Virus record (IMG/VR): IMGVR_UViG_3300036985_007703
Span: 1-64,000 of that record
Reading direction: 5' to 3' (one strand)
From: a virus
Length of the DNA stretch: 64,000 nt
Shown: piece after piece, positions 1 to 64,000 of the stretch
How the letters are laid out: each line of letters begins with the position of its first letter
Numbering within the stretch: position 1 is the first letter of the stretch
Notes under the pieces: generated by a model
What the model saw: only the letters and a program-made list of their open reading frames with translations
Told to the model about the DNA's origin: nothing
Databases searched by the model: none
Translations under genes and position numbers: made by a program

Positions 1-199
1 CCACGCCCCCGCCGTGTGCCTCGGCCACGACGTCCCCCTTGGCGTAGGGCGAGCACCCGCTTCCCTTGACGCGCCGCCCCCGCATGGCCGCCGCCACGCG
101 CCGCTCCTGCGCCTTGGGCGCCCCCACGTGCGCGTGGTCCCGTCCCCGGTCCTGGCGGTCCACGGCGTCCTCCGCATAGCGCTGGGGCAGGTGCCGCAT
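1..199 (-). CDS. Hjc-like PD-(D/E)xK Holliday junction resolvase (partial, runs off the left edge)
   Basis: Manual translation from ATG at 199, overlapping the RecA stop: MRHLPQ...KAQERRVAAAMRGRRVKGSGCSPYAKGDVV. The E-R...GSG....KGDV pattern is typical of phage Hjc-like resolvases. Not in the ORF track. Confidence 0.6.
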   Translation of the reverse strand, partial: MRHLPQRYAEDAVDRQDRGRDHAHVGAPKAQERRVAAAMRGRRVKGSGCSPYAKGDVVAEAHGGGV

Positions 200-1539
200 C
201 AGACCCCCTTGGCCACGCCGTCGATCATGGCGGCCAGCAGGGCCTCGCGCACGCGCCACCGCGCGCCCTCCGCAAAGAGCTTCTCGGTGGCCGCCGTCTT
301 CGTGGGGCAGCGCACCGTGTCCTCGCCGGGCAACCGCACAAACCACTTCGATCCGTCCTTGCCGAAGAGCCCGTGGCGCTCCGCGAGGTCCAGGACGAAG
401 TCCCGCTCGTCGACCTGCCCCGCCTGGGGCCCCCGCACGAGCAGCGTGTAGGCCCCCGCCGCGCGGCTCGCGAACGTCTGGTTCTTCTCGCTCAGGAAGT
501 TGACCCGCACGGACTCCCCCAGCTTGATCTGGCCGTCCGCGCTCACGTCGCCCTTCGCAAACACGTCCTCCGCCTCCCAGCCGCTCGCCCAGAGCTTGAT
601 GCGCAGCATGGCCATGAAGCGCGGGGCGTGCCCCCCAGTCGTCTTCGTCTTCGGTGCCCAGGGGTCCGTCGCCATGCTGTCGCGCATCTGGTTGATCCAG
701 ATCTGGGTCAGCTCGCGCCCCCGGTAGCGGTAGAGGTCATTCGTCGCGGAGACCATGCGCCGCACGAGCCGCCCGATCAGGGCTGAGGACCCGCCCCGCT
801 TGCCCTCCTTCTCGGCCGCCTCCTCGATCTCCGCGCTCGGGATCATCGTGGCCAGGCTGTCGAGCACCATGAGGTCCACGGCCCCCGTCAGCGCCGTGGC
901 GCAGTACATGTCGATGGCCTCCTCCGCGGAGGTCGGCTGGCTGTAGTGCAGGATCCGCGCGTCCACCCCCAGCTTGGCCGCCCAGGCCCAGTCGATCTTG
1001 CCCTCGATGTTGTACAGGGCGCAGCGCAGCTCCTCGTAGGAGTTCTCGCGCATGGCCGCGATGCGCTCGCGGTACTCCACGTCCGTCTCCTGCCGGTCCT
1101 TCTTGCCCGCCTCCTGGAAGTACAAGCGCCGCGGGCGATGGGCCCCGGACCGCACGCAATCGCACTCCCCCTCCACCGCGTACTCCGCCGGCTTCACCAG
1201 CTCCCCCGACAGGGGGTCAAAGACGTCCTCGGAGATCTGCACAACCCGACGGCTGCGCGGGGGGCAATAGCAGTTCGCGCAGAGCTTCTGCGCCTCCCCG
1301 ATCGCCCGCAACGCCGTGACGGTCTTCCCGCTGTTCTCCATGCCGAACAGCTCGGTCTCGCCCCCCACCGGGATGCCCCCGCCGATCGCGAAGTCGAGCG
1401 CAAGGCTCCCCGTGGGGATGCGCCGGGTGCCCGGCGGCCGGATGGCCGTCGCTAACCCAAAGGCCCCTTGGCCGTGTTGCTTGACGATCTGCGCCTGCAG
1501 CGCCTTCAGCGCCGCGAGCCGGCTGGTCCCCTCCGCCAT
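199..1539 (-). CDS. recA: RecA/UvsX recombinase with a Cys-rich insertion
   Basis: IPTGSLALDFAIGGGIPVG, Walker A GMENSGKT, Walker B LMVLDS, WINQMR, TTGGHAPRFMA. Confidence 0.93.
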   Translation of the reverse strand: MAEGTSRLAALKALQAQIVKQHGQGAFGLATAIRPPGTRRIPTGSLALDFAIGGGIPVGGETELFGMENSGKTVTALRAIGEAQKLCANCYCPPRSRRVVQISEDVFDPLSGELVKPAEYAVEGECDCVRSGAHRPRRLYFQEAGKKDRQETDVEYRERIAAMRENSYEELRCALYNIEGKIDWAWAAKLGVDARILHYSQPTSAEEAIDMYCATALTGAVDLMVLDSLATMIPSAEIEEAAEKEGKRGGSSALIGRLVRRMVSATNDLYRYRGRELTQIWINQMRDSMATDPWAPKTKTTGGHAPRFMAMLRIKLWASGWEAEDVFAKGDVSADGQIKLGESVRVNFLSEKNQTFASRAAGAYTLLVRGPQAGQVDERDFVLDLAERHGLFGKDGSKWFVRLPGEDTVRCPTKTAATEKLFAEGARWRVREALLAAMIDGVAKGV

Positions 1540-1546
1540 GGTGCCC

Positions 1547-2116
1547 TCACTTCACCTGCAGGCAGGTCTTGTTCGTGATCAGCTTCGCACCCTCGACGGT
1601 TTTGCCCGCCTTGAGGCGGTCGCCGATGGCCTTCTTGTTGAGCTTGGGCTCCCACGTCACGATCTCCGCGTCGTCCTTGTGCAGCTTGGCGAAGACGTCC
1701 GGTTCCTCGATGTCGACCGAGGCCGGGTTCTTCTTGATCAGGACGCTCGCATAGTTCTCGGTCTCCAGCTTCTGGACCTTCGCGATCTCCATCGCCGCCT
1801 TCACGTAGTCGTAGAGCCGGACCTGCTGCGCCTCCAGGGAGCGTGCGTGCTCGGTCAGGGAATTTGCCCGGTCGCGGAACATGCGCGCCCGCGTCCACGC
1901 CTCATCGCCCACCCAGAGGCAGCGGTCGATCTTCGTGGCGAGGTCGCCCTCGGCCGCCTGCAGCTCCGCGAACAGGGCGTCGGTGACCTCGCCGTCCAGC
2001 TCGTCGATCGCGAACAGCACCTCGCGGAACCGCGCCACGATCTCCATCAAGCTCGGTTTCTTGCTGGGGGCCACGGTAGTTTCAGTGCTTGCTTGCGTTG
2101 CGTCCATGACATCCAC
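1547..2116 (-). CDS. Siphovirus Gp157-like protein
   Basis: Coiled-coil N-terminus; KKNPASVDI...PKLNKKAIGDRLKAGKTVEGAKL...LQVK C-terminus characteristic of Gp157. Confidence 0.85.
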   Translation of the reverse strand: MDVMDATQASTETTVAPSKKPSLMEIVARFREVLFAIDELDGEVTDALFAELQAAEGDLATKIDRCLWVGDEAWTRARMFRDRANSLTEHARSLEAQQVRLYDYVKAAMEIAKVQKLETENYASVLIKKNPASVDIEEPDVFAKLHKDDAEIVTWEPKLNKKAIGDRLKAGKTVEGAKLITNKTCLQVK

Positions 2117-2163
2117 CCTTCCGCGCCCCTCGGGCGCTGGTTGACAAATCCGCCGACCTGTTT

Positions 2164-2195
2164 TTGTCTACACCCCCGCGAGGGTGTTTGTCAAC
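2164..2195 (-). promoter_or_regulatory. sigma70-type promoter (GTTGACAAAC family) with an inverted copy at 2140-2148
   Basis: Minus strand TTGACA-18nt-TAGACA; plus-strand GTTGACAAA at 2140. Confidence 0.55.
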
Positions 2196-2420
2196 GATTT
2201 TTAGCGGGGATCGATCGCCCGCACGGCCCCCGCCGTCAGCTCGCTCGTGCGCACCAGATAGGCCACGATGTCGTCCTCGCGCGGGTCACAGCGCTCGACC
2301 GCCACCCAGTCCCGCGACCGGAACGCGAGCACGCGGTGGGGGCGCCCCTGCCACCCCACGAGCTGCCCCACGCGGAGCCCCGCCACCCGCCGCCGGACGG
2401 GGGGGGCCTCCACCTCGGCC

Positions 2421-3107
2421 TCATGCCGAGGCATGGGCACCAGGAACAGGAAGGGCTTGATCGGCTGGTCTGGCGTTATGCGGCTCACGGCTCCCCAGGA
2501 CCGCGCGGATGTCGCGGCCATCTCCTGGCAGATCCAAGCCGATCCCATGCCACCCGTCAACCTTCTCGCGCGCGAACAGCTCCACGCGGCGCTGCGGCCC
2601 GTAAAGGCGCTGGATGCGCCGCGCCACTTCGTAGGGCTTCGCGCTGTGCGGCCCCAGTTGGCACTGCACGCACTCCGCCTCCAGGGTCTCCACCTCCTGG
2701 GCAATCCCGGCGTCCACGCGGGAGATGCCCTTGCCCCGCGCCCCCATGAGGACGTACTCGTAGCAACTCCGCGTGTGGCGCCCCATCCCGGTCATCGGCG
2801 TGCCCTTGGGGTAGACCTTGCGCCACACAAACAGCATCGTCTTGTACTCGAACCCCCACGCCGCCATCACCGCAAGGGCCTCGCGCATGAGGGGCCCCGT
2901 GGCCCACATCGCGCAGATCGCGTGCGGCGCGCAGATCCTCGGCACGTCCAGCGCGCAGAGGTCGGGGAGCTTCAACAGGGGGTACTGGAACGCCGCCCCG
3001 CGCGCGCCCGCCGCCCCCTTGTCCGCATAGGTCCACGGGCAGTCCGCCAGCACCACGTCGAAGGGCCCCGCGTCCTCGGGGCGCGCCAGGGGGCCCATCA
3101 CCCGCAC
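2421..3107 (-). CDS. MT-A70 family adenine methyltransferase
   Basis: FDVVLADCPWTY (DPPW variant), MWAT, WGFEYKT..VWRK, GMGRHTRSCYE, HSAKP, RVELFAR. Confidence 0.9.
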   Translation of the reverse strand: MRVMGPLARPEDAGPFDVVLADCPWTYADKGAAGARGAAFQYPLLKLPDLCALDVPRICAPHAICAMWATGPLMREALAVMAAWGFEYKTMLFVWRKVYPKGTPMTGMGRHTRSCYEYVLMGARGKGISRVDAGIAQEVETLEAECVQCQLGPHSAKPYEVARRIQRLYGPQRRVELFAREKVDGWHGIGLDLPGDGRDIRAVLGSREPHNARPADQALPVPGAHASA

Positions 3108-3478
3108 CTCGCCGCGTAGCGGCCCCGTGGCCCCGCCCGCCGCGCCTGCGCCGCGCCCCCGGCCGCCAGCTTCGCCCGCGCCCGCGCCGCCGCCCGCTTC
3201 TCCTCACGGAGCGCCTGCCGCGGGGCATCCACCTCCGCGCACGGCGGCGCCAGGTAGGCCACCCCCTTGTGCGGGGTCTCCGCCTCCACGAGGTAACGGT
3301 CCTCCAGCGGGCTCATGGGCGCCGCATGCAGGGCGCTCATCCGCGTCCCCGCCGGCACATAAATGTAGGCGGAACGCCCCGCCGGCACGATCGCGACCAC
3401 GCGCCCCTCGCGCGCCTCGCTGCGCCCGCGCGGCACCCAGCGCAGGACGTCCCCCACCGCATACTTGTGCAAGTCCAT
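3098..3478 (-). CDS. hypothetical protein (SH3/KOW-like start MDLHKYAVGDVLRW)
   Basis: ATG at 3478 coupled to the upstream stop; protein-like composition. Confidence 0.55.
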   Translation of the reverse strand: MDLHKYAVGDVLRWVPRGRSEAREGRVVAIVPAGRSAYIYVPAGTRMSALHAAPMSPLEDRYLVEAETPHKGVAYLAPPCAEVDAPRQALREEKRAAARARAKLAAGGAAQARRAGPRGRYAARCG

Positions 3479-3888
3479 CACTTCTCCTTGGGCGCCTTCC
3501 GCGCCCGCTTCGCCGCGGGCTTCGCAACCCGCTTCCGCGCCGGCTTGGCGGCCTCCACGGCCTGGGCCCGCGCCTCCGCCTCGATCCCCAGGAGCGTCTG
3601 GTCCGCCCACGTGTATAGGTGGTCCCACCGCCACTCCGGCACCCCCGTCATGGGGACCACCACCGTGGCCCGCGCCTCCCCGCGCACGATCAGCGTGGCC
3701 TCCAGCGTGACCTCGGCGTCCGCGGCGAGCCGGTTCGCCGTATAGAGGACCGTCAGCATCACCCCCAGCTTGGGGTCCCCGTCGATCGCGTAGGTCTCCG
3801 TCCACTGCACGGGGCGGCGCGCGAACGCCACCCAGTTGCGCTGCGGGATCTCAGCTACCTGCTCATCAGTTGTCATGGTCTCACACAA
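3478..3888 (-). CDS. hypothetical protein with a basic tail
   Basis: ORF track; overlaps its neighbours. Confidence 0.6.
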   Translation of the reverse strand: MCETMTTDEQVAEIPQRNWVAFARRPVQWTETYAIDGDPKLGVMLTVLYTANRLAADAEVTLEATLIVRGEARATVVVPMTGVPEWRWDHLYTWADQTLLGIEAEARAQAVEAAKPARKRVAKPAAKRARKAPKEK

Positions 3889-4510
3889 GCGTCGTCACCT
3901 GCCCCCCGCGGGCAAGCCGCACCTGCTCCTTGATCTGCACCGCGAGCCAGTCCTGGATCGCGCTCATCGCCGCCGTGGCGTCCGCCGCATCGTCGAGGGG
4001 CTCCGTACACCCCACCTCGGCGCGCACGAACTCAAAGCAATTCTCCATGCGCGGGATCTTCTTGACCGTGCACCCGTAGGTCACGCCGATCACGCGCGCC
4101 CAGCACGCCGACGGGAACGTCAAGGTGGGCGTCGGGGGCTTGTAGTCCTTGTCGGCATGCACCCACGCGATCTCCGCGTCGAGCACCCCGCGCGCGGCCC
4201 CCGCCAGCGCCTCGAACTGCGCCGTGCGGTCCCCGTCCAGCGCAAACCGCGCTTCCAATCGCACCTGCACGCGGATGAACTCCTTGGGCCGGATCTCCGT
4301 CGTGGCCTGCGCCTCGACCATGAGCTGCCGCCCCCCCGTGGCCTGCTCGGACGCCCGCGCCGGCGCCGTCATCACGGTCTGCGTGGGCGCGCGGCCCGGC
4401 TGCGCGTTGGCGTGGACCCCGGCCGTGGCGCGGATCACCGTCGCCTGGGCCTTGAGGTTGGCCAACTTGCGGTTCTTCTTGCTGTTTTTCTTGGCTTTTT
4501 TGCCGCTCAT
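3881..4510 (-). CDS. hypothetical protein (MSGKKAKK...)
   Basis: GGAGG RBS before ATG at 4510; directly downstream of the promoter at 4562-4591. Confidence 0.65.
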   Translation of the reverse strand: MSGKKAKKNSKKNRKLANLKAQATVIRATAGVHANAQPGRAPTQTVMTAPARASEQATGGRQLMVEAQATTEIRPKEFIRVQVRLEARFALDGDRTAQFEALAGAARGVLDAEIAWVHADKDYKPPTPTLTFPSACWARVIGVTYGCTVKKIPRMENCFEFVRAEVGCTEPLDDAADATAAMSAIQDWLAVQIKEQVRLARGGQVTTLV

Positions 4511-4561
4511 CGTGTCCTCCAAGAGGTTCCGGCGGCCCCGCACAGTACGGGGCCTGCCCAC

Positions 4562-4591
4562 AACGTAACCGCTCGCTCGCGGTTTGTCAAC
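4562..4591 (-). promoter_or_regulatory. sigma70-type promoter
   Basis: GTTGACAAACC; TTGACA-17nt-TACGTT. Confidence 0.75.
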
Positions 4592-4607
4592 GCACCGCCG
4601 GCACGCA

Positions 4608-5135
4608 TCAGACCTCGGCCAGCGCCCCGATGGCCCGCCAGCGCCCCTCGATCATCCCCCGCAGGCGCTCGGGGTGCAGCACCTGCCGCCGCTTGTCGGG
4701 GTAGCGCTCGTGGTAGGTCTCCAGCGCCGCCACCACCCCGATGATCTGGTCCCTGGAGTAGAGCGCGCGCCCCCCCCGCGTGCGGTACGGCGTCGGCGGG
4801 AAGATCCCGCGCCGCGCCCAGTCCTGCACGGTGTCCCGCGAGAGCCCCAACGACACGGCCATGGCCGCCAGCGAGTAGCCGCGCACCGGCCCCGCGGGCC
4901 CCTCGCACACGACCCCCGGCGCGGCCTCCGCGGCCTGCTGTGCCCGATCCCGCGCCCGCCGATGGCGCTCCTTCGAGGCCGTCGAGGCATCGCGGATCGC
5001 CTTGCGGTACGCCTCGTCCTCCTCGTACCGCCGCCGCTTCGCCTCGGCCAGCTCCTCGCGGCGCGTCAAATAGTACTGCTGTTGGTACGCCGTCCGGTCC
5101 GGCGGCGTCCGCTCGCCTGTCTTGTCCGCTGTCAC
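4608..5135 (-). CDS. MerR-type HTH DNA-binding protein
   Basis: YSLAAMAVSLGLSRDTVQDWARRGIFPPTPYRTRGGRALYSRDQI matches the MerR/Xis winged HTH pattern. Confidence 0.75.
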   Translation of the reverse strand: MTADKTGERTPPDRTAYQQQYYLTRREELAEAKRRRYEEDEAYRKAIRDASTASKERHRRARDRAQQAAEAAPGVVCEGPAGPVRGYSLAAMAVSLGLSRDTVQDWARRGIFPPTPYRTRGGRALYSRDQIIGVVAALETYHERYPDKRRQVLHPERLRGMIEGRWRAIGALAEV

Positions 5136-5174
5136 ACCCCGATCCTCTCACAACCACGCGCCTGCGCCACGGCA

Positions 5175-5204
5175 TCCTTAACCTACCGCTGGAGGTTTGT
5201 CAAC
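5175..5204 (-). promoter_or_regulatory. sigma70-type promoter
   Basis: GTTGACAAACC; TTGACA-17nt-TAAGGA. Confidence 0.6.
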
Positions 5205-6725
5205 GCTCAAGCGCCCCTGCCCCTCCTCCCCCGGCAGCGCCACCCCCATGCGGCGGTAGAGCTTGTCCCGCCCCCGCGCCTTGCGCTCGCTCCACGCCAC
5301 CTCGGGATCCCGCACGTCCACCACCACCGGCGTGGGCTTGCCCGTGCACTGCCCCGCCCGCCAGGGGCAGTAGTGGGCGCACTTCTCGGGGGCCGGCGTG
5401 CACCACCGCCGCACCCGGCCGATCGCCTGCTCCGCATCCCCCAGGGGGGTCGCCAGCACGATCACGTCCAGGGCGGACACGTCGAGGCCCTCCGCGACGA
5501 GCTGGATCGTGCAGAGCAGCACGTTCGCGCGCTCCGCCTCCCGCAGCTCCTCGCGCGTCAGGGTGCGCTTGGCCTCCCCCTCCTCCCCGGTGAACCACTG
5601 CCCCGTGTAGGGCGCGATGGCCACCGGGAACGGCGGCGGCGCCACCTCCAGGATCTTGCGCAGGTCCGCGCGGAGCGCCCGCAGGTGCTCCAGCCGATGG
5701 CTCACGACCATCACCTTGCGCCCCTTGCGCACCGCGATGGCGATGTCCTCCGCGATGTGCCGCGTGCGCGCCGCGTCCTCCCCGAGCTGGCTGATCACCT
5801 GCGCGCTGTTCATGCGCATCGCGCTCACCCGGTAGTCCCCGCGCCGGATCCCCGTCAGCTCGCTGTCCGACTGCAGGAGGCGCACCCCGAACGGCATCGA
5901 CTGGGCCTGCATGGTGTGCAGGATCGGCCCGATGTGGTGGAAGAACACGGGCTCCGCCCGATCCGCGCGCCGCGGCGTCGCCGAGAGCCCCAGGCGGTAC
6001 GCCGCCGTGAAGCGGTGCGCCACGCTGCTCCAGACCTCGGACCCCACGTGGTGCATCTCGTCGACCACGAACAGCCCGAAGGCCTCGTACAGGGCGCGCG
6101 GGTAGCGCTGCGTCTGCACATCCTTGGCCAGGGACTGGATCATGGCGATCACGAAGTCCTTGTCACGGTAGTCGCAGGTGTCCTGGCGCACCACGCCGAT
6201 CCGCGCATCCGGCAGCACGTCCCGGATGCGGGCCGCCCACTGCTCCAGGAAGAACTCCTTGTGGACCACCACGAGCGTGGCCCGCCCCAGGCGCCGCGCT
6301 AGCTCCACGGCCAGGATCGTCTTCCCGCTCCCGCAGCCCGCGCAGAGGATGCCCCCGCCCCAGGGGTGCGCCGTGAGGCGGTGCTCCAGCACGGCCAGGG
6401 CCTCCGCCTGCTGCGCGAAGGGGCCGTCCGCCCGGTAGCGCGAGGCCATGCGCTGCATGGGCTGCCCCATGCTCACCTGGACGATCTCCTCGTTCTGTCC
6501 CTTGGCCGAGGCGCGGTAGAACCCGCGCGGCACCCCGAAGAGCCCCACCTCGGGGCGGTCCCGGTAGAGCATGAGGGGCTTGGGCTGCGCGACCCCCGCC
6601 ACGTCCGTGGTCAGGATCGGCTGCACGGTCAGCGCCGTGCGGAGCGCCCGTAGGTTGCCCTCGCTCAGCGCCCCCCGCTCCAGCCACGCCCACCCGTCGA
6701 TAATCACGCGCATGGATCGCCTCAT
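5178..6725 (-). CDS. Superfamily 2 DEAD/DEAH helicase (UvsW/XPB-like)
   Basis: GCGSGKT, VVDEMHH, LSATP, AEGLDV, QAIGRVRR. Start trimmed because the track's longer ORF overlaps the tRNA. Confidence 0.9.
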   Translation of the reverse strand: MRRSMRVIIDGWAWLERGALSEGNLRALRTALTVQPILTTDVAGVAQPKPLMLYRDRPEVGLFGVPRGFYRASAKGQNEEIVQVSMGQPMQRMASRYRADGPFAQQAEALAVLEHRLTAHPWGGGILCAGCGSGKTILAVELARRLGRATLVVVHKEFFLEQWAARIRDVLPDARIGVVRQDTCDYRDKDFVIAMIQSLAKDVQTQRYPRALYEAFGLFVVDEMHHVGSEVWSSVAHRFTAAYRLGLSATPRRADRAEPVFFHHIGPILHTMQAQSMPFGVRLLQSDSELTGIRRGDYRVSAMRMNSAQVISQLGEDAARTRHIAEDIAIAVRKGRKVMVVSHRLEHLRALRADLRKILEVAPPPFPVAIAPYTGQWFTGEEGEAKRTLTREELREAERANVLLCTIQLVAEGLDVSALDVIVLATPLGDAEQAIGRVRRWCTPAPEKCAHYCPWRAGQCTGKPTPVVVDVRDPEVAWSERKARGRDKLYRRMGVALPGEEGQGRLSVDKPPAVG

Positions 6726-6736
6726 CCCCCTGCCTG

Positions 6737-6809
6737 TAGACCAGCACGGAATCGAACCGTGGACACGCGGATTAAGAATCCGCTGCTCTACCATCTGAGC
6801 TACTGGTCC
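6737..6809 (-). tRNA. tRNA-Lys (anticodon CTT), CCA not encoded
   Basis: GGACCAG TA GCTC AGATGGTA GAGC A GCGGA TTCTTAA TCCGC GTGTC CACGG TTCGATT CCGTG CTGGTCT A folds into a full cloverleaf. Confidence 0.93.
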
Positions 6810-6902
6810 AAACCGCGAGCCCAGTGCTACAGCGCTCGCTGCTCTACGGCTGTCGCCGGCCTCCACCAGGGCACCCGTTTACGGTACGGGTCCGGGACCG
6901 CG

Positions 6903-7249
6903 TGGACTCGCCGAGAATCGAACTCGGGTCCGCCCGCGCCGCCAACGAAATCTCGTCCACAGGCTTGGCGATGTCGATGCGCCGGCCGCGGCCCATCGCG
7001 AGCCCACGTCCGCTGTGCCCCCGTGCCTTAGGCGACCCTACCTGGGGCCTCTCCGGTCGCCGCACCCTGCTTGATGACGCCGCATCGGCCCCTCCAGGGG
7101 GAAGGGACCGGGCGACGGGTCACGGCTCACGCCGCGGCCTGATACTCCTGCTGTTTGGCATTCGTATGGTGGCGCCTCTGTGCCCTGTGAGCGCCATCAG
7201 GGGCCTGCGACCTCGCCCTTGGCCCGAGCGTCGAAACCATGTCGAGCCC
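6903..7249 (-). ncRNA. ssrA: tmRNA, tag peptide (A)AKQQEYQAAA*
   Basis: 5' GGGCTCGACATGGTTTCGAC and 3' GGACCCGAGTTCGATTCTCGGCGAGTCCA; acceptor stem has the G3-U wobble (Ala identity); tag ORF at 7159-7127 ends AAA*; 347 nt. Confidence 0.92.
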
Positions 7250-7278
7250 TCGTTCCCTGCGCACGCGCGTGCGCAGCC

Positions 7279-7335
7279 AAAAAAGCGCGGGACGGCCGAC
7301 CGAGGTTGGGAGTGAGAACAATCGGCCGCCCCGCA
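7279..7335 (-). terminator. probable intrinsic terminator after ssb
   Basis: GCGGGGCGGCCGA...TCGGCCGTCCCGC stem followed by GCTTTTTT on the minus strand; the loop is long. Confidence 0.5.
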
Positions 7336-7345
7336 CAAACACCGC

Positions 7346-8104
7346 CTAGTAGCTCGCGCCCTTGGGCTCATCCCAGGGCTCTTTCCGCTTCGTCGAGGAC
7401 CGCGCCGCCAGCCGCTGGAGCTGGTCGAACGTGGGGATCGGGAACTCCTTGTAGTAGTCGTAGGGCCCCAGCTCCTTGAGGTGGTCCGGGTTGGCCCCGA
7501 GTTCGAGGAGGTAGCGCTTCACGTCCTGCAGCGCGATGCGCTCCACGAACTGGTGGTCCGAGCCCACGGTCTCGCTCAGCGAGCCTTCGCGGCTCACGTC
7601 CCACACGGTCCCCGCGAGGTCCCCGCCGTTGGCGATGGCCCGCTTGCGGAGGCGCGTCAGCACGCCGGGCTTGTCCTCCGACCCCCTCTTGGCCCCGTAG
7701 AGCTTGCGCATGAACTGGTAGCTCTTAGTGGGGTCCTTGACGCCCTTGTAGGCCGACAAGAGGGCCTTGCCGTTCTCGTACACGACCATGCCCAGGTCGA
7801 TCACCGTGAACCAGCCGAAGAAGAGCGGCCAGTTCTTGATCTCGCACAGGGGGCACCCCCGCCCGCCCGCGTTGTTGGGCAGCGCGTTCTTCTCCAGGCA
7901 GAGGTAGAGGTCATGCTCGTTGTTGATCTTCCAGGTGTCGTGGAAGTACGCGGGGAACGGCATCCCGTCGAGGAAGAGGATCCTGCGCGTCTCCCCGTCC
8001 TTCATGTAGAACTTGCGAAGGCCGAGGTCGCTAGCGTTCTTGTCCTTGCTGTAGTCCTCGGTGCTATCCCAGCCCGCTTGGGCCCATCCCGTCTGCTGTG
8101 TCAT
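7346..8104 (-). CDS. single-stranded DNA-binding protein (gp32-like, Zn-binding)
   Basis: KFYMKDGETRRILFLD...H...C...GCPLC, then WDVSREG; lies beside primase and helicase. Confidence 0.65.
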   Translation of the reverse strand: MTQQTGWAQAGWDSTEDYSKDKNASDLGLRKFYMKDGETRRILFLDGMPFPAYFHDTWKINNEHDLYLCLEKNALPNNAGGRGCPLCEIKNWPLFFGWFTVIDLGMVVYENGKALLSAYKGVKDPTKSYQFMRKLYGAKRGSEDKPGVLTRLRKRAIANGGDLAGTVWDVSREGSLSETVGSDHQFVERIALQDVKRYLLELGANPDHLKELGPYDYYKEFPIPTFDQLQRLAARSSTKRKEPWDEPKGASY

Positions 8105-8178
8105 GGTGTCTCGTCTTTCCTCGTGTTGCGCTCAGTCAACTGTGAGTGGGGATCCGATCACAACATGTGATCGCCCCC

Positions 8179-8208
8179 GTCCTACCGCATCCCACGTGGT
8201 TTGTCAAC
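8179..8208 (-). promoter_or_regulatory. sigma70-type promoter
   Basis: GTTGACAAACC; TTGACA-17nt-TAGGAC; downstream GATCACA/TGTGATC hairpin at about 8156-8172. Confidence 0.6.
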
Positions 8209-9355
8209 GCCCATCCTCGCCCACGGGAAGGCCCCACGCGCGCGCCTCCTCCCGCGTCGCCGTGCCGGGGTCCCGGCCCTCCGGCAGCACCACGGGGACC
8301 ACGCGCGTCCCCGTGCCCTGGAAGCGCCCCACGACCTCCGCGTTCATGCGCTGCCCCGCGAGGTCCCCGTCCCCGCACGCGTAGATGGGCTGGTCCCCCG
8401 CGAGCTGCGCCGCAAGGGCGAGCTGCGCCGCCGTGATGGCCGCCCCGAGGCACGCCATCGGCGCCCGCACCCCCATCTCGGCCAGCGCGATGGCGTCCGT
8501 CGGCCCCTCCACGAGCACCATGGGTTCCCCCGCCTGATGGAGGTGCGCCCCGTAGAGGAGCTGGCCCTTCGGCATGCCGGCCGTGTGGTAGTACTTCGTG
8601 TACCACGCCCCGCACTGCGGGCACTTGTGCGCCCGCTTGCCCTCGGCGTCCACCAGCGTGCGCCCGCAGCGGTAGCACCACTCCCGGTCCCAGTAGAGCC
8701 GCGCCGTGAACCCCGCCAGCCGCCCATCGGGCCAGCGCACGGGGAACACGAGGCGCCGCCGCCGCTCGTCGTGCCCGAGGCCCCACCGCCGGTATGTCGC
8801 CTCCGAGATCCCGCGCTCGCTGGCATAGGCCGGCATGGGCGCCGCGGCAAAGGCCTCGGCCTCGGCCTCGGGCGGGGGCACATAGGGGCGCGCCTCGCGC
8901 AGGGGCGCCGCCTCCCGCCCGTCGAGCCCGAGCTGCCGCCGGGGCATCGCCCCCACGTCGATCACGCGCGCTGCCCCCCGCAGGGCCCCGCCAGGGTTGT
9001 AGTCGAGCACGCGCGGGGGCGGCGCCGTCGGGGGCCCCAGGTCCTGCGCCTCGTTGAGCGCCGCCAGGTAGTAGCGCCCCCGCCGCACCCCCAGCTCCCA
9101 GACGAGCCCCACGAGCGAGCCGTGCGCCCCGCACGCGAGGCAACGGTAGGCCGCGCCCTCGCTGTCCACGAAGACCGAACACGAGGGGTGCTCGTCGCGC
9201 CCCCCGCGATGATTCCACTCCGCCATGGGGCATGCGAGGTCAATCTTGTCGCCCCGCACGCGCCGCTCCTGGATCCCCAACGCGTGCAGCACCGCCAGCG
9301 CCCGGCGGTGACTCCACGTGCCCCAGTGCCGCCTGGGCAACGCATGATCGTCCAT
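8204..9355 (-). CDS. DnaG-type DNA primase
   Basis: N-terminal Zn domain (CP...H...DEHPS...CLACG), YASERGIS, RLVFP, GFTAR, TOPRIM VEGPTD...GDGDLAG. Confidence 0.9.
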   Translation of the reverse strand: MDDHALPRRHWGTWSHRRALAVLHALGIQERRVRGDKIDLACPMAEWNHRGGRDEHPSCSVFVDSEGAAYRCLACGAHGSLVGLVWELGVRRGRYYLAALNEAQDLGPPTAPPPRVLDYNPGGALRGAARVIDVGAMPRRQLGLDGREAAPLREARPYVPPPEAEAEAFAAAPMPAYASERGISEATYRRWGLGHDERRRRLVFPVRWPDGRLAGFTARLYWDREWCYRCGRTLVDAEGKRAHKCPQCGAWYTKYYHTAGMPKGQLLYGAHLHQAGEPMVLVEGPTDAIALAEMGVRAPMACLGAAITAAQLALAAQLAGDQPIYACGDGDLAGQRMNAEVVGRFQGTGTRVVPVVLPEGRDPGTATREEARAWGLPVGEDGR

Positions 9356-9362
9356 GGGCCCC

Positions 9363-9578
9363 CTAATTCAGCGGCACATTGGCATCGTTGCACGCCTCGA
9401 TCACGAACCCCCGGATCTCCTCCAGCACGGATCCCTCCGCCTCCGTGGTCTCACCCTTGAGACGCCGGCGCAGGTGCTCCAGCAACTCGTCAATGACGGC
9501 ACGCAAGGCATCCCCGTGCAACGCATTGTCCAACGCCGGCCGGTCCTCCGGCAACGCAAACTCGATGGTTACGCGCAT
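9363..9578 (-). CDS. small hypothetical protein (MRVTIEFALPED)
   Basis: RBS-preceded short ORF between helicase and primase. Confidence 0.6.
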   Translation of the reverse strand: MRVTIEFALPEDRPALDNALHGDALRAVIDELLEHLRRRLKGETTEAEGSVLEEIRGFVIEACNDANVPLN

Positions 9579-9588
9579 CACACCCTCC

Positions 9589-12174
9589 CTAGAACGGCAG
9601 ATCGAGGTCGTCCTGCGGGGACGCCGCGGGCAGCGCCGCGACCGGCCCCGGCTTGAAGCCATCGTCGTTGTAGTCAACCCGCCCCGACTTCTGGATCTCG
9701 GTGAAGTTGCAGGCCGTGAAGTCCCAGTTGGTCTCCACGGGCCCCTCCGAGTAGCCGCGGCGGATCTTCAGCGGCACGTACCGCATGCGCCGGTCCAACT
9801 TCATGTCCGCGTCCTGCTCCATGGCGAACACCGCGTGGGCGTCCATGCCCACCTGGTCGGAGAAGGCGATCGTCCCGAGGCGCGTGCCGCCGCCCAGCTT
9901 CGCGCTGACCTCCTGGTTGCGGTTCTGCTGGCTGAACGCCACGAGCGCGAACTGGTGCCGCTTGGCCATGTTGAGCGACCACTCCAGCACGCGCTCCGTG
10001 CGCTCGAAGCGGTTGCCCGGCACCTTGAGGTTGTACAGCGTGTCCAGCAGGACGACGTCCGGGTGGATCGCCCGGATGCGCGCCTCGATGCTCCGCGGCG
10101 AGAGGTCGTCCTCCTGGTCCATGATCCAGATGCCGTCCGACGCGCTCAGGTCCGTCACCACGCGCTTGAGGCGCTGCAGCTCAAACTCGGTCAGGGTGCC
10201 CCGCACGAGCCCCGTCTGGCTCACGTGCGCCTGCACCGCGAAGAAGCGCTCGGCCACCTCCAGGCGGCTCATCTCCGGCGAGATGATCAGCACCCGGCGC
10301 CCCGCCTCCTTCCACGCGTGCTGCGCGAGGAGCACCAGGGTTACGGAGTTGTGGACCACTAGGTCATTGGCCACAAAGCTATGCGTCCCCATGACGGTTA
10401 GGTCATAGACCTCGTGTGCCCCGTCATCCTCCAAGCGCACAATCTCATCCCATGCGCAATCCAAGATGGGCCGCAGCGCGTGCGCTTCAAAGGCCTCCAC
10501 AAACGCCGCAAAAGTACGGCGGCTCACCGTGCGGCGCCGATACACCTTGTCTACCGAAGTGAATGTTGTCATTCCCAACGCCGCAGACATCTGCGCATAC
10601 CGCCGCACGCGCTCACTTGTCGTAAAGCCCCCCACGATGCGTTGCAGTGCTGCCTTGAGCTGCGGTAAAATCGGTACGTTATCCAAATTCGGGTTTACCG
10701 CATCCATCAACCGCGCGCACTTCGCCGCCTTCGCCCCGACGATCGGGAGGGCCTCGCGGAACGCCTGGTGACACGTGGCGTTGATGGTAAAGGTCCAGGA
10801 ATCGAACACTGCACCGTCCAACTTGACGGGCTTAAACCGGATGCGCCCATGTACCCCAAAGCGCAACATGAGGCGCTGCACCTGATACACCATCTCGCGC
10901 GAGGCCAACCCTAATTCAGCCACATAGTACGACTCTCCCCGCCGCGTCTTTAATGTCGGGAAGGATCCGTCACAGCTCCACAGCATACCCAAGAAGCGCG
11001 CTAGCGATTGGTTGTCGTACTGAAACACACGATCTGGGATTGTCTTGTGCTTCGACAGCACGCGCCCCACGCCCCACGCCTTGAGCAATTCTCCGATTGG
11101 ATTAGCCCCATGTCCCTGCACCCCATCCACACGACGCACCGTATACGTTGGCCCCTCAGCGGATGTTTTGTTTAGCTCTCCACCAAAATGCTCAACAGCC
11201 GCACGCACCCTCTCAACAACCCCAGCATCCTTCTTCGTAAAGAAAATCCCTGTATTCGTCAGACCACCATCAGCCAGCAACGCCGCGATCAGCTCGGGCT
11301 CATGCGGCCCCGGCGCAATTGGGCGCTCCGGCTCAGGCACCACGCGCGGCACCGCCACGTAGTCCCCCACCTGCAGCTCGTCCATGCGCCGCCACCCATC
11401 TACCGTCCACACGGGATGCTCGGGCGTCGCCGACAGCTCGCGCCCCCCATGCGTGGTGAGCTTGCGGCACTCCTTCGTGCCCATCGGCAAGAACGCGTCG
11501 GGCGTGACGGCTTGGATGCGCCCGTCCAGGTGGCGCGTAAACACGCGCTCCCGCCCACGCACCACCTCCGCGATAGTCTTATAAACACCCGTTTCTGCAC
11601 ACATAACAGGTGTATCGTATCGGGCACACTTGCCCATACCGGGGCGCCCCACGAACATCGTGAGGGTGCCCGGCCACATCCCCTGGGTCATCGCCGTCAT
11701 GCTCGGCCAGGGGTAGGGCACCCCCACGTAGCCCTGGAGCATCCGCTCGTAGGTCGAGACCACGTCCGCCCCCGCCGCGAACAGCGTCTTGGGCGGGGCC
11801 TGCTCCTGCACCGCGCTGCTCTCGACGAGCGCCTGGAGGTTGGTCAGGGCGCCACCGGGATCGTTGCCCCGCATGGCCCCCATCGCGTTCTCGATGCCCT
11901 CCCGCAGCTGGCGGAAGAGCTTGCGGCTCCGCACCTCCGCGAGCACGTAGCCGGGGTCCGTGCCGGGATCCTCGGGCGTGACCCCGCAGAGGTCGACCAC
12001 GGCCACGGTCCCCGGCAGCGTCCCGTAGTCGCGCACGTGGTCCGCGATGAAGCCGAAGGCCCGCCGCGCTTCGGGCAGGTCACAATCCATCGGGCCGATG
12101 CCCGTCCCCACGATCCGGTCATAGTGGTCGCGCGAGACTAAGAGGGCCCACAGCAAGTTGCGATCAAGATCCAT
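9589..12174 (-). CDS. dnaB: DnaB-like replicative helicase containing an intein
   Basis: Walker A GRPGMGK|S split by the intein; ISPEMS, VLLD, SQQNR, DQVGMDAH; C-terminus DDLDLPF. Confidence 0.9.
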   Translation of the reverse strand: MDLDRNLLWALLVSRDHYDRIVGTGIGPMDCDLPEARRAFGFIADHVRDYGTLPGTVAVVDLCGVTPEDPGTDPGYVLAEVRSRKLFRQLREGIENAMGAMRGNDPGGALTNLQALVESSAVQEQAPPKTLFAAGADVVSTYERMLQGYVGVPYPWPSMTAMTQGMWPGTLTMFVGRPGMGKCARYDTPVMCAETGVYKTIAEVVRGRERVFTRHLDGRIQAVTPDAFLPMGTKECRKLTTHGGRELSATPEHPVWTVDGWRRMDELQVGDYVAVPRVVPEPERPIAPGPHEPELIAALLADGGLTNTGIFFTKKDAGVVERVRAAVEHFGGELNKTSAEGPTYTVRRVDGVQGHGANPIGELLKAWGVGRVLSKHKTIPDRVFQYDNQSLARFLGMLWSCDGSFPTLKTRRGESYYVAELGLASREMVYQVQRLMLRFGVHGRIRFKPVKLDGAVFDSWTFTINATCHQAFREALPIVGAKAAKCARLMDAVNPNLDNVPILPQLKAALQRIVGGFTTSERVRRYAQMSAALGMTTFTSVDKVYRRRTVSRRTFAAFVEAFEAHALRPILDCAWDEIVRLEDDGAHEVYDLTVMGTHSFVANDLVVHNSVTLVLLAQHAWKEAGRRVLIISPEMSRLEVAERFFAVQAHVSQTGLVRGTLTEFELQRLKRVVTDLSASDGIWIMDQEDDLSPRSIEARIRAIHPDVVLLDTLYNLKVPGNRFERTERVLEWSLNMAKRHQFALVAFSQQNRNQEVSAKLGGGTRLGTIAFSDQVGMDAHAVFAMEQDADMKLDRRMRYVPLKIRRGYSEGPVETNWDFTACNFTEIQKSGRVDYNDDGFKPGPVAALPAASPQDDLDLPF
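10348..11628 (-). mobile_element. intein with LAGLIDADG homing endonuclease (427 aa)
   Basis: Starts CARYDTPV, block B TPEHPV, LIAALLADG and FLGMLWSCDG, ends VYDLTV...HSFVANDLVVHN|S; visibly lower GC than its flanks. Confidence 0.95.
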
Positions 12175-12185
12175 GTGCGCCCCCC

Positions 12186-12875
12186 TTATCGCGGCTTGTC
12201 GCCGGTGAAGATCATCTCTACCACGTCATCGAGCGCGCCCTCGCGGAGGTCGGCCCCCACCATCGCGATCGGCACCGCGGTCTCGCTCAGCATGTGGATC
12301 GTGCTCGCCTTGAGGTACTCCTCCAGCTGGCTCGCGTCGCCCTTCCGCCGGGGGATCGCGCTCATGTTGGTCGTGATCAGCGTCGTGCGGCAGTAGGCGC
12401 CCCGGAAGCGCAGCAGCTCGTCCAGCAGGCGCTCCTCGGCCCCCTCCTTGTCGCGCACCCCCTTCCCGAGGTCGTCGAGCACGAGCACGTCCACGTCGAG
12501 GATGCGCTCCCAGAGGAGCTTCTCCCCCTCGAAGCCCTTACTCCCGAACTTGATGTCCTTGAGGGCCGCGGCCTCGATAAACAGCCCCGTGTTCCCGCGC
12601 CGGCGCGCCTCCTTGAGGGCGATCACGGCCGCTGAGGTCTTGCCCGTGCCGTTCTTCCCGTGCAGCACGAGGCCCACGCCGCGCGCCAGCATGTCGTCCA
12701 GGGCCACGAGGTAGTTGTACAGCTCCATCTTGTGCGGCCCCGCGCTTACCCCGTCGAAGTGCGCGTCGCGATAGCGCAAGGGGATCCGCATCCGCTCCAT
12801 GTCCTTGAGGTTCAGCTGCCGGCGCATCCCGCTGCGCGCCTCGGCCACCTGCTCCAGGTCCTGCTCATCAGTCAT
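12186..12875 (-). CDS. DnaC/IstB-like AAA+ helicase loader
   Basis: IPLRYRDAHF, GLVLHGKNGTGKT, VLVLDDLGK, TLITTN. Confidence 0.88.
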   Translation of the reverse strand: MTDEQDLEQVAEARSGMRRQLNLKDMERMRIPLRYRDAHFDGVSAGPHKMELYNYLVALDDMLARGVGLVLHGKNGTGKTSAAVIALKEARRRGNTGLFIEAAALKDIKFGSKGFEGEKLLWERILDVDVLVLDDLGKGVRDKEGAEERLLDELLRFRGAYCRTTLITTNMSAIPRRKGDASQLEEYLKASTIHMLSETAVPIAMVGADLREGALDDVVEMIFTGDKPR

Positions 12876-13461
12876 GGCGTCCACCGCCCTCCGGGCCGTC
12901 CCACTCGTCAAAGTTCTTCTTGCGCTCGCGCGCCTCGTCCTTCGCCGCCCCCTTGCGCGGCGCCCGCAGCGCGGGGACCTCGCCCCGCAACTGCCAGGCG
13001 TCGAAGACGCGCCCCCGCGCAGCATACAGCATATCGATCGTGGGGGGATCCCCCTTGGCCGCGCGGGCCATGGTCGCCTCGACCACAGCGCGCACGAGGT
13101 CCCAGCCGTACTCCTGCACGAGCAGCTTGGCCCAGCGCTTCTGCACGACGGTCCAGGCCGGGGGCTGGTAGTCCTTCCCGTAGCGCTCCTGCATGGCCCC
13201 CCGCCATACCCGCGCCACGTCGCCCGCGTTGCGGGCCCGCGCCGCCGCCGCCGTGGCATCCGCCGCCGCGGTCTCCACCTGCGCCGCCGTCATGGACTCC
13301 GCCCCCGCGGGAGCCCGTGGAGCCCGCCCCTCGGGGCGCTGCGCCCGCATCACCGCCTTCATGGCGCGCGCCGCAAGCGACCGCGCCTGCGCCTCAGCCG
13401 AGATCGCCTGCAGTTCCGCGAGCCCCGGCCGCCGCCGCGTTGTCGTTGGATTCTGTGTCAT
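12868..13461 (-). CDS. hypothetical protein, possible replication initiator or loader partner
   Basis: Translationally coupled directly upstream of the DnaC-like gene. Confidence 0.5.
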   Translation of the reverse strand: MTQNPTTTRRRPGLAELQAISAEAQARSLAARAMKAVMRAQRPEGRAPRAPAGAESMTAAQVETAAADATAAAARARNAGDVARVWRGAMQERYGKDYQPPAWTVVQKRWAKLLVQEYGWDLVRAVVEATMARAAKGDPPTIDMLYAARGRVFDAWQLRGEVPALRAPRKGAAKDEARERKKNFDEWDGPEGGGRHD

Positions 13462-13774
13462 CGTCAGCCCTCAACTGTTCGCCGCGGTGATCCACCGCGG
13501 CCCTGCTCTCAACTATGACAAACTGCGGGGCCTCGACCGTGAGGACCCGCCCGCTCTCCAGCCGCACCGCGAGCCGCGCCCACCGCGCGCGCCCCCCGTG
13601 CAGCCGCATCCGCCCGTCGATCCGGGCCGTAAACTCCTGCGCCTCTGCCGCGCGCATCGCCTCCACGCAGTCACGCCACGTCTCCACGACCTCGACCACG
13701 CCCTCCTCGGGGTGGAGGTCGTCCCCGACGATCCGCGCGCGATCCCCGAGGTACGCGGGGCGCGTGGCCCTCAC
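13394..13774 (-). CDS. hypothetical protein
   Basis: GTG coupled to the upstream stop; C-terminal part of track ORF 13394..14299. Confidence 0.45.
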   Translation of the reverse strand: MRATRPAYLGDRARIVGDDLHPEEGVVEVVETWRDCVEAMRAAEAQEFTARIDGRMRLHGGRARWARLAVRLESGRVLTVEAPQFVIVESRAAVDHRGEQLRADDDTESNDNAAAAGARGTAGDLG

Positions 13775-14190
13775 AGCGGCACCAGGCGCGCCCACAGGCC
13801 GGGGCACACGCGGTCCACCACCTGCGGCGGCACGCTCTCCGCGCCCAGCCACGCGGGGGCCCGCAGCTCCCGCGCATCCCACGCCCAGCCATCGATCCGC
13901 AGCACGCGCCGGCGCACCACGTTGCGCGAGATCCGGTGCAGGGAGGCCACGCCATCCGCGCACGCCACGCTGTCCAGCAGGCGCTCCTGCCAGGGCATCC
14001 CAAACCGCCCCGGCGCGATCTCGACGGCAACCCCCGGCGCGACGAGCCCCCGCCGCACCGCGCGATCCTCGGCGAGGACCATGGCCCCCGTCGCCAGGCC
14101 CATGGCGCGCAGCACATCGCCGTCGAGCGCCGCAAACACCCCACGCCGCGCCACCGCCGCCTGGGGCCGCCTGGCCAACGCGTGCATCAC
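13771..14190 (-). CDS. hypothetical protein
   Basis: ORF with coupled start and stop. Confidence 0.5.
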   Translation of the reverse strand: MMHALARRPQAAVARRGVFAALDGDVLRAMGLATGAMVLAEDRAVRRGLVAPGVAVEIAPGRFGMPWQERLLDSVACADGVASLHRISRNVVRRRVLRIDGWAWDARELRAPAWLGAESVPPQVVDRVCPGLWARLVPL

Positions 14191-14552
14191 GCCCCGCGCC
14201 TCGCCACCCCGCCCGCGCTGCGGCGGCTCTTGTTCTCGCTCTCCGTGATGTAATCGAGGTCCATGTGGACCCCAGCCTTGCCCTGGAAGGCCGCCACAAA
14301 CGACCGCAGCGAGCAGATGAGATGCGCGTTGCGCCCCACCACCTGCCCCACGTCGTCGGGGTGCGTGTGCAACTCCGCGATGAGCCGACTCGCGCCAGGC
14401 ACCACGTCCACGACCACCCGCTCGGGGTGGTTGACGATGGTCTTCACGACCACCTCGATCAGCCCCCGCAGCTCCTCGATCACGCCCTGCGGGATGCGCG
14501 CCCGCCGGTCCTCGGCCTGCTGTTCCGCCTGCTGTCCTTGCATCTCTGCCAC
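14187..14552 (-). CDS. khpA: KhpA-like single KH-domain RNA-binding protein
   Basis: LIEVVVKTIVNHPERVVV...ELHTHPDDVGQVVGRNAHLICSLR matches the KhpA/UPF0109 pattern. Confidence 0.85.
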   Translation of the reverse strand: MAEMQGQQAEQQAEDRRARIPQGVIEELRGLIEVVVKTIVNHPERVVVDVVPGASRLIAELHTHPDDVGQVVGRNAHLICSLRSFVAAFQGKAGVHMDLDYITESENKSRRSAGGVARRGA

Positions 14553-14564
14553 CGTTCCGCTGAG

Positions 14565-14876
14565 CTAGAAGCCCAGCTCGCTGTCGGCGCGCTCGCGCGC
14601 GGCCACCCGCTCATCCACATCCTGCTTAGTTAGCCCTGCCCGCCGCCGCCCGTTCGTGCACCGCGCGCGCTCCCGCGCCTCGCGCAACTCCCGCAACTTG
14701 CCCCCGTAGGTCCGCGCCTGGCGCTGGATCCACGAGCCGTCCGCCGCTACGAGCCCCACGCCCGCCCGCAGCCCCTCGCGAAGGGCTAGCAGCCGTTGAC
14801 GCACTTGTGGGTTGATCTTGATGCACAGCAGTTCATCCAACAGCATCACCGCATCGTCGTAGCCGTCCACGTTCAA
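14565..14876 (-). CDS. hypothetical protein
   Basis: ORF track. Confidence 0.5.
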   Translation of the reverse strand: MNVDGYDDAVMLLDELLCIKINPQVRQRLLALREGLRAGVGLVAADGSWIQRQARTYGGKLRELREARERARCTNGRRRAGLTKQDVDERVAARERADSELGF

Positions 14877-14926
14877 CCTCGCAACACGGGCACATCGGCC
14901 GTGCCCCAGCTTACCCGCGCAACCGC

Positions 14927-15547
14927 CTACCGCGCAAGATCGGGGGTCGCCCCAATCGCAAACGCCCCCAACGCCCGTGGGCCCTCCCAGCGCACGGGAT
15001 GGACCTTATCGAGCACCCGCATGGCCGCCTCCAGGCCCCCCGCCCGGTAGGTCGCGCCCCGCAGCGCGAGCCCCGCGAGGTCCTCCGTGAGGGGCGGCAC
15101 CCAGGGGCCCACCAGATCGTAGGTGGCCTCCGCGACCACCCATGCCCCCTCCTCCAGGGGGGAGAACCACCCCGGCACGTCCGCAGCGCGCTCCCCCCAG
15201 CCCCCCACGACCAGCCCAACGGCGTGTCGCATGAGGCCGAAGGCCAGCCACTCAAAGCGCTCCAGCGGGGCCAGCGCCAGCACCGCCGTCAGCGGCAGGG
15301 GGATCTGCCCCAGCAGCGCCCACTCCGGCATCGTCCGCAGCTCCATGGGGCGCCCCCGCGCCACCTCCTGGCCGTCCGGCCCCAGGTGGACCCAGGTCGA
15401 GCCCTCCCACACGATCCGATCCTGCACCTCCAGCGTGAGCCCCGTGGGGCCCCGCGTCGCCCGCACCCACAGGCCGTCCGGGCTGCGCCCCCAGTGCACG
15501 CTCGGCGGCGCCATGCTCGGCCCGCTCACGCGCCAATGCGGCCTCAT
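14927..15547 (-). CDS. hypothetical Trp-rich protein
   Basis: ORF track; start uncertain. Confidence 0.5.
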   Translation of the reverse strand: MRPHWRVSGPSMAPPSVHWGRSPDGLWVRATRGPTGLTLEVQDRIVWEGSTWVHLGPDGQEVARGRPMELRTMPEWALLGQIPLPLTAVLALAPLERFEWLAFGLMRHAVGLVVGGWGERAADVPGWFSPLEEGAWVVAEATYDLVGPWVPPLTEDLAGLALRGATYRAGGLEAAMRVLDKVHPVRWEGPRALGAFAIGATPDLAR

Positions 15548-15833
15548 AGCTCGCCTCGGAGATCAGCAGGGACTCGTGCACATAGGCCACGCACCCGTTT
15601 AGCTCGATGGGCACGAGGTCCTTGTTGCGCCCATCCCGCTTGATCGCGTCGCGCATCCGCGCGCGCACCTCGGCCGTGTGCTCGGCCATCCGCACCCGCG
15701 CCCCCGCCGGCAACGTGTAGAACCCCGATGGGCCCACGTAGCCCGCGCGCTCCGCCACGTAGCGCGGCACGTGCCACGAGGAGGGCCTCCGCGTGCGCAC
15801 CCACGTCCCCGCCTCGCGCGGAGGAGCCACTGG

Positions 15834-16511
15834 TCATCCCTTCGCTAGCTCAGCGCGCATGGCCGCCAGCTCGGCCGCCGCCTCCGCCTCGGACGCGGCC
15901 TCCACCACAGGATCCACCTCAGGCACCGCCTCGGGCACAGGCAGCCCCAAGGCCTCCGCAGCGCTCGGCGTGAGCCCCCCCTCAGGGCGGGCCGCGGCCT
16001 CCGCCGCCAGCTCCTCCGGCGTGAGCCGGTGCACCACGAGGTTGCCCTCGGGATCGCGCTCGTCGGGCCGCACCCGCACGTTCTGCGGGACGAAGCCCAG
16101 GGGAAACTTCACCCCCCGCGGGAAGACCCAGAGGTGGCGCTCCGTGAGGCCCTCCATCACGCGGTCCGCCGCCGGATACAGCTCGATCGCCTCGGTGTCC
16201 TCGCCCAGCAGTTCGGCCTTCGCGCGCTGCGCCTCATCCCACGTGAGGTCCAGGTGGTCCTTCGTGCCCACCATGGCCAGATGCGTGATCATGATGGGCT
16301 CCCCGTTGGGATCCTTGAACAACACCGACGGGAGGGAGTGCGCGAGCACCATGCAGCGATCGTTGCGCCACACGCGCTCCACGAGCACCCCGAGGTTCTC
16401 CCGCGCCACCGCGGGATCCAGCTCCTCCCACGCGCCCCAGACCTCGCGCGTCAGGGCCTGCCCGTTCGCCCCCACGAGCGTCAACTTGCGATTAACCGTC
16501 CTGCGTCCCAT
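15834..16511 (-). CDS. conserved phage protein (DUF7694-like)
   Basis: LTWDEAQRAKAELLGEDTEAIELYP...RHLWVFP motif, recognised from memory. Confidence 0.55.
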   Translation of the reverse strand: MGRRTVNRKLTLVGANGQALTREVWGAWEELDPAVARENLGVLVERVWRNDRCMVLAHSLPSVLFKDPNGEPIMITHLAMVGTKDHLDLTWDEAQRAKAELLGEDTEAIELYPAADRVMEGLTERHLWVFPRGVKFPLGFVPQNVRVRPDERDPEGNLVVHRLTPEELAAEAAARPEGGLTPSAAEALGLPVPEAVPEVDPVVEAASEAEAAAELAAMRAELAKG

Positions 16512-16914
16512 TGCTCTCAGCTTTCCCGGCCCGCTGGCCGCTGGCCATCACCGCCGCGATCCACTGCGGATCGCACAGCTCATCCACCTCGATCGTCTGC
16601 ATCCGGCCATCATCTAACGCCAACTCGGCAGCCACCGCCGCCGCCGCCCGTTCGGCATCATACTGCCGCGCGATCACGCGCAGCGCCGCCTGGTAGTGCC
16701 CCAGCAGCGCCCGTGCGATCTGCTCCACCCCGACCATGCGCTCCCGCGCGTACCGCAGGTTGTGAATGATCTCGTAAAGCCCCCGGATGTCGGGCTGGTC
16801 GAGCCCCAGGAGCCGCGCCTGCGCGAGGCTCAGGCACTCCGCGATCTCGCTCTCGCGCGTCGCGCGGTACCCTTCCGGCGTCTGGCGCATGGCGTCCGCC
16901 TGCGTGTCAGTCAT
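16492..16914 (-). CDS. hypothetical helical protein (MTDTQAD)
   Basis: GGAGG RBS; downstream of the promoter at 16986. Confidence 0.6.
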   Translation of the reverse strand: MTDTQADAMRQTPEGYRATRESEIAECLSLAQARLLGLDQPDIRGLYEIIHNLRYARERMVGVEQIARALLGHYQAALRVIARQYDAERAAAAVAAELALDDGRMQTIEVDELCDPQWIAAVMASGQRAGKAESNGTQDG

Positions 16915-16985
16915 AGGGGCCTCCGTTGCGCATGCGCATGCGCAGATCAGATTAGGGGCGCCGTCGTTATTCCATGGCCGCCGGT

Positions 16986-16996
16986 GGTTTGTCAAC
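16986..16996 (-). promoter_or_regulatory. GTTGACAAACC -35 element
   Basis: Exact family motif; the -10 element is weak. Confidence 0.5.
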
Positions 16997-17004
16997 CGGA
17001 AAGA

Positions 17005-17625
17005 TCACCCCGCGTCAAGAGCAAACGGAGCCCGGCGATCGACGGTCCATCGCGCCCACGCCTGGGTGGTCTCCTCAGCCGCCGGATCGCGATCGTGATG
17101 CCAGCAGTGGTAGATCCCGCGGTACCGCTTGCCGCGCCGGGGATCCGCCTGCGGGCGGTGGCAGCCCGACACCTCGCACGTGGGCCGCGCCAAGTAGTGA
17201 TCCAGGCAGATCGGCCCCACATCCGTGAGGCGCACCTCGACGTCCGCCTCGCAGTCGTCGCACTGGCAGAGGATGTCGGTCCCCTCGCTGCGCACCCAGT
17301 CGATCAGCCGCCGGTCCACGCCGCGCGGGTAGCGCCCCTCGACATCATCAGCAGGCGCAACCGGGCGCAGGGGCACAGGCAGGGCCGTCTCAGGGCCAAT
17401 AGTCGTCTGCGGCACCGCGAGGAGGAGGTGCCGTAAAACCGCGATCGTCGCTGGGGGGAGGATCGGCACTGTAGGGGGAAGGGGCTGCGGAGGGGCGGGC
17501 TTCGTTTTCGGCGTATCTGAGCCAAGGCTGGTCGAAGTCGCGATCGTTGTACATCGGCGTGGACCTCCATGCAGGGGCTTGTGAGCGGCCTTCATAATGC
17601 CTCCCTTGTCGGCGCTGCGCAACAA
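17005..17625 (-). CDS. hypothetical protein with a C-terminal Cys/His Zn-binding region
   Basis: CQCDDC...CLDH...CEVSGC...CWHH; start uncertain. Confidence 0.45.
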   Translation of the reverse strand: MLRSADKGGIMKAAHKPLHGGPRRCTTIATSTSLGSDTPKTKPAPPQPLPPTVPILPPATIAVLRHLLLAVPQTTIGPETALPVPLRPVAPADDVEGRYPRGVDRRLIDWVRSEGTDILCQCDDCEADVEVRLTDVGPICLDHYLARPTCEVSGCHRPQADPRRGKRYRGIYHCWHHDRDPAAEETTQAWARWTVDRRAPFALDAG

Positions 17626-17844
17626 ACGCGCAGACGCTCGCGGCCTTACAACTCAAGGGCCTCCGCTCGCGAGGTGCCGTAACGCACCCGCCCTATTCCG
17701 CCACCGACCTCACCCCTTGCGATGGGAGCCTAATGCTGAACATGCTTCCAGCGCTACCACCTGCTCACGCGCCCGTCAATAGAGCGCTGTTACAGCAACA
17801 TCGCTTTTTTATTGTCTAGCTAGATCGCGGACGGTCACGGACGA

Positions 17845-18576
17845 TCAGGGCGTGCTCGTCGCGGGGGTGGGGACAATCGACGCGAAGCGCCGGTTCTTGG
17901 TCAACCCCGTACGCTCAAAGAGCTTGAGCCGGTAGGCCGTCCCCCGCTGCTTGAACGCCATGCCCTGCCACACCTTATCGCTGAGCGCACCCTGCTCCGT
18001 GGGGTAGGCGCACCTACCGATCGCGTAGCACGTCAACGTGGCCTCCAGCCCGCCACAGCTGCTGCGGCACTCCGTCCACACCGTCAGCCCCTCGCGAAGC
18101 TGATCCTCCGAAGTCACGCCCGTCCCGCCGTTCACCTGCATGAGCCCGTGGTCGCGACCATCCCTCTGGCCCTTGATGCCTCCCTCCTGGAAGCCGCTCT
18201 CCATACGGCAGATCACCGTGGCTACACGGTAGTCCACGTCCATCTCCTGCGACACATCGACGATAATCCGCGCCAACACGGGCGCCCGCTCAGCCACGAC
18301 CTTATTGGGGGGATAATCCGGGTTCGTCGCTGCCCACCGGCGGATGTACTCCGCCACCCACTGCACATCCCCATCGTACGTGCCGGTCTCCTCCACATCG
18401 TCCATGGCCTCCAGGCGCTGCAACGCGGCCTCCGACCGCTCCCGCAGGTCTGCTGGGTTCCCATGTCTGTCCACGGCGCCCCCCGTCTTGTTGCCCATCG
18501 GCGTATTCGCTCCCGCGCTCCCCGCGGCCACCAACATCAGCACTACCGCACACAACACTCGCTTCAACTGGTCCAT
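17845..18576 (-). CDS. secreted lytic transglycosylase (SLT family)
   Basis: N-terminal signal peptide; motifs ICRMESGF, HGLMQVN, TLTCY. Confidence 0.8.
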   Translation of the reverse strand: MDQLKRVLCAVVLMLVAAGSAGANTPMGNKTGGAVDRHGNPADLRERSEAALQRLEAMDDVEETGTYDGDVQWVAEYIRRWAATNPDYPPNKVVAERAPVLARIIVDVSQEMDVDYRVATVICRMESGFQEGGIKGQRDGRDHGLMQVNGGTGVTSEDQLREGLTVWTECRSSCGGLEATLTCYAIGRCAYPTEQGALSDKVWQGMAFKQRGTAYRLKLFERTGLTKNRRFASIVPTPATSTP

Positions 18577-18757
18577 CTCGGTCCTCCTTCTCTGGGCCCC
18601 GCACCGCCTGCTCTCATGGGGGGGCGTCGGGCCGGCCGCGCATGCGCATGCGCCTTCCGGGAGGACGCCCCGCGGCTCCGCCGGGGCTATGTTCGTTGGG
18701 GTCTAGGCTATCGGCCCCCGTGGGCCCGTGTCAAATTCGTTTCGTTTCGCCACACGA

Positions 18758-19138
18758 TCACCCATCACCCCGCGTGGCGTCCGGGGCAGGCGTTGACCCA
18801 TCATCGGGCGTCTCGGGGAGAAATGCCCTCCACTCCGTGGCCCCTCCGCACCGCGGGCACACATGCTCATGGCGCTGCTCCCACGACTGCACCTCGGCCC
18901 CCAGCAGGGCCGCCCACCCGCACTCCTCGCGCGTCACCGTGAGGTGCGAGCACCGATGTCGGAATTGAAACGCCTTGCAGGGGCATACCGCATCCCCATG
19001 GCCCTCGCGGAACCACCCCGCGACCTCGTGGGCCTCGCCGGGGTGACTCTTCGAGGGCACGCGCAGGTGCCACCGCACGATCAGCGGGGCCATGCAGGCC
19101 TGGTACTGCCGCATCGGCGGGACCCTATGCGCGGTCAC
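18758..19138 (-). CDS. SWIM zinc-finger protein
   Basis: CPCKAFQFRHRCSH plus CPRC. Confidence 0.75.
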   Translation of the reverse strand: MTAHRVPPMRQYQACMAPLIVRWHLRVPSKSHPGEAHEVAGWFREGHGDAVCPCKAFQFRHRCSHLTVTREECGWAALLGAEVQSWEQRHEHVCPRCGGATEWRAFLPETPDDGSTPAPDATRGDG

Positions 19139-19566
19139 CGCTCACCCCCGGCACGCCATCACCAGCTCGTTGAGGGCTGGCCACAGCCCCTCGAGATCCG
19201 CGTGCATCCGCGTGGCCTGGTCCACGACCACCACGCTGCGCCGCGGGAGCAGCGGCATCGCCCGCGCGGCCTCCGACAGGCTCAGCACGCGCACGCGCAC
19301 CACCCCCACATCGAAGGCGTGGACCGGAACCGTCAGATCGTAGACGGCCCCCAGGCGCGCGGCCTCCGCACGGCACCAGTGCGTCACGCGCTCCGCGTCT
19401 CCCTGGCCCAGCACGATCGCGACCACCGTGCAGGGCTCGCGCCGCGAGATCGCCAGCTCGCACGCCCCGATCACCTCGTCGACGAACGGCGTCACGCACA
19501 TGGATGTCACCTCCACGCCGATCTTCCGCCCGCCCCCGCGCACCTGCAAGTTTGTGGATTCCACCC

Positions 19567-19947
19567 TCACGGCAGACGGACAGCCTGCTTGACACGGTGG
19601 TAGAACATGATCCCCGAGCCCACGAACTCCACCTTGCCGCTGAACCGGAAGGTGTCCCCCTTGCTCACCTCATCCGCGATCGGCTTCTTGAAGGTCACCG
19701 TGGCGTAGTTGCCGCTGTCGAGCTTCACCGTCAGCACCTTGGCGCTCACGATGTCGAAGACCTCGCCCTCGAAGCTCAGGGTCTTCCCCTTGACCTCCTT
19801 CTCGCACTTCTCCTTCGCATAGGTCGTCTCCGAGCCATCCGCGCACTTGATCAGGGCCGCATCGCCCTCCCCGGCCCGCACATGCCCCGCGAGGACGACC
19901 GCCGCCGTAAACACCGCAAACGCGACTGCCAGTTGGATCCGCTTCAT
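19567..19947 (-). CDS. secreted OB-fold protein
   Basis: Signal peptide; KGKTLSFEGEVFDI...KGDTFRFSGKV. Confidence 0.6.
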   Translation of the reverse strand: MKRIQLAVAFAVFTAAVVLAGHVRAGEGDAALIKCADGSETTYAKEKCEKEVKGKTLSFEGEVFDIVSAKVLTVKLDSGNYATVTFKKPIADEVSKGDTFRFSGKVEFVGSGIMFYHRVKQAVRLP

Positions 19948-19973
19948 TGTTCCACCCCTTGGTTGGGGGGCCG

Positions 19974-20156
19974 TCACTCGGCCCCATACACTGCGGCCAC
20001 GACCACCATGGCCACGACCATCGCCCCGAGCAGGAACAGCAAAGCGTTCCCCGCCCGGCCGTTGCCCTGCCCCACAAATAGCACGCCCCCGAACCCCATG
20101 AAGATCAGCCCCACGACGGCCACCACGACCAGCGTCAGGACACGCCCCGGTGTCAT
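19974..20156 (-). CDS. small two-TM membrane protein
   Basis: MTPGRVLTLVVVAVVGLIF...ALLFLLGAMVVAMVVVAA. Confidence 0.55.
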   Translation of the reverse strand: MTPGRVLTLVVVAVVGLIFMGFGGVLFVGQGNGRAGNALLFLLGAMVVAMVVVAAVYGAE

Positions 20157-20710
20157 GCGATCCCCGCCGCCCGCGCTTTGACCAGCGTGGCCAGGTACTC
20201 GCGCGTGAGGCGCCGGCCGCCAGGGAGCTGCAGCGTCGCGCGGATCGCCTCGCGCCCCGCGTCCTTGCCGCACCCGCTGCACTGCGCCACGTGGACAATG
20301 GGCTCCACCAGCAGCGCGAGCCCCGGTAGCGTGAGCCCGCACACCTTCTCCCACTCGGCCACCACGGCCTCCGCGACCTTCAGCGCCGCGAAGCCCTCGA
20401 CCGAGAAGCCCCGGCCCTCGGTCGCCTGCTCCACGTGGTAGTCCACGAGCATGGCGTCGGGTTCATACCCCCGGCAGGTCCCCGTCACCGTGATCCCGTG
20501 GCGCACGTCCCGCGGCCCCAGCTTGTGGTAGCGCTCGAAGCGCCGCTCTATCAGCGCGAACGCCCAGGTGCGCAGGAGCCCATCGCGGGCCTCCGCCGTG
20601 AGGAGCCCCCGCGCGTGCTGCTCCCGCATCGCCTCGGCCCCCCCCTCCACCGGGATCCACTGCAGCACGTACCGCACGATCACTTCTTCGATGCCCAAGT
20701 CGCCCTTCAT
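20153..20710 (-). CDS. hypothetical protein
   Basis: Coupled ORF. Confidence 0.55.
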   Translation of the reverse strand: MKGDLGIEEVIVRYVLQWIPVEGGAEAMREQHARGLLTAEARDGLLRTWAFALIERRFERYHKLGPRDVRHGITVTGTCRGYEPDAMLVDYHVEQATEGRGFSVEGFAALKVAEAVVAEWEKVCGLTLPGLALLVEPIVHVAQCSGCGKDAGREAIRATLQLPGGRRLTREYLATLVKARAAGIA

Positions 20711-21089
20711 GATGCTCCCTCGCCCGGCAGCGTATCACGCCGCCACTGCCCGCGCACCCACCGCAACTCCACGCGATCCCCATTGACGCAGCGGGCCGTG
20801 GCCCCCCGCAGGATGCGCCGCCCCCATGCCGTCCTCGGCTGCGGGAGGGCCCGCGCCGCATCGCAGACCCCCTCGCGATAGTAGATGTTATACAGCAGCA
20901 TCGTCGTCCCGCTCCTCTCGTTCCTTCCAGCCCATCGTCAGGCACGCCGCGCTGCGCGCGAACGAGGGGCGCACCTCGTCGTCCCCCCCGTCCTCGACCA
21001 CCAGCGTCTCCTTGTTCAGGCCGCAGTAGTACACGACCCCCGCCAGCGTGGGCCGCCACGCCAGGGCCTCGCACACCCCGCAACAGCGA

Positions 21090-21383
21090 TCAGAAGGGGA
21101 GGTCATCTTCGTCCTCCGTGGGGCGAAACGCGTTGAGCCCCATCGACCGCGCGGGGCGCTCCTCCTCGATCGAGGGCGCCGCCGCCATCTCCGCCTCCTC
21201 CGCCTCCGTGTAGGACTCGGGGTGGGGGACCCCCTTGCCGTGGCAGGGGCAGCAGTGCCAGGTGTCGACCTCGGAGAGCCACCAGCCCCGCCCGCGGCAC
21301 CCGCACCGCGCCGCGTCCTCGTGCGACCACGTGCTGCTGTTGCAGGCGACCTCTTGGTAGTAGTGCGTGTAGATGTCGTACAT
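21090..21383 (-). CDS. early Cys-rich protein with an SSB-like acidic tail (DEDDLPF)
   Basis: First gene after the promoter at 21448-21477. Confidence 0.65.
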   Translation of the reverse strand: MYDIYTHYYQEVACNSSTWSHEDAARCGCRGRGWWLSEVDTWHCCPCHGKGVPHPESYTEAEEAEMAAAPSIEEERPARSMGLNAFRPTEDEDDLPF

Positions 21384-21447
21384 GGCTCAGAGCCCTTTCC
21401 GGCGCCAGGCGCCTGGTTTGTCAGTAGAGCCTATGGCTCCACCGAGA

Positions 21448-21477
21448 AAGTTAGCGCATCGCCCCAGGTTTGTCAAC
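21448..21477 (-). promoter_or_regulatory. sigma70-type promoter
   Basis: GTTGACAAACC; TTGACA-17nt-TAACTT. Confidence 0.75.
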
Positions 21478-22472
21478 GCGCACCAGGCGGGGCCGGTACA
21501 GGGACGGGGAGGCCTCCCGCACAAAGCGCTCGGCCAGGCCCTCCGGGGCGAGGCGCGGCCCATACCCCTCCCCACGCGAGAGCACCCGCGAGACGCACAC
21601 CGCCCCGACCTCGGCGTAGCGCACCATCCAGAGGGCCGCGGCGACCTTGCGCGCCTGCTGGCCCCCGCACGCCACGACGTCCACCGCGCGCTCCCCGCAG
21701 GTCGCCCGCCAGATGTGCCATTGTTTATCATTTAGCCGTGGCATCCTGTCGCTCCCCCCGCTGCGCCCCAGGGATCTGTCCCCGCCAGGTTGACGCATGT
21801 CAACACGGCCTCCTCCGGGTAATCCCTCAAAACCACCATCGCCTCTGGGATCGTGTCGAAGTACAGCACGAAGGGATCCGTGCAACTGTCCACCCAGAAG
21901 GGTGGCCCGTCCCCGTGCCGGTCATCCGCGAGAAACTGGATCCCCGGCGTCAAATACCCCTGACGGAATTGATACCGCATTATCGCAATTCTCCAATCCA
22001 GATCATCTTGAGCCATGCGTCACCTCCTCGCGGTGATGTGCCCGCACCGGGGGCACTCCCCCGGCCGCATCTGGATCCGGCTCCCCCACTCGTTGTCCGT
22101 CTGCGTCGGCGACGTGACCCCCAACGGCACGGCGCACACGACCAACCCCGAGGAGAAGAGCGCCCCGCACCGCTCACACGTCGTCATCGTCGTCGTGGTC
22201 GTTGGGGTACCACTCCACCGCCTGCGCGGCCGTAGCTTGCGCCTGCCCATGCGTCCGCTCCCTGATGGGTCGAGTCATCACCATCAACTGCTCCAGGTGC
22301 CTGCCCGATTGACAAGCCCCCTTGGGTTGCGGGGGGAAGGGGCGGGGGCCAGCGTGGACCCGCACCCCGCGCGCCATCAACGCCGTCCTGGTCTTCCGCG
22401 CCAACTCATTTATCGTCGCCAACAGCCGGCACGCCTCACAATCGCAGTATTCGATGGGGGCCTGCTCATCCG

Positions 22473-22889
22473 TCATGGCTGCACCTCGGCACTGACCCGC
22501 CACCGCTTGTCGAGGATCCCCGTGAGGTCCTCCTCGACGTCCCGCACGAGCACGTAACACTTGGCGCACAACGACCCGCAGTGGCGCCGGATGTTCTCCG
22601 CCGTCGCCTTCTGGCAGTCCAGCAGCCGCGCGTTCGCCGTGATCCCCTGGTCCACCAGGTCCTGCTGGCACCCGTCCAGCGAGTCCTCGGCCGCCGCGAG
22701 GCGTTTTTGCACCTCGTCGAGGCGTTTTTGCAACATGGCCTTCTCGGTCTCCGCAGTGGCGGCCCTCTCATCGAGCCTTGCATACCCCAACCCTGCGCAT
22801 CCGCTGATCACCGCAATTGCAAGCGTGACTAGCGCCATCCGCTTAACGTCCATTGCTCCCACATGCGCTGCGAATCCTGGACCCATCAT
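22473..22889 (-). CDS. TM-anchored coiled-coil protein
   Basis: Hydrophobic N-terminus, heptads, Cys-containing C-terminus; paralogue of 23158..23487. Confidence 0.55.
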   Translation of the reverse strand: MMGPGFAAHVGAMDVKRMALVTLAIAVISGCAGLGYARLDERAATAETEKAMLQKRLDEVQKRLAAAEDSLDGCQQDLVDQGITANARLLDCQKATAENIRRHCGSLCAKCYVLVRDVEEDLTGILDKRWRVSAEVQP

Positions 22890-23157
22890 GGCGTCACCTG
22901 GTCCATTCCATCCACCAGTTCTGCGATGGGCGTCCCTTTGCAAGTGGCCAGTTTTCGCTCTGCCAACCCTGCGCTTGCATCGCGGTCGCGAACGTCCACA
23001 TCAAACCAGGCACACCACGCACCACAGGGGTCTCCGTCAGCAGAAGACGACAGCGGGCAGTAAATCTTGCGCCACCCCGTCGTGCCGTCGGCCAGTGTCT
23101 GCTCGGTCTGTAGCTCTGGCGCACACCCAGGCGCGCTAATGTGTGTCCTCGCCTTTT

Positions 23158-23487
23158 TCATGGCGCCACCTCCGCCGTGTACCCCGCGCAGATCGCCTGC
23201 ATGCGCTCCCGCCACTCGACGCCCTTCGCCCGCTGGCACGCCTCCAGCTCATCGTGAAACTGCTGAGCGCTCCGCGTCATGCCCGCGTAAAACTCCTCCA
23301 GCTCCGCGTTGCGTTTTTGCACCGCAGTGAGGCGTTCTTGCACCGCAGTGAGGCGTTCTTGTAACGCCGCGTTGTCATCGGCGAACTTCCGGGCATCGCT
23401 CCACTTGAACGCCGTCAAGATGCCCATCACGAAGACGGCTGCAATCTCGACGGTGAGCAGGGCCGTCAACCCCGTGTTCCTGTTCAT
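23158..23487 (-). CDS. TM-anchored coiled-coil protein
   Basis: TM helix followed by QERLTAV x2. Confidence 0.6.
   Translation of the reverse strand: MNRNTGLTALLTVEIAAVFVMGILTAFKWSDARKFADDNAALQERLTAVQERLTAVQKRNAELEEFYAGMTRSAQQFHDELEACQRAKGVEWRERMQAICAGYTAEVAP
23317..23361. repeat. 21-bp tandem duplication (one heptad)
   Basis: TTGCACCGCAGTGAGGCGTTC x2. Confidence 0.85.
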
Positions 23488-26400
23488 AATTTCTCCTTGT
23501 TGGCCGCCGCGCAGACCGCCTTAATCGCCTCCCCGTCCCAGCCCTTCCAGCCCAACTTCCGCGCCGCGTCCCCCTGCAGAGCGAACACGTCCGCGTCCCG
23601 GATGGGGTCCCCCTCCATCGCGACGATGTACCCCGCGACCGTGAGGTAGTGCCGCCCGCAGGCGAACCCCCAGTCGACGAGCGGCTTCTTCTCAGCCGGC
23701 GGCGCCTCCGGGGACGACAGCTCCGGCGGAGGCGGCAACGGATCATTCGGATGGAGCGCCGTCATGACTGCCTCCCCCGTCGACACGCGGCGAGGTCCTG
23801 GATCAGCAGGTCCGCCATGTTGCGCAGGAGGTCCCGCCCATCCTCGATACACCGCTCGCACCGGCACTGGGCCGCCTTGCGCCGGAGGTAGTCCGCGCAC
23901 TCGAAAATCGCACGGTCCCGCGCCAGCTGCTGGTCCCGCTCGCACTGGCGGGGGCAGGATGGCGCGGGCGCGGGCTCCCGCACGACGACCACCGTGTGAT
24001 CGTGCCCCCCCGACCCCTGGCGCGCGGGCGCCAGGTCCACCCCCGTCATCGCGAACAGCCCCCCGATCGAAAACTTGTTCCGCCCGTCGATGTCCCGTGG
24101 CATCACCCCTCCTTCAGCAGCGCCTGCAGCTCGGCGTCAAAGGCGGCAAGCGCCGCCGTGTGGTCGCTCATCCATGCGCCACAACAGACCATTTCGCGCT
24201 CCGCCAGCTGATTCTCGTGCTCCATCCATACCAGGATCGCCCGCGCCCGGAGCATCCGCGCCTCGTGCGCCGGCGCGGCATCCGCCCCAGCCGTGGGATC
24301 ATTCATCCTGCGGAAATCATCCGATCCCATCACGGCTCCCTCGATCACGCTGCGACGCTCGATCCGCTGCCGCTCGGTCGCGCGCGAGCGCTCCGCCGCC
24401 CATCGGATGATGTCGGGCGTGCCGGGCCCCTTGAGGTCGGGGCCGTCGTAGCTGTGGGTGCAGGCCGCGCACAGGGCCCGGCCCGCCTCCGCATTGTGGT
24501 CGGCGCAGACCGCGCAGCGGCGCCCCTCGGCGCGCTGGTAGAACAGGTTGCAGGGCCCCACCGGGCGCTGCCCCTCGCACCACGCCCCCTCGTGGACGCA
24601 CCTCCGGCACTCGTCATCGCTCATGGGGTCTCCTCGGCGCTCATACGGTTCTTCTCCTTCTGCTTGCGCACCCACGCGAGCCGCCGCAGCCGCCAGCAGC
24701 TCCCGCAGGACGCCTTGAGCATCCACTCCGGGTGCTCGCTCCCCGCCGCATCCCGCGCCAGCGCCGCCGCCACGACCCGATCGAGCCCCGCCCGCTCCGC
24801 GTACTGCATCCCGCAGATCGACACGCGCTGGGGCTCCCCATCCACGAGGCGATGCCAGTGCAGCACCGGCCCCGTGTCGTACCAGATGCCGCTCCGCACG
24901 GCCTATTCGCCCCACCACGTGCATGGCGTATCGATCGTCTCCCAGACCTGCTGGTCGTTGACGCCATCGAAGAGGACGTGCAGGCGCCGCAGGATCACCT
25001 GGCCACTTTTGTCGCGCTTGGTCTCGCACCAGGAATCCACGACCCCCCCGTAGCCCGCATCCGTCAGCTTCACGACCGCCCAGATGAAGGCCACCGCGCA
25101 GACCCCGCAGAACAGCACCCACCCCATGGCGACCACGGGCGGCAGGGGCGCGGGCCGGTACAGGGCGGCCATGTTGATCACGTCCTCCTCCTCCTCGCCC
25201 GTCATGGCCCCACCTCTCCGACGAGGACGCCACAGCCCGCGCAGGGGGCCTCGCAAGGGGGCCGCCCATCGCTGTACACGCGGACCCACGGGGCCGATTC
25301 GCGCCCCGCTTGGGCCTCCTCCAGCCGCCCATGCTGGTGCAGGCAGTCCACGCAGTAGAGGACGCCGCCAGGGTCGAGGTAGGCGCAGATGGTCCGCATC
25401 ATGCCCCCTCCTCACGCTCCAAGCATGGCCCCGTCGCGGGGTTCGCCCCGCGGGCGAGGCCCGTCCCGCGCGCAAAGCTCGTGTAGCGCCCCGCTACCTC
25501 GATCGTGCTCGGCCGCACCACGGTCACGCGCGTGTGCTCCACCGCGCCGCCCTCCGCCGGCAGGACGACCCGCACGGGGTCCCCCACGGCGAGCCCCCGC
25601 AACCAGACCGCGCGATCGAACGCCGCGCGCCGCGCCCCACTCATCGGCTGCATCACGGGCCCTCCTGCAAGTCGTAATAGATCTCCCCCACTAGGGTGAC
25701 ATCCTCGGTGTAGCCCCCGCTGGCCGTGATGATCGTGCGCGCCCCGCACGCCGGGCACTCGAAGACGTCCCCCCGCAGGCAGTAGCCCGTGCTGCGCGTG
25801 CGCACCACGACGCCGTTCTTCTGGCACCGCAGCTCCACCCGGCACCCCGCGCACACCTTCATCGGCCCCCCTTGCGATCCGCGTGGACCGCCAGCACGAT
25901 GTCCGCCAGCCCCTCCCAGCGGACGATCGCCGGCATGACATTCATGATCAGCGCTAGGACCGCACGGGTCCAGGCCTCCACCTCGCCCGCGCGCAGCTCC
26001 AGGACCCCGACCTGCTCCTGCTCGACCATGGCCTGCACCAGCTCGTTTAGCTGCCGCGTGAGGTCCGCCAGCGCCTGCACGCCCCCCTCCGGGGGGGACT
26101 CGTCCTGCCCCACCGAGGCCACCGCATCCTGCTCGTTGTCGCTCATCGCTTCTCCTTGAGGGCGCGCTCCACGGCCCGCAGCCCCTCGGCCACGTCCCGC
26201 AGCGCCCCGTTGATGTCCTTCAGCGCGCTCACCACGTCCCGCAACTCCGCCGGCGGCCCCTCGGAGGCCCGCACGGGCGCCGGCTGGAAGACCAGGGGCA
26301 CCGCGCACAGCGCGAGGATCGCCAGAGTCCCGAGCACCCGCGCGCGATAGCACGCCCAGAGACCCCGCCACGTGATCAGCATGTTGCCCCCCGGTGCCAA
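23484..26400 (-). other. run of about 10 small, translationally coupled hypothetical genes, many Cys-rich or membrane
   Basis: e.g. 23762..24106, 24103..24624, 24621..24899, 25202..25402, 25653..25862 (Zn ribbon), 26143..26400; overlapping start/stop codons. Confidence 0.6.
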
Positions 26401-27023
26401 GCAAAGCTGTACCGCGACCGCTCCCTAGCCCACGCGCGCTTCACGGCCTGGCACTGGGCCCGCGCCCAGCAGTCCATCCAGGTCGCCCGCGGGCGCCAAT
26501 AGCGCCGCAGCGCGGCCATGTCTGGCAGGTTCTCCGCACAGATGTGGTCCCAGATGTCAGCCCACACCACCCCGTAGTGGGGGCCACGCCCCGCGCCCCG
26601 CGGGAGCCGGTAGGTGCGGGCATCCCCCTCGACGATCGCCAGGCGGGTGCCCCAACGCTCCCGCAGCGTCGGCGCCACGAGGGCGATCACCTCGGGGACC
26701 AGCTCCACGACCGTGACGCCCGTCACCTCGGGCCGCGCCAGCATGGCCTCGACCACGAGCCCGAGGCCGAGCCCGAACACGAGGCACTCCCCCGTGGCCC
26801 GGCGCACCGCCTCGCGGTGGTCGCGCGCCTCATCCGGCGTGTCGCTCATCACGAGGGTGTCCCCGCGCATCAGGCTCGTGTAGGCGCCCGCGGGCACCCA
26901 GCGCCCGCGCCCCTTGACCGTCGCCATCAGCATGTCGAGCCGCGCCTCGTCCGGCGACACCGTGTAGCGCTCCACGCGCCACGCCCCAGCCTGCCCCTCG
27001 GGGATGTTGGCCTGCCACTGCAT
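26376..27023 (-). CDS. spermidine-synthase-like class I SAM methyltransferase
   Basis: VMSDTPDE, CLVFGLGLG, VTVVEL..EVI, EGDA, YGVVWADIW. Confidence 0.75.
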   Translation of the reverse strand: MQWQANIPEGQAGAWRVERYTVSPDEARLDMLMATVKGRGRWVPAGAYTSLMRGDTLVMSDTPDEARDHREAVRRATGECLVFGLGLGLVVEAMLARPEVTGVTVVELVPEVIALVAPTLRERWGTRLAIVEGDARTYRLPRGAGRGPHYGVVWADIWDHICAENLPDMAALRRYWRPRATWMDCWARAQCQAVKRAWARERSRYSFAWHRGATC

Positions 27024-27810
27024 CGTTCAGCCTCCAGCCTCTGCGCGGGGCGCCCCGCGCGCAACCTGCCACCGTTCAGCGCGGGATCCCGATCCCGTGG
27101 GCCCGCGCATACGCTAGCGCCTTGGCGCCGATGGCCAGCACCGCATCGAGCTGCGCCCGGCTCATGGGGTTCGTCTGCCCGCAGCAGCGCCCCAGGAGGG
27201 CCCCCTGGGCCTCCACCATGGTCCGCCGCTCCTCGGGGGTCAGGGCCCCCGCATATCCCCGCACGGCCTTGTAGACCGCGAGGGCGTCCTTCCAGCTCAG
27301 CACGCGGTCCATCAGCCCCCCGCGCGCCCCGCGCAGAAGGTCACGCGCAGGTGCTCGACCGTGCGCTCGTAGGCGCAGTCCGGGGCGTGCCCCTCGATCT
27401 GGTGGCAGGAGCACGGCGCCACCTCGGCCCAATGCACCCGCATGTAGTCGAGGAAGGCCTGCGCCAGGTGCAGCACCTCGTCCTGCGCATGCGCATGCGC
27501 AGCGCGCGTATCCCGATCGATGTGCGCCATCGTCGCCCATCCCCCCGTTCCCCGCGGCAGGCCCATCAGACGCCCTCCGGGACGACGATCAGGGCCGCCG
27601 CGGCCCGCGCGATCATCTCGCGCCCCGCCTCGACCTCGGCCACGAGCACCACCGTCTTATCCCCGTGATCCAGCGCGAGGAGGCCCGCCCACACGGGGCC
27701 GCCCCGCATCACGCACGCGCGGCGCCCCGTGAACTTGCCCTCGTGCTCCAGCATCCGTGTCCCCTGCGCATCCATGGTGCCTCCCTTTCCGGCCCCTGGG
27801 GCCTGCAGAG

Positions 27811-27841
27811 GCGTTAGCACGCCCCCGCCCGGTTTGTCAAC
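27811..27841 (-). promoter_or_regulatory. sigma70-type promoter
   Basis: GTTGACAAACC; TTGACA-18nt-TAACGC. Confidence 0.6.
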
Positions 27842-30282
27842 TACTCGCGGCCCTGGGCCACCATAAACCGCGTGGCGAGCCCCGCGAACCACGCCACCAC
27901 GTCCTGCGCGGCCTCCACGCCCACCGCCCCGATCACCGCGGCGTCGGCCACCGCACGCTTGCTCTCGATCAGCTCGATCATGTCGGCGTCGAACGTGTCC
28001 TCGCCGGCGAGCCAGTAGCTGTTGATGCTCTCGGCCTCGCTGCCGATGCGGTGCACGCGCCCCTCGGCCTGGTTCATGTCCGCAGCGTGCCACCCGAACT
28101 CCACGAAGGCCACGGTCCCCGCACACTGGAGGTTCAGGCCCACGCCGGCGGCCTTGAGCGAGCACACGATCACGCGGCACGCGGGGTCCTTCCAGAAGCG
28201 GTCCACGGCGTCCGCGCGCTCGCGGTCCGTGCTCTCCCCGCTGAGGGCCACGGCCCCGTAGGGGGCGAGGGCCGCGAGGAGCTTGCCCTGGATGGCCCGG
28301 TGGTGCGCGAACACCACGAGCTTCTGGCCCTCGGCGCCGTCGAGCCACGCCTCGATCCAGTCGACCGCGCTGGCGAGCTTGAACTCGGCCGCCATCTGGC
28401 GGAGGGCGTTGATGCGCACGAGGGCCTCGGCGTGGAAGCTCGCGGCGGACAGCGAGCCCTTGGCCTCGCGGAGCCACTCGATGGCGTCGCACATGGCGTC
28501 CGCGAAGGCGGCCTTGTCCCGGATCTCGCAGGGCACCACGGTCCGCTGGAGGGCCGGCAACTCTTTCACGACGTCCGCCTTCTCGCGGCGCACCATGCAG
28601 GTCGCGCGCAGGCGGCGGTTCAGCTCGCCGAGGTTGCTGGCGCCGCTGAGGTCCCACCCGTAGCGGCCCTGCGTGGCCTTGCAATACTGCTTCACGAACG
28701 CCCAGAACCCGCCGAACTCGCCGAGGCGCCCAAGCACGTCAAGCTGGTGCACCAGCTCCACGGGGCGGTTCATGATCGGGGTCGCGGTGAGGAGCAGGCG
28801 GGACTTAATGCTCTTCATGAGGGAAAGTCCCTTAACGCGCCCGGACTGTTGCGTTTTCGCGTCCTTGATCGCCTGGCACTCGTCCACGATGATCGCCCGG
28901 AAGCCGCGCGCCGCGACCTCGGGGGTGGGCTCGTATACCGTGCGCTCCCGGCCGCCCTTGCCCGGCGCCTTGACGGCGACCGTGAGCTTGCTGAGCTGCG
29001 CGTAGTTCACGATCACGAAGTCGCCGCTGAGGTCGATCTTGCCGTTGACCTCGCTGCTCGTGCGCCCCGCCAGAAACTTGTTGATCTCCTTGCGCCACTG
29101 GCGCTTGACCGCCTTCGGCGCGATCACGAGGCAGGGGTAGGCCCCGAGCTGCTCGACCGTGATCATGGCCTGGGGGGTCTTGCCGAGGCCCGTGTCGTCG
29201 GTGATGAGGACGTTCCTGTTGGCCACGGCGTAGGCGATGCCCGCGCGCTGGAAGGGGTAGGGGGTGACGCCGGCGGCCAGCCCGCTCAGGATCACCTCGG
29301 CGTCGGCCGCGCGGCTCGCCTCGACGTTGGCCAGGGCCTGGGCCACCGTCGCCTGCCCGAACGTGGCCACCGCCGCCGCCACGCGCCAGTTGAAGCGGCC
29401 CGCGAGGGCCTGGACCGCCGTGCAGTTCTCCGCCGTCGCCTTGACGACCCACACCCGGCGCTCGCCGTCCCAGCGGCGGCCCTGGAGGTCCTTGATCGCC
29501 GCGGTGGCCTCGGGGCTGTAGGGGGTGCGCAGGATGAGCTGGCCGTCCACGAGGGTCACATGGTCGGCCTTGGGGGCCTCGGCCTGGGGGGCCGGGGTGG
29601 CGGCGTCCGCGGCGTGGGCCGCGAGGAGGGCGCGGGCCACGGCGGGGCAGGCGATCCCGAAGCGGTCGAGGATCGCGAGGAGGGCCGCGGCGTTGCCGCG
29701 CATCGCGGCGACCCAGATGCGGCGCGCGCCGTCCCAGCGGCGGCCGTTCAGGGCCTTGACCGCCGCGGTGAAGTCCACGTCGTAGGGGGTCTGGAAGAGC
29801 AGGTCCTGCCCCTCGACCCAGGCCACGTACGCGCAGGTCTTGGTGTCGGCGAGGGCGCGGCGGTCCGCGGGGCAGCCCGCGCTCGCCGCGTAGGTCGCGA
29901 GGGCCACGGTCTTGAGGGCGGCGGCGGTCGCGGCGGCGGCGCGCGCCTTGAAGGCCTCGTAGTTGGCGTGGCGGTCCACCGCGACGCGGGGGAGGGCGTC
30001 CACGTCGATGCCGAAGCCCGTGAGCTGGCCCTTGTAGGTGCGGCAGAGGGCGCTGACGCTCGCCACGTCCTCGGCCGTCCAGGCCTCGGGGGCCACGGCG
30101 GCGATGGCGCGGCCGTAGGAGGTGTCCGAGGCGCTGAACCCCACGTCGTCCTTCTTCTTGGCGCCGTCGCAGACGCCCGCGAGGGCGCGCACGGCCGCGT
30201 GGAGTTGCTGGGCAAGGGCGAGCAGCTCGTCGGAGGTGAGGGCGGCGAGGGCGGCGAGGGTGATGATCGTGTTGGCTTCCAT
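27841..30282 (-). CDS. SNF2 helicase with two HARP-like domains (SMARCAL1-like)
   Basis: DDTGLGKT, IVDECQ, LTATP, GVGLNL, QAEGRVHRIG; two repeats TPY..(12)..GRRWDG.RR.WV. Confidence 0.9.
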   Translation of the reverse strand: MEANTIITLAALAALTSDELLALAQQLHAAVRALAGVCDGAKKKDDVGFSASDTSYGRAIAAVAPEAWTAEDVASVSALCRTYKGQLTGFGIDVDALPRVAVDRHANYEAFKARAAAATAAALKTVALATYAASAGCPADRRALADTKTCAYVAWVEGQDLLFQTPYDVDFTAAVKALNGRRWDGARRIWVAAMRGNAAALLAILDRFGIACPAVARALLAAHAADAATPAPQAEAPKADHVTLVDGQLILRTPYSPEATAAIKDLQGRRWDGERRVWVVKATAENCTAVQALAGRFNWRVAAAVATFGQATVAQALANVEASRAADAEVILSGLAAGVTPYPFQRAGIAYAVANRNVLITDDTGLGKTPQAMITVEQLGAYPCLVIAPKAVKRQWRKEINKFLAGRTSSEVNGKIDLSGDFVIVNYAQLSKLTVAVKAPGKGGRERTVYEPTPEVAARGFRAIIVDECQAIKDAKTQQSGRVKGLSLMKSIKSRLLLTATPIMNRPVELVHQLDVLGRLGEFGGFWAFVKQYCKATQGRYGWDLSGASNLGELNRRLRATCMVRREKADVVKELPALQRTVVPCEIRDKAAFADAMCDAIEWLREAKGSLSAASFHAEALVRINALRQMAAEFKLASAVDWIEAWLDGAEGQKLVVFAHHRAIQGKLLAALAPYGAVALSGESTDRERADAVDRFWKDPACRVIVCSLKAAGVGLNLQCAGTVAFVEFGWHAADMNQAEGRVHRIGSEAESINSYWLAGEDTFDADMIELIESKRAVADAAVIGAVGVEAAQDVVAWFAGLATRFMVAQGRE

Positions 30283-30336
30283 TGAGGCCTCCTGGCGCCA
30301 GGCGCCGGTTTGTTGATGGGACCATGCCCACTCAGA

Positions 30337-30366
30337 AACGTAACGCCGCCAGCCGGGTTTGTCAAC
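30337..30366 (-). promoter_or_regulatory. sigma70-type promoter
   Basis: GTTGACAAACC; TTGACA-17nt-TACGTT. Confidence 0.75.
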
Positions 30367-30394
30367 AACAGATCAACGGTGGTGTGGGGGGGCC

Positions 30395-31045
30395 TCAGAG
30401 GGGGGGCAGGCCGATGGGCTCCCAGACCGCGGCGCTGAGGCGCACCGTGGGGGCGTGGGTCTCCAGCCACGCGATGGCGCGCCGGCTCGGGGTGTGCGCG
30501 ATCCCCCCGCGCCACGCGATGCTCGCGGAGGCCGCCAGCATCCGCGCCGCCACCGCGATGTCCGCGGTCCCGCACCCGTAGGCCCGCAGCTTCGCCGCGA
30601 GGGCCGCGGGGTCCAGATGCCCCCCGTCGTACCAATAGGCCATCTCCAGGTTCGTCGCGTAGGCCTCGGCCTCGTAGCGCGCCCGCGCCGTGGGGTCCGT
30701 CATGTAGGCCCACTGCCAGCGCCAGCCCCCCGCGTCGTACTGCTCCACGTGCTGGTGCTCGTGGACGCACGTCGCGATCTCCTTGGCCAACACCGCGGGG
30801 TCCTGCGAGGCGCCCACCGCGTAGGGCAAGTAGATGGTGTGGCCGATCGTGGTCGCATATCTCTTCATGAACGTCTGGGCGTCCTGGATCCCCATGAGGT
30901 CCAGGGCCCACCCCGCCGCCTGCATCGCGTTCGAGCCCCCCTTCTGGACCACCTTGCTGTGGTAGACGCTACTCATGTACCCGTACAGGTCGATCACCAG
31001 CGCCGGGGTCAGCGCGTGGTGCTCAGTCGTTGGGCTCGTCGTCAT
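30395..31045 (-). CDS. zincin metallopeptidase-like protein
   Basis: ATTIGHTIY...CVHEHQHVEQY...RYEAEAY. Confidence 0.7.
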   Translation of the reverse strand: MTTSPTTEHHALTPALVIDLYGYMSSVYHSKVVQKGGSNAMQAAGWALDLMGIQDAQTFMKRYATTIGHTIYLPYAVGASQDPAVLAKEIATCVHEHQHVEQYDAGGWRWQWAYMTDPTARARYEAEAYATNLEMAYWYDGGHLDPAALAAKLRAYGCGTADIAVAARMLAASASIAWRGGIAHTPSRRAIAWLETHAPTVRLSAAVWEPIGLPPL

Positions 31046-31470
31046 CGTCGCTCCTCACCTCCCCGATCCACGGGGAGCCTAGCCGCCAGGACTCGTCCTC
31101 CATCGCCCAGCGCGCGCGCAGGCGCCGCGCCAGGCGCTCCTCGAACTCCACATCTTCCTTGTGCACTCAGTACGCCTCCAGGTCCAGGACGCTGGCCTCC
31201 GCGAGGCGCCCCGCCGCCAGCTCGTCCCGCATCCAGGCCGCGAGGCACGCGTACATGTCGCCGAGGTGCCGCAGGCGGGCCATGCCGGCCCCCCAGGCCT
31301 CCCCCGCCGTCCCGTAGGCGTCCGCCGCGTACATCGGGGCATCGAACCCCGGCCGCGCCACCCACAGGATCGCGGGCTCCACGCGCACCACGCGGTGCTC
31401 GACGACCGCCACCGCACAGGGCCGCGCCACGCTGATCTCGAACGTGTACGCGCGGGCCCCCGGCGCCCAC

Positions 31471-31845
31471 TCAGTGCCCGGCGTCCCCGGCATCGCCCGC
31501 GTCGACCATCTTGCCGGCGTCGGCAAAATGGTCCCCCGCGTCCCCGCCGCACTCCGCGGCCGGCACGCACGCCTCTTGGGCGGGGCAGCACGCCCAGACC
31601 CCCGGCGTCACGGTCGCGCAGTCCGCGACGAGGCCCCAGTTGCGGTCCGCATCGCAGACCTCCAGACGCGCCCCCGCGCACCGCAGGGCCTCGGGCGCGC
31701 ACCCATCCGGGGCCGCCCTCGTGAGGTCGCACCCCGCGAGCACCATCGCGAGCACCCCGACGCCGATCCCCGCCCCGAGGCACAGGCCCACCAGGGCCCA
31801 GATCCACCGCTTCACGGTGTGCTTGTCGTCGCTCTGCATCCCCAT
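31471..31845 (-). CDS. Cys-rich lipoprotein (myxobacterial type)
   Basis: Lipobox LAGC; CAPEALRCAGARLEVC..W..VADC; DAG repeats. Confidence 0.65.
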   Translation of the reverse strand: MGMQSDDKHTVKRWIWALVGLCLGAGIGVGVLAMVLAGCDLTRAAPDGCAPEALRCAGARLEVCDADRNWGLVADCATVTPGVWACCPAQEACVPAAECGGDAGDHFADAGKMVDAGDAGDAGH

Positions 31846-32082
31846 AGCTCCTTGCGCACGCGCGTGCGCAGCCGTCAGTTGAGCCTGATCGCCGGGGTCG
31901 ACGTTACCACGGCCCCCGGCGGCACCGCCACGATCGTCAACTGGATCACGTTGTTGGGCGTATCGAGGTCCAGCCGCGCCCCATCGTAGGGGGGCACCGC
32001 GACCCCGCGCGCCTTCAGCCCGTCCGTCAACAGCTCCACGGCCTCCTGCAGGGAGAGGCGGTAGACCCGCGCTTCGCGCACC

Positions 32083-32523
32083 TCAGCCATCGGCGTCCTC
32101 CAGCCCGAGGAAGCCCTCGACGCCCGCCAGCCCGAGGCACGCGGGGCACGTATCGAGCGCCCACGCGGGGCTCCGCCACACCCGCAGGCACGCGGGGCAC
32201 GCCGCGGGGTGCCAGGCGTAGCTCAGCGCCTCCGCCATCGCCTTGCGCATCGCCATCGAGGTCTTGTTGAACGGGATCACCTCGACGGTGGGGTGCGCCG
32301 CCACGTGGGCCGGGGCCCGGAGCCGATCCACCACCTCCTCGGCCGCCCGACGATGCGCCGCCTGGACCACCACGAGCGGTTGGTCCCCCGCCACCGCCAC
32401 GTACCGGGTGACCCGCACCATGGGGACGATGAGCGCCTCTGGCGGCACCACCATCGGTTGCGCCCCCACAAACACGTCGATCATCGGCGAGATGCGCGGA
32501 GTCTTGGATTTCTTCTTGGCCAT
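32083..32523 (-). CDS. hypothetical protein with a C-terminal Zn ribbon
   Basis: CPAC...PAWALDTCPAC; similar to 33229..33576 (CPAC...PWAIETCVDC). Confidence 0.55.
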   Translation of the reverse strand: MAKKKSKTPRISPMIDVFVGAQPMVVPPEALIVPMVRVTRYVAVAGDQPLVVVQAAHRRAAEEVVDRLRAPAHVAAHPTVEVIPFNKTSMAMRKAMAEALSYAWHPAACPACLRVWRSPAWALDTCPACLGLAGVEGFLGLEDADG

Positions 32524-32524
32524 C

Positions 32525-33166
32525 TCAGTACATCCCCTCCGCCGCCTTGGCCTTGGCCCGCACCTCGACCGCCTTGTCCAGCGAGGGCAGCGGGGCAGGC
32601 GGCGCCTCGTAGGCCCGCGCCTTGAGCACGCGCTGCTCCTCCGTCGCCGTGTCCAGCATCCGCGCGAGGTCCGCGAGGTTCGCCTGGTCGCTCAGCGCCT
32701 CGGGGTCGGGGTCCTCCCCGAGGGACCCCGGCAGGGCCGCCACGCTCGTCGCCGCGGGGCGCCCCCCCACGTACCCCGGCCGGTCGATCGGCGGGGCCGT
32801 CAGCGCGGGGCTCGCCGCCGCCGCGAGGGCGTCCCGCTGCGCCACCAGCAGCTTGAGGAGGTCGCGCACGTCCGCGAGGTCCCCCCGCAGCTCGGTGAGC
32901 TGCCCATCCACGTAGGTCACGCGCTCCCGGAGCACGGCGTAGGCCGTCTCCGCCTTGGCGTCCGCCACGTCCGCCTTGGCGTCCGCCCCGCTCAGAAACG
33001 CGAGGTTGCCCGGCACCAGGGCCGCGAGCAGCAGCAGCGCCTTGCCCGCCAGGAGGAGCCACGCGCGCTTCGTCCGCGCCGCCGGGGCCTGGCTCGCGGG
33101 GCCCGCCCCCGCCACGGTCTCCGCCGCCGCGTCCACTGTCTTCTGCACGTCATCCGCGAGCGTCAT
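32525..33166 (-). CDS. TM plus coiled-coil protein
   Basis: GGAG RBS; hydrophobic segment. Confidence 0.55.
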   Translation of the reverse strand: MTLADDVQKTVDAAAETVAGAGPASQAPAARTKRAWLLLAGKALLLLAALVPGNLAFLSGADAKADVADAKAETAYAVLRERVTYVDGQLTELRGDLADVRDLLKLLVAQRDALAAAASPALTAPPIDRPGYVGGRPAATSVAALPGSLGEDPDPEALSDQANLADLARMLDTATEEQRVLKARAYEAPPAPLPSLDKAVEVRAKAKAAEGMY

Positions 33167-33228
33167 GGTCCGTCTCCTCTCGGGGCTCCAGTAGCCCACC
33201 GTGCATATCCCCATCGGCGTGATCCCCA

Positions 33229-33576
33229 CTAGGGCATCACGGGCAAGGGCTGCCCACAAGTCGGGCAGCACCGGGCGCCCAGCCGGCAATCCACGCAGGT
33301 CTCGATCGCCCAGGGCTCACAGGTGTGCACCTTGCCGCAGGCCGGGCACGGCGCCTCGTAGTTCACCAGATCGTGCTGCGCCGCGACCTCCGCCTTCCGC
33401 TCCGCCGACATCTCCGTGTAGTCCTCGAACCGCGTCACGGGCATCACCGTGTAGGGCGGGATCGCCACGGCCCGCAGCCAGGACTGCGCCTCCGCGGGCG
33501 TGGTCCCGATCCCCGCCGCCGTGGTGCCGTCCTCGAAGGTAAACAAGATCATGTGCAGCTGATTGTCATCATACAT
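33229..33576 (-). CDS. Zn-ribbon hypothetical protein
   Basis: Several CxxC pairs. Confidence 0.55.
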   Translation of the reverse strand: MYDDNQLHMILFTFEDGTTAAGIGTTPAEAQSWLRAVAIPPYTVMPVTRFEDYTEMSAERKAEVAAQHDLVNYEAPCPACGKVHTCEPWAIETCVDCRLGARCCPTCGQPLPVMP

Positions 33577-34806
33577 GGGTCCTCCTTAGGCCTCTGTGGG
33601 CCCCACGCGGTCCACGGGGCGCATCCCAATGCAGAACGCCATCTCGCCCGTGGAGCCGTGGCGCTCGATATACCATTCCGCGTAGGCCGTGTGCGGGGGC
33701 ACCCCCGCGCACTCCCCGAGGTCCGCCGCGAAGCGGCACCCCGGCCCCGTGCAGAACCGCGCCAGCTGATCCGGGCGATAGGCGGGGTGCCAGACCCGCG
33801 CGGGGCCCCACGTCAGGCCCATCCCGCAGTCCGGGCACTCCCAGCGCAGGGCCGCCTCCACGCGGACCTTCGTCGCATCCTTCATCGCGGGGGGCCCTCC
33901 GGGGGCGGATCCCCCAGGCCGCCCTGCGCGAACCCCCGTGCATCCTCCTCGCGGGTGATGTCGTCCAGCACCTGCTGGGCCAAGCTCCCCCGCGGGGGTT
34001 CCAGCGGGGGCACCGCCATCTCGGGGCGCGCCGCGCAGTACCGAGACACGGCCTCGACCAGGCGCGCCTGCGCCCACACGCTGTTGGGGTCCATCAGCAG
34101 CTCGGTGAACCGATACGACACGGGCCGCGCCTTGGGGTCCCCGTCCGCGCTCAGCTCCTCGATGTCCCCCCCGTGGGCCCGCATCCACCGCATCGCTTCC
34201 TCGTAGGTCATGTGTTCTCCTCCGTCGGCCACGCCGACGAGATCTGCAGGGGCACATAGGGGTAAAAGATGGTCCCCGGCAGCAGCCCCGGCGGGAGCAC
34301 CAGGGGCGAGGGGACCTGCGAGTGGTGCAGCTCCGTGGTCACGAGCGTGACCTCCCCCGCCACGCGCACCGCCAGCGGCGCATCGGGGTCCCAGCACCAG
34401 CTCGCCGCGGTCAGCGCCACGTGGTCGCTCGCCACCGCGGCCTCGTACCGATCCCACGCCTGCCAGTTGCCCCCCGTGAGGTCGGGGCGGTCGAGGCCAT
34501 CGAACTGCGCCACCACCGCGGTGCAGAGCTGCGGCGGCGCCTTCATGCGCGCCTCCACCCAGGGGCGGAAGCGCTCGTCGTACAGGCGGATGGCGCCGAG
34601 CACGATCTCCGCGCTGCTCAGGCCGGCCCGCGCCGCGTGGTCGGCCGCCTGCGCCAGGGGCACCTCGTCGATCATCAGCTCCCGCCGGCCCTGCGGGTAG
34701 GCGCACACGATCCGCGTGAGGCGCACCGCGCAGGCCTCCGCCACCGCCTGCACCCAGCCCCCCGGCACGGCCGCGTCCCGGAGGCTCACCCGGTACCGCG
34801 TGGCGT

Positions 34807-35511
34807 TCATAGCGTCACCTCCTGGTGCCGCGCGCACCGCGCCCACGCCGCCGGGGTCAGGCCCCGGTAGAGGTCCGCCCACACCGTGGCCTCCACCACG
34901 TCAGCGGGGGGCTCCCCGTTGACCAGCGCAACGGCCCCGTCATCCAGCACCACGTCCCACCCGAAGCTGTGGTAGGCCGCGACGACCTTCTGGTGGAACG
35001 CCCGCTCCTCGAACCGATCCGGGGCCCCCCCGCGGGCCTGCACGCGCTGCCAGAACACCTCGGCCGGCCCATCCAGGACGTACGTCATGTCCGGCGCCAC
35101 CCACCACGGGACCTCGGGCGCCCCGTACCCGCGCGGCACCCCGGCCATCACCTCGCGCGCCAGGCCCTGCATCCGCTCCCGGTGCCCCTCCTCGGAGATC
35201 CCCTGGTAGACCACCGTGGAGTGGAAGAAGCGGTCGCAGACCACGACCACGCCCCGCCGCAGCAGGGGGCGGATCACGTGCTCCACGTGCCAGCAGCGGT
35301 CCGCCGCGAAGGCGTGCGCGAGCCCCCGCCAGCTCAGGTGCTCCCCGCCCCGCAGGTACTCCCGCAGGGGGCGCCCGAACGGCCCGTTCGTGGGCTCCGC
35401 CGTGCGCTGCGCCGCGACCCCCATGCCCCGCAGCCGGGCCACGAGCCGGTCCGCCTGCGTCGTGGTCCCCGCGCCGTCCGCGCCCTCGAACACGATGAAC
35501 GGCGCTCTCAT
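34807..35511 (-). CDS. tmk: thymidylate kinase
   Basis: FIVFEGADGAGTTTQ, AEP, FAADR..H, VVCDRFFHSTVVYQG, DRFE. Confidence 0.92.
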   Translation of the reverse strand: MRAPFIVFEGADGAGTTTQADRLVARLRGMGVAAQRTAEPTNGPFGRPLREYLRGGEHLSWRGLAHAFAADRCWHVEHVIRPLLRRGVVVVCDRFFHSTVVYQGISEEGHRERMQGLAREVMAGVPRGYGAPEVPWWVAPDMTYVLDGPAEVFWQRVQARGGAPDRFEERAFHQKVVAAYHSFGWDVVLDDGAVALVNGEPPADVVEATVWADLYRGLTPAAWARCARHQEVTL

Positions 35512-36203
35512 GACACCGCCCCCTCGGGCACGACCCCGAGGATGTCCACCTCGCTGAAGAGCAGGTCCCCGCTCCCCCGCTTGGCGCGGACCACGTGCGC
35601 GTAGGTCAAGGCGTGGATCTGCTGGTCCTGCGGGCCCTCCACGAGGCCCCGCCGCATCCGCAGCACGCAGAGGCGCCCCGCCGCGCCCGCCGCCAGGCTC
35701 TCCTGCGCCCACGCCTCCAGCGCCGCATCAGCCGCGCCGTGGGGGATGCGGTGCAACGTCACGCAGCGCTGCCCCGCGCTCCGCGTGGGGCCCATCAGCG
35801 GCACCTCGGCGAAGTGGATGCCCCCCACGGGGATCCACGCCTCCCAGGCCTCCCACCCCTCGAACGTCGCGACGCCCGCCGGGGCCAGCCCGAGGTCGAG
35901 GCGCGTGGGCACCGCGCTGGGCGCGACCCCCTCCCGGATGGGCCCCACCTCCGTCAGCTGCAGGGCCCACGTGCGCTCCCCGCGCCCCCCGAACCGCGCG
36001 GGGTCCACGCACGCGCACGCCGCGACCCGCGCCATCAGCCAGCGCCCCGTGTAGGCCGCCGCCCCGTGCTCCCACTCGCGGTACAGGATGTGGTCCCCCA
36101 CCAGGTAGTCCCGGTCCTCGCCGAACCGGATCTCCAGCGTCTTCGCCCCCCTGGCGATCTCGAGAAAATACGCGCGCCAGATCTTCAACTCGTGCGTGAT
36201 CAC
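35508..36203 (-). CDS. ASCH/PUA (DUF3850-like) domain protein
   Basis: HELKIW..YF..I..G.KT.EIR...DRDY.VGD.I..REW. Confidence 0.8.
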   Translation of the reverse strand: MITHELKIWRAYFLEIARGAKTLEIRFGEDRDYLVGDHILYREWEHGAAAYTGRWLMARVAACACVDPARFGGRGERTWALQLTEVGPIREGVAPSAVPTRLDLGLAPAGVATFEGWEAWEAWIPVGGIHFAEVPLMGPTRSAGQRCVTLHRIPHGAADAALEAWAQESLAAGAAGRLCVLRMRRGLVEGPQDQQIHALTYAHVVRAKRGSGDLLFSEVDILGVVPEGAVS

Positions 36204-37258
36204 AACGGCAATACCTCCTGCGCCAGCCGCCGCGCGGCCACCGCACAAAACTGCTCCTCGCGCTCGATCCCGATCACGCGGCGCCCCAGCTCCTTGGCCG
36301 CGCGCAGCGTGGTCCCGCTCCCCATGAACGGGTCGAGCACGAGGTCCCCCTTGTGGCTGCTCACGCGCACCATCTGCTGGATCAGCGGCAGGGGCTTCTG
36401 CGTGGGGTGCTGCCGGTCGGTCTCCCCGCCGAACCGCCAGACCTCCCCCCATTGGTCGTACTTCGTGAGGTTGAAGGGCCGGCGCAGGGCCTCGTACTCG
36501 CGCTTCAGCTCGTTGTACTCGCGGCGCAGCACGTCGGCCTCCCGCTGCAGCAGCGCGAGGTCGCGGTCCAGGGCGGGCTCCCCGTCCGCGGCCCGCGCCG
36601 CGTTGAACAGCTCGCGCAGGCGCAGGTAGTGGGCCTCCGTGGGGAGGGCCCACTGCGAGCTGCTGAACCAGTGCCCCGCCATGTTGGTGTTGAGGGCGCG
36701 GTTCACGTCCCCCCGCGAGAGCCCGGCCCGCGCGCGCTCCCCGTCGAGGTAGGCCCGGATGGGCTCGAAGATGCGCCCCCGCAGCTCGTCCTCGACCCGC
36801 GTGCGGTGCTCCTCGGCCCCCGGCCGGAGGCCCTCCCCGCGCTGCTCCGCGAAGACGATGCGCTCGTTGTTGCGCGTCCAGTAGGTCCGCAGCATCTCGA
36901 AGTCGACCTGGCCGTTGGCCCCCGGCTTCTGCCACGTGATGTTCGCCAGCACGTGGAACTGCGCCCGCATCGCCACATCGACCCGCGTCAGCATCTGCGG
37001 CGAGGTGAAGACGTAGAGGCTCCCCCGCAGCTCCAAGATGCCCCGCAGCAGGCCGAGCACCCCGTCGAGCCACGCGAGGAACGCGGCCTCCGTCTCCCAC
37101 TGGTTGTCCCAGTCCTCCTCGACGACCCCGCAATAGGGGGGGTCCGCGATGACGAGCTGCACGCTCGCCAGCTCCAGCTGCGGAAGCACCTCCTCGCAGG
37201 CCCCGCAGTAGATCGTGACCCCATTGCGCTCGTCGGCGTAGTACGGCGTCAGCGCCAT
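36200..37258 (-). CDS. beta-class N6/N4 DNA methyltransferase with an HTH/coiled-coil insert
   Basis: ADPPY ... HPTQKP ... LDPFMGSGTT. Confidence 0.92.
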   Translation of the reverse strand: MALTPYYADERNGVTIYCGACEEVLPQLELASVQLVIADPPYCGVVEEDWDNQWETEAAFLAWLDGVLGLLRGILELRGSLYVFTSPQMLTRVDVAMRAQFHVLANITWQKPGANGQVDFEMLRTYWTRNNERIVFAEQRGEGLRPGAEEHRTRVEDELRGRIFEPIRAYLDGERARAGLSRGDVNRALNTNMAGHWFSSSQWALPTEAHYLRLRELFNAARAADGEPALDRDLALLQREADVLRREYNELKREYEALRRPFNLTKYDQWGEVWRFGGETDRQHPTQKPLPLIQQMVRVSSHKGDLVLDPFMGSGTTLRAAKELGRRVIGIEREEQFCAVAARRLAQEVLPL

Positions 37259-37260
37259 CG

Positions 37261-38400
37261 TCAGAAGCCCTCCCAGAGCGCCCGCTGGCGGGGCTCCGCG
37301 GGGAGGCACCCCGGCGAGTACCAGATCGCCTCCTGGTCCTTCGTCTTGCTCGACCCATAGGTGGTCCGCAGGCGCTCCCATCCCACGCAGTCCCACCCCG
37401 GCAGGTCGTAGTCCCCGAGGTGCCCGCACAGCGCAACGCGGAGGTCCCCGTGCTCGCGGCACCACGCGATGACCCCCGCCACCACGCTGTCCGCGCGGTA
37501 GAGGTCCTCGTAGCCGTCATAGGGCGGGTCGAGGAACACCGCGGTCTCCTCCTTGCCATAGTGGCTGTTGAGGCAGCGGTCCCAGACCCCATGCACGACC
37601 CGCACGCGATTCAGGCGCGCCGCGAGCCGCCGCAGCCACTGCGCCGCCACCGCCCCGCTGGAGGTCCAGTGGTCGGGGCCCGCGCCGTCCTCGGCGATGT
37701 GCGTCTTCGAGGCGTAGCCCCGCCCCACGTCGTTGATCTGCGGGATCTGCCCCACGGCCTGCACGCCCCGCCCCGCGTTGCCCAGCAGGGGGACCTGGCC
37801 GCTCGCCTGCACGCCCCGCCCACAATCGTTGATCTGCGGGATCTTCCCGCTCGCCTGCACGCCCCGCCCCAGGTTGTTGACGTGCGGGATCTTGCCCCCC
37901 GCCTGCACCCCCATGCCGGGGCTGCTCAGGAAGGGGATCTGCCCGCCCTCCACCGCGTCGCCCATGGGCCGCGTGCGCCACCAGTCCGCCCAGCCGCTGC
38001 CGATCCAGCAGCACTGCCCCCACATCCACCACCCCGCGACCTGCGCGTCCCCCGGCCACTCCGGGTCCTGCAGGGCCGCCCCGAGGCGCTCGCGCTGCGC
38101 CATCAGCCAAACGTGCCGCGCCCCGAGGTCCACGTGGACCACCGGGTAGTCCGCCCACCGCGCGACCTCCGCGTGCTGGTTCACCACCGCCCGCCAGAAG
38201 TTCGCGATGAACCCGTTGGCGTCCCCGATGACCTCCAGCGCGGCCGGCCGCGGCGCCCCGAGGAGCATCGCCGCCGACCCGCAGAACGGCTCGATGTAGT
38301 GCTTGGGCCGCCCGAAGCGCGCCCAGACCTGCGTCACCACGTCCCGCTTGCCGCCGAAGTACGGAAAGGGGGCTACTAGGGGTTGTTCAACCACCGACAC
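37261..38400 (-). CDS. D12-class (Dam-like) adenine methyltransferase
   Basis: PFPYFGGK, YIEPFCGS, VFLDPPY. Confidence 0.9.
   Translation of the reverse strand: MSVVEQPLVAPFPYFGGKRDVVTQVWARFGRPKHYIEPFCGSAAMLLGAPRPAALEVIGDANGFIANFWRAVVNQHAEVARWADYPVVHVDLGARHVWLMAQRERLGAALQDPEWPGDAQVAGWWMWGQCCWIGSGWADWWRTRPMGDAVEGGQIPFLSSPGMGVQAGGKIPHVNNLGRGVQASGKIPQINDCGRGVQASGQVPLLGNAGRGVQAVGQIPQINDVGRGYASKTHIAEDGAGPDHWTSSGAVAAQWLRRLAARLNRVRVVHGVWDRCLNSHYGKEETAVFLDPPYDGYEDLYRADSVVAGVIAWCREHGDLRVALCGHLGDYDLPGWDCVGWERLRTTYGSSKTKDQEAIWYSPGCLPAEPRQRALWEGF
37714..37947 (-). repeat. five 48-bp (16-aa) tandem repeats inside the D12 methylase
   Basis: GQIPFLSSPGMGVQAG/GKIPHVNNLGRGVQAS/GKIPQINDCGRGVQAS/GQVPLLGNAGRGVQAV/GQIPQINDVGRGY. 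Confidence 0.9.
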
Positions 38401-38415
38401 CTCCGGCCAACGCCA

Positions 38416-39219
38416 TCATCGCCGTCCCCGCGTCACGATGGCACCAGGCCCCGCCGCGAACAGCTCAAAGGCTATCGCATAGACCTGCCGCAGGAGGCCA
38501 GGGTGCTCGCCCGCATCCAGCGACTCCGCGAGGTCCAACACGCTCATCTCCGCGCGGTCCGCCCGCCGCTTGAGGTCCAGGTGGCAGCGGTCCCGCACCT
38601 CGCGATACAGGCGGTTCCAGGTCTCGCGGTAGTCCGCCCCCGTGAGCTGGCAGAACCCCCGCACCACCTGGTTGATCTGCATGCGCTCCGTCAGCTCCGG
38701 GGCCGGCAGGGCCGGTGCCGGGAGGGCCCGTAGCGCCTGATCGCCCGCCGCGGCGCGCGCCTCAATAGCGTCCACCCGCTGCGCCAACGCCGCCGTCTGG
38801 CGCTCCTGCTCAGCCAAGGCCTGCACCGACTCCAGCAACAGCTCGATCTGCGTCTTGGCCCGTCCCGCCACCGCGTATTGCCCCGTGCGCCGGATGCGCG
38901 GGAGCACCTCCCCCGCGATCCACTTCTGGAACGGCAGGGCCATCGGCTTGTCCGATCGGGCCAGGAAGAAATAGAGGCCCTGCTCGGAAAGGCAAAGGAT
39001 TTCCTGCACTCCGCCAGGGGTCGGTATTGGATACCGCCCCTTCCACTCCTCCGGGATGTGGTCCGTCATGCGCTTAGCGTTGTCTGCTGTCGATTCGGGA
39101 TACCCCAGGGCCAACGCGACATCTCGCGCCACCCACCAGGGCTCGCCCTCGATCAGCTCGACGCGCACCGCCCGTTGCTCAAAATCAAACACCTGCACCA
39201 CCGCTTGCTGCTCGCTCAT
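38416..39219 (-). CDS. Bro-N antirepressor-like protein
   Basis: VRV..IEGEPWWVARDVALALGY...LSEQGLY...FQKWIAGEVLPRIRRTGQY. Confidence 0.92.
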   Translation of the reverse strand: MSEQQAVVQVFDFEQRAVRVELIEGEPWWVARDVALALGYPESTADNAKRMTDHIPEEWKGRYPIPTPGGVQEILCLSEQGLYFFLARSDKPMALPFQKWIAGEVLPRIRRTGQYAVAGRAKTQIELLLESVQALAEQERQTAALAQRVDAIEARAAAGDQALRALPAPALPAPELTERMQINQVVRGFCQLTGADYRETWNRLYREVRDRCHLDLKRRADRAEMSVLDLAESLDAGEHPGLLRQVYAIAFELFAAGPGAIVTRGRR

Positions 39220-39851
39220 CGCTCCGCTCCTGGGCCCTCGCCCGCAACCGTCAGCCGTTCAACCGTTCCACCGTACCACTCACCGCCGCCGCACGAGCCA
39301 CGCGGGGATCCCCTCGGGGCCCACCGGGGCGGCTGGGGCCGCGCTCCGCCGCTGCGCCTGCACCTGCGCCAAGGCCTCGTCCAGCATCCGCAGGACCCCC
39401 TCGTGGGCCTCCACGAGCCCCTCCAGGCGCCGGCGCTCCGCCCGCAGCGCCCCGAGGTCCCGCGCGAGGCCCTCCGCGAGGCAGGGCCAGCAGCGGTGCT
39501 GTCCCTCCAGCAGGACAGCCGCGCGCCCCCCGCAGGCCCCGCACTCCTCCCCCCGCAGGCCTACCCGCGTCCACCGCGGGCACCCCTCCGTCAAGAAGCC
39601 CATGTTGTTGCCTCCCCCGCGCCATGCCGCGCGGCCCGCCGCCCCCCGCCGGGGGCCGGGTTCGCGGCCGGCACCCCCTCACGCATTGTCGTGGTTCCCC
39701 GCCCCCCCCGCTGTTCATCGCACCAAAACAAATCCATTGTGGCCCTGCGAGGGCCCTGCCAAGGGGAGCGCCCGTGAGTTGACAGGGGGCAGCAGGCCGC
39801 GCCGCACGCCGCGCCCCCACCCCGTCGCTGTGTCCACGTTCGCACCCGATC

Positions 39852-39882
39852 GGGCTACCACGGGGCCACCGTGTTTGTCAAC
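39852..39882 (-). promoter_or_regulatory. sigma70-type promoter at the head of the early region
   Basis: GTTGACAAAC; TTGACA-18nt-TAGCCC; inverted GTTGACA at 39778. Confidence 0.55.
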
Positions 39883-40349
39883 TTTCATCCTCCTCCCCCG
39901 CACTTTCCCCCGCCGCGCCCCGCGCCACGAGCCGCACGCGCCCCCGCTGGGGCACCCACAACATCGCCGCCGCCTTGGCCCCCGCCCGCCGGTGCAGGCT
40001 CACCCACCAGCCCTCCTCCCCGTCCAGCGCCCCCCGCGTCACCTCCACGCGCAGCCCCACGAGGTCCGCCGCCATGCGGCGCACCACCCCCCAGCCCTCC
40101 CAGCCATCGCCCAAGAACATCGACGCCTCCTCGCTCTCCGGCCTGCCCCGCCCCATCCTACCACAGCCCGCCCCAGTTATCGCGCGAGACCCCCGCGCGG
40201 CTTCATCCGCCTCGGACCCCGCGCGCCATCGTCCCCTCTGGGCCGCCTGTCCCTCCCCCGAGCCCAGAGCCCAGAGCCAGTCCCCCATGTCTCATCCTCG
40301 TTCTCGTCTTAGATCTCGTGAGAAGACGCGCGGCTCTGCGCGCGCGGCG

Positions 40350-40391
40350 AAAACCCCCCGTAAGGGGGGTTTGAGCTAAGACCCGTAAGGG
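40350..40391. repeat. two CCCGTAAGGG hairpins
   Basis: AAACCCCCCGTAAGGGGGGTTT followed by CCCGTAAGGG. Confidence 0.75.
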
Positions 40392-40771
40392 ACTCCGGAG
40401 ATCCACGCGCGCTCCAATCGCGCGAAGACGCCCCCGGATCGAACGCCCGTCATCATGCGCGAGATCAGCGGGGGAGCGCCACGCTCATGGAGATTCTCGA
40501 GGCTGCGTACGCGCGTACGCAACATCGAGGATGCACCTTAACTTTCTCCAGCATCTACGCGCAACCGTTGGCGAAATCCGCGCAGCGCGCGCTCCGCGTG
40601 CCACCTTGCCTTCTTGCCACTGCGTACGTCGGTCGGAGAATCTACATCAACGATGGCGATCAATCTCCACGTAATCTCGGGCCTTCGCGCCAGCGCGAGG
40701 GCCCACTGCATACGCAACATCGTGACTTTACATGAAGGATTGATCCTTAACCCCGCGCCGCACCAAGGGAA

Positions 40772-41155
40772 CTAACCCTTGTTCCCCTCATCCCCGTGGA
40801 GGAACGTGCGCAGGATCGCGGCCACCCCGCCCTCGGCCTCCGCCGGGGGCACGCTGGTGCGCGCCTGCACCGCGGCCACCGCGCGCCCCACCCCATCGCC
40901 CGCCGCGGCCAGCGCGTCCACCTGCACCTGCAGGGCATCCGCGCGCTCCCGGTGCTGCTTGAGGGCCGCCATCATGCCGAGGCGCGCCCGCTCCAGGGCC
41001 CCCACCTGGACCTCCGCCGCGACGAGGGCCTGCCCCAGCGCCGCGACCTCGCGCTCCACGCGCGCGAGCCCCGCCGTCAGCGCCCGCACGGTCCCCGCCA
41101 GCTCCGCGACCCGCGCCTCCACCCCCACCCACGAGGGCGCCCGCGGCGGCGTCAC
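40772..41155 (-). CDS. coiled-coil hypothetical protein
   Basis: Heptad pattern; GTG start coupled to the upstream stop. Confidence 0.5.
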   Translation of the reverse strand: MTPPRAPSWVGVEARVAELAGTVRALTAGLARVEREVAALGQALVAAEVQVGALERARLGMMAALKQHRERADALQVQVDALAAAGDGVGRAVAAVQARTSVPPAEAEGGVAAILRTFLHGDEGNKG

Positions 41156-41751
41156 GAGCGACCCCGCACCCCCGCCGCGTCCTCCTCCGTCACCACCCCA
41201 AACGAGGCCGTGATGGCCTCCACGTCGATACTCGGCGGCGGCGCCACCGTGGGCACCGGGGGCGGCCCCAGCGGCACGAGGCTCCCCCCCAGGCGCACCA
41301 CCCACGCGGCCAGCGCCGTCGCCACCCCGTACGCCGCCTGACGCCAGGAGGTCGGCAGGGCCCCCAGCTCCACGTGGAGCCCCCGCGCCACCGCCAGCAA
41401 CAGTTCTAGCCCGTGGACCCCCCACACGGCCCCCGCCTCGTGGCCATCGGCCCCGCGCAAGCTCCCCGGCGCCCCGAGGGGCCGGTGCCAGCGCGCGAGC
41501 CCCATCACCAGCGCCGGGGGAAGCCCCCCCGCCACCAGCGCGTCCACCGCGTAGATCCCATGCCCATCCGCCCCCACCACGCGCAGGAGCCCCTCCACCG
41601 CCGCGCGGTCCAGGGCCTGGCGCCCCGCCGCCGCCCGCGTCCCCACGCGCGTCCCCAGCGCCGGCGTCCGCATCTGCCCCGCCAGCTCCGCCGCGGCCCC
41701 CGCCCGCGCCCCGTCCGGCCGCGTCGGCCGTCCCTGCTCGTCGCCCATCAC
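41152..41751 (-). CDS. hypothetical protein
   Basis: GGAGG RBS; promoter directly upstream. Confidence 0.55.
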   Translation of the reverse strand: MMGDEQGRPTRPDGARAGAAAELAGQMRTPALGTRVGTRAAAGRQALDRAAVEGLLRVVGADGHGIYAVDALVAGGLPPALVMGLARWHRPLGAPGSLRGADGHEAGAVWGVHGLELLLAVARGLHVELGALPTSWRQAAYGVATALAAWVVRLGGSLVPLGPPPVPTVAPPPSIDVEAITASFGVVTEEDAAGVRGRS

Positions 41752-41781
41752 GCGCCTCCTCTGCTGGATCGTCTCTGGGGT

Positions 41782-41810
41782 ATTGTAGGCCGCCGCAGGG
41801 GCGCTATCAA
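41782..41810 (-). promoter_or_regulatory. sigma70-type promoter
   Basis: TTGATA-17nt-TACAAT. Confidence 0.6.
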
Positions 41811-41847
41811 GGCGCCGCGCACGCGCATGCGCAAGCAGAATGGAGGG

Positions 41848-42705
41848 TTAGTTGCGCTTGCGCCGCTGCCCCTTGGCCGGAGCCGCGTCCCGCGCCGGCG
41901 TCCGCCCCACGCGAGGCTCCTGCCAGGGGTGCCGCCAGACCGCCACCGCCACGCGCCCCTCGTCGCCGTCCGCCAGGTCCAGGGCCCGCACCCACGCCGG
42001 GGTCTCCTCCAACGCGCGGACCACGTCCGCGTCCGAGGCCTCCGCGCCCTCTGCCCCCCACAGGGCATGGGGGCGCCCCGTGTCGGGGTCCTCGTACCGC
42101 CACTCCGCGAGCCGCGCGCGCCACTCGTCCGGCGGCACGCCCTCCTCAGGGATCGGCTCCCAGGCGAACCAGGCCGTCAGGGGCACGCTGTCGCCCCCCG
42201 GCTGGGGGCGCCGCGCCCAGGACCGCCGCCCCTTATTGGGGAAGCCCGCGCTCGTCGCCTCGACCAGGCTCCGCAGCCGCTGGCTCAGCGACACGGCCTC
42301 GCCCTTCAGCGTCCAGGGCCCCTCGAACTCCGCGCGCCTCTTGCCCACGAGCTTGTAGTACTTCGCGTCCTTCGCGGCGTGGTTCCGGTCCTTCTGGTGC
42401 TTCTGGATGTACTTGCGCCCGCGCGGCGTCTGCTGGTGCGGCTTCGTCCGCTTGAAGTACGGCAACTTGGGCCCGTGGTGCAACGCCGCGACCCCGCGCG
42501 CGATGGCGTGCGCCGTCGGGGCGTCCGAGCGCCGCGGGGGCCCCTTCTTCCGCAGCCCCCCCACGATCGCCACCACGGCATGCCGCGTGTAGGGGTCCGC
42601 CGCCCGCGGCTTCTGCACCTTGATCGCGGCGCCCCCGTGGGGCGTCTTCCCCTCGACCAGGGCCCGCAGGCGCGCGCTGAGCCGCTCCCCGCGCGTCAGC
42701 AGCAC
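41848..42705 (-). CDS. putative internal head protein (two leader motifs)
   Basis: LSARLRALVEG and LSQRLRSLVEA; very basic. Confidence 0.55.
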   Translation of the reverse strand: MLLTRGERLSARLRALVEGKTPHGGAAIKVQKPRAADPYTRHAVVAIVGGLRKKGPPRRSDAPTAHAIARGVAALHHGPKLPYFKRTKPHQQTPRGRKYIQKHQKDRNHAAKDAKYYKLVGKRRAEFEGPWTLKGEAVSLSQRLRSLVEATSAGFPNKGRRSWARRPQPGGDSVPLTAWFAWEPIPEEGVPPDEWRARLAEWRYEDPDTGRPHALWGAEGAEASDADVVRALEETPAWVRALDLADGDEGRVAVAVWRHPWQEPRVGRTPARDAAPAKGQRRKRN

Positions 42706-42709
42706 GGCG

Positions 42710-43033
42710 TCAGATGCTCCACGCATCCCAGGCCGCCTCAAACTGCTTGTGCGCCTCGGCCACGGCTGCCTGCGCCTCGAAGATCTCCCGCGCGCCCTTC
42801 GCCATGTCCGTGGCCTGGTATTCCCTAATCGGCACGTCGATCTCCCAGTGCATCAGCGGGCGCACCCCCGCCATCTCCTTGCGCTTCTTCTCCAGGCCCT
42901 TCACCGCCTGGGTCAGGGCCTCCGCCGCCTTGAGGACGGGGTCCACCTTGGGGATCGGCTTGCGGGTCTTCAGGATCTCCGCCGGGATGGTCACCTCGTC
43001 CAACTGCCGGATCAGCGCCTTCATGCTCCTCAT
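42710..43033 (-). CDS. putative internal head protein
   Basis: MRSMKALIRQLDEV. Confidence 0.55.
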   Translation of the reverse strand: MRSMKALIRQLDEVTIPAEILKTRKPIPKVDPVLKAAEALTQAVKGLEKKRKEMAGVRPLMHWEIDVPIREYQATDMAKGAREIFEAQAAVAEAHKQFEAAWDAWSI

Positions 43034-43359
43034 ACGGGTCTCCCCATCGCGAGTTCCCAGGCGTTCATCACGCCCCACTTGGCCTCGTCAATAGCGATCA
43101 GTTGCTCCTGGTACGCCGACATCGCCTGGCGGTCCGCCCGGTCCAGCCCCTTGACCAGCTTGGCCAGGGCCGCGACCTCCTTGTCGAACCGCGCCACCGC
43201 CGCATGCACGCCCTTGAGCACGGCCTCCGTCGGCACGTGCATCTGCTGGTTCCGCTGGTCGATCTCGCGCCGCCGCGCCTCCTTCGACTGGAAGTCCCCC
43301 GGCGCCACCTCGCGCCGCCGCTGGACGCCCTCGATCACCGCGCTCATCCGCTGTGCCAT
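43030..43359 (-). CDS. putative internal head protein
   Basis: MAQRMSAVIEG. Confidence 0.55.
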   Translation of the reverse strand: MAQRMSAVIEGVQRRREVAPGDFQSKEARRREIDQRNQQMHVPTEAVLKGVHAAVARFDKEVAALAKLVKGLDRADRQAMSAYQEQLIAIDEAKWGVMNAWELAMGRPV

Positions 43360-43361
43360 CG

Positions 43362-43706
43362 TCACTCCTCCGTATCGGGGTGGGCCGCGCCGTGCGCGAA
43401 CCCCACCTGGAACAGCAGCCCGTCGACCGCCTTGTTCAGCGCGATCACCGCCGCCTGCATGCGGGGGTCCGTCGCCGGGCGGTCCAGCCCCTGGACCAGC
43501 TCCGCTACGCGCCCCGCCGCCTGCTGCAGCGCCGCCGCCTTGGCCCCCGCGGCCTGGCGCGCGTTGGCCACGCCCCGCGCATCCTGCGGGGAGCGCCACG
43601 CCACGTTCATCCCGCTGGTGACCTGCCCCCAGTTGGGGGGCACGCCCTCGGCCAGCAGCCCCGAGGCGACCAGACTCGCCTCGATCATCGTGCGCATGCG
43701 CGTCAT
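43362..43706 (-). CDS. putative internal head protein
   Basis: MTRMRTMIEA. Confidence 0.55.
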   Translation of the reverse strand: MTRMRTMIEASLVASGLLAEGVPPNWGQVTSGMNVAWRSPQDARGVANARQAAGAKAAALQQAAGRVAELVQGLDRPATDPRMQAAVIALNKAVDGLLFQVGFAHGAAHPDTEE

Positions 43707-43715
43707 GGCGCCTCC

Positions 43716-44105
43716 TTACTCGGTCGCACCCCTGAATTTCCATTCCTTCTTGGCGAAGTCGTACCACGCCTGTAGCAGCGTGATCCCATTGCTTCCGCCA
43801 GCCCTGTGCTCCCACGAAATATCCATGGGGATCTGCATCATGTTGTGCTGGGCGCTGTAGTGCCCCGCGCCCTTCACGACCACCGTGCTCATCACGGCCT
43901 CGAAAACCCCCGCCTTGCCCACTAGCTCGTCGCTCTTCACGATCAAACGCCAGGGTCCAGCAGACGACAACTTGGCCGTCAACTTCACCGGCACCTTGAG
44001 GACCTTGGAGACTTGTTGCTCCAGCGACTTGATGTCGATCTCGTCCTCGCTCGGTCCTTCAGCGGCCTCGTGCAACCGCCCGATCAGGGTGCTCATCTTC
44101 TGCAT
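43716..44105 (-). CDS. putative internal head protein
   Basis: MQKMSTLIGRLHEA. Confidence 0.6.
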   Translation of the reverse strand: MQKMSTLIGRLHEAAEGPSEDEIDIKSLEQQVSKVLKVPVKLTAKLSSAGPWRLIVKSDELVGKAGVFEAVMSTVVVKGAGHYSAQHNMMQIPMDISWEHRAGGSNGITLLQAWYDFAKKEWKFRGATE

Positions 44106-44173
44106 GGTATCTCCATTCTCAGGGGCGCCACCGGCGCCGCGTTTGCTACTTCGCGAGCCCCGCGCGCGCCGCC

Positions 44174-44695
44174 CTACGGCAGCACGTAAATGGTGCTGAC
44201 CCCGCGCTTGCGCGCCTCCGCCTGGGCCGCCTTGACCGCCTCGGCATAGAGCATGTTGCCGCCGGGGGCGAACGCCTCGTCCGACCGCATGTCCGGGTCC
44301 TGCGTGCCGATGCCGAACATCCAGTTGCCGCGCCCCCGCGGGGCCGCCCCGTGGTTGAAGCGGTACAGGTTGGTCTCCACGTTGACCTTGCCGGTCGCCT
44401 CTTCCAAGCGCCGGATCAGGCTCTGCATCTTCGTCATGGTGTCCTCACCCTTGATGGCCCGCTCGTAGGCCGCATCTTTGCCCTTGGCCGCCGCGTCGCG
44501 CCCATGCGCCCGGATGGCCTTCCGGCCCTTGGCCGTCTTGTTCTTCGTGCCGGGCTCGTAGTAGCCGGCCTTGTTCCCGCCCGCCTTGCAGATCGCGAAA
44601 GCCGCGCCCTTGTCCTTGCCGCCCTTGGTGACGCCCGCCACGCAGTGCCGCATGAAGGCGTCCGCCCGCTCGATCAACGCTTGCATCGACTCCAT
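44174..44695 (-). CDS. putative internal head protein (tandem, internal start at 44437)
   Basis: MESMQALIERA and MTKMQSLIRRLEEA. Confidence 0.6.
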   Translation of the reverse strand: MESMQALIERADAFMRHCVAGVTKGGKDKGAAFAICKAGGNKAGYYEPGTKNKTAKGRKAIRAHGRDAAAKGKDAAYERAIKGEDTMTKMQSLIRRLEEATGKVNVETNLYRFNHGAAPRGRGNWMFGIGTQDPDMRSDEAFAPGGNMLYAEAVKAAQAEARKRGVSTIYVLP

Positions 44696-44705
44696 GACCG
44701 CCTCC

Positions 44706-45077
44706 TCACACGCTCGCCAGGATCCGCACGGGGACCGGGCTCGTCGGCGCCGTGGTCCCCGGCGTGCCGGGGCTCGTCACGCAGCAGCACGTGAGCCCCA
44801 CCCCGAACGCCAGGCCCTCCGGCACCGCGAACGACCGCTTGACCGCCGCGGGGACCATCAGCACGAGGTGCGGGTCCACGGTCCCCGGCGCCGCGCTCAC
44901 CGCGTTGTAGCACTTCACGTAGCTGGGGGCCCCCGCGTTGCCCGTGTTGTCGGCCTCCACGAGGTACAGCGTGCAGGGCGCCCCGAAGAGGTTGTTCTGC
45001 GCCGTCGCGCCGAGGGCCGTGTCCACCGCGAGGCGGGTCGCGACCGGGTTCACCTGGGTACTGACTGCCATCGTCAT
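44706..45077 (-). CDS. small beta-rich virion protein, possibly decoration
   Basis: YVKCYN...PGT..P...L.VPA...GLAF..GL; lacks the leader motif. Confidence 0.45.
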   Translation of the reverse strand: MTMAVSTQVNPVATRLAVDTALGATAQNNLFGAPCTLYLVEADNTGNAGAPSYVKCYNAVSAAPGTVDPHLVLMVPAAVKRSFAVPEGLAFGVGLTCCCVTSPGTPGTTAPTSPVPVRILASV

Positions 45078-45122
45078 CGTCGTACTCCTCGCGCGATCAC
45101 GTGATCGCGGCGTGTGTGCGTC

Positions 45123-45407
45123 TCAACTCGCTACCCACCCATATTGCCCCGACCAACGACACCGGCGTAGAAAATCGCGCGCCGCCGCCTGCGCCGCACG
45201 CCGGCTCGGGAACCAGTCCTCGCCCCCCACGTCCCGCAGGGGGTGGTCGGGGGCCTCGGCCAGCTGGCCCGAGAGGAGGTAGTACCACCCGTCCCCGCGC
45301 GCGCTGCCCTCGGCCTTGCGCACCACCACGGTGATGCCCTTGAGGGCCGCCGGATCGCGCCCTCCCGCGGCCGCCGCCCCCTCCAAGCGCTGCAGCAGCT
45401 CACGCAT
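45123..45407 (-). CDS. putative internal head protein
   Basis: MRELLQRLEGA. Confidence 0.55.
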   Translation of the reverse strand: MRELLQRLEGAAAAGGRDPAALKGITVVVRKAEGSARGDGWYYLLSGQLAEAPDHPLRDVGGEDWFPSRRAAQAAARDFLRRCRWSGQYGWVAS

Positions 45408-45675
45408 GCCCAGCGCCAAATTTCTGCTCTACCCAGCGCTTGACATCATCAAAATAGGCCCACCCCTTCATCTCTTGCTGTTGCCCCTGCGCGTCGGTAA
45501 ATGAGCCCGATACCTGGGGGCCCGACGAGGAGGCCCACCGCGAGAACGCCACCTTCCCCAGCTGCTCCTCGCCCCGCAGGATGACCCAGGCGTAGCCCTC
45601 GCGGCGCAGCGTCAGCCCGTGCTTGAGGCGCAGCACCTTCGCGGTCTCTTCCAATCGCCCCAACAGCGTTCGCAT
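45400..45675 (-). CDS. putative internal head protein
   Basis: MRTLLGRLEET. Confidence 0.55.
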   Translation of the reverse strand: MRTLLGRLEETAKVLRLKHGLTLRREGYAWVILRGEEQLGKVAFSRWASSSGPQVSGSFTDAQGQQQEMKGWAYFDDVKRWVEQKFGAGHA

Positions 45676-45707
45676 CTCGCTCCTCCTGCGCATGCGCATG
45701 CGCAGCG

Positions 45708-47066
45708 CTACCTTACCACCGTGCCCCCCGCCCTGTCCGCAAACTCGCGCAGGAGGGCCCCGAGGGCCCCGCCCGCCGCCTCGCTGGCCGCCGCCCGCCC
45801 CAGGGCCAGCGCCTCGAAGCGCGCCCGCTGCGCCCCCGTCAGCTCCACGCCCTCATAGCGCCCCAGCACGTACGCCGCGAAGACCTCCGCGAACTCCTCC
45901 ACCGCGGACTCCGCCCCGTAGGCCGTCGGCGCCGGCACGTAGGCCGCCTGCGGGCCCTCGCGCTCCTGGTCCGCCTTGCTGCGCGGGTCGAACCACGCCG
46001 CGAAGCGCGCCCGCGCCCCCGCCCGCATGTGCTTGAACCAATAGCGGTGCCCCAGCTCGTGGACCACGACCTCCGTCACGGTCTTCGCACTCCAGGTCAA
46101 CTGCGGATTCAATACCACGTCATCCAAGCTGCTGGCGTAGTGGCCGCCCGACCGAAACCGCTCCCCCGATTTCGCCGTTGTACCCATCACAGCGCTGGTC
46201 GGCGGCAGCACGTAGATGCGCCCTTTCCAGACCACGCCAAAGCCCTTTTGACGCAGCGCCGCCTCCGCGCGCTGCACCCCCGCCAACACCGCCCGCGCCG
46301 TCCGGTTGCTCACCTGCGCATCCGGCACGCTGTCCTCGGGCGCCCGCGCGAGCTTGCGCAGATCCACCGCCGCCCCCGGATCGGTCAGCACTTTGACCCC
46401 GCGAATCTCGTACTCCAGCGGGGGGACCTCGGCCATGCGCTTCACGTCGATCGCCGCTACGGCCTCCAGCGTGCCGAAGACCCGGAATGCCGCCTGGACC
46501 TCGCGGTCGACCTCGGTCGCCGCCTGCTCGGCATTCTCTACATCGGCCTGCCAAGCGTTCAGGGTCCGCCCGCGCCCATACGTCTTTGACGAAGCCCCAC
46601 CCCACATCGCCTGCGCGCGCAGATCCTCGGGGGTCTGCGGGTAGTCCCGCTGAAACCAGGTCGCCTCTGCGTTCTTGAACGCTGCCAGGCGCGCCCGCGC
46701 GGCCTCTAGGGCCGGAAGCACCTTCATCTGCGGGGCCTCCGCCAACTTGCGCCCCGCCACCTTTGCCGGCAACTTGAGCACCGGCGATCCCATGCCCACC
46801 ACGTCAATGTGCTGCACTACCGACCTCGCAAGATCCTGTATCGTCGATAGGCCCGGCGCTCGCACCAGCGCGTCGACCAGCGCCGCGATCCGCCGCTCGC
46901 CCTCCGCGAACCACGCGAGGACCTTATCCCGATCCTTGGGCTCGCGGATCTGCGCGATCCGCGCCGCGTCCTTCACCCACTGCGCCCACCACTTGCGGAC
47001 CCCCGCCAGCCACGCCTTCGAGCCCGGCGCGGGGGCCGCCTCCAGCAGGGTCAGCAGCTCACGCAC
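45708..47066 (-). CDS. gluzincin-like metalloprotease with leader motif
   Basis: MRELLTLLEAA; GGHY...VVVHELGH...PTAYG...EEFAEVF. Confidence 0.7.
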   Translation of the reverse strand: MRELLTLLEAAPAPGSKAWLAGVRKWWAQWVKDAARIAQIREPKDRDKVLAWFAEGERRIAALVDALVRAPGLSTIQDLARSVVQHIDVVGMGSPVLKLPAKVAGRKLAEAPQMKVLPALEAARARLAAFKNAEATWFQRDYPQTPEDLRAQAMWGGASSKTYGRGRTLNAWQADVENAEQAATEVDREVQAAFRVFGTLEAVAAIDVKRMAEVPPLEYEIRGVKVLTDPGAAVDLRKLARAPEDSVPDAQVSNRTARAVLAGVQRAEAALRQKGFGVVWKGRIYVLPPTSAVMGTTAKSGERFRSGGHYASSLDDVVLNPQLTWSAKTVTEVVVHELGHRYWFKHMRAGARARFAAWFDPRSKADQEREGPQAAYVPAPTAYGAESAVEEFAEVFAAYVLGRYEGVELTGAQRARFEALALGRAAASEAAGGALGALLREFADRAGGTVVR

Positions 47067-47427
47067 GGCGCACCTTCGCAGCCAGCGTGCCGATGGCCCC
47101 CGCCACGCGGTCGTGCCACGCGGCCCCCGCCCGGTCGCCCCTCGCCCGCAGCGCCACGGCGATCCCGTCCGCCTGGTTCGAGAGGTCCGTCAGGGCCGCG
47201 CTCAGGGCCGCCGCGGCCCCCGGCGCCACCGCGAGGAAGTCCCCGCCCCGCCCCGTGGCCTCCCACACGAGGCGCGCCGCCGCGGCCTCCCCCGCGTCCA
47301 GCCCGTGCCCCTCGGGGTCGTCCGCCAGCTCCGCGAGGTCCGTCTCGAAGAACGAGGCCACCATCTCGGGGATCTTGACCCGGACAGCCCGCGCCTCGGC
47401 CCCCTCGATCAGCGCCCGCATCGTCAT
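47059..47427 (-). CDS. putative internal head protein
   Basis: MTMRALIEGA. Confidence 0.55.
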   Translation of the reverse strand: MTMRALIEGAEARAVRVKIPEMVASFFETDLAELADDPEGHGLDAGEAAAARLVWEATGRGGDFLAVAPGAAAALSAALTDLSNQADGIAVALRARGDRAGAAWHDRVAGAIGTLAAKVRRA

Positions 47428-47768
47428 GACGCCACCAGCTCGATGCGCGTGGCGAAGCCCTCCCCGAAGTAGTCCTCCAGCCAGCTCCCCACCCGCATCC
47501 CCTTCTCCCCGTAGAGCCCCGGCAGCCCCAGCGCCCGCGCCGCCGAGATGGTCACCTGCAGGGATACCCCCCGCTGGTCGACCTTGGGCACCTGGCGCCG
47601 CACCTCGCCCCAGGCCCGCACGCGGACCACGCGCACGCGCCCCGCCGGGCGCTCGTACGCGATCTTGACCTCCACGGGCTCCTCCAGCCGCGCGCGCTTG
47701 GGCGCCGGCATGCGGAGGCTCCCATCCTTGTTGGCCACGGCCTCGATCAGCGCCCGCATCTTCCGCAT
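47424..47768 (-). CDS. putative internal head protein
   Basis: MRKMRALIEA. Confidence 0.55.
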   Translation of the reverse strand: MRKMRALIEAVANKDGSLRMPAPKRARLEEPVEVKIAYERPAGRVRVVRVRAWGEVRRQVPKVDQRGVSLQVTISAARALGLPGLYGEKGMRVGSWLEDYFGEGFATRIELVAS

Positions 47769-47779
47769 GGGGGCCTCCA

Positions 47780-48025
47780 TCACTGTTCCTCGTTGCTGAT
47801 CAAGAACTCCCGGAACACCTCCGACATCTCCTCGCAGGCATCCAACAGCGCCTCCAAGGCCTTCTCCCCCTGGACCTGCGCCACGATCTGTTTGGTCAGG
47901 GGCCCCTTGAACTGGCCCTCGATGGCGTAGGTCTTGTCTATCATCGTCCGCGCGTGGCGCAGGAGCCCGGAGGACGGCCCACCCTTCATGATCCCCTCGA
48001 TCAACGTGCTCATCGTATGCATCAC
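47780..48025 (-). CDS. putative internal head protein
   Basis: MHTMSTLIEG. Confidence 0.55.
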   Translation of the reverse strand: MMHTMSTLIEGIMKGGPSSGLLRHARTMIDKTYAIEGQFKGPLTKQIVAQVQGEKALEALLDACEEMSEVFREFLISNEEQ

Positions 48026-48037
48026 ACGCCTCCTCGC

Positions 48038-48706
48038 CTAGCCCCGCGCGCTGATCTGTGTCGCCACGTCCCGGCGCACGTAGTTGACCAGGAACTTCGC
48101 CGCGCGGTCCGCGTCCATCATGCCCAACGACACCTTCATGACCTTGGTGTCATCCTGCTTCGAGCCGTCCCACTTGTTCACCACGAAGGCGCTCGTCCCG
48201 CGGTCCATGTCGATCGTGACCTCCAGGTCGTAGACCATATCTTCCCCGTTCCGCGCCACGACCAGGACCGGCCAGTCGAACCCCTGCGACTCCACCGATG
48301 CCGTCAGGCCGCCGGCCCCGCTCATCATGGCCGAGCCCTTCAGCTGCGCGTTGACCGCGAGGGCCACCTCCTTGAAGAAGGCGATCAGCGCGCCCTCCAG
48401 GATCTTGCCCAGGTTGTTCGCGGAGCCGCTCAGCGCCTCGGCGAGGCCCGCGCCCTCCTGCAGCCGCTCGATCAGGGACGACATGGAGTCCCCCTCCACG
48501 CCCTCGACCTTGAGCTTGAGCTTAGGCAGCCACTCCTCGTCGTCGACTTGGTTGCGGATCTGCTGGAGCAGCCCCGCATCCTTGAACCCCTTGTAGTTGC
48601 CCGACATCCAGGCGTCGTACAGCTTGGCCTTCCAGCCCTTGCCCTTCTCTTTCGCCCACGCCTTGAGGGCCGCCATCTGCTCTGCGTTCGGTGCGTACTT
48701 TGCCAT
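48038..48706 (-). CDS. two-domain protein with an internal leader (start at 48484)
   Basis: Internal MSSLIERLQEG preceded by GGAGGGGG. Confidence 0.6.
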   Translation of the reverse strand: MAKYAPNAEQMAALKAWAKEKGKGWKAKLYDAWMSGNYKGFKDAGLLQQIRNQVDDEEWLPKLKLKVEGVEGDSMSSLIERLQEGAGLAEALSGSANNLGKILEGALIAFFKEVALAVNAQLKGSAMMSGAGGLTASVESQGFDWPVLVVARNGEDMVYDLEVTIDMDRGTSAFVVNKWDGSKQDDTKVMKVSLGMMDADRAAKFLVNYVRRDVATQISARG

Positions 48707-48762
48707 GATTCCCGCTCCTATGGGCCGTGGGCCCCGCTAGACGCCCACCGGCGCCGTTGATC

Positions 48763-49134
48763 TCACCTTGCCGCCGCCGCGAGGCTCGATCGCCACGCCT
48801 CGGCGTTGTTGACCGCGTTACGGATGCGCCGCGTCAACCCCTCGTCCTGCGGCGCATAGAACCGCCGCTTGGCCATGTCGTCCGCCAGGGCCAGGCTCCA
48901 GCTCGGCACGTCGTACCGCTTCTTGTACAGGAACACCTCGCCGTCCCACCCCTCGGGCTGCGCGAAGGCCGCCTGGTAGGAGCCCTGGCTCGGCTTGCCC
49001 TGGTCCCCCATCACCCACGCCTGCCAGGTGATCGCCACGGGGCGCCGCGCCTTCTCCACGATCACACGGACCACGCCCGCGCCCTCGATAAGGGCCCGTA
49101 GGCGCGCGCTCAGGGGCATCATGCGTGCTCGCAT
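48763..49134 (-). CDS. putative internal head protein
   Basis: MMPLSARLRALIEGA. Confidence 0.55.
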   Translation of the reverse strand: MRARMMPLSARLRALIEGAGVVRVIVEKARRPVAITWQAWVMGDQGKPSQGSYQAAFAQPEGWDGEVFLYKKRYDVPSWSLALADDMAKRRFYAPQDEGLTRRIRNAVNNAEAWRSSLAAAAR

Positions 49135-49222
49135 CCGCGTCTCTCCGTTGCATACTGGGGCGCGAGGCTCCGTGGCCAGACCACCTGCCTCCCCTCCAGC
49201 GTAACCACCGCCCGCGCGCCTG

Positions 49223-49609
49223 TCACCGCACGGCCTTGTACGAGGCTTCCCTGGCCTTCGCGATGGCCTCGCGCTCCGCGTAGCCATCCGCGACGAACTT
49301 ATCCCGCTGCTGCCCCACGAACTTCTCCCAGCGCTTCACCGCCGCCGCCGCCGCCGCCGCGTCCTTGTAGACCCTGCTCTCCAGCATGCTCACCCACGTG
49401 ACCACATCGTGGTAGTCCACGCGCCACGCGGTGCCCGCGTTGTCATCCTGGATGATCCGCACCGGGAGTTCGTACTTACCCGCCTTGCCGAGCTGCATGG
49501 TCCGCCCGTAGGCCATCCGCTTGCCGTCCGGGCTCGGGTAGGCCGTCCACCCCTTGGGGGTCGTCCCCGCCTCGGCCGCCTCTAACATCGCGCGCATCGT
49601 GCCCATCAC
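49223..49609 (-). CDS. putative internal head protein
   Basis: MGTMRAMLEAAEA. Confidence 0.55.
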   Translation of the reverse strand: MMGTMRAMLEAAEAGTTPKGWTAYPSPDGKRMAYGRTMQLGKAGKYELPVRIIQDDNAGTAWRVDYHDVVTWVSMLESRVYKDAAAAAAAVKRWEKFVGQQRDKFVADGYAEREAIAKAREASYKAVR

Positions 49610-51294
49610 TTGCCTCCCTTAAGTACCTTGATAAAACGCGTGAGGTCCGTCCCCGTCTTGAACAGCGCCTCCTCCCCGGCCCGCAGCTTCGTCCACATGC
49701 GCAAGAAATCCCCATCGATCATGGCGATCGAGGTCACAGCATACGGGGCCTGCTTCTGCGAGTTCCGCATGTCGTCGGCCATGCTCTTCACGTCCACCGA
49801 GACGCCATCCAAGATCTTCATGGCCTCGTTGACCTTCTTGTAGGCCGCCTCCGTCCGCTTCTGAAGGTCCTCGGCATCCGCGAGGAAGAGGTTTTGCTCC
49901 TCCACGAGGCCGCGCCCCTTAGGGGCCCGCCCCTCCGTCGTCCCCTTGGGGCCGATGTCGATCACGCGCCCCATGCGCTGCTGCACCACCAGAAAGCGGT
50001 CCCCCTCGACCTCCTTGGCCACCGCCAGGAGGTAGTTCTGGTTCAGCGCCCGCTTGCCGTCCGCCGCCGCCATCAGGGCATCGTTCTTCTTCGCCGACTG
50101 CCCGCTCGTCGTCGCGCTCGGGCTCGCCAGCAGCACGGCCTCCGCGGCCTGCGGGACCCCGCTGATCAGCTGCCAACCCTTGCGCCCCTTCCAGAGCGTC
50201 ACGAAGGCCTGGGAGTCCGCCGCCGGCCCGTGGTCCTTATTCACAAAGACCAACCACTCCTTGCTCGTGCCTTCCGCCCACGGGGCCATCCCCGCCCGGC
50301 GGAAGGCCGCCTTGGCCGCCCCCTCCAGCGTCCGCTCGCTGGGCGCGCGGTCCCCCGCCGCCTCGCCCATGGCCCCCGCCTTCTTGCGCGCGATCGTCCC
50401 GCACAAGGCCTTGGGATCGCTCACGCCCCCCTTGGCCTTCATGTACTTCACGCAGTTCCCAAACTTCTCCCCCTTGCGCCCCTTGAAGGCCCCCGTCTTC
50501 GGGTTGATGTACTTCGCGCTGAGCTGCTGCTGCTTCGACGCCTTCTTCTTCTTGGCCGCCGCCTCCATCAACGCCGCGACCCAGTGCCCCACGGCCTCGC
50601 TGGCCTCCTCGGCGTCCATCTCCTCGTCGTCGTCCTCGGGCCCCTCGCAGTCCTCGCAGGCCGCCCCGTCGCTCTCATCCCGCGCCTCGCAGGCCCGCGG
50701 CTCGCCCGTCACCGGGCACACACCCTCGTCGCCCATGTCCTCGCCCTCGTCCCCACCGTCCTCCTCGTCCTCGTCGTCCTCCACCGCCTCAAACTTCTTC
50801 GCCGCCGGCGCGAAGGCCTGCGTCGTGCTGAAGTACCGCTGCAGGATGAGATCCGCCATCTCGCGCCCGCTGATCCGCACCATGAGCAGGTACCAGTAGA
50901 TCGGCATGTTCTCGGGCTGCGCCCGCATGAGCCGCGCCGCCTTCGGGGCCACCTTCGCGATGTTGCGCAGCGCCAGCTTGAACGCCTCGCGCGGCCGGTT
51001 CGCCAGCACGTCCTGCGCGTCCGCCATGTTGTCCGCCCCCAGCAGCGCGGGGAGGTCCTCGCGCGGGATCGCCTTCAGGAGCGCGCGCTGGTTGTCAAAG
51101 ATCATGTTGGAGAGGTCCAGCTTCCCCTGGTCGTCCTTCCACGCCGCCGGCGCGTCCTTCTCCCACATCTTGAGGATCTTGCTGCTCACCTTGAAGGCCC
51201 CCGGCCGCACCGGGGTGTCCTCGCCCGCCATCGCCATCGCCGCGGGGCCCGTCTGGCGCTCCATCAATGATCCCAACCGCTCGCTCAACCGCAT
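49606..51294 (-). CDS. multi-segment putative head core or polyprotein
   Basis: MRLSERLGSLME; internal ALMEA, TLEG, LVEE; acidic and Lys-rich tracts. Confidence 0.55.
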   Translation of the reverse strand: MRLSERLGSLMERQTGPAAMAMAGEDTPVRPGAFKVSSKILKMWEKDAPAAWKDDQGKLDLSNMIFDNQRALLKAIPREDLPALLGADNMADAQDVLANRPREAFKLALRNIAKVAPKAARLMRAQPENMPIYWYLLMVRISGREMADLILQRYFSTTQAFAPAAKKFEAVEDDEDEEDGGDEGEDMGDEGVCPVTGEPRACEARDESDGAACEDCEGPEDDDEEMDAEEASEAVGHWVAALMEAAAKKKKASKQQQLSAKYINPKTGAFKGRKGEKFGNCVKYMKAKGGVSDPKALCGTIARKKAGAMGEAAGDRAPSERTLEGAAKAAFRRAGMAPWAEGTSKEWLVFVNKDHGPAADSQAFVTLWKGRKGWQLISGVPQAAEAVLLASPSATTSGQSAKKNDALMAAADGKRALNQNYLLAVAKEVEGDRFLVVQQRMGRVIDIGPKGTTEGRAPKGRGLVEEQNLFLADAEDLQKRTEAAYKKVNEAMKILDGVSVDVKSMADDMRNSQKQAPYAVTSIAMIDGDFLRMWTKLRAGEEALFKTGTDLTRFIKVLKGGK

Positions 51295-51344
51295 CGCTCG
51301 TCCCTCATTCCCTTGGTTATCGCGCATGCGCATGCGCGGCTCGC

Positions 51345-52124
51345 TCATCTCTCGCCCGGCAGCGCGAAGTCCACCGGCACGCGCGCCGCCCGCAGGCCCG
51401 CCCGCAGCGCCGCGAGGTCCATCCCCGGCAGCGCCGCCGCGTGCTCGTCCACCCAGCGCGCGAACATCGTCCCCACCGCGTACTTGCCCGCGGCCCCCGT
51501 GCGGATCGCCACGTCCCGGCCATCCCACATGCGCAGGCTCACGGCCGGCCAGCTGTAGGACAGCACGAAGTCCTTCCCCCGCAGCTCCTCGCTGCTATGC
51601 GCCAGCCCCACGGGCCGCCGCTGGCTCTCCTCAAAGGGCGTCCGCAGCGTGGCCGCCCCGTCGATCAGGAACCGCTCGGGGCCCTGGAGCCCGCGGTTCG
51701 CGGCCTCCGCCGCCGCCTGCACCCGCGCCCAGACGCGCGGCCACCCCGCCTCGCCGTAGGCCGCCCGCAGCGCCGCCCGGAAGCCCTCCACCGCCGCCTC
51801 GACCATGGCCCCCGCGCGCCCCGCCTCGACCCGCTGGGCATCGCGCGCCGCCCACTGCGCCTTCGTGGGCTTGCGCCCCCGCGGCGGGGCCCCCATGGGC
51901 ACCCGCGGCGTCGCCGGCACGCTCACGCGCCCCACGTGCCCCAGCCCCGTGAGGTCCACCACGAGCACGTCCACGAGGTCGCGCGGATACCGCGTGCCCT
52001 GCGCGCAGAACACCCGCACGTCGTCGACCGCCCAGCCCAGCTCGGCGTTCCACACGCTCTCCACGCCCGCGTTGTACCGGGTCCCCCGCTCGATCGCTTC
52101 CAGCAGTTGTCGCATCGCAGCCAC
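51345..52124 (-). CDS. putative internal head protein
   Basis: MAAMRQLLEAIERG; TTGGCA-17nt-TAGAGT promoter at 52173-52201. Confidence 0.55.
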   Translation of the reverse strand: MAAMRQLLEAIERGTRYNAGVESVWNAELGWAVDDVRVFCAQGTRYPRDLVDVLVVDLTGLGHVGRVSVPATPRVPMGAPPRGRKPTKAQWAARDAQRVEAGRAGAMVEAAVEGFRAALRAAYGEAGWPRVWARVQAAAEAANRGLQGPERFLIDGAATLRTPFEESQRRPVGLAHSSEELRGKDFVLSYSWPAVSLRMWDGRDVAIRTGAAGKYAVGTMFARWVDEHAAALPGMDLAALRAGLRAARVPVDFALPGER

Positions 52125-52321
52125 GTCTACCCTCCGGCAAGCGCGCGCCCCCTCTCGTCTGCTCGCTGATCGACTCTACCGACCCGCCCGCCCCCTGCCA
52201 AGAAATCCCCACGCCCCGCTCGCGCTTTACCCCGCCGCGAGCCACGCGAGCACCGCCAGGACGAGCCCCGCCACGGCCAGCCCGATGAGCGCCGCGAGGG
52301 CCACGTCGCGCCCGCCCGGCC

Positions 52322-52636
52322 CTACGCCCACGCCGGCCCCACTGGGGGCTGCGAGATCGGCCCCTCGGCCGCCCCCGTCGCGCGCAGGGCCTCCGTGAGG
52401 GCCGCCACGCACAGCGCCACGTGCCGCCGCGTCGCCGCCGCGTCCCGCCCCAGGCCCCCGGCCTCCGCGAGCTTCGCCAGCAGCGCCGCCGCATTGCGCA
52501 CCGCCGCCCAGGCGTCCGCCGCCTCCGCGGGGTCCCCGCCCCGCTTGCCGTCCAGCAGCAGCCCCAGCGCCGCGCGCATCAGCGCGTTCGCCTCGGCCTC
52601 CGCCAGCGCCTCCATCCTCTCGATGAGCTGTTTCAT
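52322..52636 (-). CDS. putative internal head protein
   Basis: MKQLIERMEALAEA. Confidence 0.55.
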   Translation of the reverse strand: MKQLIERMEALAEAEANALMRAALGLLLDGKRGGDPAEAADAWAAVRNAAALLAKLAEAGGLGRDAAATRRHVALCVAALTEALRATGAAEGPISQPPVGPAWA

Positions 52637-52947
52637 GGCCCCAGCCTACCGCCGCGCGGGCCGCCCCGCAAGCTCGTCCCCCGCCCCCGATGGCACGAGC
52701 CCCGCCGCCTCCGCCTTCTCCTGCAGCGCCTTGAGCGCGAACGCAAACAGCTCCGCCGGGGGATGCCCATAGGCCCGCCCCAGGGCCCGCGCGCGCTCCC
52801 AGGTGTCCCGCGTCACGAGCATCATCACCAGGTCGTCGTGCTGGAGGTCGGCGTCCGGCCGCGGGTCGAGCTTGCCGTCCTCGGCCCCCGCGATCTCCCG
52901 CTGCGGCCCCCCGCGCGGCCCCCCGCGCGCCTGTGCCCGCATCACCA

Positions 52948-53706
52948 TCAGATGGCCGTCTGGTCGAGCTTGCCCACGCTGTGATCCGCCCCGTTCCAGG
53001 TCTTATCGTCGAGCTTGTACGGCGCCGCCCCGCTCCCCACCGCGTCCTTCTGCCGCCCCACGTAGGTCACGCCCTTCATGGGCTGCTGCACCACCTGCCG
53101 GAACGTCAGGGCCACCGTAGCGAGCCGCGGCACGCCGTTCGAGAAACAGAGGCTGTACGTCACGTCGCAGCCCGTCATCACCGCGAAGATCGCGTCCCCG
53201 CCCTTCTCATTCCAGTTGAGCCCCGGCGCGTGCAGGATCGCGATCGGCGGGGGGTACGCCTCCACGTGCGTCTCCCCCTGCATGTACAGGGGGTAGCAGA
53301 ACGCCCGCAGGTAGCGGATGGCCCCCGCGACGTCCGAGTTCCACTTCGGCGAGTCCGACCCCTTCGTCATCCCAAAGGGGTCGAAGAGCTTCTCCATCAC
53401 CGTGCGGTCGCCCTCCGGCTTCATGAGCCGGCTCATGGTGACCTCGAACGAGATCGTGCGCCCCCCGTTGCTGCCCCACGTCGCGAGCGCGTGCGAGGCC
53501 CCAGGGATCTCGCTGAAGTTCCAGCCGATCTCGATCGTGTCGGAGATGCTCTCGGGCCAGTACTGGAAGGCACGCTGCGGGATCGCGGGCTTCCCCGCGT
53601 CCGCCGCCAGCGCGTCGATCCCGCACATGCTCATCCACGCCGGCTTCTCGCCGGTGGGCCCGTCCATGATAATGCTGGCGATGCCGCCGAAGACCCCGAG
53701 GGCCAT
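52948..53706 (-). CDS. contractile tail tube / tube-initiator-like protein
   Basis: FQYWPESISD...GRTISFE...PP....V.Y...F.NG.P..ATV.LTF pattern of CIS-tube-like proteins. Confidence 0.6.
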   Translation of the reverse strand: MALGVFGGIASIIMDGPTGEKPAWMSMCGIDALAADAGKPAIPQRAFQYWPESISDTIEIGWNFSEIPGASHALATWGSNGGRTISFEVTMSRLMKPEGDRTVMEKLFDPFGMTKGSDSPKWNSDVAGAIRYLRAFCYPLYMQGETHVEAYPPPIAILHAPGLNWNEKGGDAIFAVMTGCDVTYSLCFSNGVPRLATVALTFRQVVQQPMKGVTYVGRQKDAVGSGAAPYKLDDKTWNGADHSVGKLDQTAI

Positions 53707-53732
53707 GCCTCACCTCCCGCGGCGCCCCGCGC

Positions 53733-54668
53733 TCACTCCGCCGCGTCGATCGTGCGCATCGCGAGGTCCACGGTCCGCGCGCTCACCTTCGCGTTCAGCC
53801 GCTGCAACTGCGAGGGGGGGAGCCCCAGCTCCCGCAGGGGGGCCTTCGCGCGCTGCACGAACCGCTGCGCCTGGTCCACCAGGGGCCCCGCAGCCGCGAG
53901 CACCGCCGCCGCCTCGCCGTCCTCCGTCAGCGCCCCGAGCGCATCGACGAGGAGCGACGCGTAGACGTAGGCGAGCCCCGCCTGCGCCACCTCGTTCGGG
54001 CTGACCACCGTGGCCTCCGCGACCGCCTTGCCCCTGCCGCCCTTGCCCTTGCCCTTGGCCTTGCCCTGGCAGGCCTCGCACCCAGGGCAGTCGCACCCCG
54101 TGCAGCCCTTGCCCTTGGCCGCCTTCTTCTTGCCCTTGCGCCCCTCATCGAGGATCGCCCGGAGCGACGCCAGCAGGGGGTCCGCCCCCTCCATCTCGGG
54201 CTCCGCGTCGGCCGCGCTGCCGTTGGGCTCCTCGGGCTCCAGGTCCTGCGCCCCCTCGTCCTCCAGGTCCGCGCCCTCGTCGCCCTCCGCGATGGCCCAG
54301 CCCACGGCGCCCTCCGCGTCGATCGCCAGCATCGTCTCGTCGTCGAGCATGATCACGGCGCCCGGCGGGTCCTCATCCAGCGCCACCCCCACGACCTCGG
54401 CCGTGGTGTCCGCCGGCACCTCGACGGCCTCGCCGTCCTCCGTGTATGCGATCGTGTCGCTGACCGCGACGAGGGGCACGCCCTCCTCCCAGCCCGCGAA
54501 CAGGTCCTCCTCGGCCATCGCGTTGGGCTCCTCCGGCTCCAGGGCCTCCCCGTCGCCTTCGAACCCCGCGTCCACGGTCTCGCCCTCGGCCTCCGCGCCC
54601 TCGCGCACCACGGCCACGGCCTCGCCCGCCTGCCCCTTCAGGGCCTCCATCAGTGCTCGCATCGTCAT
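53733..54668 (-). CDS. acidic prohead-core/scaffold-like protein with leader motif
   Basis: MTMRALMEA; very Glu-rich; LEPEEPN x2; K/G/C-rich patch. Confidence 0.5.
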   Translation of the reverse strand: MTMRALMEALKGQAGEAVAVVREGAEAEGETVDAGFEGDGEALEPEEPNAMAEEDLFAGWEEGVPLVAVSDTIAYTEDGEAVEVPADTTAEVVGVALDEDPPGAVIMLDDETMLAIDAEGAVGWAIAEGDEGADLEDEGAQDLEPEEPNGSAADAEPEMEGADPLLASLRAILDEGRKGKKKAAKGKGCTGCDCPGCEACQGKAKGKGKGGRGKAVAEATVVSPNEVAQAGLAYVYASLLVDALGALTEDGEAAAVLAAAGPLVDQAQRFVQRAKAPLRELGLPPSQLQRLNAKVSARTVDLAMRTIDAAE

Positions 54669-54733
54669 CGCTCGATCTCCTCGTGCGGCCCGCAGCCGCG
54701 CTATGCCTGCGCATGCGCATGCGCAGCGCCCGC

Positions 54734-55237
54734 CTACAGGGTCACCGTCACGTTGCGCTGCAGCGACTTCTCGCTGGTCTTGATCACCTCATCGAAGGTC
54801 ACGTAAAACATCATGTTGTCCCCCGCATCGAACGCCGCCAGCTCGAACAGCGAGGGGCTGCCCCCCGTCCCATCGTCGTTCGCCTCAGCCGCGTCCAGCG
54901 CGCAGACCACCGTGAGCACGTTGTCCACCACGCTCACGGTCCCCGGCGCCAAGGGCTTGCAATAGTACCAGTTCTGCCCCACGCGCGTCCCCACGGGGGC
55001 CGTCCCCTCGCTCCCCGCCGGCGTGGGCCAGCCCGGCGGCACGGGGCACGCCGCGCCGCCCGCCGCCTGGATGTCCCCGTAGCTCGCCGCGGGCGCCGGC
55101 ATCGCCGACCCCGAGGGCAGGTTCGCGCACCCCCACTTCACATAGCTGAGCTTCAGGGCGTCGAGCGGCGCGCCGTCCCGCGCCACCGCCGCGTACCGCT
55201 CCCGGTAGAGGTCCGTAAACACGCCTGCCGATGCCAT
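54734..55237 (-). CDS. baseplate / tail-collar-like protein
   Basis: ELAAFDAGDNMMFYVTFDEVIKT resembles a tail-collar fibre domain. Confidence 0.6.
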   Translation of the reverse strand: MASAGVFTDLYRERYAAVARDGAPLDALKLSYVKWGCANLPSGSAMPAPAASYGDIQAAGGAACPVPPGWPTPAGSEGTAPVGTRVGQNWYYCKPLAPGTVSVVDNVLTVVCALDAAEANDDGTGGSPSLFELAAFDAGDNMMFYVTFDEVIKTSEKSLQRNVTVTL

Positions 55238-55249
55238 GCCGTCTCCTGT

Positions 55250-57688
55250 CTAGCGCGTGATCGTGAACGTGAAGCGCACCTCGCCGTTCGCCACCGCCGC
55301 CGTTGCCCTCGCCTGGAGCGTAACCGCCCCCGCCCCAGCGAGCAAGGAAGTCAGGTCCACCGCGCCGCCGCCCGGCGCCACGCGCCACACCAGGTCGTCG
55401 TAGCCCGTGCGCACGTCGTCCAGGCCCCACGGGGTGTCCCCGTCCACGTCCACCCAGATCGACTGCTCCTCGCCGATCTCGTTGAGGTCGCCCCGCTGCT
55501 CCACCGTCAGGAGCACCTGCGTGGCCCCAGCGAGGTCCCCCACGTCGAAGGCGTGCGCCACCGTGGCCCCCGCCTGCACCGCCAGCAGCACGTGCTGGCT
55601 CGTCAGCACGAGGGCCCCCGTCACCGGCAGCACGTGCCCGTCCATCGGCAGCACGTCCGCGGGCCACCCCGGCGCATCGAAGGTCTCCGTGAACGGCAGC
55701 ACCGTCACAAGGGTCTCCTGCAGCGCGCCCACCGCGAGGCCCGGCACCCCCATCCCGATCGCCGTCGTGTAGACCAGCGCGTACTCGCTCACCCGCACGT
55801 GGATCGGCACCAGCGTCGCCTCGATCTTCGCGATGAGGCGCCGGACCGCCGCGTCCAGCGGGAGCCCAAACCCGAAATAGGTGTCCGCCCCCCATGGCCC
55901 GCCCTGCGGCGTGATCTCCACCCGGATGCGGTTGCTCCGGCAGTACCCGCAGTCCGCCAGCAGCTCCGGCCAGTAGCGCACCGCCACGTCCGCCCCCAAC
56001 GCCGGCGTGGGCGCCGCGGGGTCCTGCCCCACCACGACGTCCCAGTGCCACCGCAGGGGGTCCAGCGGGTCGACCACCGTCCCCACCTCCGCATCGATCC
56101 ACCACACGGCATCCCCCAGCGCCGGCGGCACGCCCCCCGCCCGGTCGTACACCGAGAGCCCGAAGATCCCCTTGCGCACCCCCCGGAAGTCCCCCAGGGC
56201 CTCCTTGAGGACCGACACCGTGACCACGTGCCCCCCCATCAGGTTGTAGCCCGCGGCCTCCGCCGCCGTGAGGTCCCGCACCGCCACCACGCGCGCGGGG
56301 TCCCGCTCCGGGTGGGCATAGCCCTGCGCCACGTCCAGCGCGAAGGCGAGCCCCACGGAGAGCCCCGCCGGGGAGAAGTCCTCATACAGGAAGCAATCGT
56401 CGATCAGCGTCTTCCAGCGATCCGCCTCCACGGCGTCCCGCCAGTCGTAGTACTGCACGTCCGCGTTGATGTCGTCGAACCGCACGGCCCGCGGCTCGAT
56501 CGTCGTGTACCACCTGTCCCCCACGTGATGCACCGCCGGCGCCGGCAGGAGCCCCGCGAACCCCGCATCGCTCAGCAGGTGCAGGGGCCGCGCCGCCACC
56601 GCGAAGCCGCTCACCGCCCCGCGGATCCGGTAGCTCTCCGCCGTGGCCTTCAGCCCGAAGAACTTGTGCGCATGCGCGATCGTCGCGCGCTGCACGCTCT
56701 CCGGGTCGTTCGCATCGTTCTCAAACCCAAAGTCCCGCGCCAGCACGTCCAGCAGGCTCGCGGGCCGCGCCGCCACGTAGTAGCCCGCCACCCGCCAGTC
56801 CGCCGTGATCGGCGTGGTCCCCCACGGCAGGTCCCAGGTCCCCGTCCAATCGGGGCTCGCGAGCGCGCGCTCGTAGTCCACGGTCCCCCGCGCCTCCCCG
56901 AGGTCCGCCTCGCCCGTGCCGGGGTCCACGAAGTACAGCACGCCATAGCCATCGTAGGGGTCGTTCGGCACGTCGACCAGCGCCACGCGGTCCGCCCACC
57001 AGGGGCTGCTGTACCACAGCACGAGCCCCGCCGCGGCCACCGTCAGGGGCCCCGACGTGTCCATGGGCCGCAGGCGCCAGGGCGCCCCCGGCAGGGCCAC
57101 CGGCGGCGTCTGCGTGCCGTCCCCAGCCCCCACCGCCACGCCGTACTGCGTGGCCGGCCACAGCCCCAGGGGCACCCCCGCCACCCAGACCTCGTTCGCC
57201 TCGGACTGCGCGGGGGCCGCCGCGTCGAAGAGGCGCGTCCGCACGTTCACCACGCGGTAGCGCGCGCCCCCCCACTCTACCCACCACTGCGGGGCCACCC
57301 GGCTGATGGCCGCATAGGGCGCCCACGCCACGCCGAAGGCCTCGTCCCCGTAGGGGAAGGCGCTCGCCAGCGCGGGCTCCCGCAGCACCACCACGGGGCC
57401 GTGCGTCGCGTCCACCACCCACGTCGCGCTCTCAAAGTACAGCCATTCCTCGGTCCCGAGCCGCCCCCGCACCTGGAAGGGATCCCGCTGCGCCGGCAGC
57501 GCCGCGATCTGGTCGCGCACCGCCTCCAGCTCGTCCGCCCACGTCCCCAGCAAGCGCTGCAGGACGTCCCCCTGGCCCGCGTCCTCCGCCTGCCAGAGCT
57601 GCGGCACGTTGCCCCACAGCACGCGCCGCGCCCAGCTCCCCTGGCCGAAGCGCCCGCTGCCAAATGGCTCGTTTCCAAAGGTCGGCAA
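55250..57688 (-). CDS. baseplate wedge-like protein
   Basis: LLDVLARDFG...QRATI...FFGLKAT and LVPIHV resemble P2 gpI-like wedge motifs; structural context. Confidence 0.6.
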   Translation of the reverse strand: MPTFGNEPFGSGRFGQGSWARRVLWGNVPQLWQAEDAGQGDVLQRLLGTWADELEAVRDQIAALPAQRDPFQVRGRLGTEEWLYFESATWVVDATHGPVVVLREPALASAFPYGDEAFGVAWAPYAAISRVAPQWWVEWGGARYRVVNVRTRLFDAAAPAQSEANEVWVAGVPLGLWPATQYGVAVGAGDGTQTPPVALPGAPWRLRPMDTSGPLTVAAAGLVLWYSSPWWADRVALVDVPNDPYDGYGVLYFVDPGTGEADLGEARGTVDYERALASPDWTGTWDLPWGTTPITADWRVAGYYVAARPASLLDVLARDFGFENDANDPESVQRATIAHAHKFFGLKATAESYRIRGAVSGFAVAARPLHLLSDAGFAGLLPAPAVHHVGDRWYTTIEPRAVRFDDINADVQYYDWRDAVEADRWKTLIDDCFLYEDFSPAGLSVGLAFALDVAQGYAHPERDPARVVAVRDLTAAEAAGYNLMGGHVVTVSVLKEALGDFRGVRKGIFGLSVYDRAGGVPPALGDAVWWIDAEVGTVVDPLDPLRWHWDVVVGQDPAAPTPALGADVAVRYWPELLADCGYCRSNRIRVEITPQGGPWGADTYFGFGLPLDAAVRRLIAKIEATLVPIHVRVSEYALVYTTAIGMGVPGLAVGALQETLVTVLPFTETFDAPGWPADVLPMDGHVLPVTGALVLTSQHVLLAVQAGATVAHAFDVGDLAGATQVLLTVEQRGDLNEIGEEQSIWVDVDGDTPWGLDDVRTGYDDLVWRVAPGGGAVDLTSLLAGAGAVTLQARATAAVANGEVRFTFTITR

Positions 57689-57696
57689 CGCCTACC

Positions 57697-58098
57697 TCAC
57701 TGGGGGTGCGTTCGCAGCCACGCCGCGTGCGCCTTGGCAAAGGTCTCCGCCAGCGGCACCTCCACCGGCGCCCCCGTGGGCCACGCCGTCGCACCCTCGC
57801 CCAACGCCGCGGGGATCTTCTCCGCCGTCACGCCCTCCGCGAAACGCCCCGCCCCCACGAGCCACTGCAGCACGGCCTTCGCCGCCCGCATGCGCCCCAT
57901 CGTCCCCTCGGGGTACCCCGTGGGCTCCCCGCCCTGCACAAAGATGTCCGCGCGCCGCGTCTGGCAGCTCGGGCACACCGGCGTCGCCACGACCCCGATG
58001 CCCACCGTCAGATCCGCCGCCGCATACACCGTCGGCGCCCCGCACAGGCACACGATCTCCACGCCCTCGGGCAGCAATCGCTTGATCGACATGCACAC
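57697..58098 (-). CDS. hypothetical protein with a Zn ribbon
   Basis: CLCG...CPSC. Confidence 0.5.
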   Translation of the reverse strand: MCMSIKRLLPEGVEIVCLCGAPTVYAAADLTVGIGVVATPVCPSCQTRRADIFVQGGEPTGYPEGTMGRMRAAKAVLQWLVGAGRFAEGVTAEKIPAALGEGATAWPTGAPVEVPLAETFAKAHAAWLRTHPQ

Positions 58099-58109
58099 AC
58101 CTCCACGCT

Positions 58110-60254
58110 CTACAGGTAGGTCACCGTCGCGTTGCCGTGCCAGTAGGCCGCCGTCGCGTTCGCCACGATGTCCGTCATCACAAACGCCATCGCCCCATAC
58201 CCGTCGGCCGCGGTCCCCGTGATCGTCGCGGGCATCCCCGCCACGTGGGACTGGTTCGACACGTCATACGTGATCGTGTCCACCGCCCCGCGGAACGTCT
58301 TGTGGATCTCGGAATACAGGAACGTCGCCGCGTTCCCCCCCGTCTGGTTCCACCACCCGAACCCCAGGGGCACCACCTCGACGTTGCCCCCGCCCGTCAC
58401 GATCGGCGAGAGGTGGCCCAAGATCAGCGAGTCCAGCCACGAGATCGTCGCGTCCCACGCCAGGATCGCCCACCCCGTCGCGAACCCCGCCGTCAAGGAA
58501 GACTTGGTGCTCATCTGGAACCCGAGGAGCGTGTTGATCGAGAGCGACTTTGCATCCCAGGCATCGTCGTCGGGCACCCACTTGCTCGTCCCCTGGTTCC
58601 ACCGCGCGTTGGTCGTCAACATGAGCGTCCCCGCCCCGCTGAAGTAGATGCGCGACTTGATAGCCGAGGACCCACCGCCCTCCCAGAGGAGGCAGCACGT
58701 GTCGTTGCCGCCCGTCCCCGGCTCGAAGGGCCCGTTGACATAGCTCGCGTCGGATCCCAGCACCACCTGCCCGCCCACCAGCGTCACGCCGCTGTCCAGT
58801 GTGAGGAGCCCTACCACGTTGGCGATCAGCGCCGTGATGTTGAAGATTCCGCCGCCGATGTCGAACCCGCTGGCCCCGCCCACGTTCCCCACGCGCGTGT
58901 ACGCGCTCCAGTTCGCCAGGTTGTTCCAGGCGAGCCCCCCGCTGAAGACCCCGTGCTTCGCGAGCAGCATGGGCCCCATCTGGTTGTCGGAGCTGAGCCG
59001 CAGCATCGTCACCGAGGTCTGCGGCGCGATCGGCGCGCGGTAGAAGTTCCCTGCAGTGATATACCCACCCACGATCGCCGCGAAGCCCAGGGTCGAGCCC
59101 CAGTACAGCGTGATCGTCTGCCCCGTCACCAACGAGTCATCCGTGATGCCGTGCGACCGCCAGATCTGGACCGCCCCGCTCGGCGCCGTCTCGGGGTCGA
59201 TCTGCGGCACGCGGCCGTTGATCGCCCCCGTCAGGATCGCGATGGCCTCGGAGACGTTCTTGCTCGTGATGCTGGTGGGGTCCCCCGCGACGTCCCGCGT
59301 CTGGATGTCCTCGGCGTGCGGGAAGATGTCAAACCCCTCCACGAAGCGGTCGTCCGTGACGAGGTCCCGCACCGTGGCCCGCGTCCAGTACCACGCGGTG
59401 CCCGCCGGGGGCGCCGTGTCACTCGTGTGCCCCAGGTCCAGCTTGATCCAGGGGTTCGTGACGAACCCCTCGCTGTCCGCCGTCGCCAGCGTCGTGGCCC
59501 CGCTGTCCGCATACAGCGTCGCCACCGTGATGCGCCCGTTATCGTCCCCCACGTAGGGGCCCTGCATGCGGAACGACGCCGCCGACGCCCCCAGCTGGAT
59601 GAAGCTCGACTTGAGCGTCCACGCGCCGCCCCCCAAGGGGCAGTACACCTTGCCCGTGATCTGGAACACGGGGGGCGACCCCGTGGGGGCCGCGAAGTCG
59701 AGCGACGCGCGCTTCACCGTCACGCGGTCCAACGACGCCGTCATGCGGTAGCAGCTCGCCGGCGTCGCCGACGTGCTGCGGTCGATGTAGCTGTCCAGGA
59801 TCGTCGTCGCCCCCATCGGGATCGTGATCTTGGCCAGGCGCACCGCGCTCCCGCTCGTGCTGGGGGCCGTGGTGTCCACGTAGAAGGCCCCGCTCGTGGG
59901 GGCCCCCGTCGCGTAGGTGCAGCTCAGGTACACGTAGTACGTCTTGGTGCTCGGCATCGTGCCGCCACCCCCGGTGAACTGCCCGCTGAGGTCCACCGAG
60001 ACGTCCGTCGCGTAGCGCACCGCGAGGGCCGCCCCGCCGGTCTTCTCCACCCACAGGTAGAAGCTGTCCTGCTCCCCGTTCGGCGTGATCTTGACCGTCT
60101 TGTTCGGGGTGGCCTGCGCCATGACGTAGCCCCCCCGGTAGATGCCGGGGTCCAGCACCGCAAGCGCCTTGTTGACCCCCTCGGAGACGTAGGTCTCGCG
60201 CCACCGCACCTTCATCTGCGCCTCGGGGATCACGACCGTCTGCACTGTGGCCAT
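58110..60254 (-). CDS. tail fibre / structural protein
   Basis: G/T/S-rich beta protein; RLAKITIP.GAT.I.DS.I motif typical of fibre anchors. Confidence 0.6.
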   Translation of the reverse strand: MATVQTVVIPEAQMKVRWRETYVSEGVNKALAVLDPGIYRGGYVMAQATPNKTVKITPNGEQDSFYLWVEKTGGAALAVRYATDVSVDLSGQFTGGGGTMPSTKTYYVYLSCTYATGAPTSGAFYVDTTAPSTSGSAVRLAKITIPMGATTILDSYIDRSTSATPASCYRMTASLDRVTVKRASLDFAAPTGSPPVFQITGKVYCPLGGGAWTLKSSFIQLGASAASFRMQGPYVGDDNGRITVATLYADSGATTLATADSEGFVTNPWIKLDLGHTSDTAPPAGTAWYWTRATVRDLVTDDRFVEGFDIFPHAEDIQTRDVAGDPTSITSKNVSEAIAILTGAINGRVPQIDPETAPSGAVQIWRSHGITDDSLVTGQTITLYWGSTLGFAAIVGGYITAGNFYRAPIAPQTSVTMLRLSSDNQMGPMLLAKHGVFSGGLAWNNLANWSAYTRVGNVGGASGFDIGGGIFNITALIANVVGLLTLDSGVTLVGGQVVLGSDASYVNGPFEPGTGGNDTCCLLWEGGGSSAIKSRIYFSGAGTLMLTTNARWNQGTSKWVPDDDAWDAKSLSINTLLGFQMSTKSSLTAGFATGWAILAWDATISWLDSLILGHLSPIVTGGGNVEVVPLGFGWWNQTGGNAATFLYSEIHKTFRGAVDTITYDVSNQSHVAGMPATITGTAADGYGAMAFVMTDIVANATAAYWHGNATVTYL

Positions 60255-60295
60255 CGCCTACCTCGCTCGCTCGCTGCGTACGCGCGTACGCAGGG

Positions 60296-60793
60296 TCAGT
60301 CCTCTAGGATGCCGCACTTGAAAAACACCAACATCGCCTCGGCGTCGAGCGTGCCATCGGGCACCTCGCTCCGCTTGATCTTGTAGGGCTCAAAGTCGGT
60401 GGTGAGCTGGAGCAGCTCCTCCTCCTTCTTCGTCAGCGCCTTCTCGTCGATCTCCGCCTGGGGGTGCTCCTGGCGGAGGGCCGCCACCGCGATCTCCAGG
60501 GCATCGGGGTTCGCGATCTGGTAGCGGAAGGACCCCGGTTGGTCCGGGATCGGGGCCCGCTTGGGCTCGCCCGCCACCGTCTTCTCGGCGTGGTCCTCGA
60601 CCAGCTTGTTCCGCGCCGTGCTGAACGCCTTCATAGCCTCCGTGGGCTCGATCTGCTTCTTGAGGTCCTCGATTGGCTTGTCGAGCTTCGCCCGATTCCG
60701 CGCGATGGCCCACGCCACGTTCGTCACCTTGACCGCGCTGTTCCGCCGCAACGTCGCATCGCACACCAGCATCAACTCGTTCCCTAGCTGCAT
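60296..60793 (-). CDS. hypothetical protein, possible fibre-associated chaperone
   Basis: Helical and charged; lies between fibre genes. Confidence 0.5.
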   Translation of the reverse strand: MQLGNELMLVCDATLRRNSAVKVTNVAWAIARNRAKLDKPIEDLKKQIEPTEAMKAFSTARNKLVEDHAEKTVAGEPKRAPIPDQPGSFRYQIANPDALEIAVAALRQEHPQAEIDEKALTKKEEELLQLTTDFEPYKIKRSEVPDGTLDAEAMLVFFKCGILED

Positions 60794-60896
60794 CGTTCTG
60801 CTCCTTCGTTTGCCACGTTCAACCGTGCATCCTTGAGTGGTTCTTACTCAAGCCACGCTACCACAGCCGCTCGCCCCCCGCCAACCTTCCCCCGCG

Positions 60897-61151
60897 TCAC
60901 TCGACGGGGATCTTCGCGATCTCCGCCTCGACCGCAAGGGCCTGCGCGTCGAGCGCCGTGAGCTGCGCCTCCAGGCGGGGCTTCACCGTCACCGTCGCGT
61001 AGGCCACGGCCACCGCGACGCGGTCCTGCTCCGTCGCCCCGAACACGAGCGTGTCGATCTGCTCCGCCGTCACACTGCCGCCGCCCATGCCCGCGTAATA
61101 CTGCCGCAGCATCTCGGTCGCCCACGCCTTCTGATCCGCTGTAAACGCCAT
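60897..61151 (-). CDS. small hypothetical protein
   Basis: GGAGG RBS. Confidence 0.55.
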   Translation of the reverse strand: MAFTADQKAWATEMLRQYYAGMGGGSVTAEQIDTLVFGATEQDRVAVAVAYATVTVKPRLEAQLTALDAQALAVEAEIAKIPVE

Positions 61152-61211
61152 CGATCACCTCCATTGGATTAGGCCAGCAGCACCCACTGCCAGCGTCAAA
61201 CGTCGCGCACC

Positions 61212-64000
61212 TCAGAACCGCTGGATCTTCTCCGGCCGCCGAGGCTCGTTAGGATCTGGCACGAACCCCGTGTTGTTGTACTTGGCCACGCCCACATGAA
61301 ACTGGAAATTACTGATACACCCCGCCATCGAGGCCGCTGTACTTCCATTGAACAATCGAAGAGACGCGCCAGGGTTGGTCATGATCGTCCCCGCACCTAC
61401 ACCAGTGCGCGCCGTGATAATCCCATCTACATAAGTCGTTACAATATCGTAAGCAGAGCGTTGAAATACAATGTGATGCCACTCCTCGTTAGGAATAGCA
61501 GGTGTGGAAAATGTCGTGGGATTTTCATAATTATCGAAGAGATACCAATAGAATGTCACCACCCCCGCCGTGTCCTGTCGGATCTCAAATCCCTTCGAAT
61601 CACTACCAACACCATCCATTCCGCTGATGATACAGCGCGTACCTATGGTGGACCGTGATTCAAAATAGACCCAGAACTCGATCGTAAACGCCCGCTCTCG
61701 TGGCGAAACCGGCATGATGAAGTTGGACTTCGTGCCCCATGAGCTATTACTCAGCGCCGTCCCTACCATCCCCACGGGACTATTGAACTCCCACCGATCC
61801 TGTCCCTCGGTGGTCACCTGACGGGATCCACGCAACCAGAACGCGCAATAATCGTTGTACTGACGGCGGTAGGTGATCAGATCTCGTGGTGGCGCGAACG
61901 TGCCTGTCCACAACGCTTTGCCCACGAATAGGCGGATGTTTTCCAGGTAAGACGGTGGGTTGGTGGGCAACGGCGCGACGGCATAATTCTGGGCACAGTA
62001 GCAAAACTGCCCCGTGTCGCGGATGGCGTAATTCGCGGCCACCGTTTGGCTGAGGGTCTCTGTCCCGTTGACGAAGAGCTTGATCGTGGTCCCCGATCGC
62101 ACCAGGGCGATGTGATGCCACGTCTGCGCGGACACGTAACCGCCCCCCGTCTGCGTGTAGCGCGTCGTCCCGTCATACACGGAGAAGCAATACTGTGCCC
62201 CCGTGTTCAGATAGATGCGGATGGATCCGCTGGGGTAATTCGCCCCCCAACTCACCGAATTACAGTAGTTGAAAAGGTCCGTCTCTACCGACAGCGACCC
62301 GGCATTACACCACCGCTGCCAGAAGTCGATGGTGAAGTCGCTCGTGCCAAAACTTACGCTGCGCACGGGTGAAGGCATACTCATCGACGACGACACACCA
62401 GTGACCATGACGAACCCACTGAGGGAGAGCTTGAGGGGGCCAACATCCTTCGCGACCACCGTTTTTGAACCGCCCACCGCCGCCGACAGCGCGGGCGTCA
62501 GGGCTAACACGGCATCCCCATGGCAGTAGTCGCGCTTGCTCGTGGATGGCGTGAAGTTGGCCGTCCACAAGGCACGGCCCTTGATGACCTCCAGATCGCT
62601 CAAATAGCCGACCCACTGGTTGACGTTGCTCGTGTCCAGGTTGCCGTAATACAGATAAACCCCACTGGTCCGGTAGGGCGTACTCGATGTCTCGCTGCCC
62701 GCGTTGGTGCCGTCAATGTACACGGTCGTCGTGGTGCTGGCGCGCACAATGGCGATGTGATGCCACGCGCTATCGTTCAGGTTCGTCCCCGCCTTTGATG
62801 CCACGATGCTATGCTCCGTGGCCCCACTGTTCTTCGCGTTCCAGGTCAACTGATTGGCCGCCGTCAGCGAGAGGCGGAACCGATAGGTGTTGTCATCCGT
62901 GCCACTGTTGAGCAGATGCTTGGGGTACGTGCTGGACGACGTTTGAAGCCAGAACTGAATCGTAAACTCCCCCGTATCGAAGTAGAAAGGGGTGGGGTCG
63001 ATCGAGGGGGTATATACGTTCGATGGCTCCAGCACACTGATCGCCTTGAGCGTACCGGCATTGAACTCCCACGCATACTGGCTGATCCACATGCCCTGGC
63101 CCGTGGGACCGGCCGTGAGCGCCGTCCACGCCCCCCGCACCGCCCGGTACAGCCGCTGATACCGCGTGGTATCGCCGGTGGAACTGCGCAAGGCTGGCGA
63201 GCGGTTGTAGAATCGCTGTAAACCTGAGGTGGTGCTATGCAACAAGGGAAAACCCTCATTGGTAAAACCACCCTCCACCGTACCAATACCGCTATCGGTG
63301 TTCCACACGTAGGGATAATACCCTGGGGTAACGGGGTATAGGTTAGCCGCTCGCAAAGAAAACAGAGAACCCGTGAGGAAGGCTTTGGTACTACTCCCCA
63401 GCACATAATCCCGCAGGAACTTGGGCGGTGTAAAAGTCGCGGTCCACAAAGCGGCGTTGCTAAACCTAAACTTACAGACCTTCCCATACCAACTATAGGT
63501 TCCCACAGAGGATCGTGGCCCGCCAACCTCCAAGTAGGCTCCTGCGTTGCTGTAGTTGACGTTGATCGCCTCCGTGGATGTATAGGCTGGCTCGACCCCG
63601 TTGATATACAGCTTTGTCTGCCCCGCCCCCGTGCCCGTGCGCACGACCGCCACATGGCACCACCGATGCGATGGGACGGAATTATCAACTGAAATGAGCC
63701 GAGGCGTGCTCGTACCACCTGTCGCAAAGGTCAGCCGCCCCGACTGGTCCACGTAAAAGGTATAGTCTAAATTTCTCCGACAGATGAACGTGCCCCGCGT
63801 CCCCGTGGTCTGTCGCTCATGCTTAATCCAGGCGTCGATCGTGAAATTCCCCGTGCCCACGTCCGCAAAGCCCGAATCTGAGGACGAGTAAACACCAAGC
63901 AGCAACGCTCCGGGGTTGTCAATGACCGCGAACTGCGCCCCATCGTCTGAGTAGATCACGTTGGCATTCTTGTGCAGCACACGGGTGGGCACGCCAAAGG
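61212..64000 (-). CDS. multi-LamG (concanavalin A-like) fibre or adhesin; true start probably just beyond the window
   Basis: Four units FTI[D/Q/E].W...W.H[VI]...R...(Y/F)[IV].G...G.A.[WY]T..F.P; the frame is open to the window edge. Confidence 0.85.
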   Translation of the reverse strand, partial: FGVPTRVLHKNANVIYSDDGAQFAVIDNPGALLLGVYSSSDSGFADVGTGNFTIDAWIKHERQTTGTRGTFICRRNLDYTFYVDQSGRLTFATGGTSTPRLISVDNSVPSHRWCHVAVVRTGTGAGQTKLYINGVEPAYTSTEAINVNYSNAGAYLEVGGPRSSVGTYSWYGKVCKFRFSNAALWTATFTPPKFLRDYVLGSSTKAFLTGSLFSLRAANLYPVTPGYYPYVWNTDSGIGTVEGGFTNEGFPLLHSTTSGLQRFYNRSPALRSSTGDTTRYQRLYRAVRGAWTALTAGPTGQGMWISQYAWEFNAGTLKAISVLEPSNVYTPSIDPTPFYFDTGEFTIQFWLQTSSSTYPKHLLNSGTDDNTYRFRLSLTAANQLTWNAKNSGATEHSIVASKAGTNLNDSAWHHIAIVRASTTTTVYIDGTNAGSETSSTPYRTSGVYLYYGNLDTSNVNQWVGYLSDLEVIKGRALWTANFTPSTSKRDYCHGDAVLALTPALSAAVGGSKTVVAKDVGPLKLSLSGFVMVTGVSSSMSMPSPVRSVSFGTSDFTIDFWQRWCNAGSLSVETDLFNYCNSVSWGANYPSGSIRIYLNTGAQYCFSVYDGTTRYTQTGGGYVSAQTWHHIALVRSGTTIKLFVNGTETLSQTVAANYAIRDTGQFCYCAQNYAVAPLPTNPPSYLENIRLFVGKALWTGTFAPPRDLITYRRQYNDYCAFWLRGSRQVTTEGQDRWEFNSPVGMVGTALSNSSWGTKSNFIMPVSPRERAFTIEFWVYFESRSTIGTRCIISGMDGVGSDSKGFEIRQDTAGVVTFYWYLFDNYENPTTFSTPAIPNEEWHHIVFQRSAYDIVTTYVDGIITARTGVGAGTIMTNPGASLRLFNGSTAASMAGCISNFQFHVGVAKYNNTGFVPDPNEPRRPEKIQRF

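Follow-up and report, generated by a model that had tools for sequence, protein, structure and literature searches.

The 17-bp, dyad-symmetric repeat of the Cluster O mycobacteriophages (5'-TGTTCGGNNNCCGAACA) is present in >30 copies per genome, many of them in short intergenic gaps and others near gene 5' ends or within genes, mostly away from promoters and with occasional indels at copies; its authors proposed a DNA-binding-site role for it (Cresawn et al. 2015, PMC4351075). In the T4-superfamily phages RB49 and phi1, PeSL (promoter-early stem-loop) cassettes recur where a stop codon is followed by the Shine-Dalgarno sequence (SD) of the next gene, some of them at indel junctions; each is a ~100-bp composite in which a GC stem-loop accompanies an AT-rich region and a strong sigma-70 promoter, and these stem-loops attenuate transcription (Arbiol et al. 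2010, PMC2839356). The REP/BIME elements, mobilised by RAYT/TnpA-REP, are chromosomal rather than phage elements, and consist of short GC-rich palindromes (imperfect, ~35 nt, with a 5' GTAG and a Y1 transposase) dispersed after stop codons inside operons. REPs make the mRNA upstream of them more stable and are bound by proteins, gyrase among them. T4 carries many copies of a short, sequence-defined C(UUCG)G hairpin that lacks a U-tract and is defined by an unusually stable tetraloop; these intercistronic CUUCGG hairpins were reportedly described by Tuerk et al. in 1988. In phage N4, each of three early promoters is a small GC hairpin (5-7 bp, 3-nt loop) in which certain bases are specified, and a 3500-aa virion RNA polymerase reads it on the template strand by both structure and sequence.

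Here we show that a T4-like phage genome of 168.5 kb, derived from metagenomes, contains an 18-base palindrome, YGCGYAYGCGCRTRCGCR, which is a genuine hairpin-type element under strong selection. In the window (the whole 64,000-nt stretch analysed) it occurs in eight exact copies, or 11 when near-copies are counted, against 0.00 for the degenerate pattern in 100 dinucleotide-preserving shuffles; the whole genome has 26 exact copies, and 28 when one mismatch is allowed. Placement was counted with codon-bias gene calls made in this analysis, by which all 11 window copies are intergenic. The initial annotation, whose coordinates and sequences for these copies were correct, had counted ten. Genome-wide, ~21 copies are intergenic in a genome that is 92% coding and ~8% non-coding (binomial P = 3e-19), and this enrichment, along with conservation in relatives, covariation of two pairs and transition-only change, bears out the earlier proposal of a genome-wide cis-element under structural selection. 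The ~249 genes all lie on one strand, canonical terminators are very rare, and the window features located below are all on its minus strand.

The Cluster O repeat is the closest published analogue: both elements are lineage-specific and multicopy, favour short intergenic gaps with some copies in genes, and mostly lie away from promoters with occasional indels. The arms of the Cluster O repeat are invariant and its 3-bp A/T spacer varies, whereas the present motif has no spacer, a GC-rich centre, six positions that vary by transitions only and two covarying pairs; the phages that carry the two repeats, Mycobacterium siphoviruses and a T4-like myovirus, also differ, and the sequences show no similarity. 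PeSLs share the superfamily and the position between stop codon and SD, but here a ~22-bp palindrome alone is conserved, promoters are separate and break points do not cluster significantly at copies. The T4 hairpins likewise are numerous, short, intercistronic and without a U-tract; the present element is instead a perfect DNA palindrome, and GCGC is not, to our knowledge, a stable tetraloop. None of the features that mark REPs was found here.

Most copies fall in the gap that separates a stop codon from the following ribosome-binding site: in ~15 spacers, each 32-45 nt long, a stop codon is followed after 2-19 nt by the motif, and the motif after 0-10 nt by the SD and then the start codon. 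The copy TGCGCACGCGCGTGCGCA at 31853..31870 has a stop codon 4 nt before it and SD AGGAG directly adjoining, and the copy TGCGCATGCGCATGCGCA at 45687..45704 a stop codon 3 nt before and SD GGAGGAG adjoining. Stop codons also precede TGCGTACGCGCGTACGCA at 60275..60292 (by 3 nt), the end-variant CGCGCATGCGCATGCGCG at 51321..51338 (6 nt; identical in the related genome G001) and TGCGCATGCGCATGCGCA at 54708..54725 (8 nt). A further TGCGCATGCGCATGCGCA, at 16927..16944, has SD GGAGG 2 nt on and lies in the 5' UTR below a TTGACAAAC promoter-like site, and another, at 27484..27501, occupies a spacer of 89 nt. A longer hairpin of -20.7 kcal/mol takes in the second TGCGTACGCGCGTACGCA, at 40504..40521; the non-coding stretch around it covers 365 nt and has a terminator at its end (~40353). 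The hybrid TGCGCATGCGCGTGCGCG at 41816..41833 precedes a promoter-like site, TTGATA-N17-TACAAT, with 5 nt between it and the -35 element. In the degenerate end-variant GGCGCATGCGCATGCGCG at 18637..18654 the loop changes from GCGC to ATGC in G001 and the stem is kept. The same niche has other occupants: the genome has just two further perfect palindromes of 18 nt, GCGCGGGGCGCCCCGCGC (27043..27060) and CGCGATCACGTGATCGCG (45092..45109), both non-alternating, intergenic and just 5' of an SD, and spacers without the motif contain 15 perfect stems of >=6 bp, twice the 7.2 +/- 2.2 expected. Folding energies of the spacers are not below those of shuffled sequences, with no sense-strand excess beyond composition.

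Twelve of the 18 positions, including the loop, never vary, and purifying selection on them is strong, since they diverge by 1.0% against 8.5% in the flanks, i.e. ~8 times more slowly. The remaining six change at twice the flank rate, by 34 transitions and 1 transversion (flanks, 82 and 81; P~1e-9). The purine/pyrimidine alternation, which the initial annotation described as always kept, therefore holds, and is probably a by-product of pyrimidine-opposite-purine pairing. Its description of substitutions as compensated on both arms is right for pairs 5-14 (Fisher P = 0.0006) and 7-12 (P = 0.009), with none of 500 shuffles attaining the observed covariation, but not for pair 1-18, which does not covary, and hybrid copies with a wobble or C-A pair are common elsewhere in the genome and in relatives. 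Double changes between C-G and T-A were seen at the orthologous sites of 69996, 139916, 93373 and 138081. On the mRNA strand, G.U intermediates at the inner pairs outnumber C.A by 17 to 8 (7 to 1 when only this genome is counted), an excess that is not statistically significant and stands at 12 to 6 across ortholog groups. Conservation is confined to -2 to +19, with nothing beyond; all 21 intergenic copies have a pyrimidine at -1 and a purine at +19, a symmetric restriction without covariation.

Related IMG/VR contigs of 87-93% nucleotide identity have the motif at the same sites, and between genomes differing by 8.5% almost no copies have been gained or lost. The motif is missing from more distant relatives, whose capsid identity is 57-70%; directly after the stop codon in the gp13 spacer, whose orthology was shown for both flanking genes, they have a different hairpin or palindrome, in one case with a GNRA loop. 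Outside the present phage lineage, other viral contigs carry single copies only, and the sole bacterial genome with several has them in hexamer-repeat tracts.

The best-supported reading, which we put forward tentatively, is that of a lineage-homogenised intercistronic hairpin acting in polycistronic mRNA and read by a sequence-specific factor; the initial annotation had listed an RNA processing or stabilising hairpin among its candidates, and placement and stem-like evolution favour this putative role. Positions 1-7 would pair with 12-18, with an optional -1/+19 extension, around the loop GCGC, and the hairpin would be transcribed within long co-directional mRNAs as punctuation between cistrons. 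There it may shield the 3' end of the upstream cistron after cleavage, attenuate read-through, or provide a defined structured boundary directly 5' of the next SD. The invariance of 12 positions, the loop among them, leads us to infer a trans-acting reader, protein or RNase, that would recognise sequence on top of structure; RNA as the active form and the role of the hairpin are likewise inferred. This reading is favoured by the spacer layout in a one-strand genome with rare terminators; by stem-like evolution, as seen in covariation, pyrimidine-opposite-purine change and G.U over C.A; by other palindromes and stems in the same niche; by the retention of a hairpin in the orthologous gp13 spacer across diverged lineages; by separate promoters with nothing conserved beyond the motif; and by precedent, in the attenuating stem-loops of PeSL cassettes and the T4 intercistronic hairpins. 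Sigma-70-type promoters exist apart from the motif (ten sites of the TTGACAAAC type, without exception on the sense strand, and a second promoter-like family with a G-rich spacer), and transcription initiation is accounted for separately. The non-significant G.U excess and ordinary folding energies argue against an RNA hairpin.

The main rival, which is possible at lower probability, is a 20-bp double-stranded DNA site (YYGCGYAYGC | GCRTRCGCRR) at which a dimeric protein encoded by the phage would bind, serving as global regulator, roadblock or genome organiser, a role for which the Cluster O palindrome offers a published analogue (PMC4351075). Its dyad symmetry is perfect and unspaced, the Y/R restriction reaches -1/+19 symmetrically, and the motif is limited to the phage lineage. 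An invariant loop with five invariant stem pairs also fits a DNA dyad better than a hairpin loop, as does the sister lineage L195, in which the centre changes symmetrically from GCGC to CCGG in two copies within 9 kb. Genes contain five of the copies, which share a single reading frame (R-[M/T]-R-[M/V]-R) and keep the nucleotide pattern though the encoded residues change, an observation not predicted by an RNA role between cistrons. The conserved copy ahead of the tmRNA points the same way, as little read-through RNA is expected behind the very strong terminator 3 nt before it. Against a DNA site, independent half-site binding does not predict the covariation of 5-14 and 7-12, free switching among the three symmetric types makes type-specific paralogous regulators unlikely, and unrelated palindromes occupy the same niche. 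The copies also take no fixed place with respect to sigma-70-like promoters: the one at 41816 lies at about -50, the one at 16927 falls within the 5' UTR, and most sites have no promoter near. The one clear HTH protein in the parts scanned has a usual site geometry that the motif does not match. The suggestion that the motif serves the MerR-like gene at 4608 as its operator found no support. The motif never lies in a -35/-10 spacer; the genome also has three HAIR-like repeats, CTTGAGT-N7-ACTCAAG, of the operator type to which HspR, a MerR-family repressor, binds, and these look more like an operator for a MerR-family protein.

A second alternative is unlikely, though the tmRNA context keeps a DNA-level promoter-like role of some kind alive: a structure-dependent DNA element, whether an extruded hairpin or cruciform or a compact palindrome serving as promoter or re-initiation site, that would start transcription a few nucleotides further on and give SD-first short leaders. 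The copy TGCGCACGCGCGTGCGCA at 7258..7275, conserved in G001, lies between the intrinsic terminator of the upstream gene (7279..7336; 18-bp stem and T6, about -35 to -38 kcal/mol), whose T-tract ends 3 nt before it, and the tmRNA gene (6900..7249), whose 5' end 8 nt on would make an ~8-nt leader. That mature 5' end, placed at 7249 from the acceptor stem GGGCTCG/CGAGTCC with its G3.U pair, agrees with the Rfam start. The setting of this copy is as the initial annotation had described. No sigma-70-like promoter fits in the 29 nt ahead of the tmRNA, where the palindrome is the only conserved element, and the tmRNA-tRNA-helicase unit sits behind this strong terminator. The ~75-kb structural region, with ten copies and very few sigma-70-like sites, the purine at +19 and the covariation are all compatible with such a promoter. 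However, a perfect palindrome would fire both ways and all genes are on one strand; no copy lies upstream of the highly expressed late genes for major capsid, sheath and portal; and some copies lie within genes or upstream of an ordinary promoter. A GC-rich centre is also unfavourable to cruciform extrusion. No convincing sigma factor was found (no match to a region-2 model, a weak sub-threshold match to region 4), nor a phage RNA polymerase, in a T7/N4-like search that matched no control genome either and is therefore uninformative. The defining features of the N4 precedent invoked earlier were not found: there is no giant virion RNA polymerase, the one protein of 2007 aa being a tail fibre, the loop has 4 nt rather than 3, and ~26 copies span all gene classes.

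It is improbable that the motif is a neutral or selfish short repeat, spread or homogenised by phage recombination or template switching (quasi-palindrome correction, short-homology exchange, with occasional cassette indels like those of PeSLs and Cluster O repeats) and tolerated only in spacers. Templated correction of quasi-palindromes, reportedly known from T4 through Ripley in 1982, could yield symmetric double changes without RNA selection, which also counts against the RNA hairpin; the lack of strand bias, the doubled rate at variable positions and the decay of the 54708 copy in G001 by a 1-nt deletion agree with a neutral or selfish repeat. Three copies coincide exactly with G000/G001 homology break points or indels: 27484, where G001 homology begins at the motif edge, 41816, and 45687, at the edge of a ~600-bp indel. 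Overall, however, only 2 of ~100 HSP ends fall at copies, purifying selection on the fixed positions and the near absence of gain and loss oppose neutrality, and neither a Y1 (RAYT-type) transposase nor a tyrosine integrase was found.

A Z-DNA tract absorbing transcription-driven negative supercoiling or recruiting Z-DNA-binding or topoisomerase activity, another earlier candidate, is very improbable and not needed: 18 bp of strict alternation with CG and CA/TG steps, preserved through variation, would suit it, but transition-only change in a paired helix explains the alternation, the tract stops at exactly 18 bp with Y at -1 and R at +19, Z-DNA needs neither palindromy nor covariation, and non-alternating palindromes and hairpins occupy the same niche here and the orthologous site of relatives.

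For the intercistronic RNA hairpin, a KhpA-like KH-domain (RNA-binding) protein encoded at 14190..14543 is a candidate reader only.

The palindrome is a multi-copy element that lies predominantly between the genes of this phage. The initial annotation had listed 11 copies in the window, and every coordinate and sequence was confirmed on rechecking; the degenerate pattern YGCGYAYGCGCRTRCGCR gave 8 matches in the window against 0.00 in shuffled sequence. Across the complete 168.5-kb record there are 26 exact copies, and 28 with one mismatch, while the relative G001 carries 23. Intergenic enrichment, which had likewise been proposed, holds genome-wide, with ~21 copies in the ~8% of the genome that is non-coding (P = 3e-19), 5 inside genes and 1 overlapping a start codon. 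In the direction of the mRNA, a typical site runs from a stop codon through 2-19 nt, (G)C, motif, R, Shine-Dalgarno sequence (SD) and start codon, in spacers of just 32-45 nt, with no conservation around the motif beyond positions -2 to +19. The motif accounts for 14 of the genome's 16 perfect 18-nt palindromes; the remaining two are unrelated and non-alternating, and are likewise located just 5' of an SD. All five in-gene copies are in one reading frame, encoding R-[M/T]-R-[M/V]-R, and several are followed by a leader-like LxxLxE segment. The copy at 115083 provides a start codon; as a general role this was rejected, the in-motif ATG being in frame with the downstream gene in 4 of 28 copies, where chance gives one in three.

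The record itself is 168,532 bp long (69.6% G+C), of which the window is the first 64 kb, and its completeness is estimated at 83%. Codon-bias gene calling, which is approximate, yielded ~249 genes, all on the minus strand and covering 92% of the sequence; 181 of the ~249 proteins were taken into a Pfam scan. Protein families mark the phage as a T4-superfamily myovirus: a gp23-like capsid protein (25-35% identity), T4-type portal, sheath, baseplate wedge and gp13, with a Peptidase_S77 prohead protease seen in relatives. Also encoded are a DnaB helicase with an intein, a RecA-like protein, a primase and three DNA methyltransferases. DNA and protein searches of the phage collection found no close isolated phage; the nearest relatives are IMG/VR sequences, namely G001 (161 kb, 91.5% nucleotide identity) and G002-G005, L007 and G011 (87-93%).

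Multi-copy occurrence of the motif is confined to contigs with at least 87% nucleotide identity, and the matches from bacterial genomes are either isolated copies or parts of hexamer microsatellite-like tracts. From these metagenomic sequences the motif appears restricted to one phage lineage and not to be a host element. A host origin suggested by nine copies in a Polyangiaceae genome was rejected, these being a different element because the copies sit in hexamer-repeat tracts. In that 9.3-Mb myxobacterial assembly (G006, loci L186-L191), nine (TGCGCA)x3 copies lie in hexamer-periodic intergenic tracts of the order TGCGCA TGCGCA TGCGCA TGCCCC TGCCCG, one of them after a tRNA 3' end; they represent a separate phenomenon of microsatellite type.

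The evolution of the motif could be followed because its sites are shared by relatives, with 73 exact copies falling into 29 ortholog groups. When the motif copies of the record were compared with 33 distinct orthologous sequences, motif matches not being a selection criterion, the 12 fixed positions had changed in 4 of 396 cases (1.0%; transitions to transversions 4:0) and the flanks in 163 of 1914 (8.5%; 82:81). The six variable positions (1, 5, 7, 12, 14 and 18) had changed in 35 of 198 (17.7%), and the strict purine/pyrimidine alternation reported earlier was kept throughout these changes by 34 transitions against 1 transversion, a scarcity of transversions with P = 1.3e-9 (the genome-wide transition-to-transversion ratio is 1.1). 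Compensation between the arms, also claimed initially, stood for pairs 5-14 and 7-12 (Fisher P = 0.0006 and 0.009) but not for pair 1-18, which does not covary; neither do the adjoining positions -1/+19. Two-sided changes occupied 32 cells against 20.5 +/- 4.1 in shuffles, none of 500 shuffles being as high. Since orthologous sites swap among the three symmetric types, the types are not separate regulons. On the simplest reading, each helix position must keep a pyrimidine opposite a purine, and the alternation would be a legacy of the sequence that founded the family and no target of selection in itself; that the GCG/CGC core, A-T pair and GCGC centre never vary shows an extra, sequence-specific constraint. 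Counts of G.U vs C.A, a test of RNA vs DNA strand, lean toward the mRNA strand, not significantly.

More distant relatives, reached through capsid homologues at 57-70% identity, comprise four loci (L193-L196) in which the motif is absent. In every lineage the spacer between gp13 and the next gene has, at 3-8 nt beyond the stop codon, a hairpin or palindrome, and the genes on both sides are orthologous between the full record and L195. The element is TGCGCATGCGCATGCGCA, the motif itself, in the record; CGCGCACCCGGGTGCGCA in L195, where it recurs 4 kb away with one mismatch; CGGCACACGTGTGCCG in L194; GCGAACTTGAGTTCGC in L193; and GTGCAAGTGATTGCAC, with a GNRA loop, in L196. This recurrence indicates that a hairpin at the site is ancestral, and that the lineage studied here homogenised many such hairpins into one family. 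In L195 the centre has changed symmetrically from GCGC to CCGG, possibly through selection on full DNA dyad symmetry or through T4-style templated correction of quasi-palindromes; a multi-copy viral contig with the sister-lineage variant GCGCACCCGGGTGCGC was not found. Motif-less spacers of the phage hold perfect stems at twice the expected number, with no excess of folding energy and no strand excess, and the difference between sense and antisense folding energies is the same in spacers as in shuffles; MFE z-scores do not support the notion that all spacers are structured, only the perfect-stem count being enriched. The signature of the motif is unusually informative, with 12 positions frozen, six toggling by transitions at twice the neutral rate, two pairs covarying, and an orthologous spacer that keeps a hairpin in lineages without the motif sequence, and it makes the RNA-vs-DNA question for such elements cheaply decidable.

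Our leading, still tentative, reading is that the motif acts in RNA as an intercistronic hairpin with a sequence-specific reader, as suggested by its placement, its stem-like evolution, the conserved hairpin niche, the presence of separate promoters and precedent in the T4 family. These promoters include sites of the form TTGACAAAC(C), located on the sense strand at 2194, 4590, 5203, 8207, 16995, 21476, 27840, 30365 and 39881 of the window and at genome position 158676 (L005:14676). All ten lie on the gene strand, the opposite strand having none, and TAnnnT follows each of them 17-18 nt downstream; they are probably an early promoter family of the host sigma-70 type. A G-rich spacer characterises a second family of promoter-like sites. 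The motif copy at 41816 lies just upstream of a promoter, and that at 16927 inside a 5' UTR. The PeSL cassettes known from T4-type phages, ~100-bp composites that include a promoter (PMC2839356), share the niche of the motif and differ in joining a sigma-70 promoter (-35, -10, AT-rich upstream region) to a stem-loop. They were rejected as an identity for the motif, outside whose positions -2 to +19 nothing is informative and most of whose spacers, at 32-45 nt, are too short for a promoter. An intrinsic terminator was rejected as well, the 3' flank being purine-rich or an SD and never a T-run, with true T-tract terminators elsewhere (7279-7336). Nor does the motif resemble T7-type RNase III sites, which need about 20 bp or more of (interrupted) double-stranded RNA, whereas its intramolecular stem is 7-9 bp (-6 to -11 kcal/mol); an 18-bp RNA duplex could form solely between two copies.

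A more specific form of the RNA hairpin reading, "operon punctuation", we regard as quite unlikely: a dedicated phage-encoded reader of both sequence and structure would cut or gate giant one-strand transcripts at ~26 near-identical hairpins. Such a reader might be either an endoribonuclease or a protein that binds RNA, with the KhpA-like KH protein and the numerous ORFans among the possible candidates, and its action would free the tmRNA and single cistrons with standardised 5' ends starting at the SD. Its specificity would co-evolve with the motif, as hinted by the GCGC-to-CCGG change in the sister lineage. A 117-aa protein with a KhpA/KhpB KH RNA-binding domain is encoded at 14190-14543 (minus strand; 37.6 bits, above the Pfam cut-off), a domain that is, to our knowledge, unusual in phage. 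The arrangement would parallel, in nature, the Csy4/Cas6-type insulators of synthetic operons and, if the reader exists, would offer a small natural tool for gene insulation within operons.

Binding of a dimeric protein to the motif as double-stranded DNA is somewhat unlikely. A DNA-level role is favoured by the copy between a terminator and the tmRNA, by the copies inside genes, by the invariant centre and by the lack of significance of the strand bias. The particular proposal of a MerR-type operator, a palindrome in an overlong (19-20 bp) -35/-10 spacer, failed, as no -35 or -10 was found flanking the motif; in the HTH_17/MerR_1 protein at 4608-5135, the HTH falls within the C-terminal half.

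A structure-dependent DNA promoter or cruciform is quite unlikely. The best argument for such a promoter-like role at the DNA level is the copy at 7258: canonical terminators are rare in the genome, and one of the strongest ends 3 nt before this copy, with the tmRNA 5' end 8 nt after it. This context could show by what route the phage's own tmRNA is expressed when no promoter can be recognised. The suggested N4-type hairpin promoter did not hold up, since N4 hairpins have a 5-7-bp stem and a 3-nt loop and occur in few copies before early genes, whereas the motif has a 4-nt GCGC centre and ~26 copies in early, cargo and structural regions. N4 also encodes a giant virion RNA polymerase with a T7-like domain; here the sole protein above 1600 aa matches tail-fibre families, and the T7/N4-type polymerase profile PF00940 gave no match in the phage and likewise none in any control genome. 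The profile search found no convincing sigma factor, a weak Sigma70_r4_2 match at 121078-121194 being below the cut-off.

Phage genomes are already on record as containing dispersed palindromes specific to one lineage, none with a function known to us. In purely descriptive terms the motif belongs with the Cluster O type of repeat (tens of copies, mainly intergenic, one lineage), and the 17-bp repeat of Cluster O mycobacteriophages, with more than 30 copies and function unknown, is the nearest published analogue (PMC4351075); the motif string itself was not found in the literature. We consider it improbable that the motif is a selfish or neutral repeat. REP/RAYT elements were rejected, PF01797 (Y1 transposase) being absent with positive controls, and REPs pair a 5' GTAG-type tetranucleotide with an imperfect palindrome, in contrast to the GC flank consensus and perfect palindrome seen here. 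An integron cassette array was rejected likewise (PF00589, tyrosine integrase, absent; controls positive), attC sites being 57-141 bp with R''/R' boxes and the element only 18-22 bp. Ends of alignment segments between the record and G001 fall at copies in only 2 of ~100 cases, without clustering, which dismisses a recombination junction, and TGCGCA is not avoided outside the motif, which dismisses restriction-site avoidance. Z-DNA is very improbable: the motif does have the at least ~12 bp of CG-rich purine/pyrimidine alternation expected of it, but the alternation stops at 18 bp, palindromy and covariation come on top of what is needed by Z-DNA, whose function depends on alternation and not on symmetry, and non-alternating palindromes share the niche.

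Several other features were noted. The Rfam scan returned only tRNA and tmRNA. A candidate small RNA gene at L004:14546-14868 (genome 138546-138868) has a TTGACA-N18-TACGGT promoter-like site and, ~100 nt later, a very strong terminator (-38 kcal/mol, T8); the interval contains no ORF, and Rfam gave no match. Downstream of the copy at 40504, the non-coding stretch 40330-40500 (minus strand) contains a T-arm-like GTTCGATCC and a CCCCCC-TTAC-GGGGGG-TTTT terminator. Neither ARAGORN nor Rfam gave a match there, and the stretch is possibly a gene for a small RNA or for a degenerate tRNA-like molecule. Three inverted repeats resemble the HspR operator (HAIR consensus CTTGAGT-N7-ACTCAAG, 0-1 mismatch), at 60832-60852 of the window, L001:16254-16274 and L002:16766-16786, each overlapping or following a promoter-like site, a hint that a heat-shock repressor of the host exerts control here and that the host possesses HspR.

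The contig ends share a 341-bp direct repeat (window 1-341 and genome 168192-168532; 97.7% and so not fully identical), which may be a terminal repeat or reflect assembly of a circularly permuted population. The DnaB-like helicase (9589-12174, minus strand) is split by an intein with a LAGLIDADG homing-endonuclease domain, and inteins also occur in portal and terminase-region genes of relatives. A 1552-aa gene, from 61212-64000 of the window on to genome position 65870, matches baseplate-wedge and virion-protein repeat families; with G+C of about 60%, clearly below the rest of the genome, it is possibly a recently acquired host-recognition gene. Many small unrelated proteins (window 41848-54668; genome 101-107 kb and 142-143 kb) begin with an MRxLLxRLEE-type leader resembling the capsid-targeting sequences of T4, which are cleaved after LxE; the LxxLxE segment that often follows in-gene copies of the motif is similar. 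A small palindrome, GGCGCCTGGCGCC, occurs twice (21401-21413 and 30294-30306), with ACAAACC before it and an SD directly after; both copies lie in an early 5' UTR and are kept in G001.

Follow-up and report, generated by a model that had tools for sequence, protein, structure and literature searches.

We analysed the first 64 kb (the window) of a 168.5 kb contig from a GC-rich, uncultured virus related to T4, and conclude that the phage probably carries a large, fast-changing set of proteins that are injected with its DNA and are marked by a short N-terminal leader. This leader is likely to be a capsid-targeting propeptide of the T4 type, which the prohead protease would remove. On this reading, the system is a new, unusually large instance of T4-type internal-protein tagging and not a new mechanism, because the principle has long been established for the internal proteins of T-even phages. 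On balance, we also lean towards a broader picture, in which a clade of uncultured T4-like phages attaches one conserved 10-residue tag to dozens of different head-loaded proteins per genome, with a pan-repertoire of many tens of families, including enzymes (such as a zincin peptidase), that are exchanged as cassettes. The sequence-only reading had interpreted the leader as an address label for injected cargo. Every refutation test that could be computed supported this interpretation, but its novelty was overrated, as the T-even internal proteins are already known to be unrelated to each other apart from a common capsid-targeting leader, and that leader is already in use as a protein-delivery tag (PMC3012670, PMC9026906, PMC12373910).

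The source of the phage is metagenomes only. A megablast search of the leader block against GenBank phages returned no match. The capsid protein is at most ∼35% identical to that of any deposited phage and, thus, no cultured close relative was found.

A short leader at the starts of unrelated genes

All 21 leaders listed by the sequence-only reading were located, on the minus strand, between positions 41848 and 54668. Most have an ATG or GTG start with a Shine-Dalgarno-like site 5–12 nt upstream; three or four starts have no clear site (52636, 47427 and 45407, with a weak one at 42705). Several starts share bases with the stop before them (ATGA or GTGCGTGA), and three (48484, 44437 and 42294) lie in frame within a longer open frame, each with its own ribosome-binding site. 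The presence of the motif at the translation starts of some genes is directly observed.

The leaders are of three kinds, namely short (M-x-x-[LM]-[LIMV]-E/[AG]), long (M-x-x-L-[IL]-x-[RQ]-[LM]-x-E/[AGE]) and a third form, L-S-x-R-L-R-x-L-[IV]-E/[AG], where the slash marks the putative cut. Among 30 leaders, lengths range from 6 to 18 residues and all end in Glu. P3 is Leu, Met or Ile in 28 of them, with the hydrophobic residue at P2 instead in the other two, and P1′ is Ala or Gly in 25, a few having Arg, Thr or Val after the Glu. These departures count against the capsid-targeting reading. About ten leaders share the register M1-x-x-[MV]4-x-x-[LM]7-[IL]8-E, in which positions 1, 4, 7 and 8 are hydrophobic and a Glu follows; the rest are shorter or longer versions of it.

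Two simple regular expressions gave 18 matches in the three minus-strand frames versus 1 in the plus-strand frames, and a leader profile at ≥6 bits gave 25 hits on the coding strand versus 1 on the other strand and 1 in reversed sequences. In a subset of the called reading frames, the motif was observed 9 times versus ∼0.3 times after residue shuffling. As the sequence-only reading had claimed for the early genes, the early and replication genes are free of it: with gene starts picked independently of the motif, it opens 0 of 66 genes at positions 1–41847 versus 10 of 21 in the block, and the 41 kb replication region contains no leader-bearing gene. At least nine more occur outside the block in the rest of the genome, which brings the tagged, unrelated small proteins to ∼30 per genome, ten times the number in T4.

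A Sec or Tat signal peptide, recognized by a basic N-region and then a hydrophobic core of at least ∼10 residues, was considered and rejected, as the leaders are amphipathic, 6–18 residues long and Glu-ended, and have no hydrophobic core.

Genes of the leader block

The proteins behind the leaders had been described as unrelated, and in an all-against-all BLASTP comparison no two of the 30 bodies matched at E < 0.01. Pfam assigned no family to 19 cargo bodies, PHROGs returned no significant hit among the 11 leader proteins searched, and no cargo resembles any T4 internal protein. Several of the leader-bearing proteins are highly charged.

All genes described here are on the minus strand. The 311-residue protein at 53733–54668 has an 8-residue leader; its body is very acidic (pI 4.1) and includes a basic, Cys-rich patch, and the protein is 75% identical in a close relative. 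The next leader genes encode a 104-residue protein with a 9-residue long-form leader (52322–52636), a 259-residue protein with a GTG start and the leader M-x-x-M-x-x-L-L-E/A (51345–52124), and a 562-residue protein with a 12-residue leader and an acidic, Cys-containing middle (49606–51294). The last of these contains an extra internal [L]-M-E/A site near 50571, and its C-terminus is different in the close relative. The 127-residue protein at 49223–49606 has a body with 48% identity in the close relative, where the homologue begins with a different leader-like N-terminus. A 17-residue leader of the L-S-x-R-L-R-x-L-I-E/G form precedes the 123-residue protein at 48763–49134. In the 222-residue open frame at 48038–48706, the leader starts 74 codons in (48484), and the 148-residue module that it opens is missing from the close relative.

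Also missing there are the products of 47780–48022 (80 residues), 47424–47768 (114 residues, basic), 47059–47427 (122 residues, its start overlapping the previous stop as ATGA), 45400–45675 (91 residues) and 45123–45407 (94 residues). An 18-bp palindrome at 45687–45704 lies just upstream of the 91-residue gene. The gene at 45708–47066 encodes a 452-residue protein consisting of a leader, a helical bundle and a C-terminal zincin-like domain (see below). The open frame at 44174–44695 contains two leader modules of ∼86 residues each, starting at 44695 and 44437, both with a ribosome-binding site. The remaining single-leader genes encode proteins of 129 residues (43716–44105, with a 13-residue long-form leader), 114 residues (43362–43706), 109 residues (43030–43359) and 107 residues (42710–43033, 69% identical in the close relative). 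A second double-leader frame, at 41848–42705, consists of two modules of the L-S-x-R-L-R form that begin with GTG at 42705 and 42294. The body of the first module is very basic (pI 11), and that of the second is replaced in the close relative.

Some genes of the block have no leader, as had been remarked. These encode a 252-residue protein (52948–53706) that is conserved in a relative with 39.5% GC and matches a contractile-injection tube protein weakly and below threshold, a 100-residue protein (52646–52948), and a β-rich protein of 123 residues (44706–45077) kept at ∼50% identity in all relatives examined.

Head module and prohead protease

The sequence-only reading depended on a Glu-specific prohead protease elsewhere in the genome and on its site in the head proteins; a gp21-family protease gene and [L/I]-x-E sites in head proteins are both present. 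The protease belongs to the gp21 family (Pfam Peptidase_S77, PF03420, E 2.2e-17; T4 gp21 structure 5JBL, E 1.5e-7) and lies in a head module with the T4 order of portal (PF07230, E 3.3e-49), two small core-like genes, protease and major capsid protein (Gp23, PF07068, E 3.5e-63). One leader-bearing gene (start 132104) is located between the portal and protease genes, an interval occupied in T4 by the core genes 67 and 68. The S77 domain is fused to a long coiled-coil, scaffold-like tail. Two Ala residues of the crystallised 5JBL chain correspond to His and Ser in this domain, and by this prediction the protease looks active.

The capsid protein and the protease each open with an 8–9 residue [IL]-[LT]-E stretch, and the capsid protein has further [L/I]-x-E sites at residues 33 and 52. 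Scaffold and core proteins are enriched in the site, with 3.3 [LI]-x-E per 100 residues versus 1.4 expected (∼2.4-fold), the coiled-coil tail of the protease and a 375-residue charged protein being the site-rich ones. The cargo bodies contain 0.72 per 100 residues versus 0.68 expected.

Conservation of the leader and turnover of the cargo

Turnover of the cargo between related phages, another point of the sequence-only reading, was seen directly: a 93%-identical relative is without seven cargo genes of the window, and the identity of its cargo ranges from 100% down to 42%. The gain and loss of cassettes adjoins leaders and the 18-bp palindrome. In three relatives of 57–62% GC, 7–10 genes per 20 kb open with the same leader according to independent JGI gene calls, and ∼20 of the ∼27 leader genes in these phages have no homologue in the genome studied here. 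The leader tag is conserved clade-wide at the peptide level, and the proteins attached to it are mostly different. The 39.5% GC relative (G002) has the same protease family. A crude comparison, in which 7 of 12 residues had to be identical, revealed no leader in common, which is not evidence of absence; the lack of an obvious shared leader there nevertheless counts against the capsid-targeting reading.

Comparison with known systems

T4 gp21 cleaves after L/I-X-E, and residues 4 and 7 of the T4 leader are required for targeting and residues 8 and 10 for processing (PMC9026906). The system described here is like that of T4 IPI, IPII, IPIII and Alt in its T4-type capsid, portal and gp21-family protease, in its short N-terminal leader ending in [L/I]-x-E (10–19 residues in T4, 6–18 here), and possibly in the hydrophobic positions 1, 4, 7 and 8 of many copies. 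The mature parts are likewise unrelated, small and often charged, and the loci differ between close relatives (PMC9026906, PMC3012670, PMC12373910). However, T4 has three internal proteins plus Alt, and ∼10 internal proteins are known across the T-evens, compared to ∼30 tagged genes here. The leader consensus is also different, with three forms, the genes are arranged in long tandem arrays with some leaders in frame inside longer reading frames, and the protease carries its scaffold-like tail. The present system is known from sequence alone, and its cargo is unlike the T4 internal proteins.

In phiKZ, 201phi2-1 and SPN3US, a gp21-related protease cleaves 8–19 head proteins after Glu, some of which enter the host by ejection (PMC5694885, PMC9026906). 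Their motif is S/A-x-E or A-x-E, whereas P3 is Leu or Met here, and their propeptides are mostly longer than 100 residues with no uniform leader family, whereas those described here are short and alike. Assignment to the phiKZ-type inner-body proteins was rejected on P3, which is not Ser/Ala (motif as defined in PMC5694885), and on the leader length of 6–18 residues.

Cargo of extracellular contractile injection systems, such as the Photorhabdus virulence cassettes, also combines a transferable N-terminal tag with unrelated payloads and adjacent tube and baseplate genes. The loading signals of these systems, ∼50 residues long and disordered, are not known to be cleaved at a Glu motif, and the particle that they load has no capsid. 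In contrast, the genome studied here has a full T4-type head and protease, and a contractile-injection cargo signal was set aside for that reason.

Proposed mechanism and alternatives

As a capsid-targeting propeptide, the leader would be a short amphipathic helix at the N-terminus. It would bind the scaffolding core during prohead assembly, and the attached protein would thereby be enclosed in the head. Cleavage by the gp21-family protease after the Glu of [L/M/I]-x-E, in most cases with Ala or Gly as the next residue, would then free the mature protein within the head. We infer core binding, cleavage, presence in the virion and injection for the leader proteins, as well as any anti-defence role. 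Two further features count against this reading. Both leader clusters sit amid tail or baseplate-like genes and not head genes, and thirty cargo species would far exceed the load that, to our knowledge, any characterised T4-like head carries.

Protease logic identical to that proposed above would apply if the leader proteins were parts of the head core or scaffold, targeted and cut like T4 gp22, gp67 and gp68 and then degraded, expelled or kept as structural filler, with no role in the next host cell. The leader gene within the head module and the high charge of several leader proteins fit such a role, and T4 core proteins are mostly degraded (PMC9026906). We consider it improbable, however, since the cargo bodies, unlike real core proteins, are not enriched in cleavage sites, one cargo resembles an enzyme, and gain and loss between 93%-identical phages is unexpected for structural core parts. 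It is also quite improbable that the amphipathic helix is a handle for a non-head purpose, such as binding of a common chaperone or adaptor, membrane association, or tail or baseplate loading of the kind used by contractile injection systems. The last residues of the leader are exactly the cleavage motif of the protease family that this genome encodes. The leader is also similar to the starts of the capsid protein and protease, and is too short and too polar for Sec or Tat; moreover, the genome is that of a capsid-forming T4-like phage, in which the tape measure fills the tail lumen. These points outweigh the amphipathic character of the leader, the embedding of both clusters among tail or baseplate-like genes and the tube-like protein inside the block.

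Conservation could, in principle, lie in the nucleic acid (a translation-initiation region, an RNA element, or a recombination boundary for cassette swapping), with the peptide as a by-product. Cassettes are gained and lost beside leaders and the palindrome, and modular shuffling at the T-even internal-protein locus is discussed by Repoila et al. 1994, as cited in PMC3012670. Nevertheless, in 39 leaders from five phages the conserved residues are encoded by many synonymous codons (CTG, TTG, CTC, CTA or TTA for Leu, six codons for Arg, GAG or GAA for Glu), and the peptide is maintained across genomes of 57–72% GC. Because the conserved residues vary freely in codon, selection on the leader acts at the peptide level. 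In addition, a search of other viral contigs with the leader DNA pattern gave 16 scattered single matches, mostly internal to reading frames, and no recognisable relative. An origin of the conservation in the nucleic acid is, thus, most improbable.

Implications

In T4, the three proteins with such a tag act on entry against three different host restriction enzymes, each disabling one (PMC12373910), and foreign proteins have been delivered into cells by means of the tag. The ∼30 tagged proteins described here, together with the different sets in relatives, would provide a ready-labelled catalogue of candidate first-minute effectors, which may act in counter-defence or host takeover; in practice, the uncultured state of both phage and host sets a limit. 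On this reading, the T4 packaging tag is old and widespread, and a T4-type head may accept many more kinds of passenger protein than T4's own. If dozens of proteins are indeed head-loaded per genome throughout the clade, the resulting arsenal of injected effectors would far exceed that known for any other phage.

A zincin-like cargo protein

The 452-residue cargo (45708–47066) contains HExxH and a downstream Glu in its zincin-like C-terminal domain, the features that, with the Glu on a helix and within a zincin fold, define gluzincin-type metallopeptidases. Pfam gave no hit and a Foldseek search with the whole model found nothing significant; residues 213–424 of the model align to 1yqy (Z 9.0, 168 residues) and 6fpc (Z 8.3, 149 residues). 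HExxH and the E-E-F-A-E helix are invariant in 10 homologues. The AF2 model places the leader apart from the fold, as a helix of its own with low confidence, and by this prediction the leader is detachable. Thirteen metagenomic homologues were found, and the leader is present in every aligned one with a complete N-terminus.

Genome and virion genes

The window forms the first 64 kb of a 168,532-bp IMG/VR viral contig with an estimated completeness of 83%, a G+C content of ~70% and nearly all genes on the minus strand. Replication and recombination genes (helicases, a primase-helicase and a UvsX-like recombinase) occupy 1–41 kb. Outside the window, the contig unmistakably encodes a T4-type virion module, with a Gp23 major capsid protein (PF07068, E 3.5e-63), a T4-type portal (PF07230, E 3.3e-49), a prohead protease of the Peptidase_S77 (T4 gp21) family (genome 128695–130299, E 2.2e-17), a tail sheath, gp25, a baseplate hub OB domain and a T4 baseplate protein. 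As the best identity of the capsid protein to those of GenBank phages is ~35%, the phage is, by sequence comparison, an uncultured deep branch within the T4-like phages. A 988-residue reading frame adjoining the portal gene (genome 134314–137280; L007:13057-16020) contains an intein splicing domain and an HNH endonuclease domain and, judged by its position, is probably a large terminase interrupted by an intein.

A shared leader

The sequence-only reading had quoted 21 N-terminal strings as examples of a capsid-targeting-like leader in a block at 41848–54668; all 21 were found at 42267–54668 of the minus strand. The leader occurs in three related forms, each ending in a hydrophobic residue or pair followed by Glu and usually then by Ala or Gly, and about ten leaders follow the register Met1, hydrophobic 4, hydrophobic 7–8 and Glu9. 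As most leader starts have a Shine-Dalgarno-like site at the usual distance upstream (with 3–4 exceptions) and several overlap the stop of the preceding gene, they are genuine translation starts. Three leaders (starts 48484, 44437 and 42294) lie in frame within longer open frames, each with its own ribosome-binding site, and may represent internal starts or fused modules. Within the block, the genes at 52948–53706 (which weakly resembles a contractile-injection tube protein, below threshold), 52646–52948 and 44706–45077 are leaderless.

The motif is far more frequent than expected by chance. Two simple regular expressions gave 18 matches in minus-strand frames compared to 1 in plus-strand frames and, limited to the called reading frames (a subset), 9 compared to ~0.3 in residue shuffles. 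At ≥6 bits, a leader profile identified 25 places on the coding strand, 1 on the other strand and 1 in reversed sequences; scores of the leaders used to build the profile are circular, whereas the latter two controls are non-circular. The proposed absence of the leader from early genes is borne out: with gene starts picked solely by ribosome-binding site and codon bias, a leader-like N-terminus is present in 0 of 66 genes of the early region and in 10 of 21 genes of the block.

Prohead protease and putative cleavage sites

A gp21-type prohead protease was sought in the genome and is present; in addition to the Peptidase_S77 match, its protease domain aligns to the T4 gp21 structure (5JBL) with an E-value of 1.5e-7. 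It has His and Ser at two positions where the crystallised 5JBL chain has Ala, and we take these to be the catalytic pair. C-terminally, the protease (genome 128695–130299) continues into a coiled-coil region of ~340 residues with a high density of cleavage sites. A single gene here seems to encode both protease and scaffold, compared to the separate genes 21 and 22 of T4.

T4 gp21 cleaves after L/I-X-E; in the T4 leader, targeting depends on residues 4 and 7, and processing on residues 8 and 10 (PMC9026906). The string of that leader, quoted in PMC8442874, shows the 1-4-7-8 hydrophobic pattern seen in about ten of the leaders here, the others being shorter or longer versions. The site expected in capsid and scaffold proteins was also located. 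The N-termini of the protease and the capsid protein each contain an 8–9 residue stretch ending in [IL]-[LT]-E, and the capsid protein contains two further sites (residues 33 and 52) N-terminal to the part aligning with mature T4 gp23. The protease C-terminal tail and two small neighbouring proteins contain 3.3 [LI]-x-E per 100 residues compared to 1.4 expected from composition, and the cargo bodies (the parts following the leader) 0.72 compared to 0.68. These densities fit the T4 pattern, in which core proteins are chopped up and passengers lose only their tag.

Candidate cargo proteins and their turnover

The bodies had appeared by eye to share no sequence, and an all-against-all BLASTP of 30 of them indeed gave no match at E < 0.01. 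No Pfam family was matched by 19 cargo proteins of the window, and a PHROGs search with 11 cargo proteins returned nothing significant. Mature cargo proteins have a median length of 115 residues, and cargo isoelectric points span 4.1 to 11.2.

Comparison with related phages revealed the cargo turnover that had been anticipated. A close relative, IMGVR_UViG_3300037042_006682, is ~93% identical in DNA in the flanks, with a scrambled centre; cargo identities range from 100% down to 42%, 7 cargo genes of the window have no counterpart anywhere in the 161 kb of this relative, and at least one leader-bearing protein is peculiar to it. Its prohead protease gene (G001:C1:24440-27280; L028, L030) carries an in-frame insert of ~1.1 kb that separates residues 98 and 99 of the search query (a reading-frame translation beginning 26 codons ahead of the start codon). 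The gene's frame is open through the insert (947 residues, no stops), which looks like an intein that is absent from this genome.

A 452-residue cargo protein (45708–47066, minus strand) has 13 metagenomic homologues at 46–72% identity. The leader is kept directly before a conserved junction in all aligned homologues with a complete N-terminus, and its form switches among them. An HExxH motif and a downstream acidic helix are invariant. In an AF2 model (mean pLDDT 70), the leader forms a separate low-confidence helix, after which come a helical bundle and a C-terminal domain. A Foldseek search with the model found nothing significant; the C-terminal domain aligns to the zincin peptidases 1yqy (Z 9.0, 168 residues) and 6fpc (Z 8.3, 149 residues). 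A metallopeptidase is a plausible but tentative assignment.

Around three of these homologues, JGI gene calls, made independently of this analysis, include 7–10 genes per 20 kb that start with an almost invariant ten-residue leader, and ~20 of the ~27 leader proteins there have no homologue in this genome. A conserved protein of ~213 residues on these contigs (L049, L050 and L051; e.g. L049:4541-5182) has a different short N-terminus, ending in [IV]-L-S-E followed by Ala or Glu, which may mark another substrate class of the same protease. In a more distant low-GC relative (39.5% GC, protease 37% identical), no obvious shared leader was seen by a crude criterion of 7 identities in 12 residues.

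Proposed role of the leader

In our view, the leader is likely to be a capsid-targeting propeptide of the T4 type that the prohead protease cuts off, with the attached proteins carried in the head. Core binding, cleavage, presence in the virion, injection and any counter-defence role would each follow by analogy with T4.

At least nine further genes outside the block open with the same leader. One (start 132104) occupies the slot, flanked by portal and protease genes, in which T4 has prohead-core genes. Others form a second cluster at 102–107 kb, between baseplate and sheath genes, and two are found at 143 kb.

Other readings are less probable. That the leader proteins are core components rather than injected cargo is unlikely, with cargo bodies near the site density expected from composition. 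A handle for another partner, such as the tail, is slightly less probable still, the leader ending as it does in a gp21-like site. Least credible is a nucleic-acid or recombination element. In a set of 39 long-form leaders (five phages), conserved Leu positions are encoded by CTG, TTG, CTC, CTA and TTA, Arg by six codons and Glu by both, and the peptide is retained across genomes of 57% to 72% G+C. This synonymous variety and compositional spread weigh strongly against a DNA or RNA element; selection acts on the peptide.

The principle of a shared packaging leader is already established. T-even internal proteins, of which about ten are known, are unrelated apart from a common packaging leader and are encoded at hypervariable loci; Ip1, Ip2 and Ip3 block different GmrSD enzymes, and the leader has been used for packaging foreign proteins (PMC3012670, PMC9026906, PMC12373910). 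With a gp21-family protease, a T4-type head, short N-terminal leaders ending in the cleavage motif and mutually unrelated bodies, this genome shares the main testable features that define the T4 system, and we class the leader genes with that system, as an unusually large case. What is new is the scale, with ~30 leader genes in this one genome compared to ~10 internal proteins in the T-evens together, a distinct leader consensus retained across an uncultured clade, and the tandem and in-frame arrangement of modules.

Other features

The leader cluster at 102–107 kb also contains a leaderless N-acetylmuramoyl-L-alanine amidase (genome 103342–104007; L006:3-667; PF01510, E 5e-8). At 6736–6809 and 6902–7361 of the window, ARAGORN called a tRNA-Lys (CTT), overlapping the start of the helicase reading frame, and a minus-strand tmRNA-like gene, the latter of which may be a spurious call. 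An 18-bp palindrome of three TGCGCA units is present in 22 copies in the genome and 9 in the window, compared to 0.01 expected (54708–54725, 51321–51338, 45687–45704, 41816–41833, 31853–31870, 27484–27501, 18637–18654, 16927–16944 and 7258–7275). Within a reading frame it encodes R-M-R-M-R. It is mostly located just 3′ of a stop codon, immediately before the next ribosome-binding site, and we regard it as a probable dispersed element of regulatory or terminator-like type.
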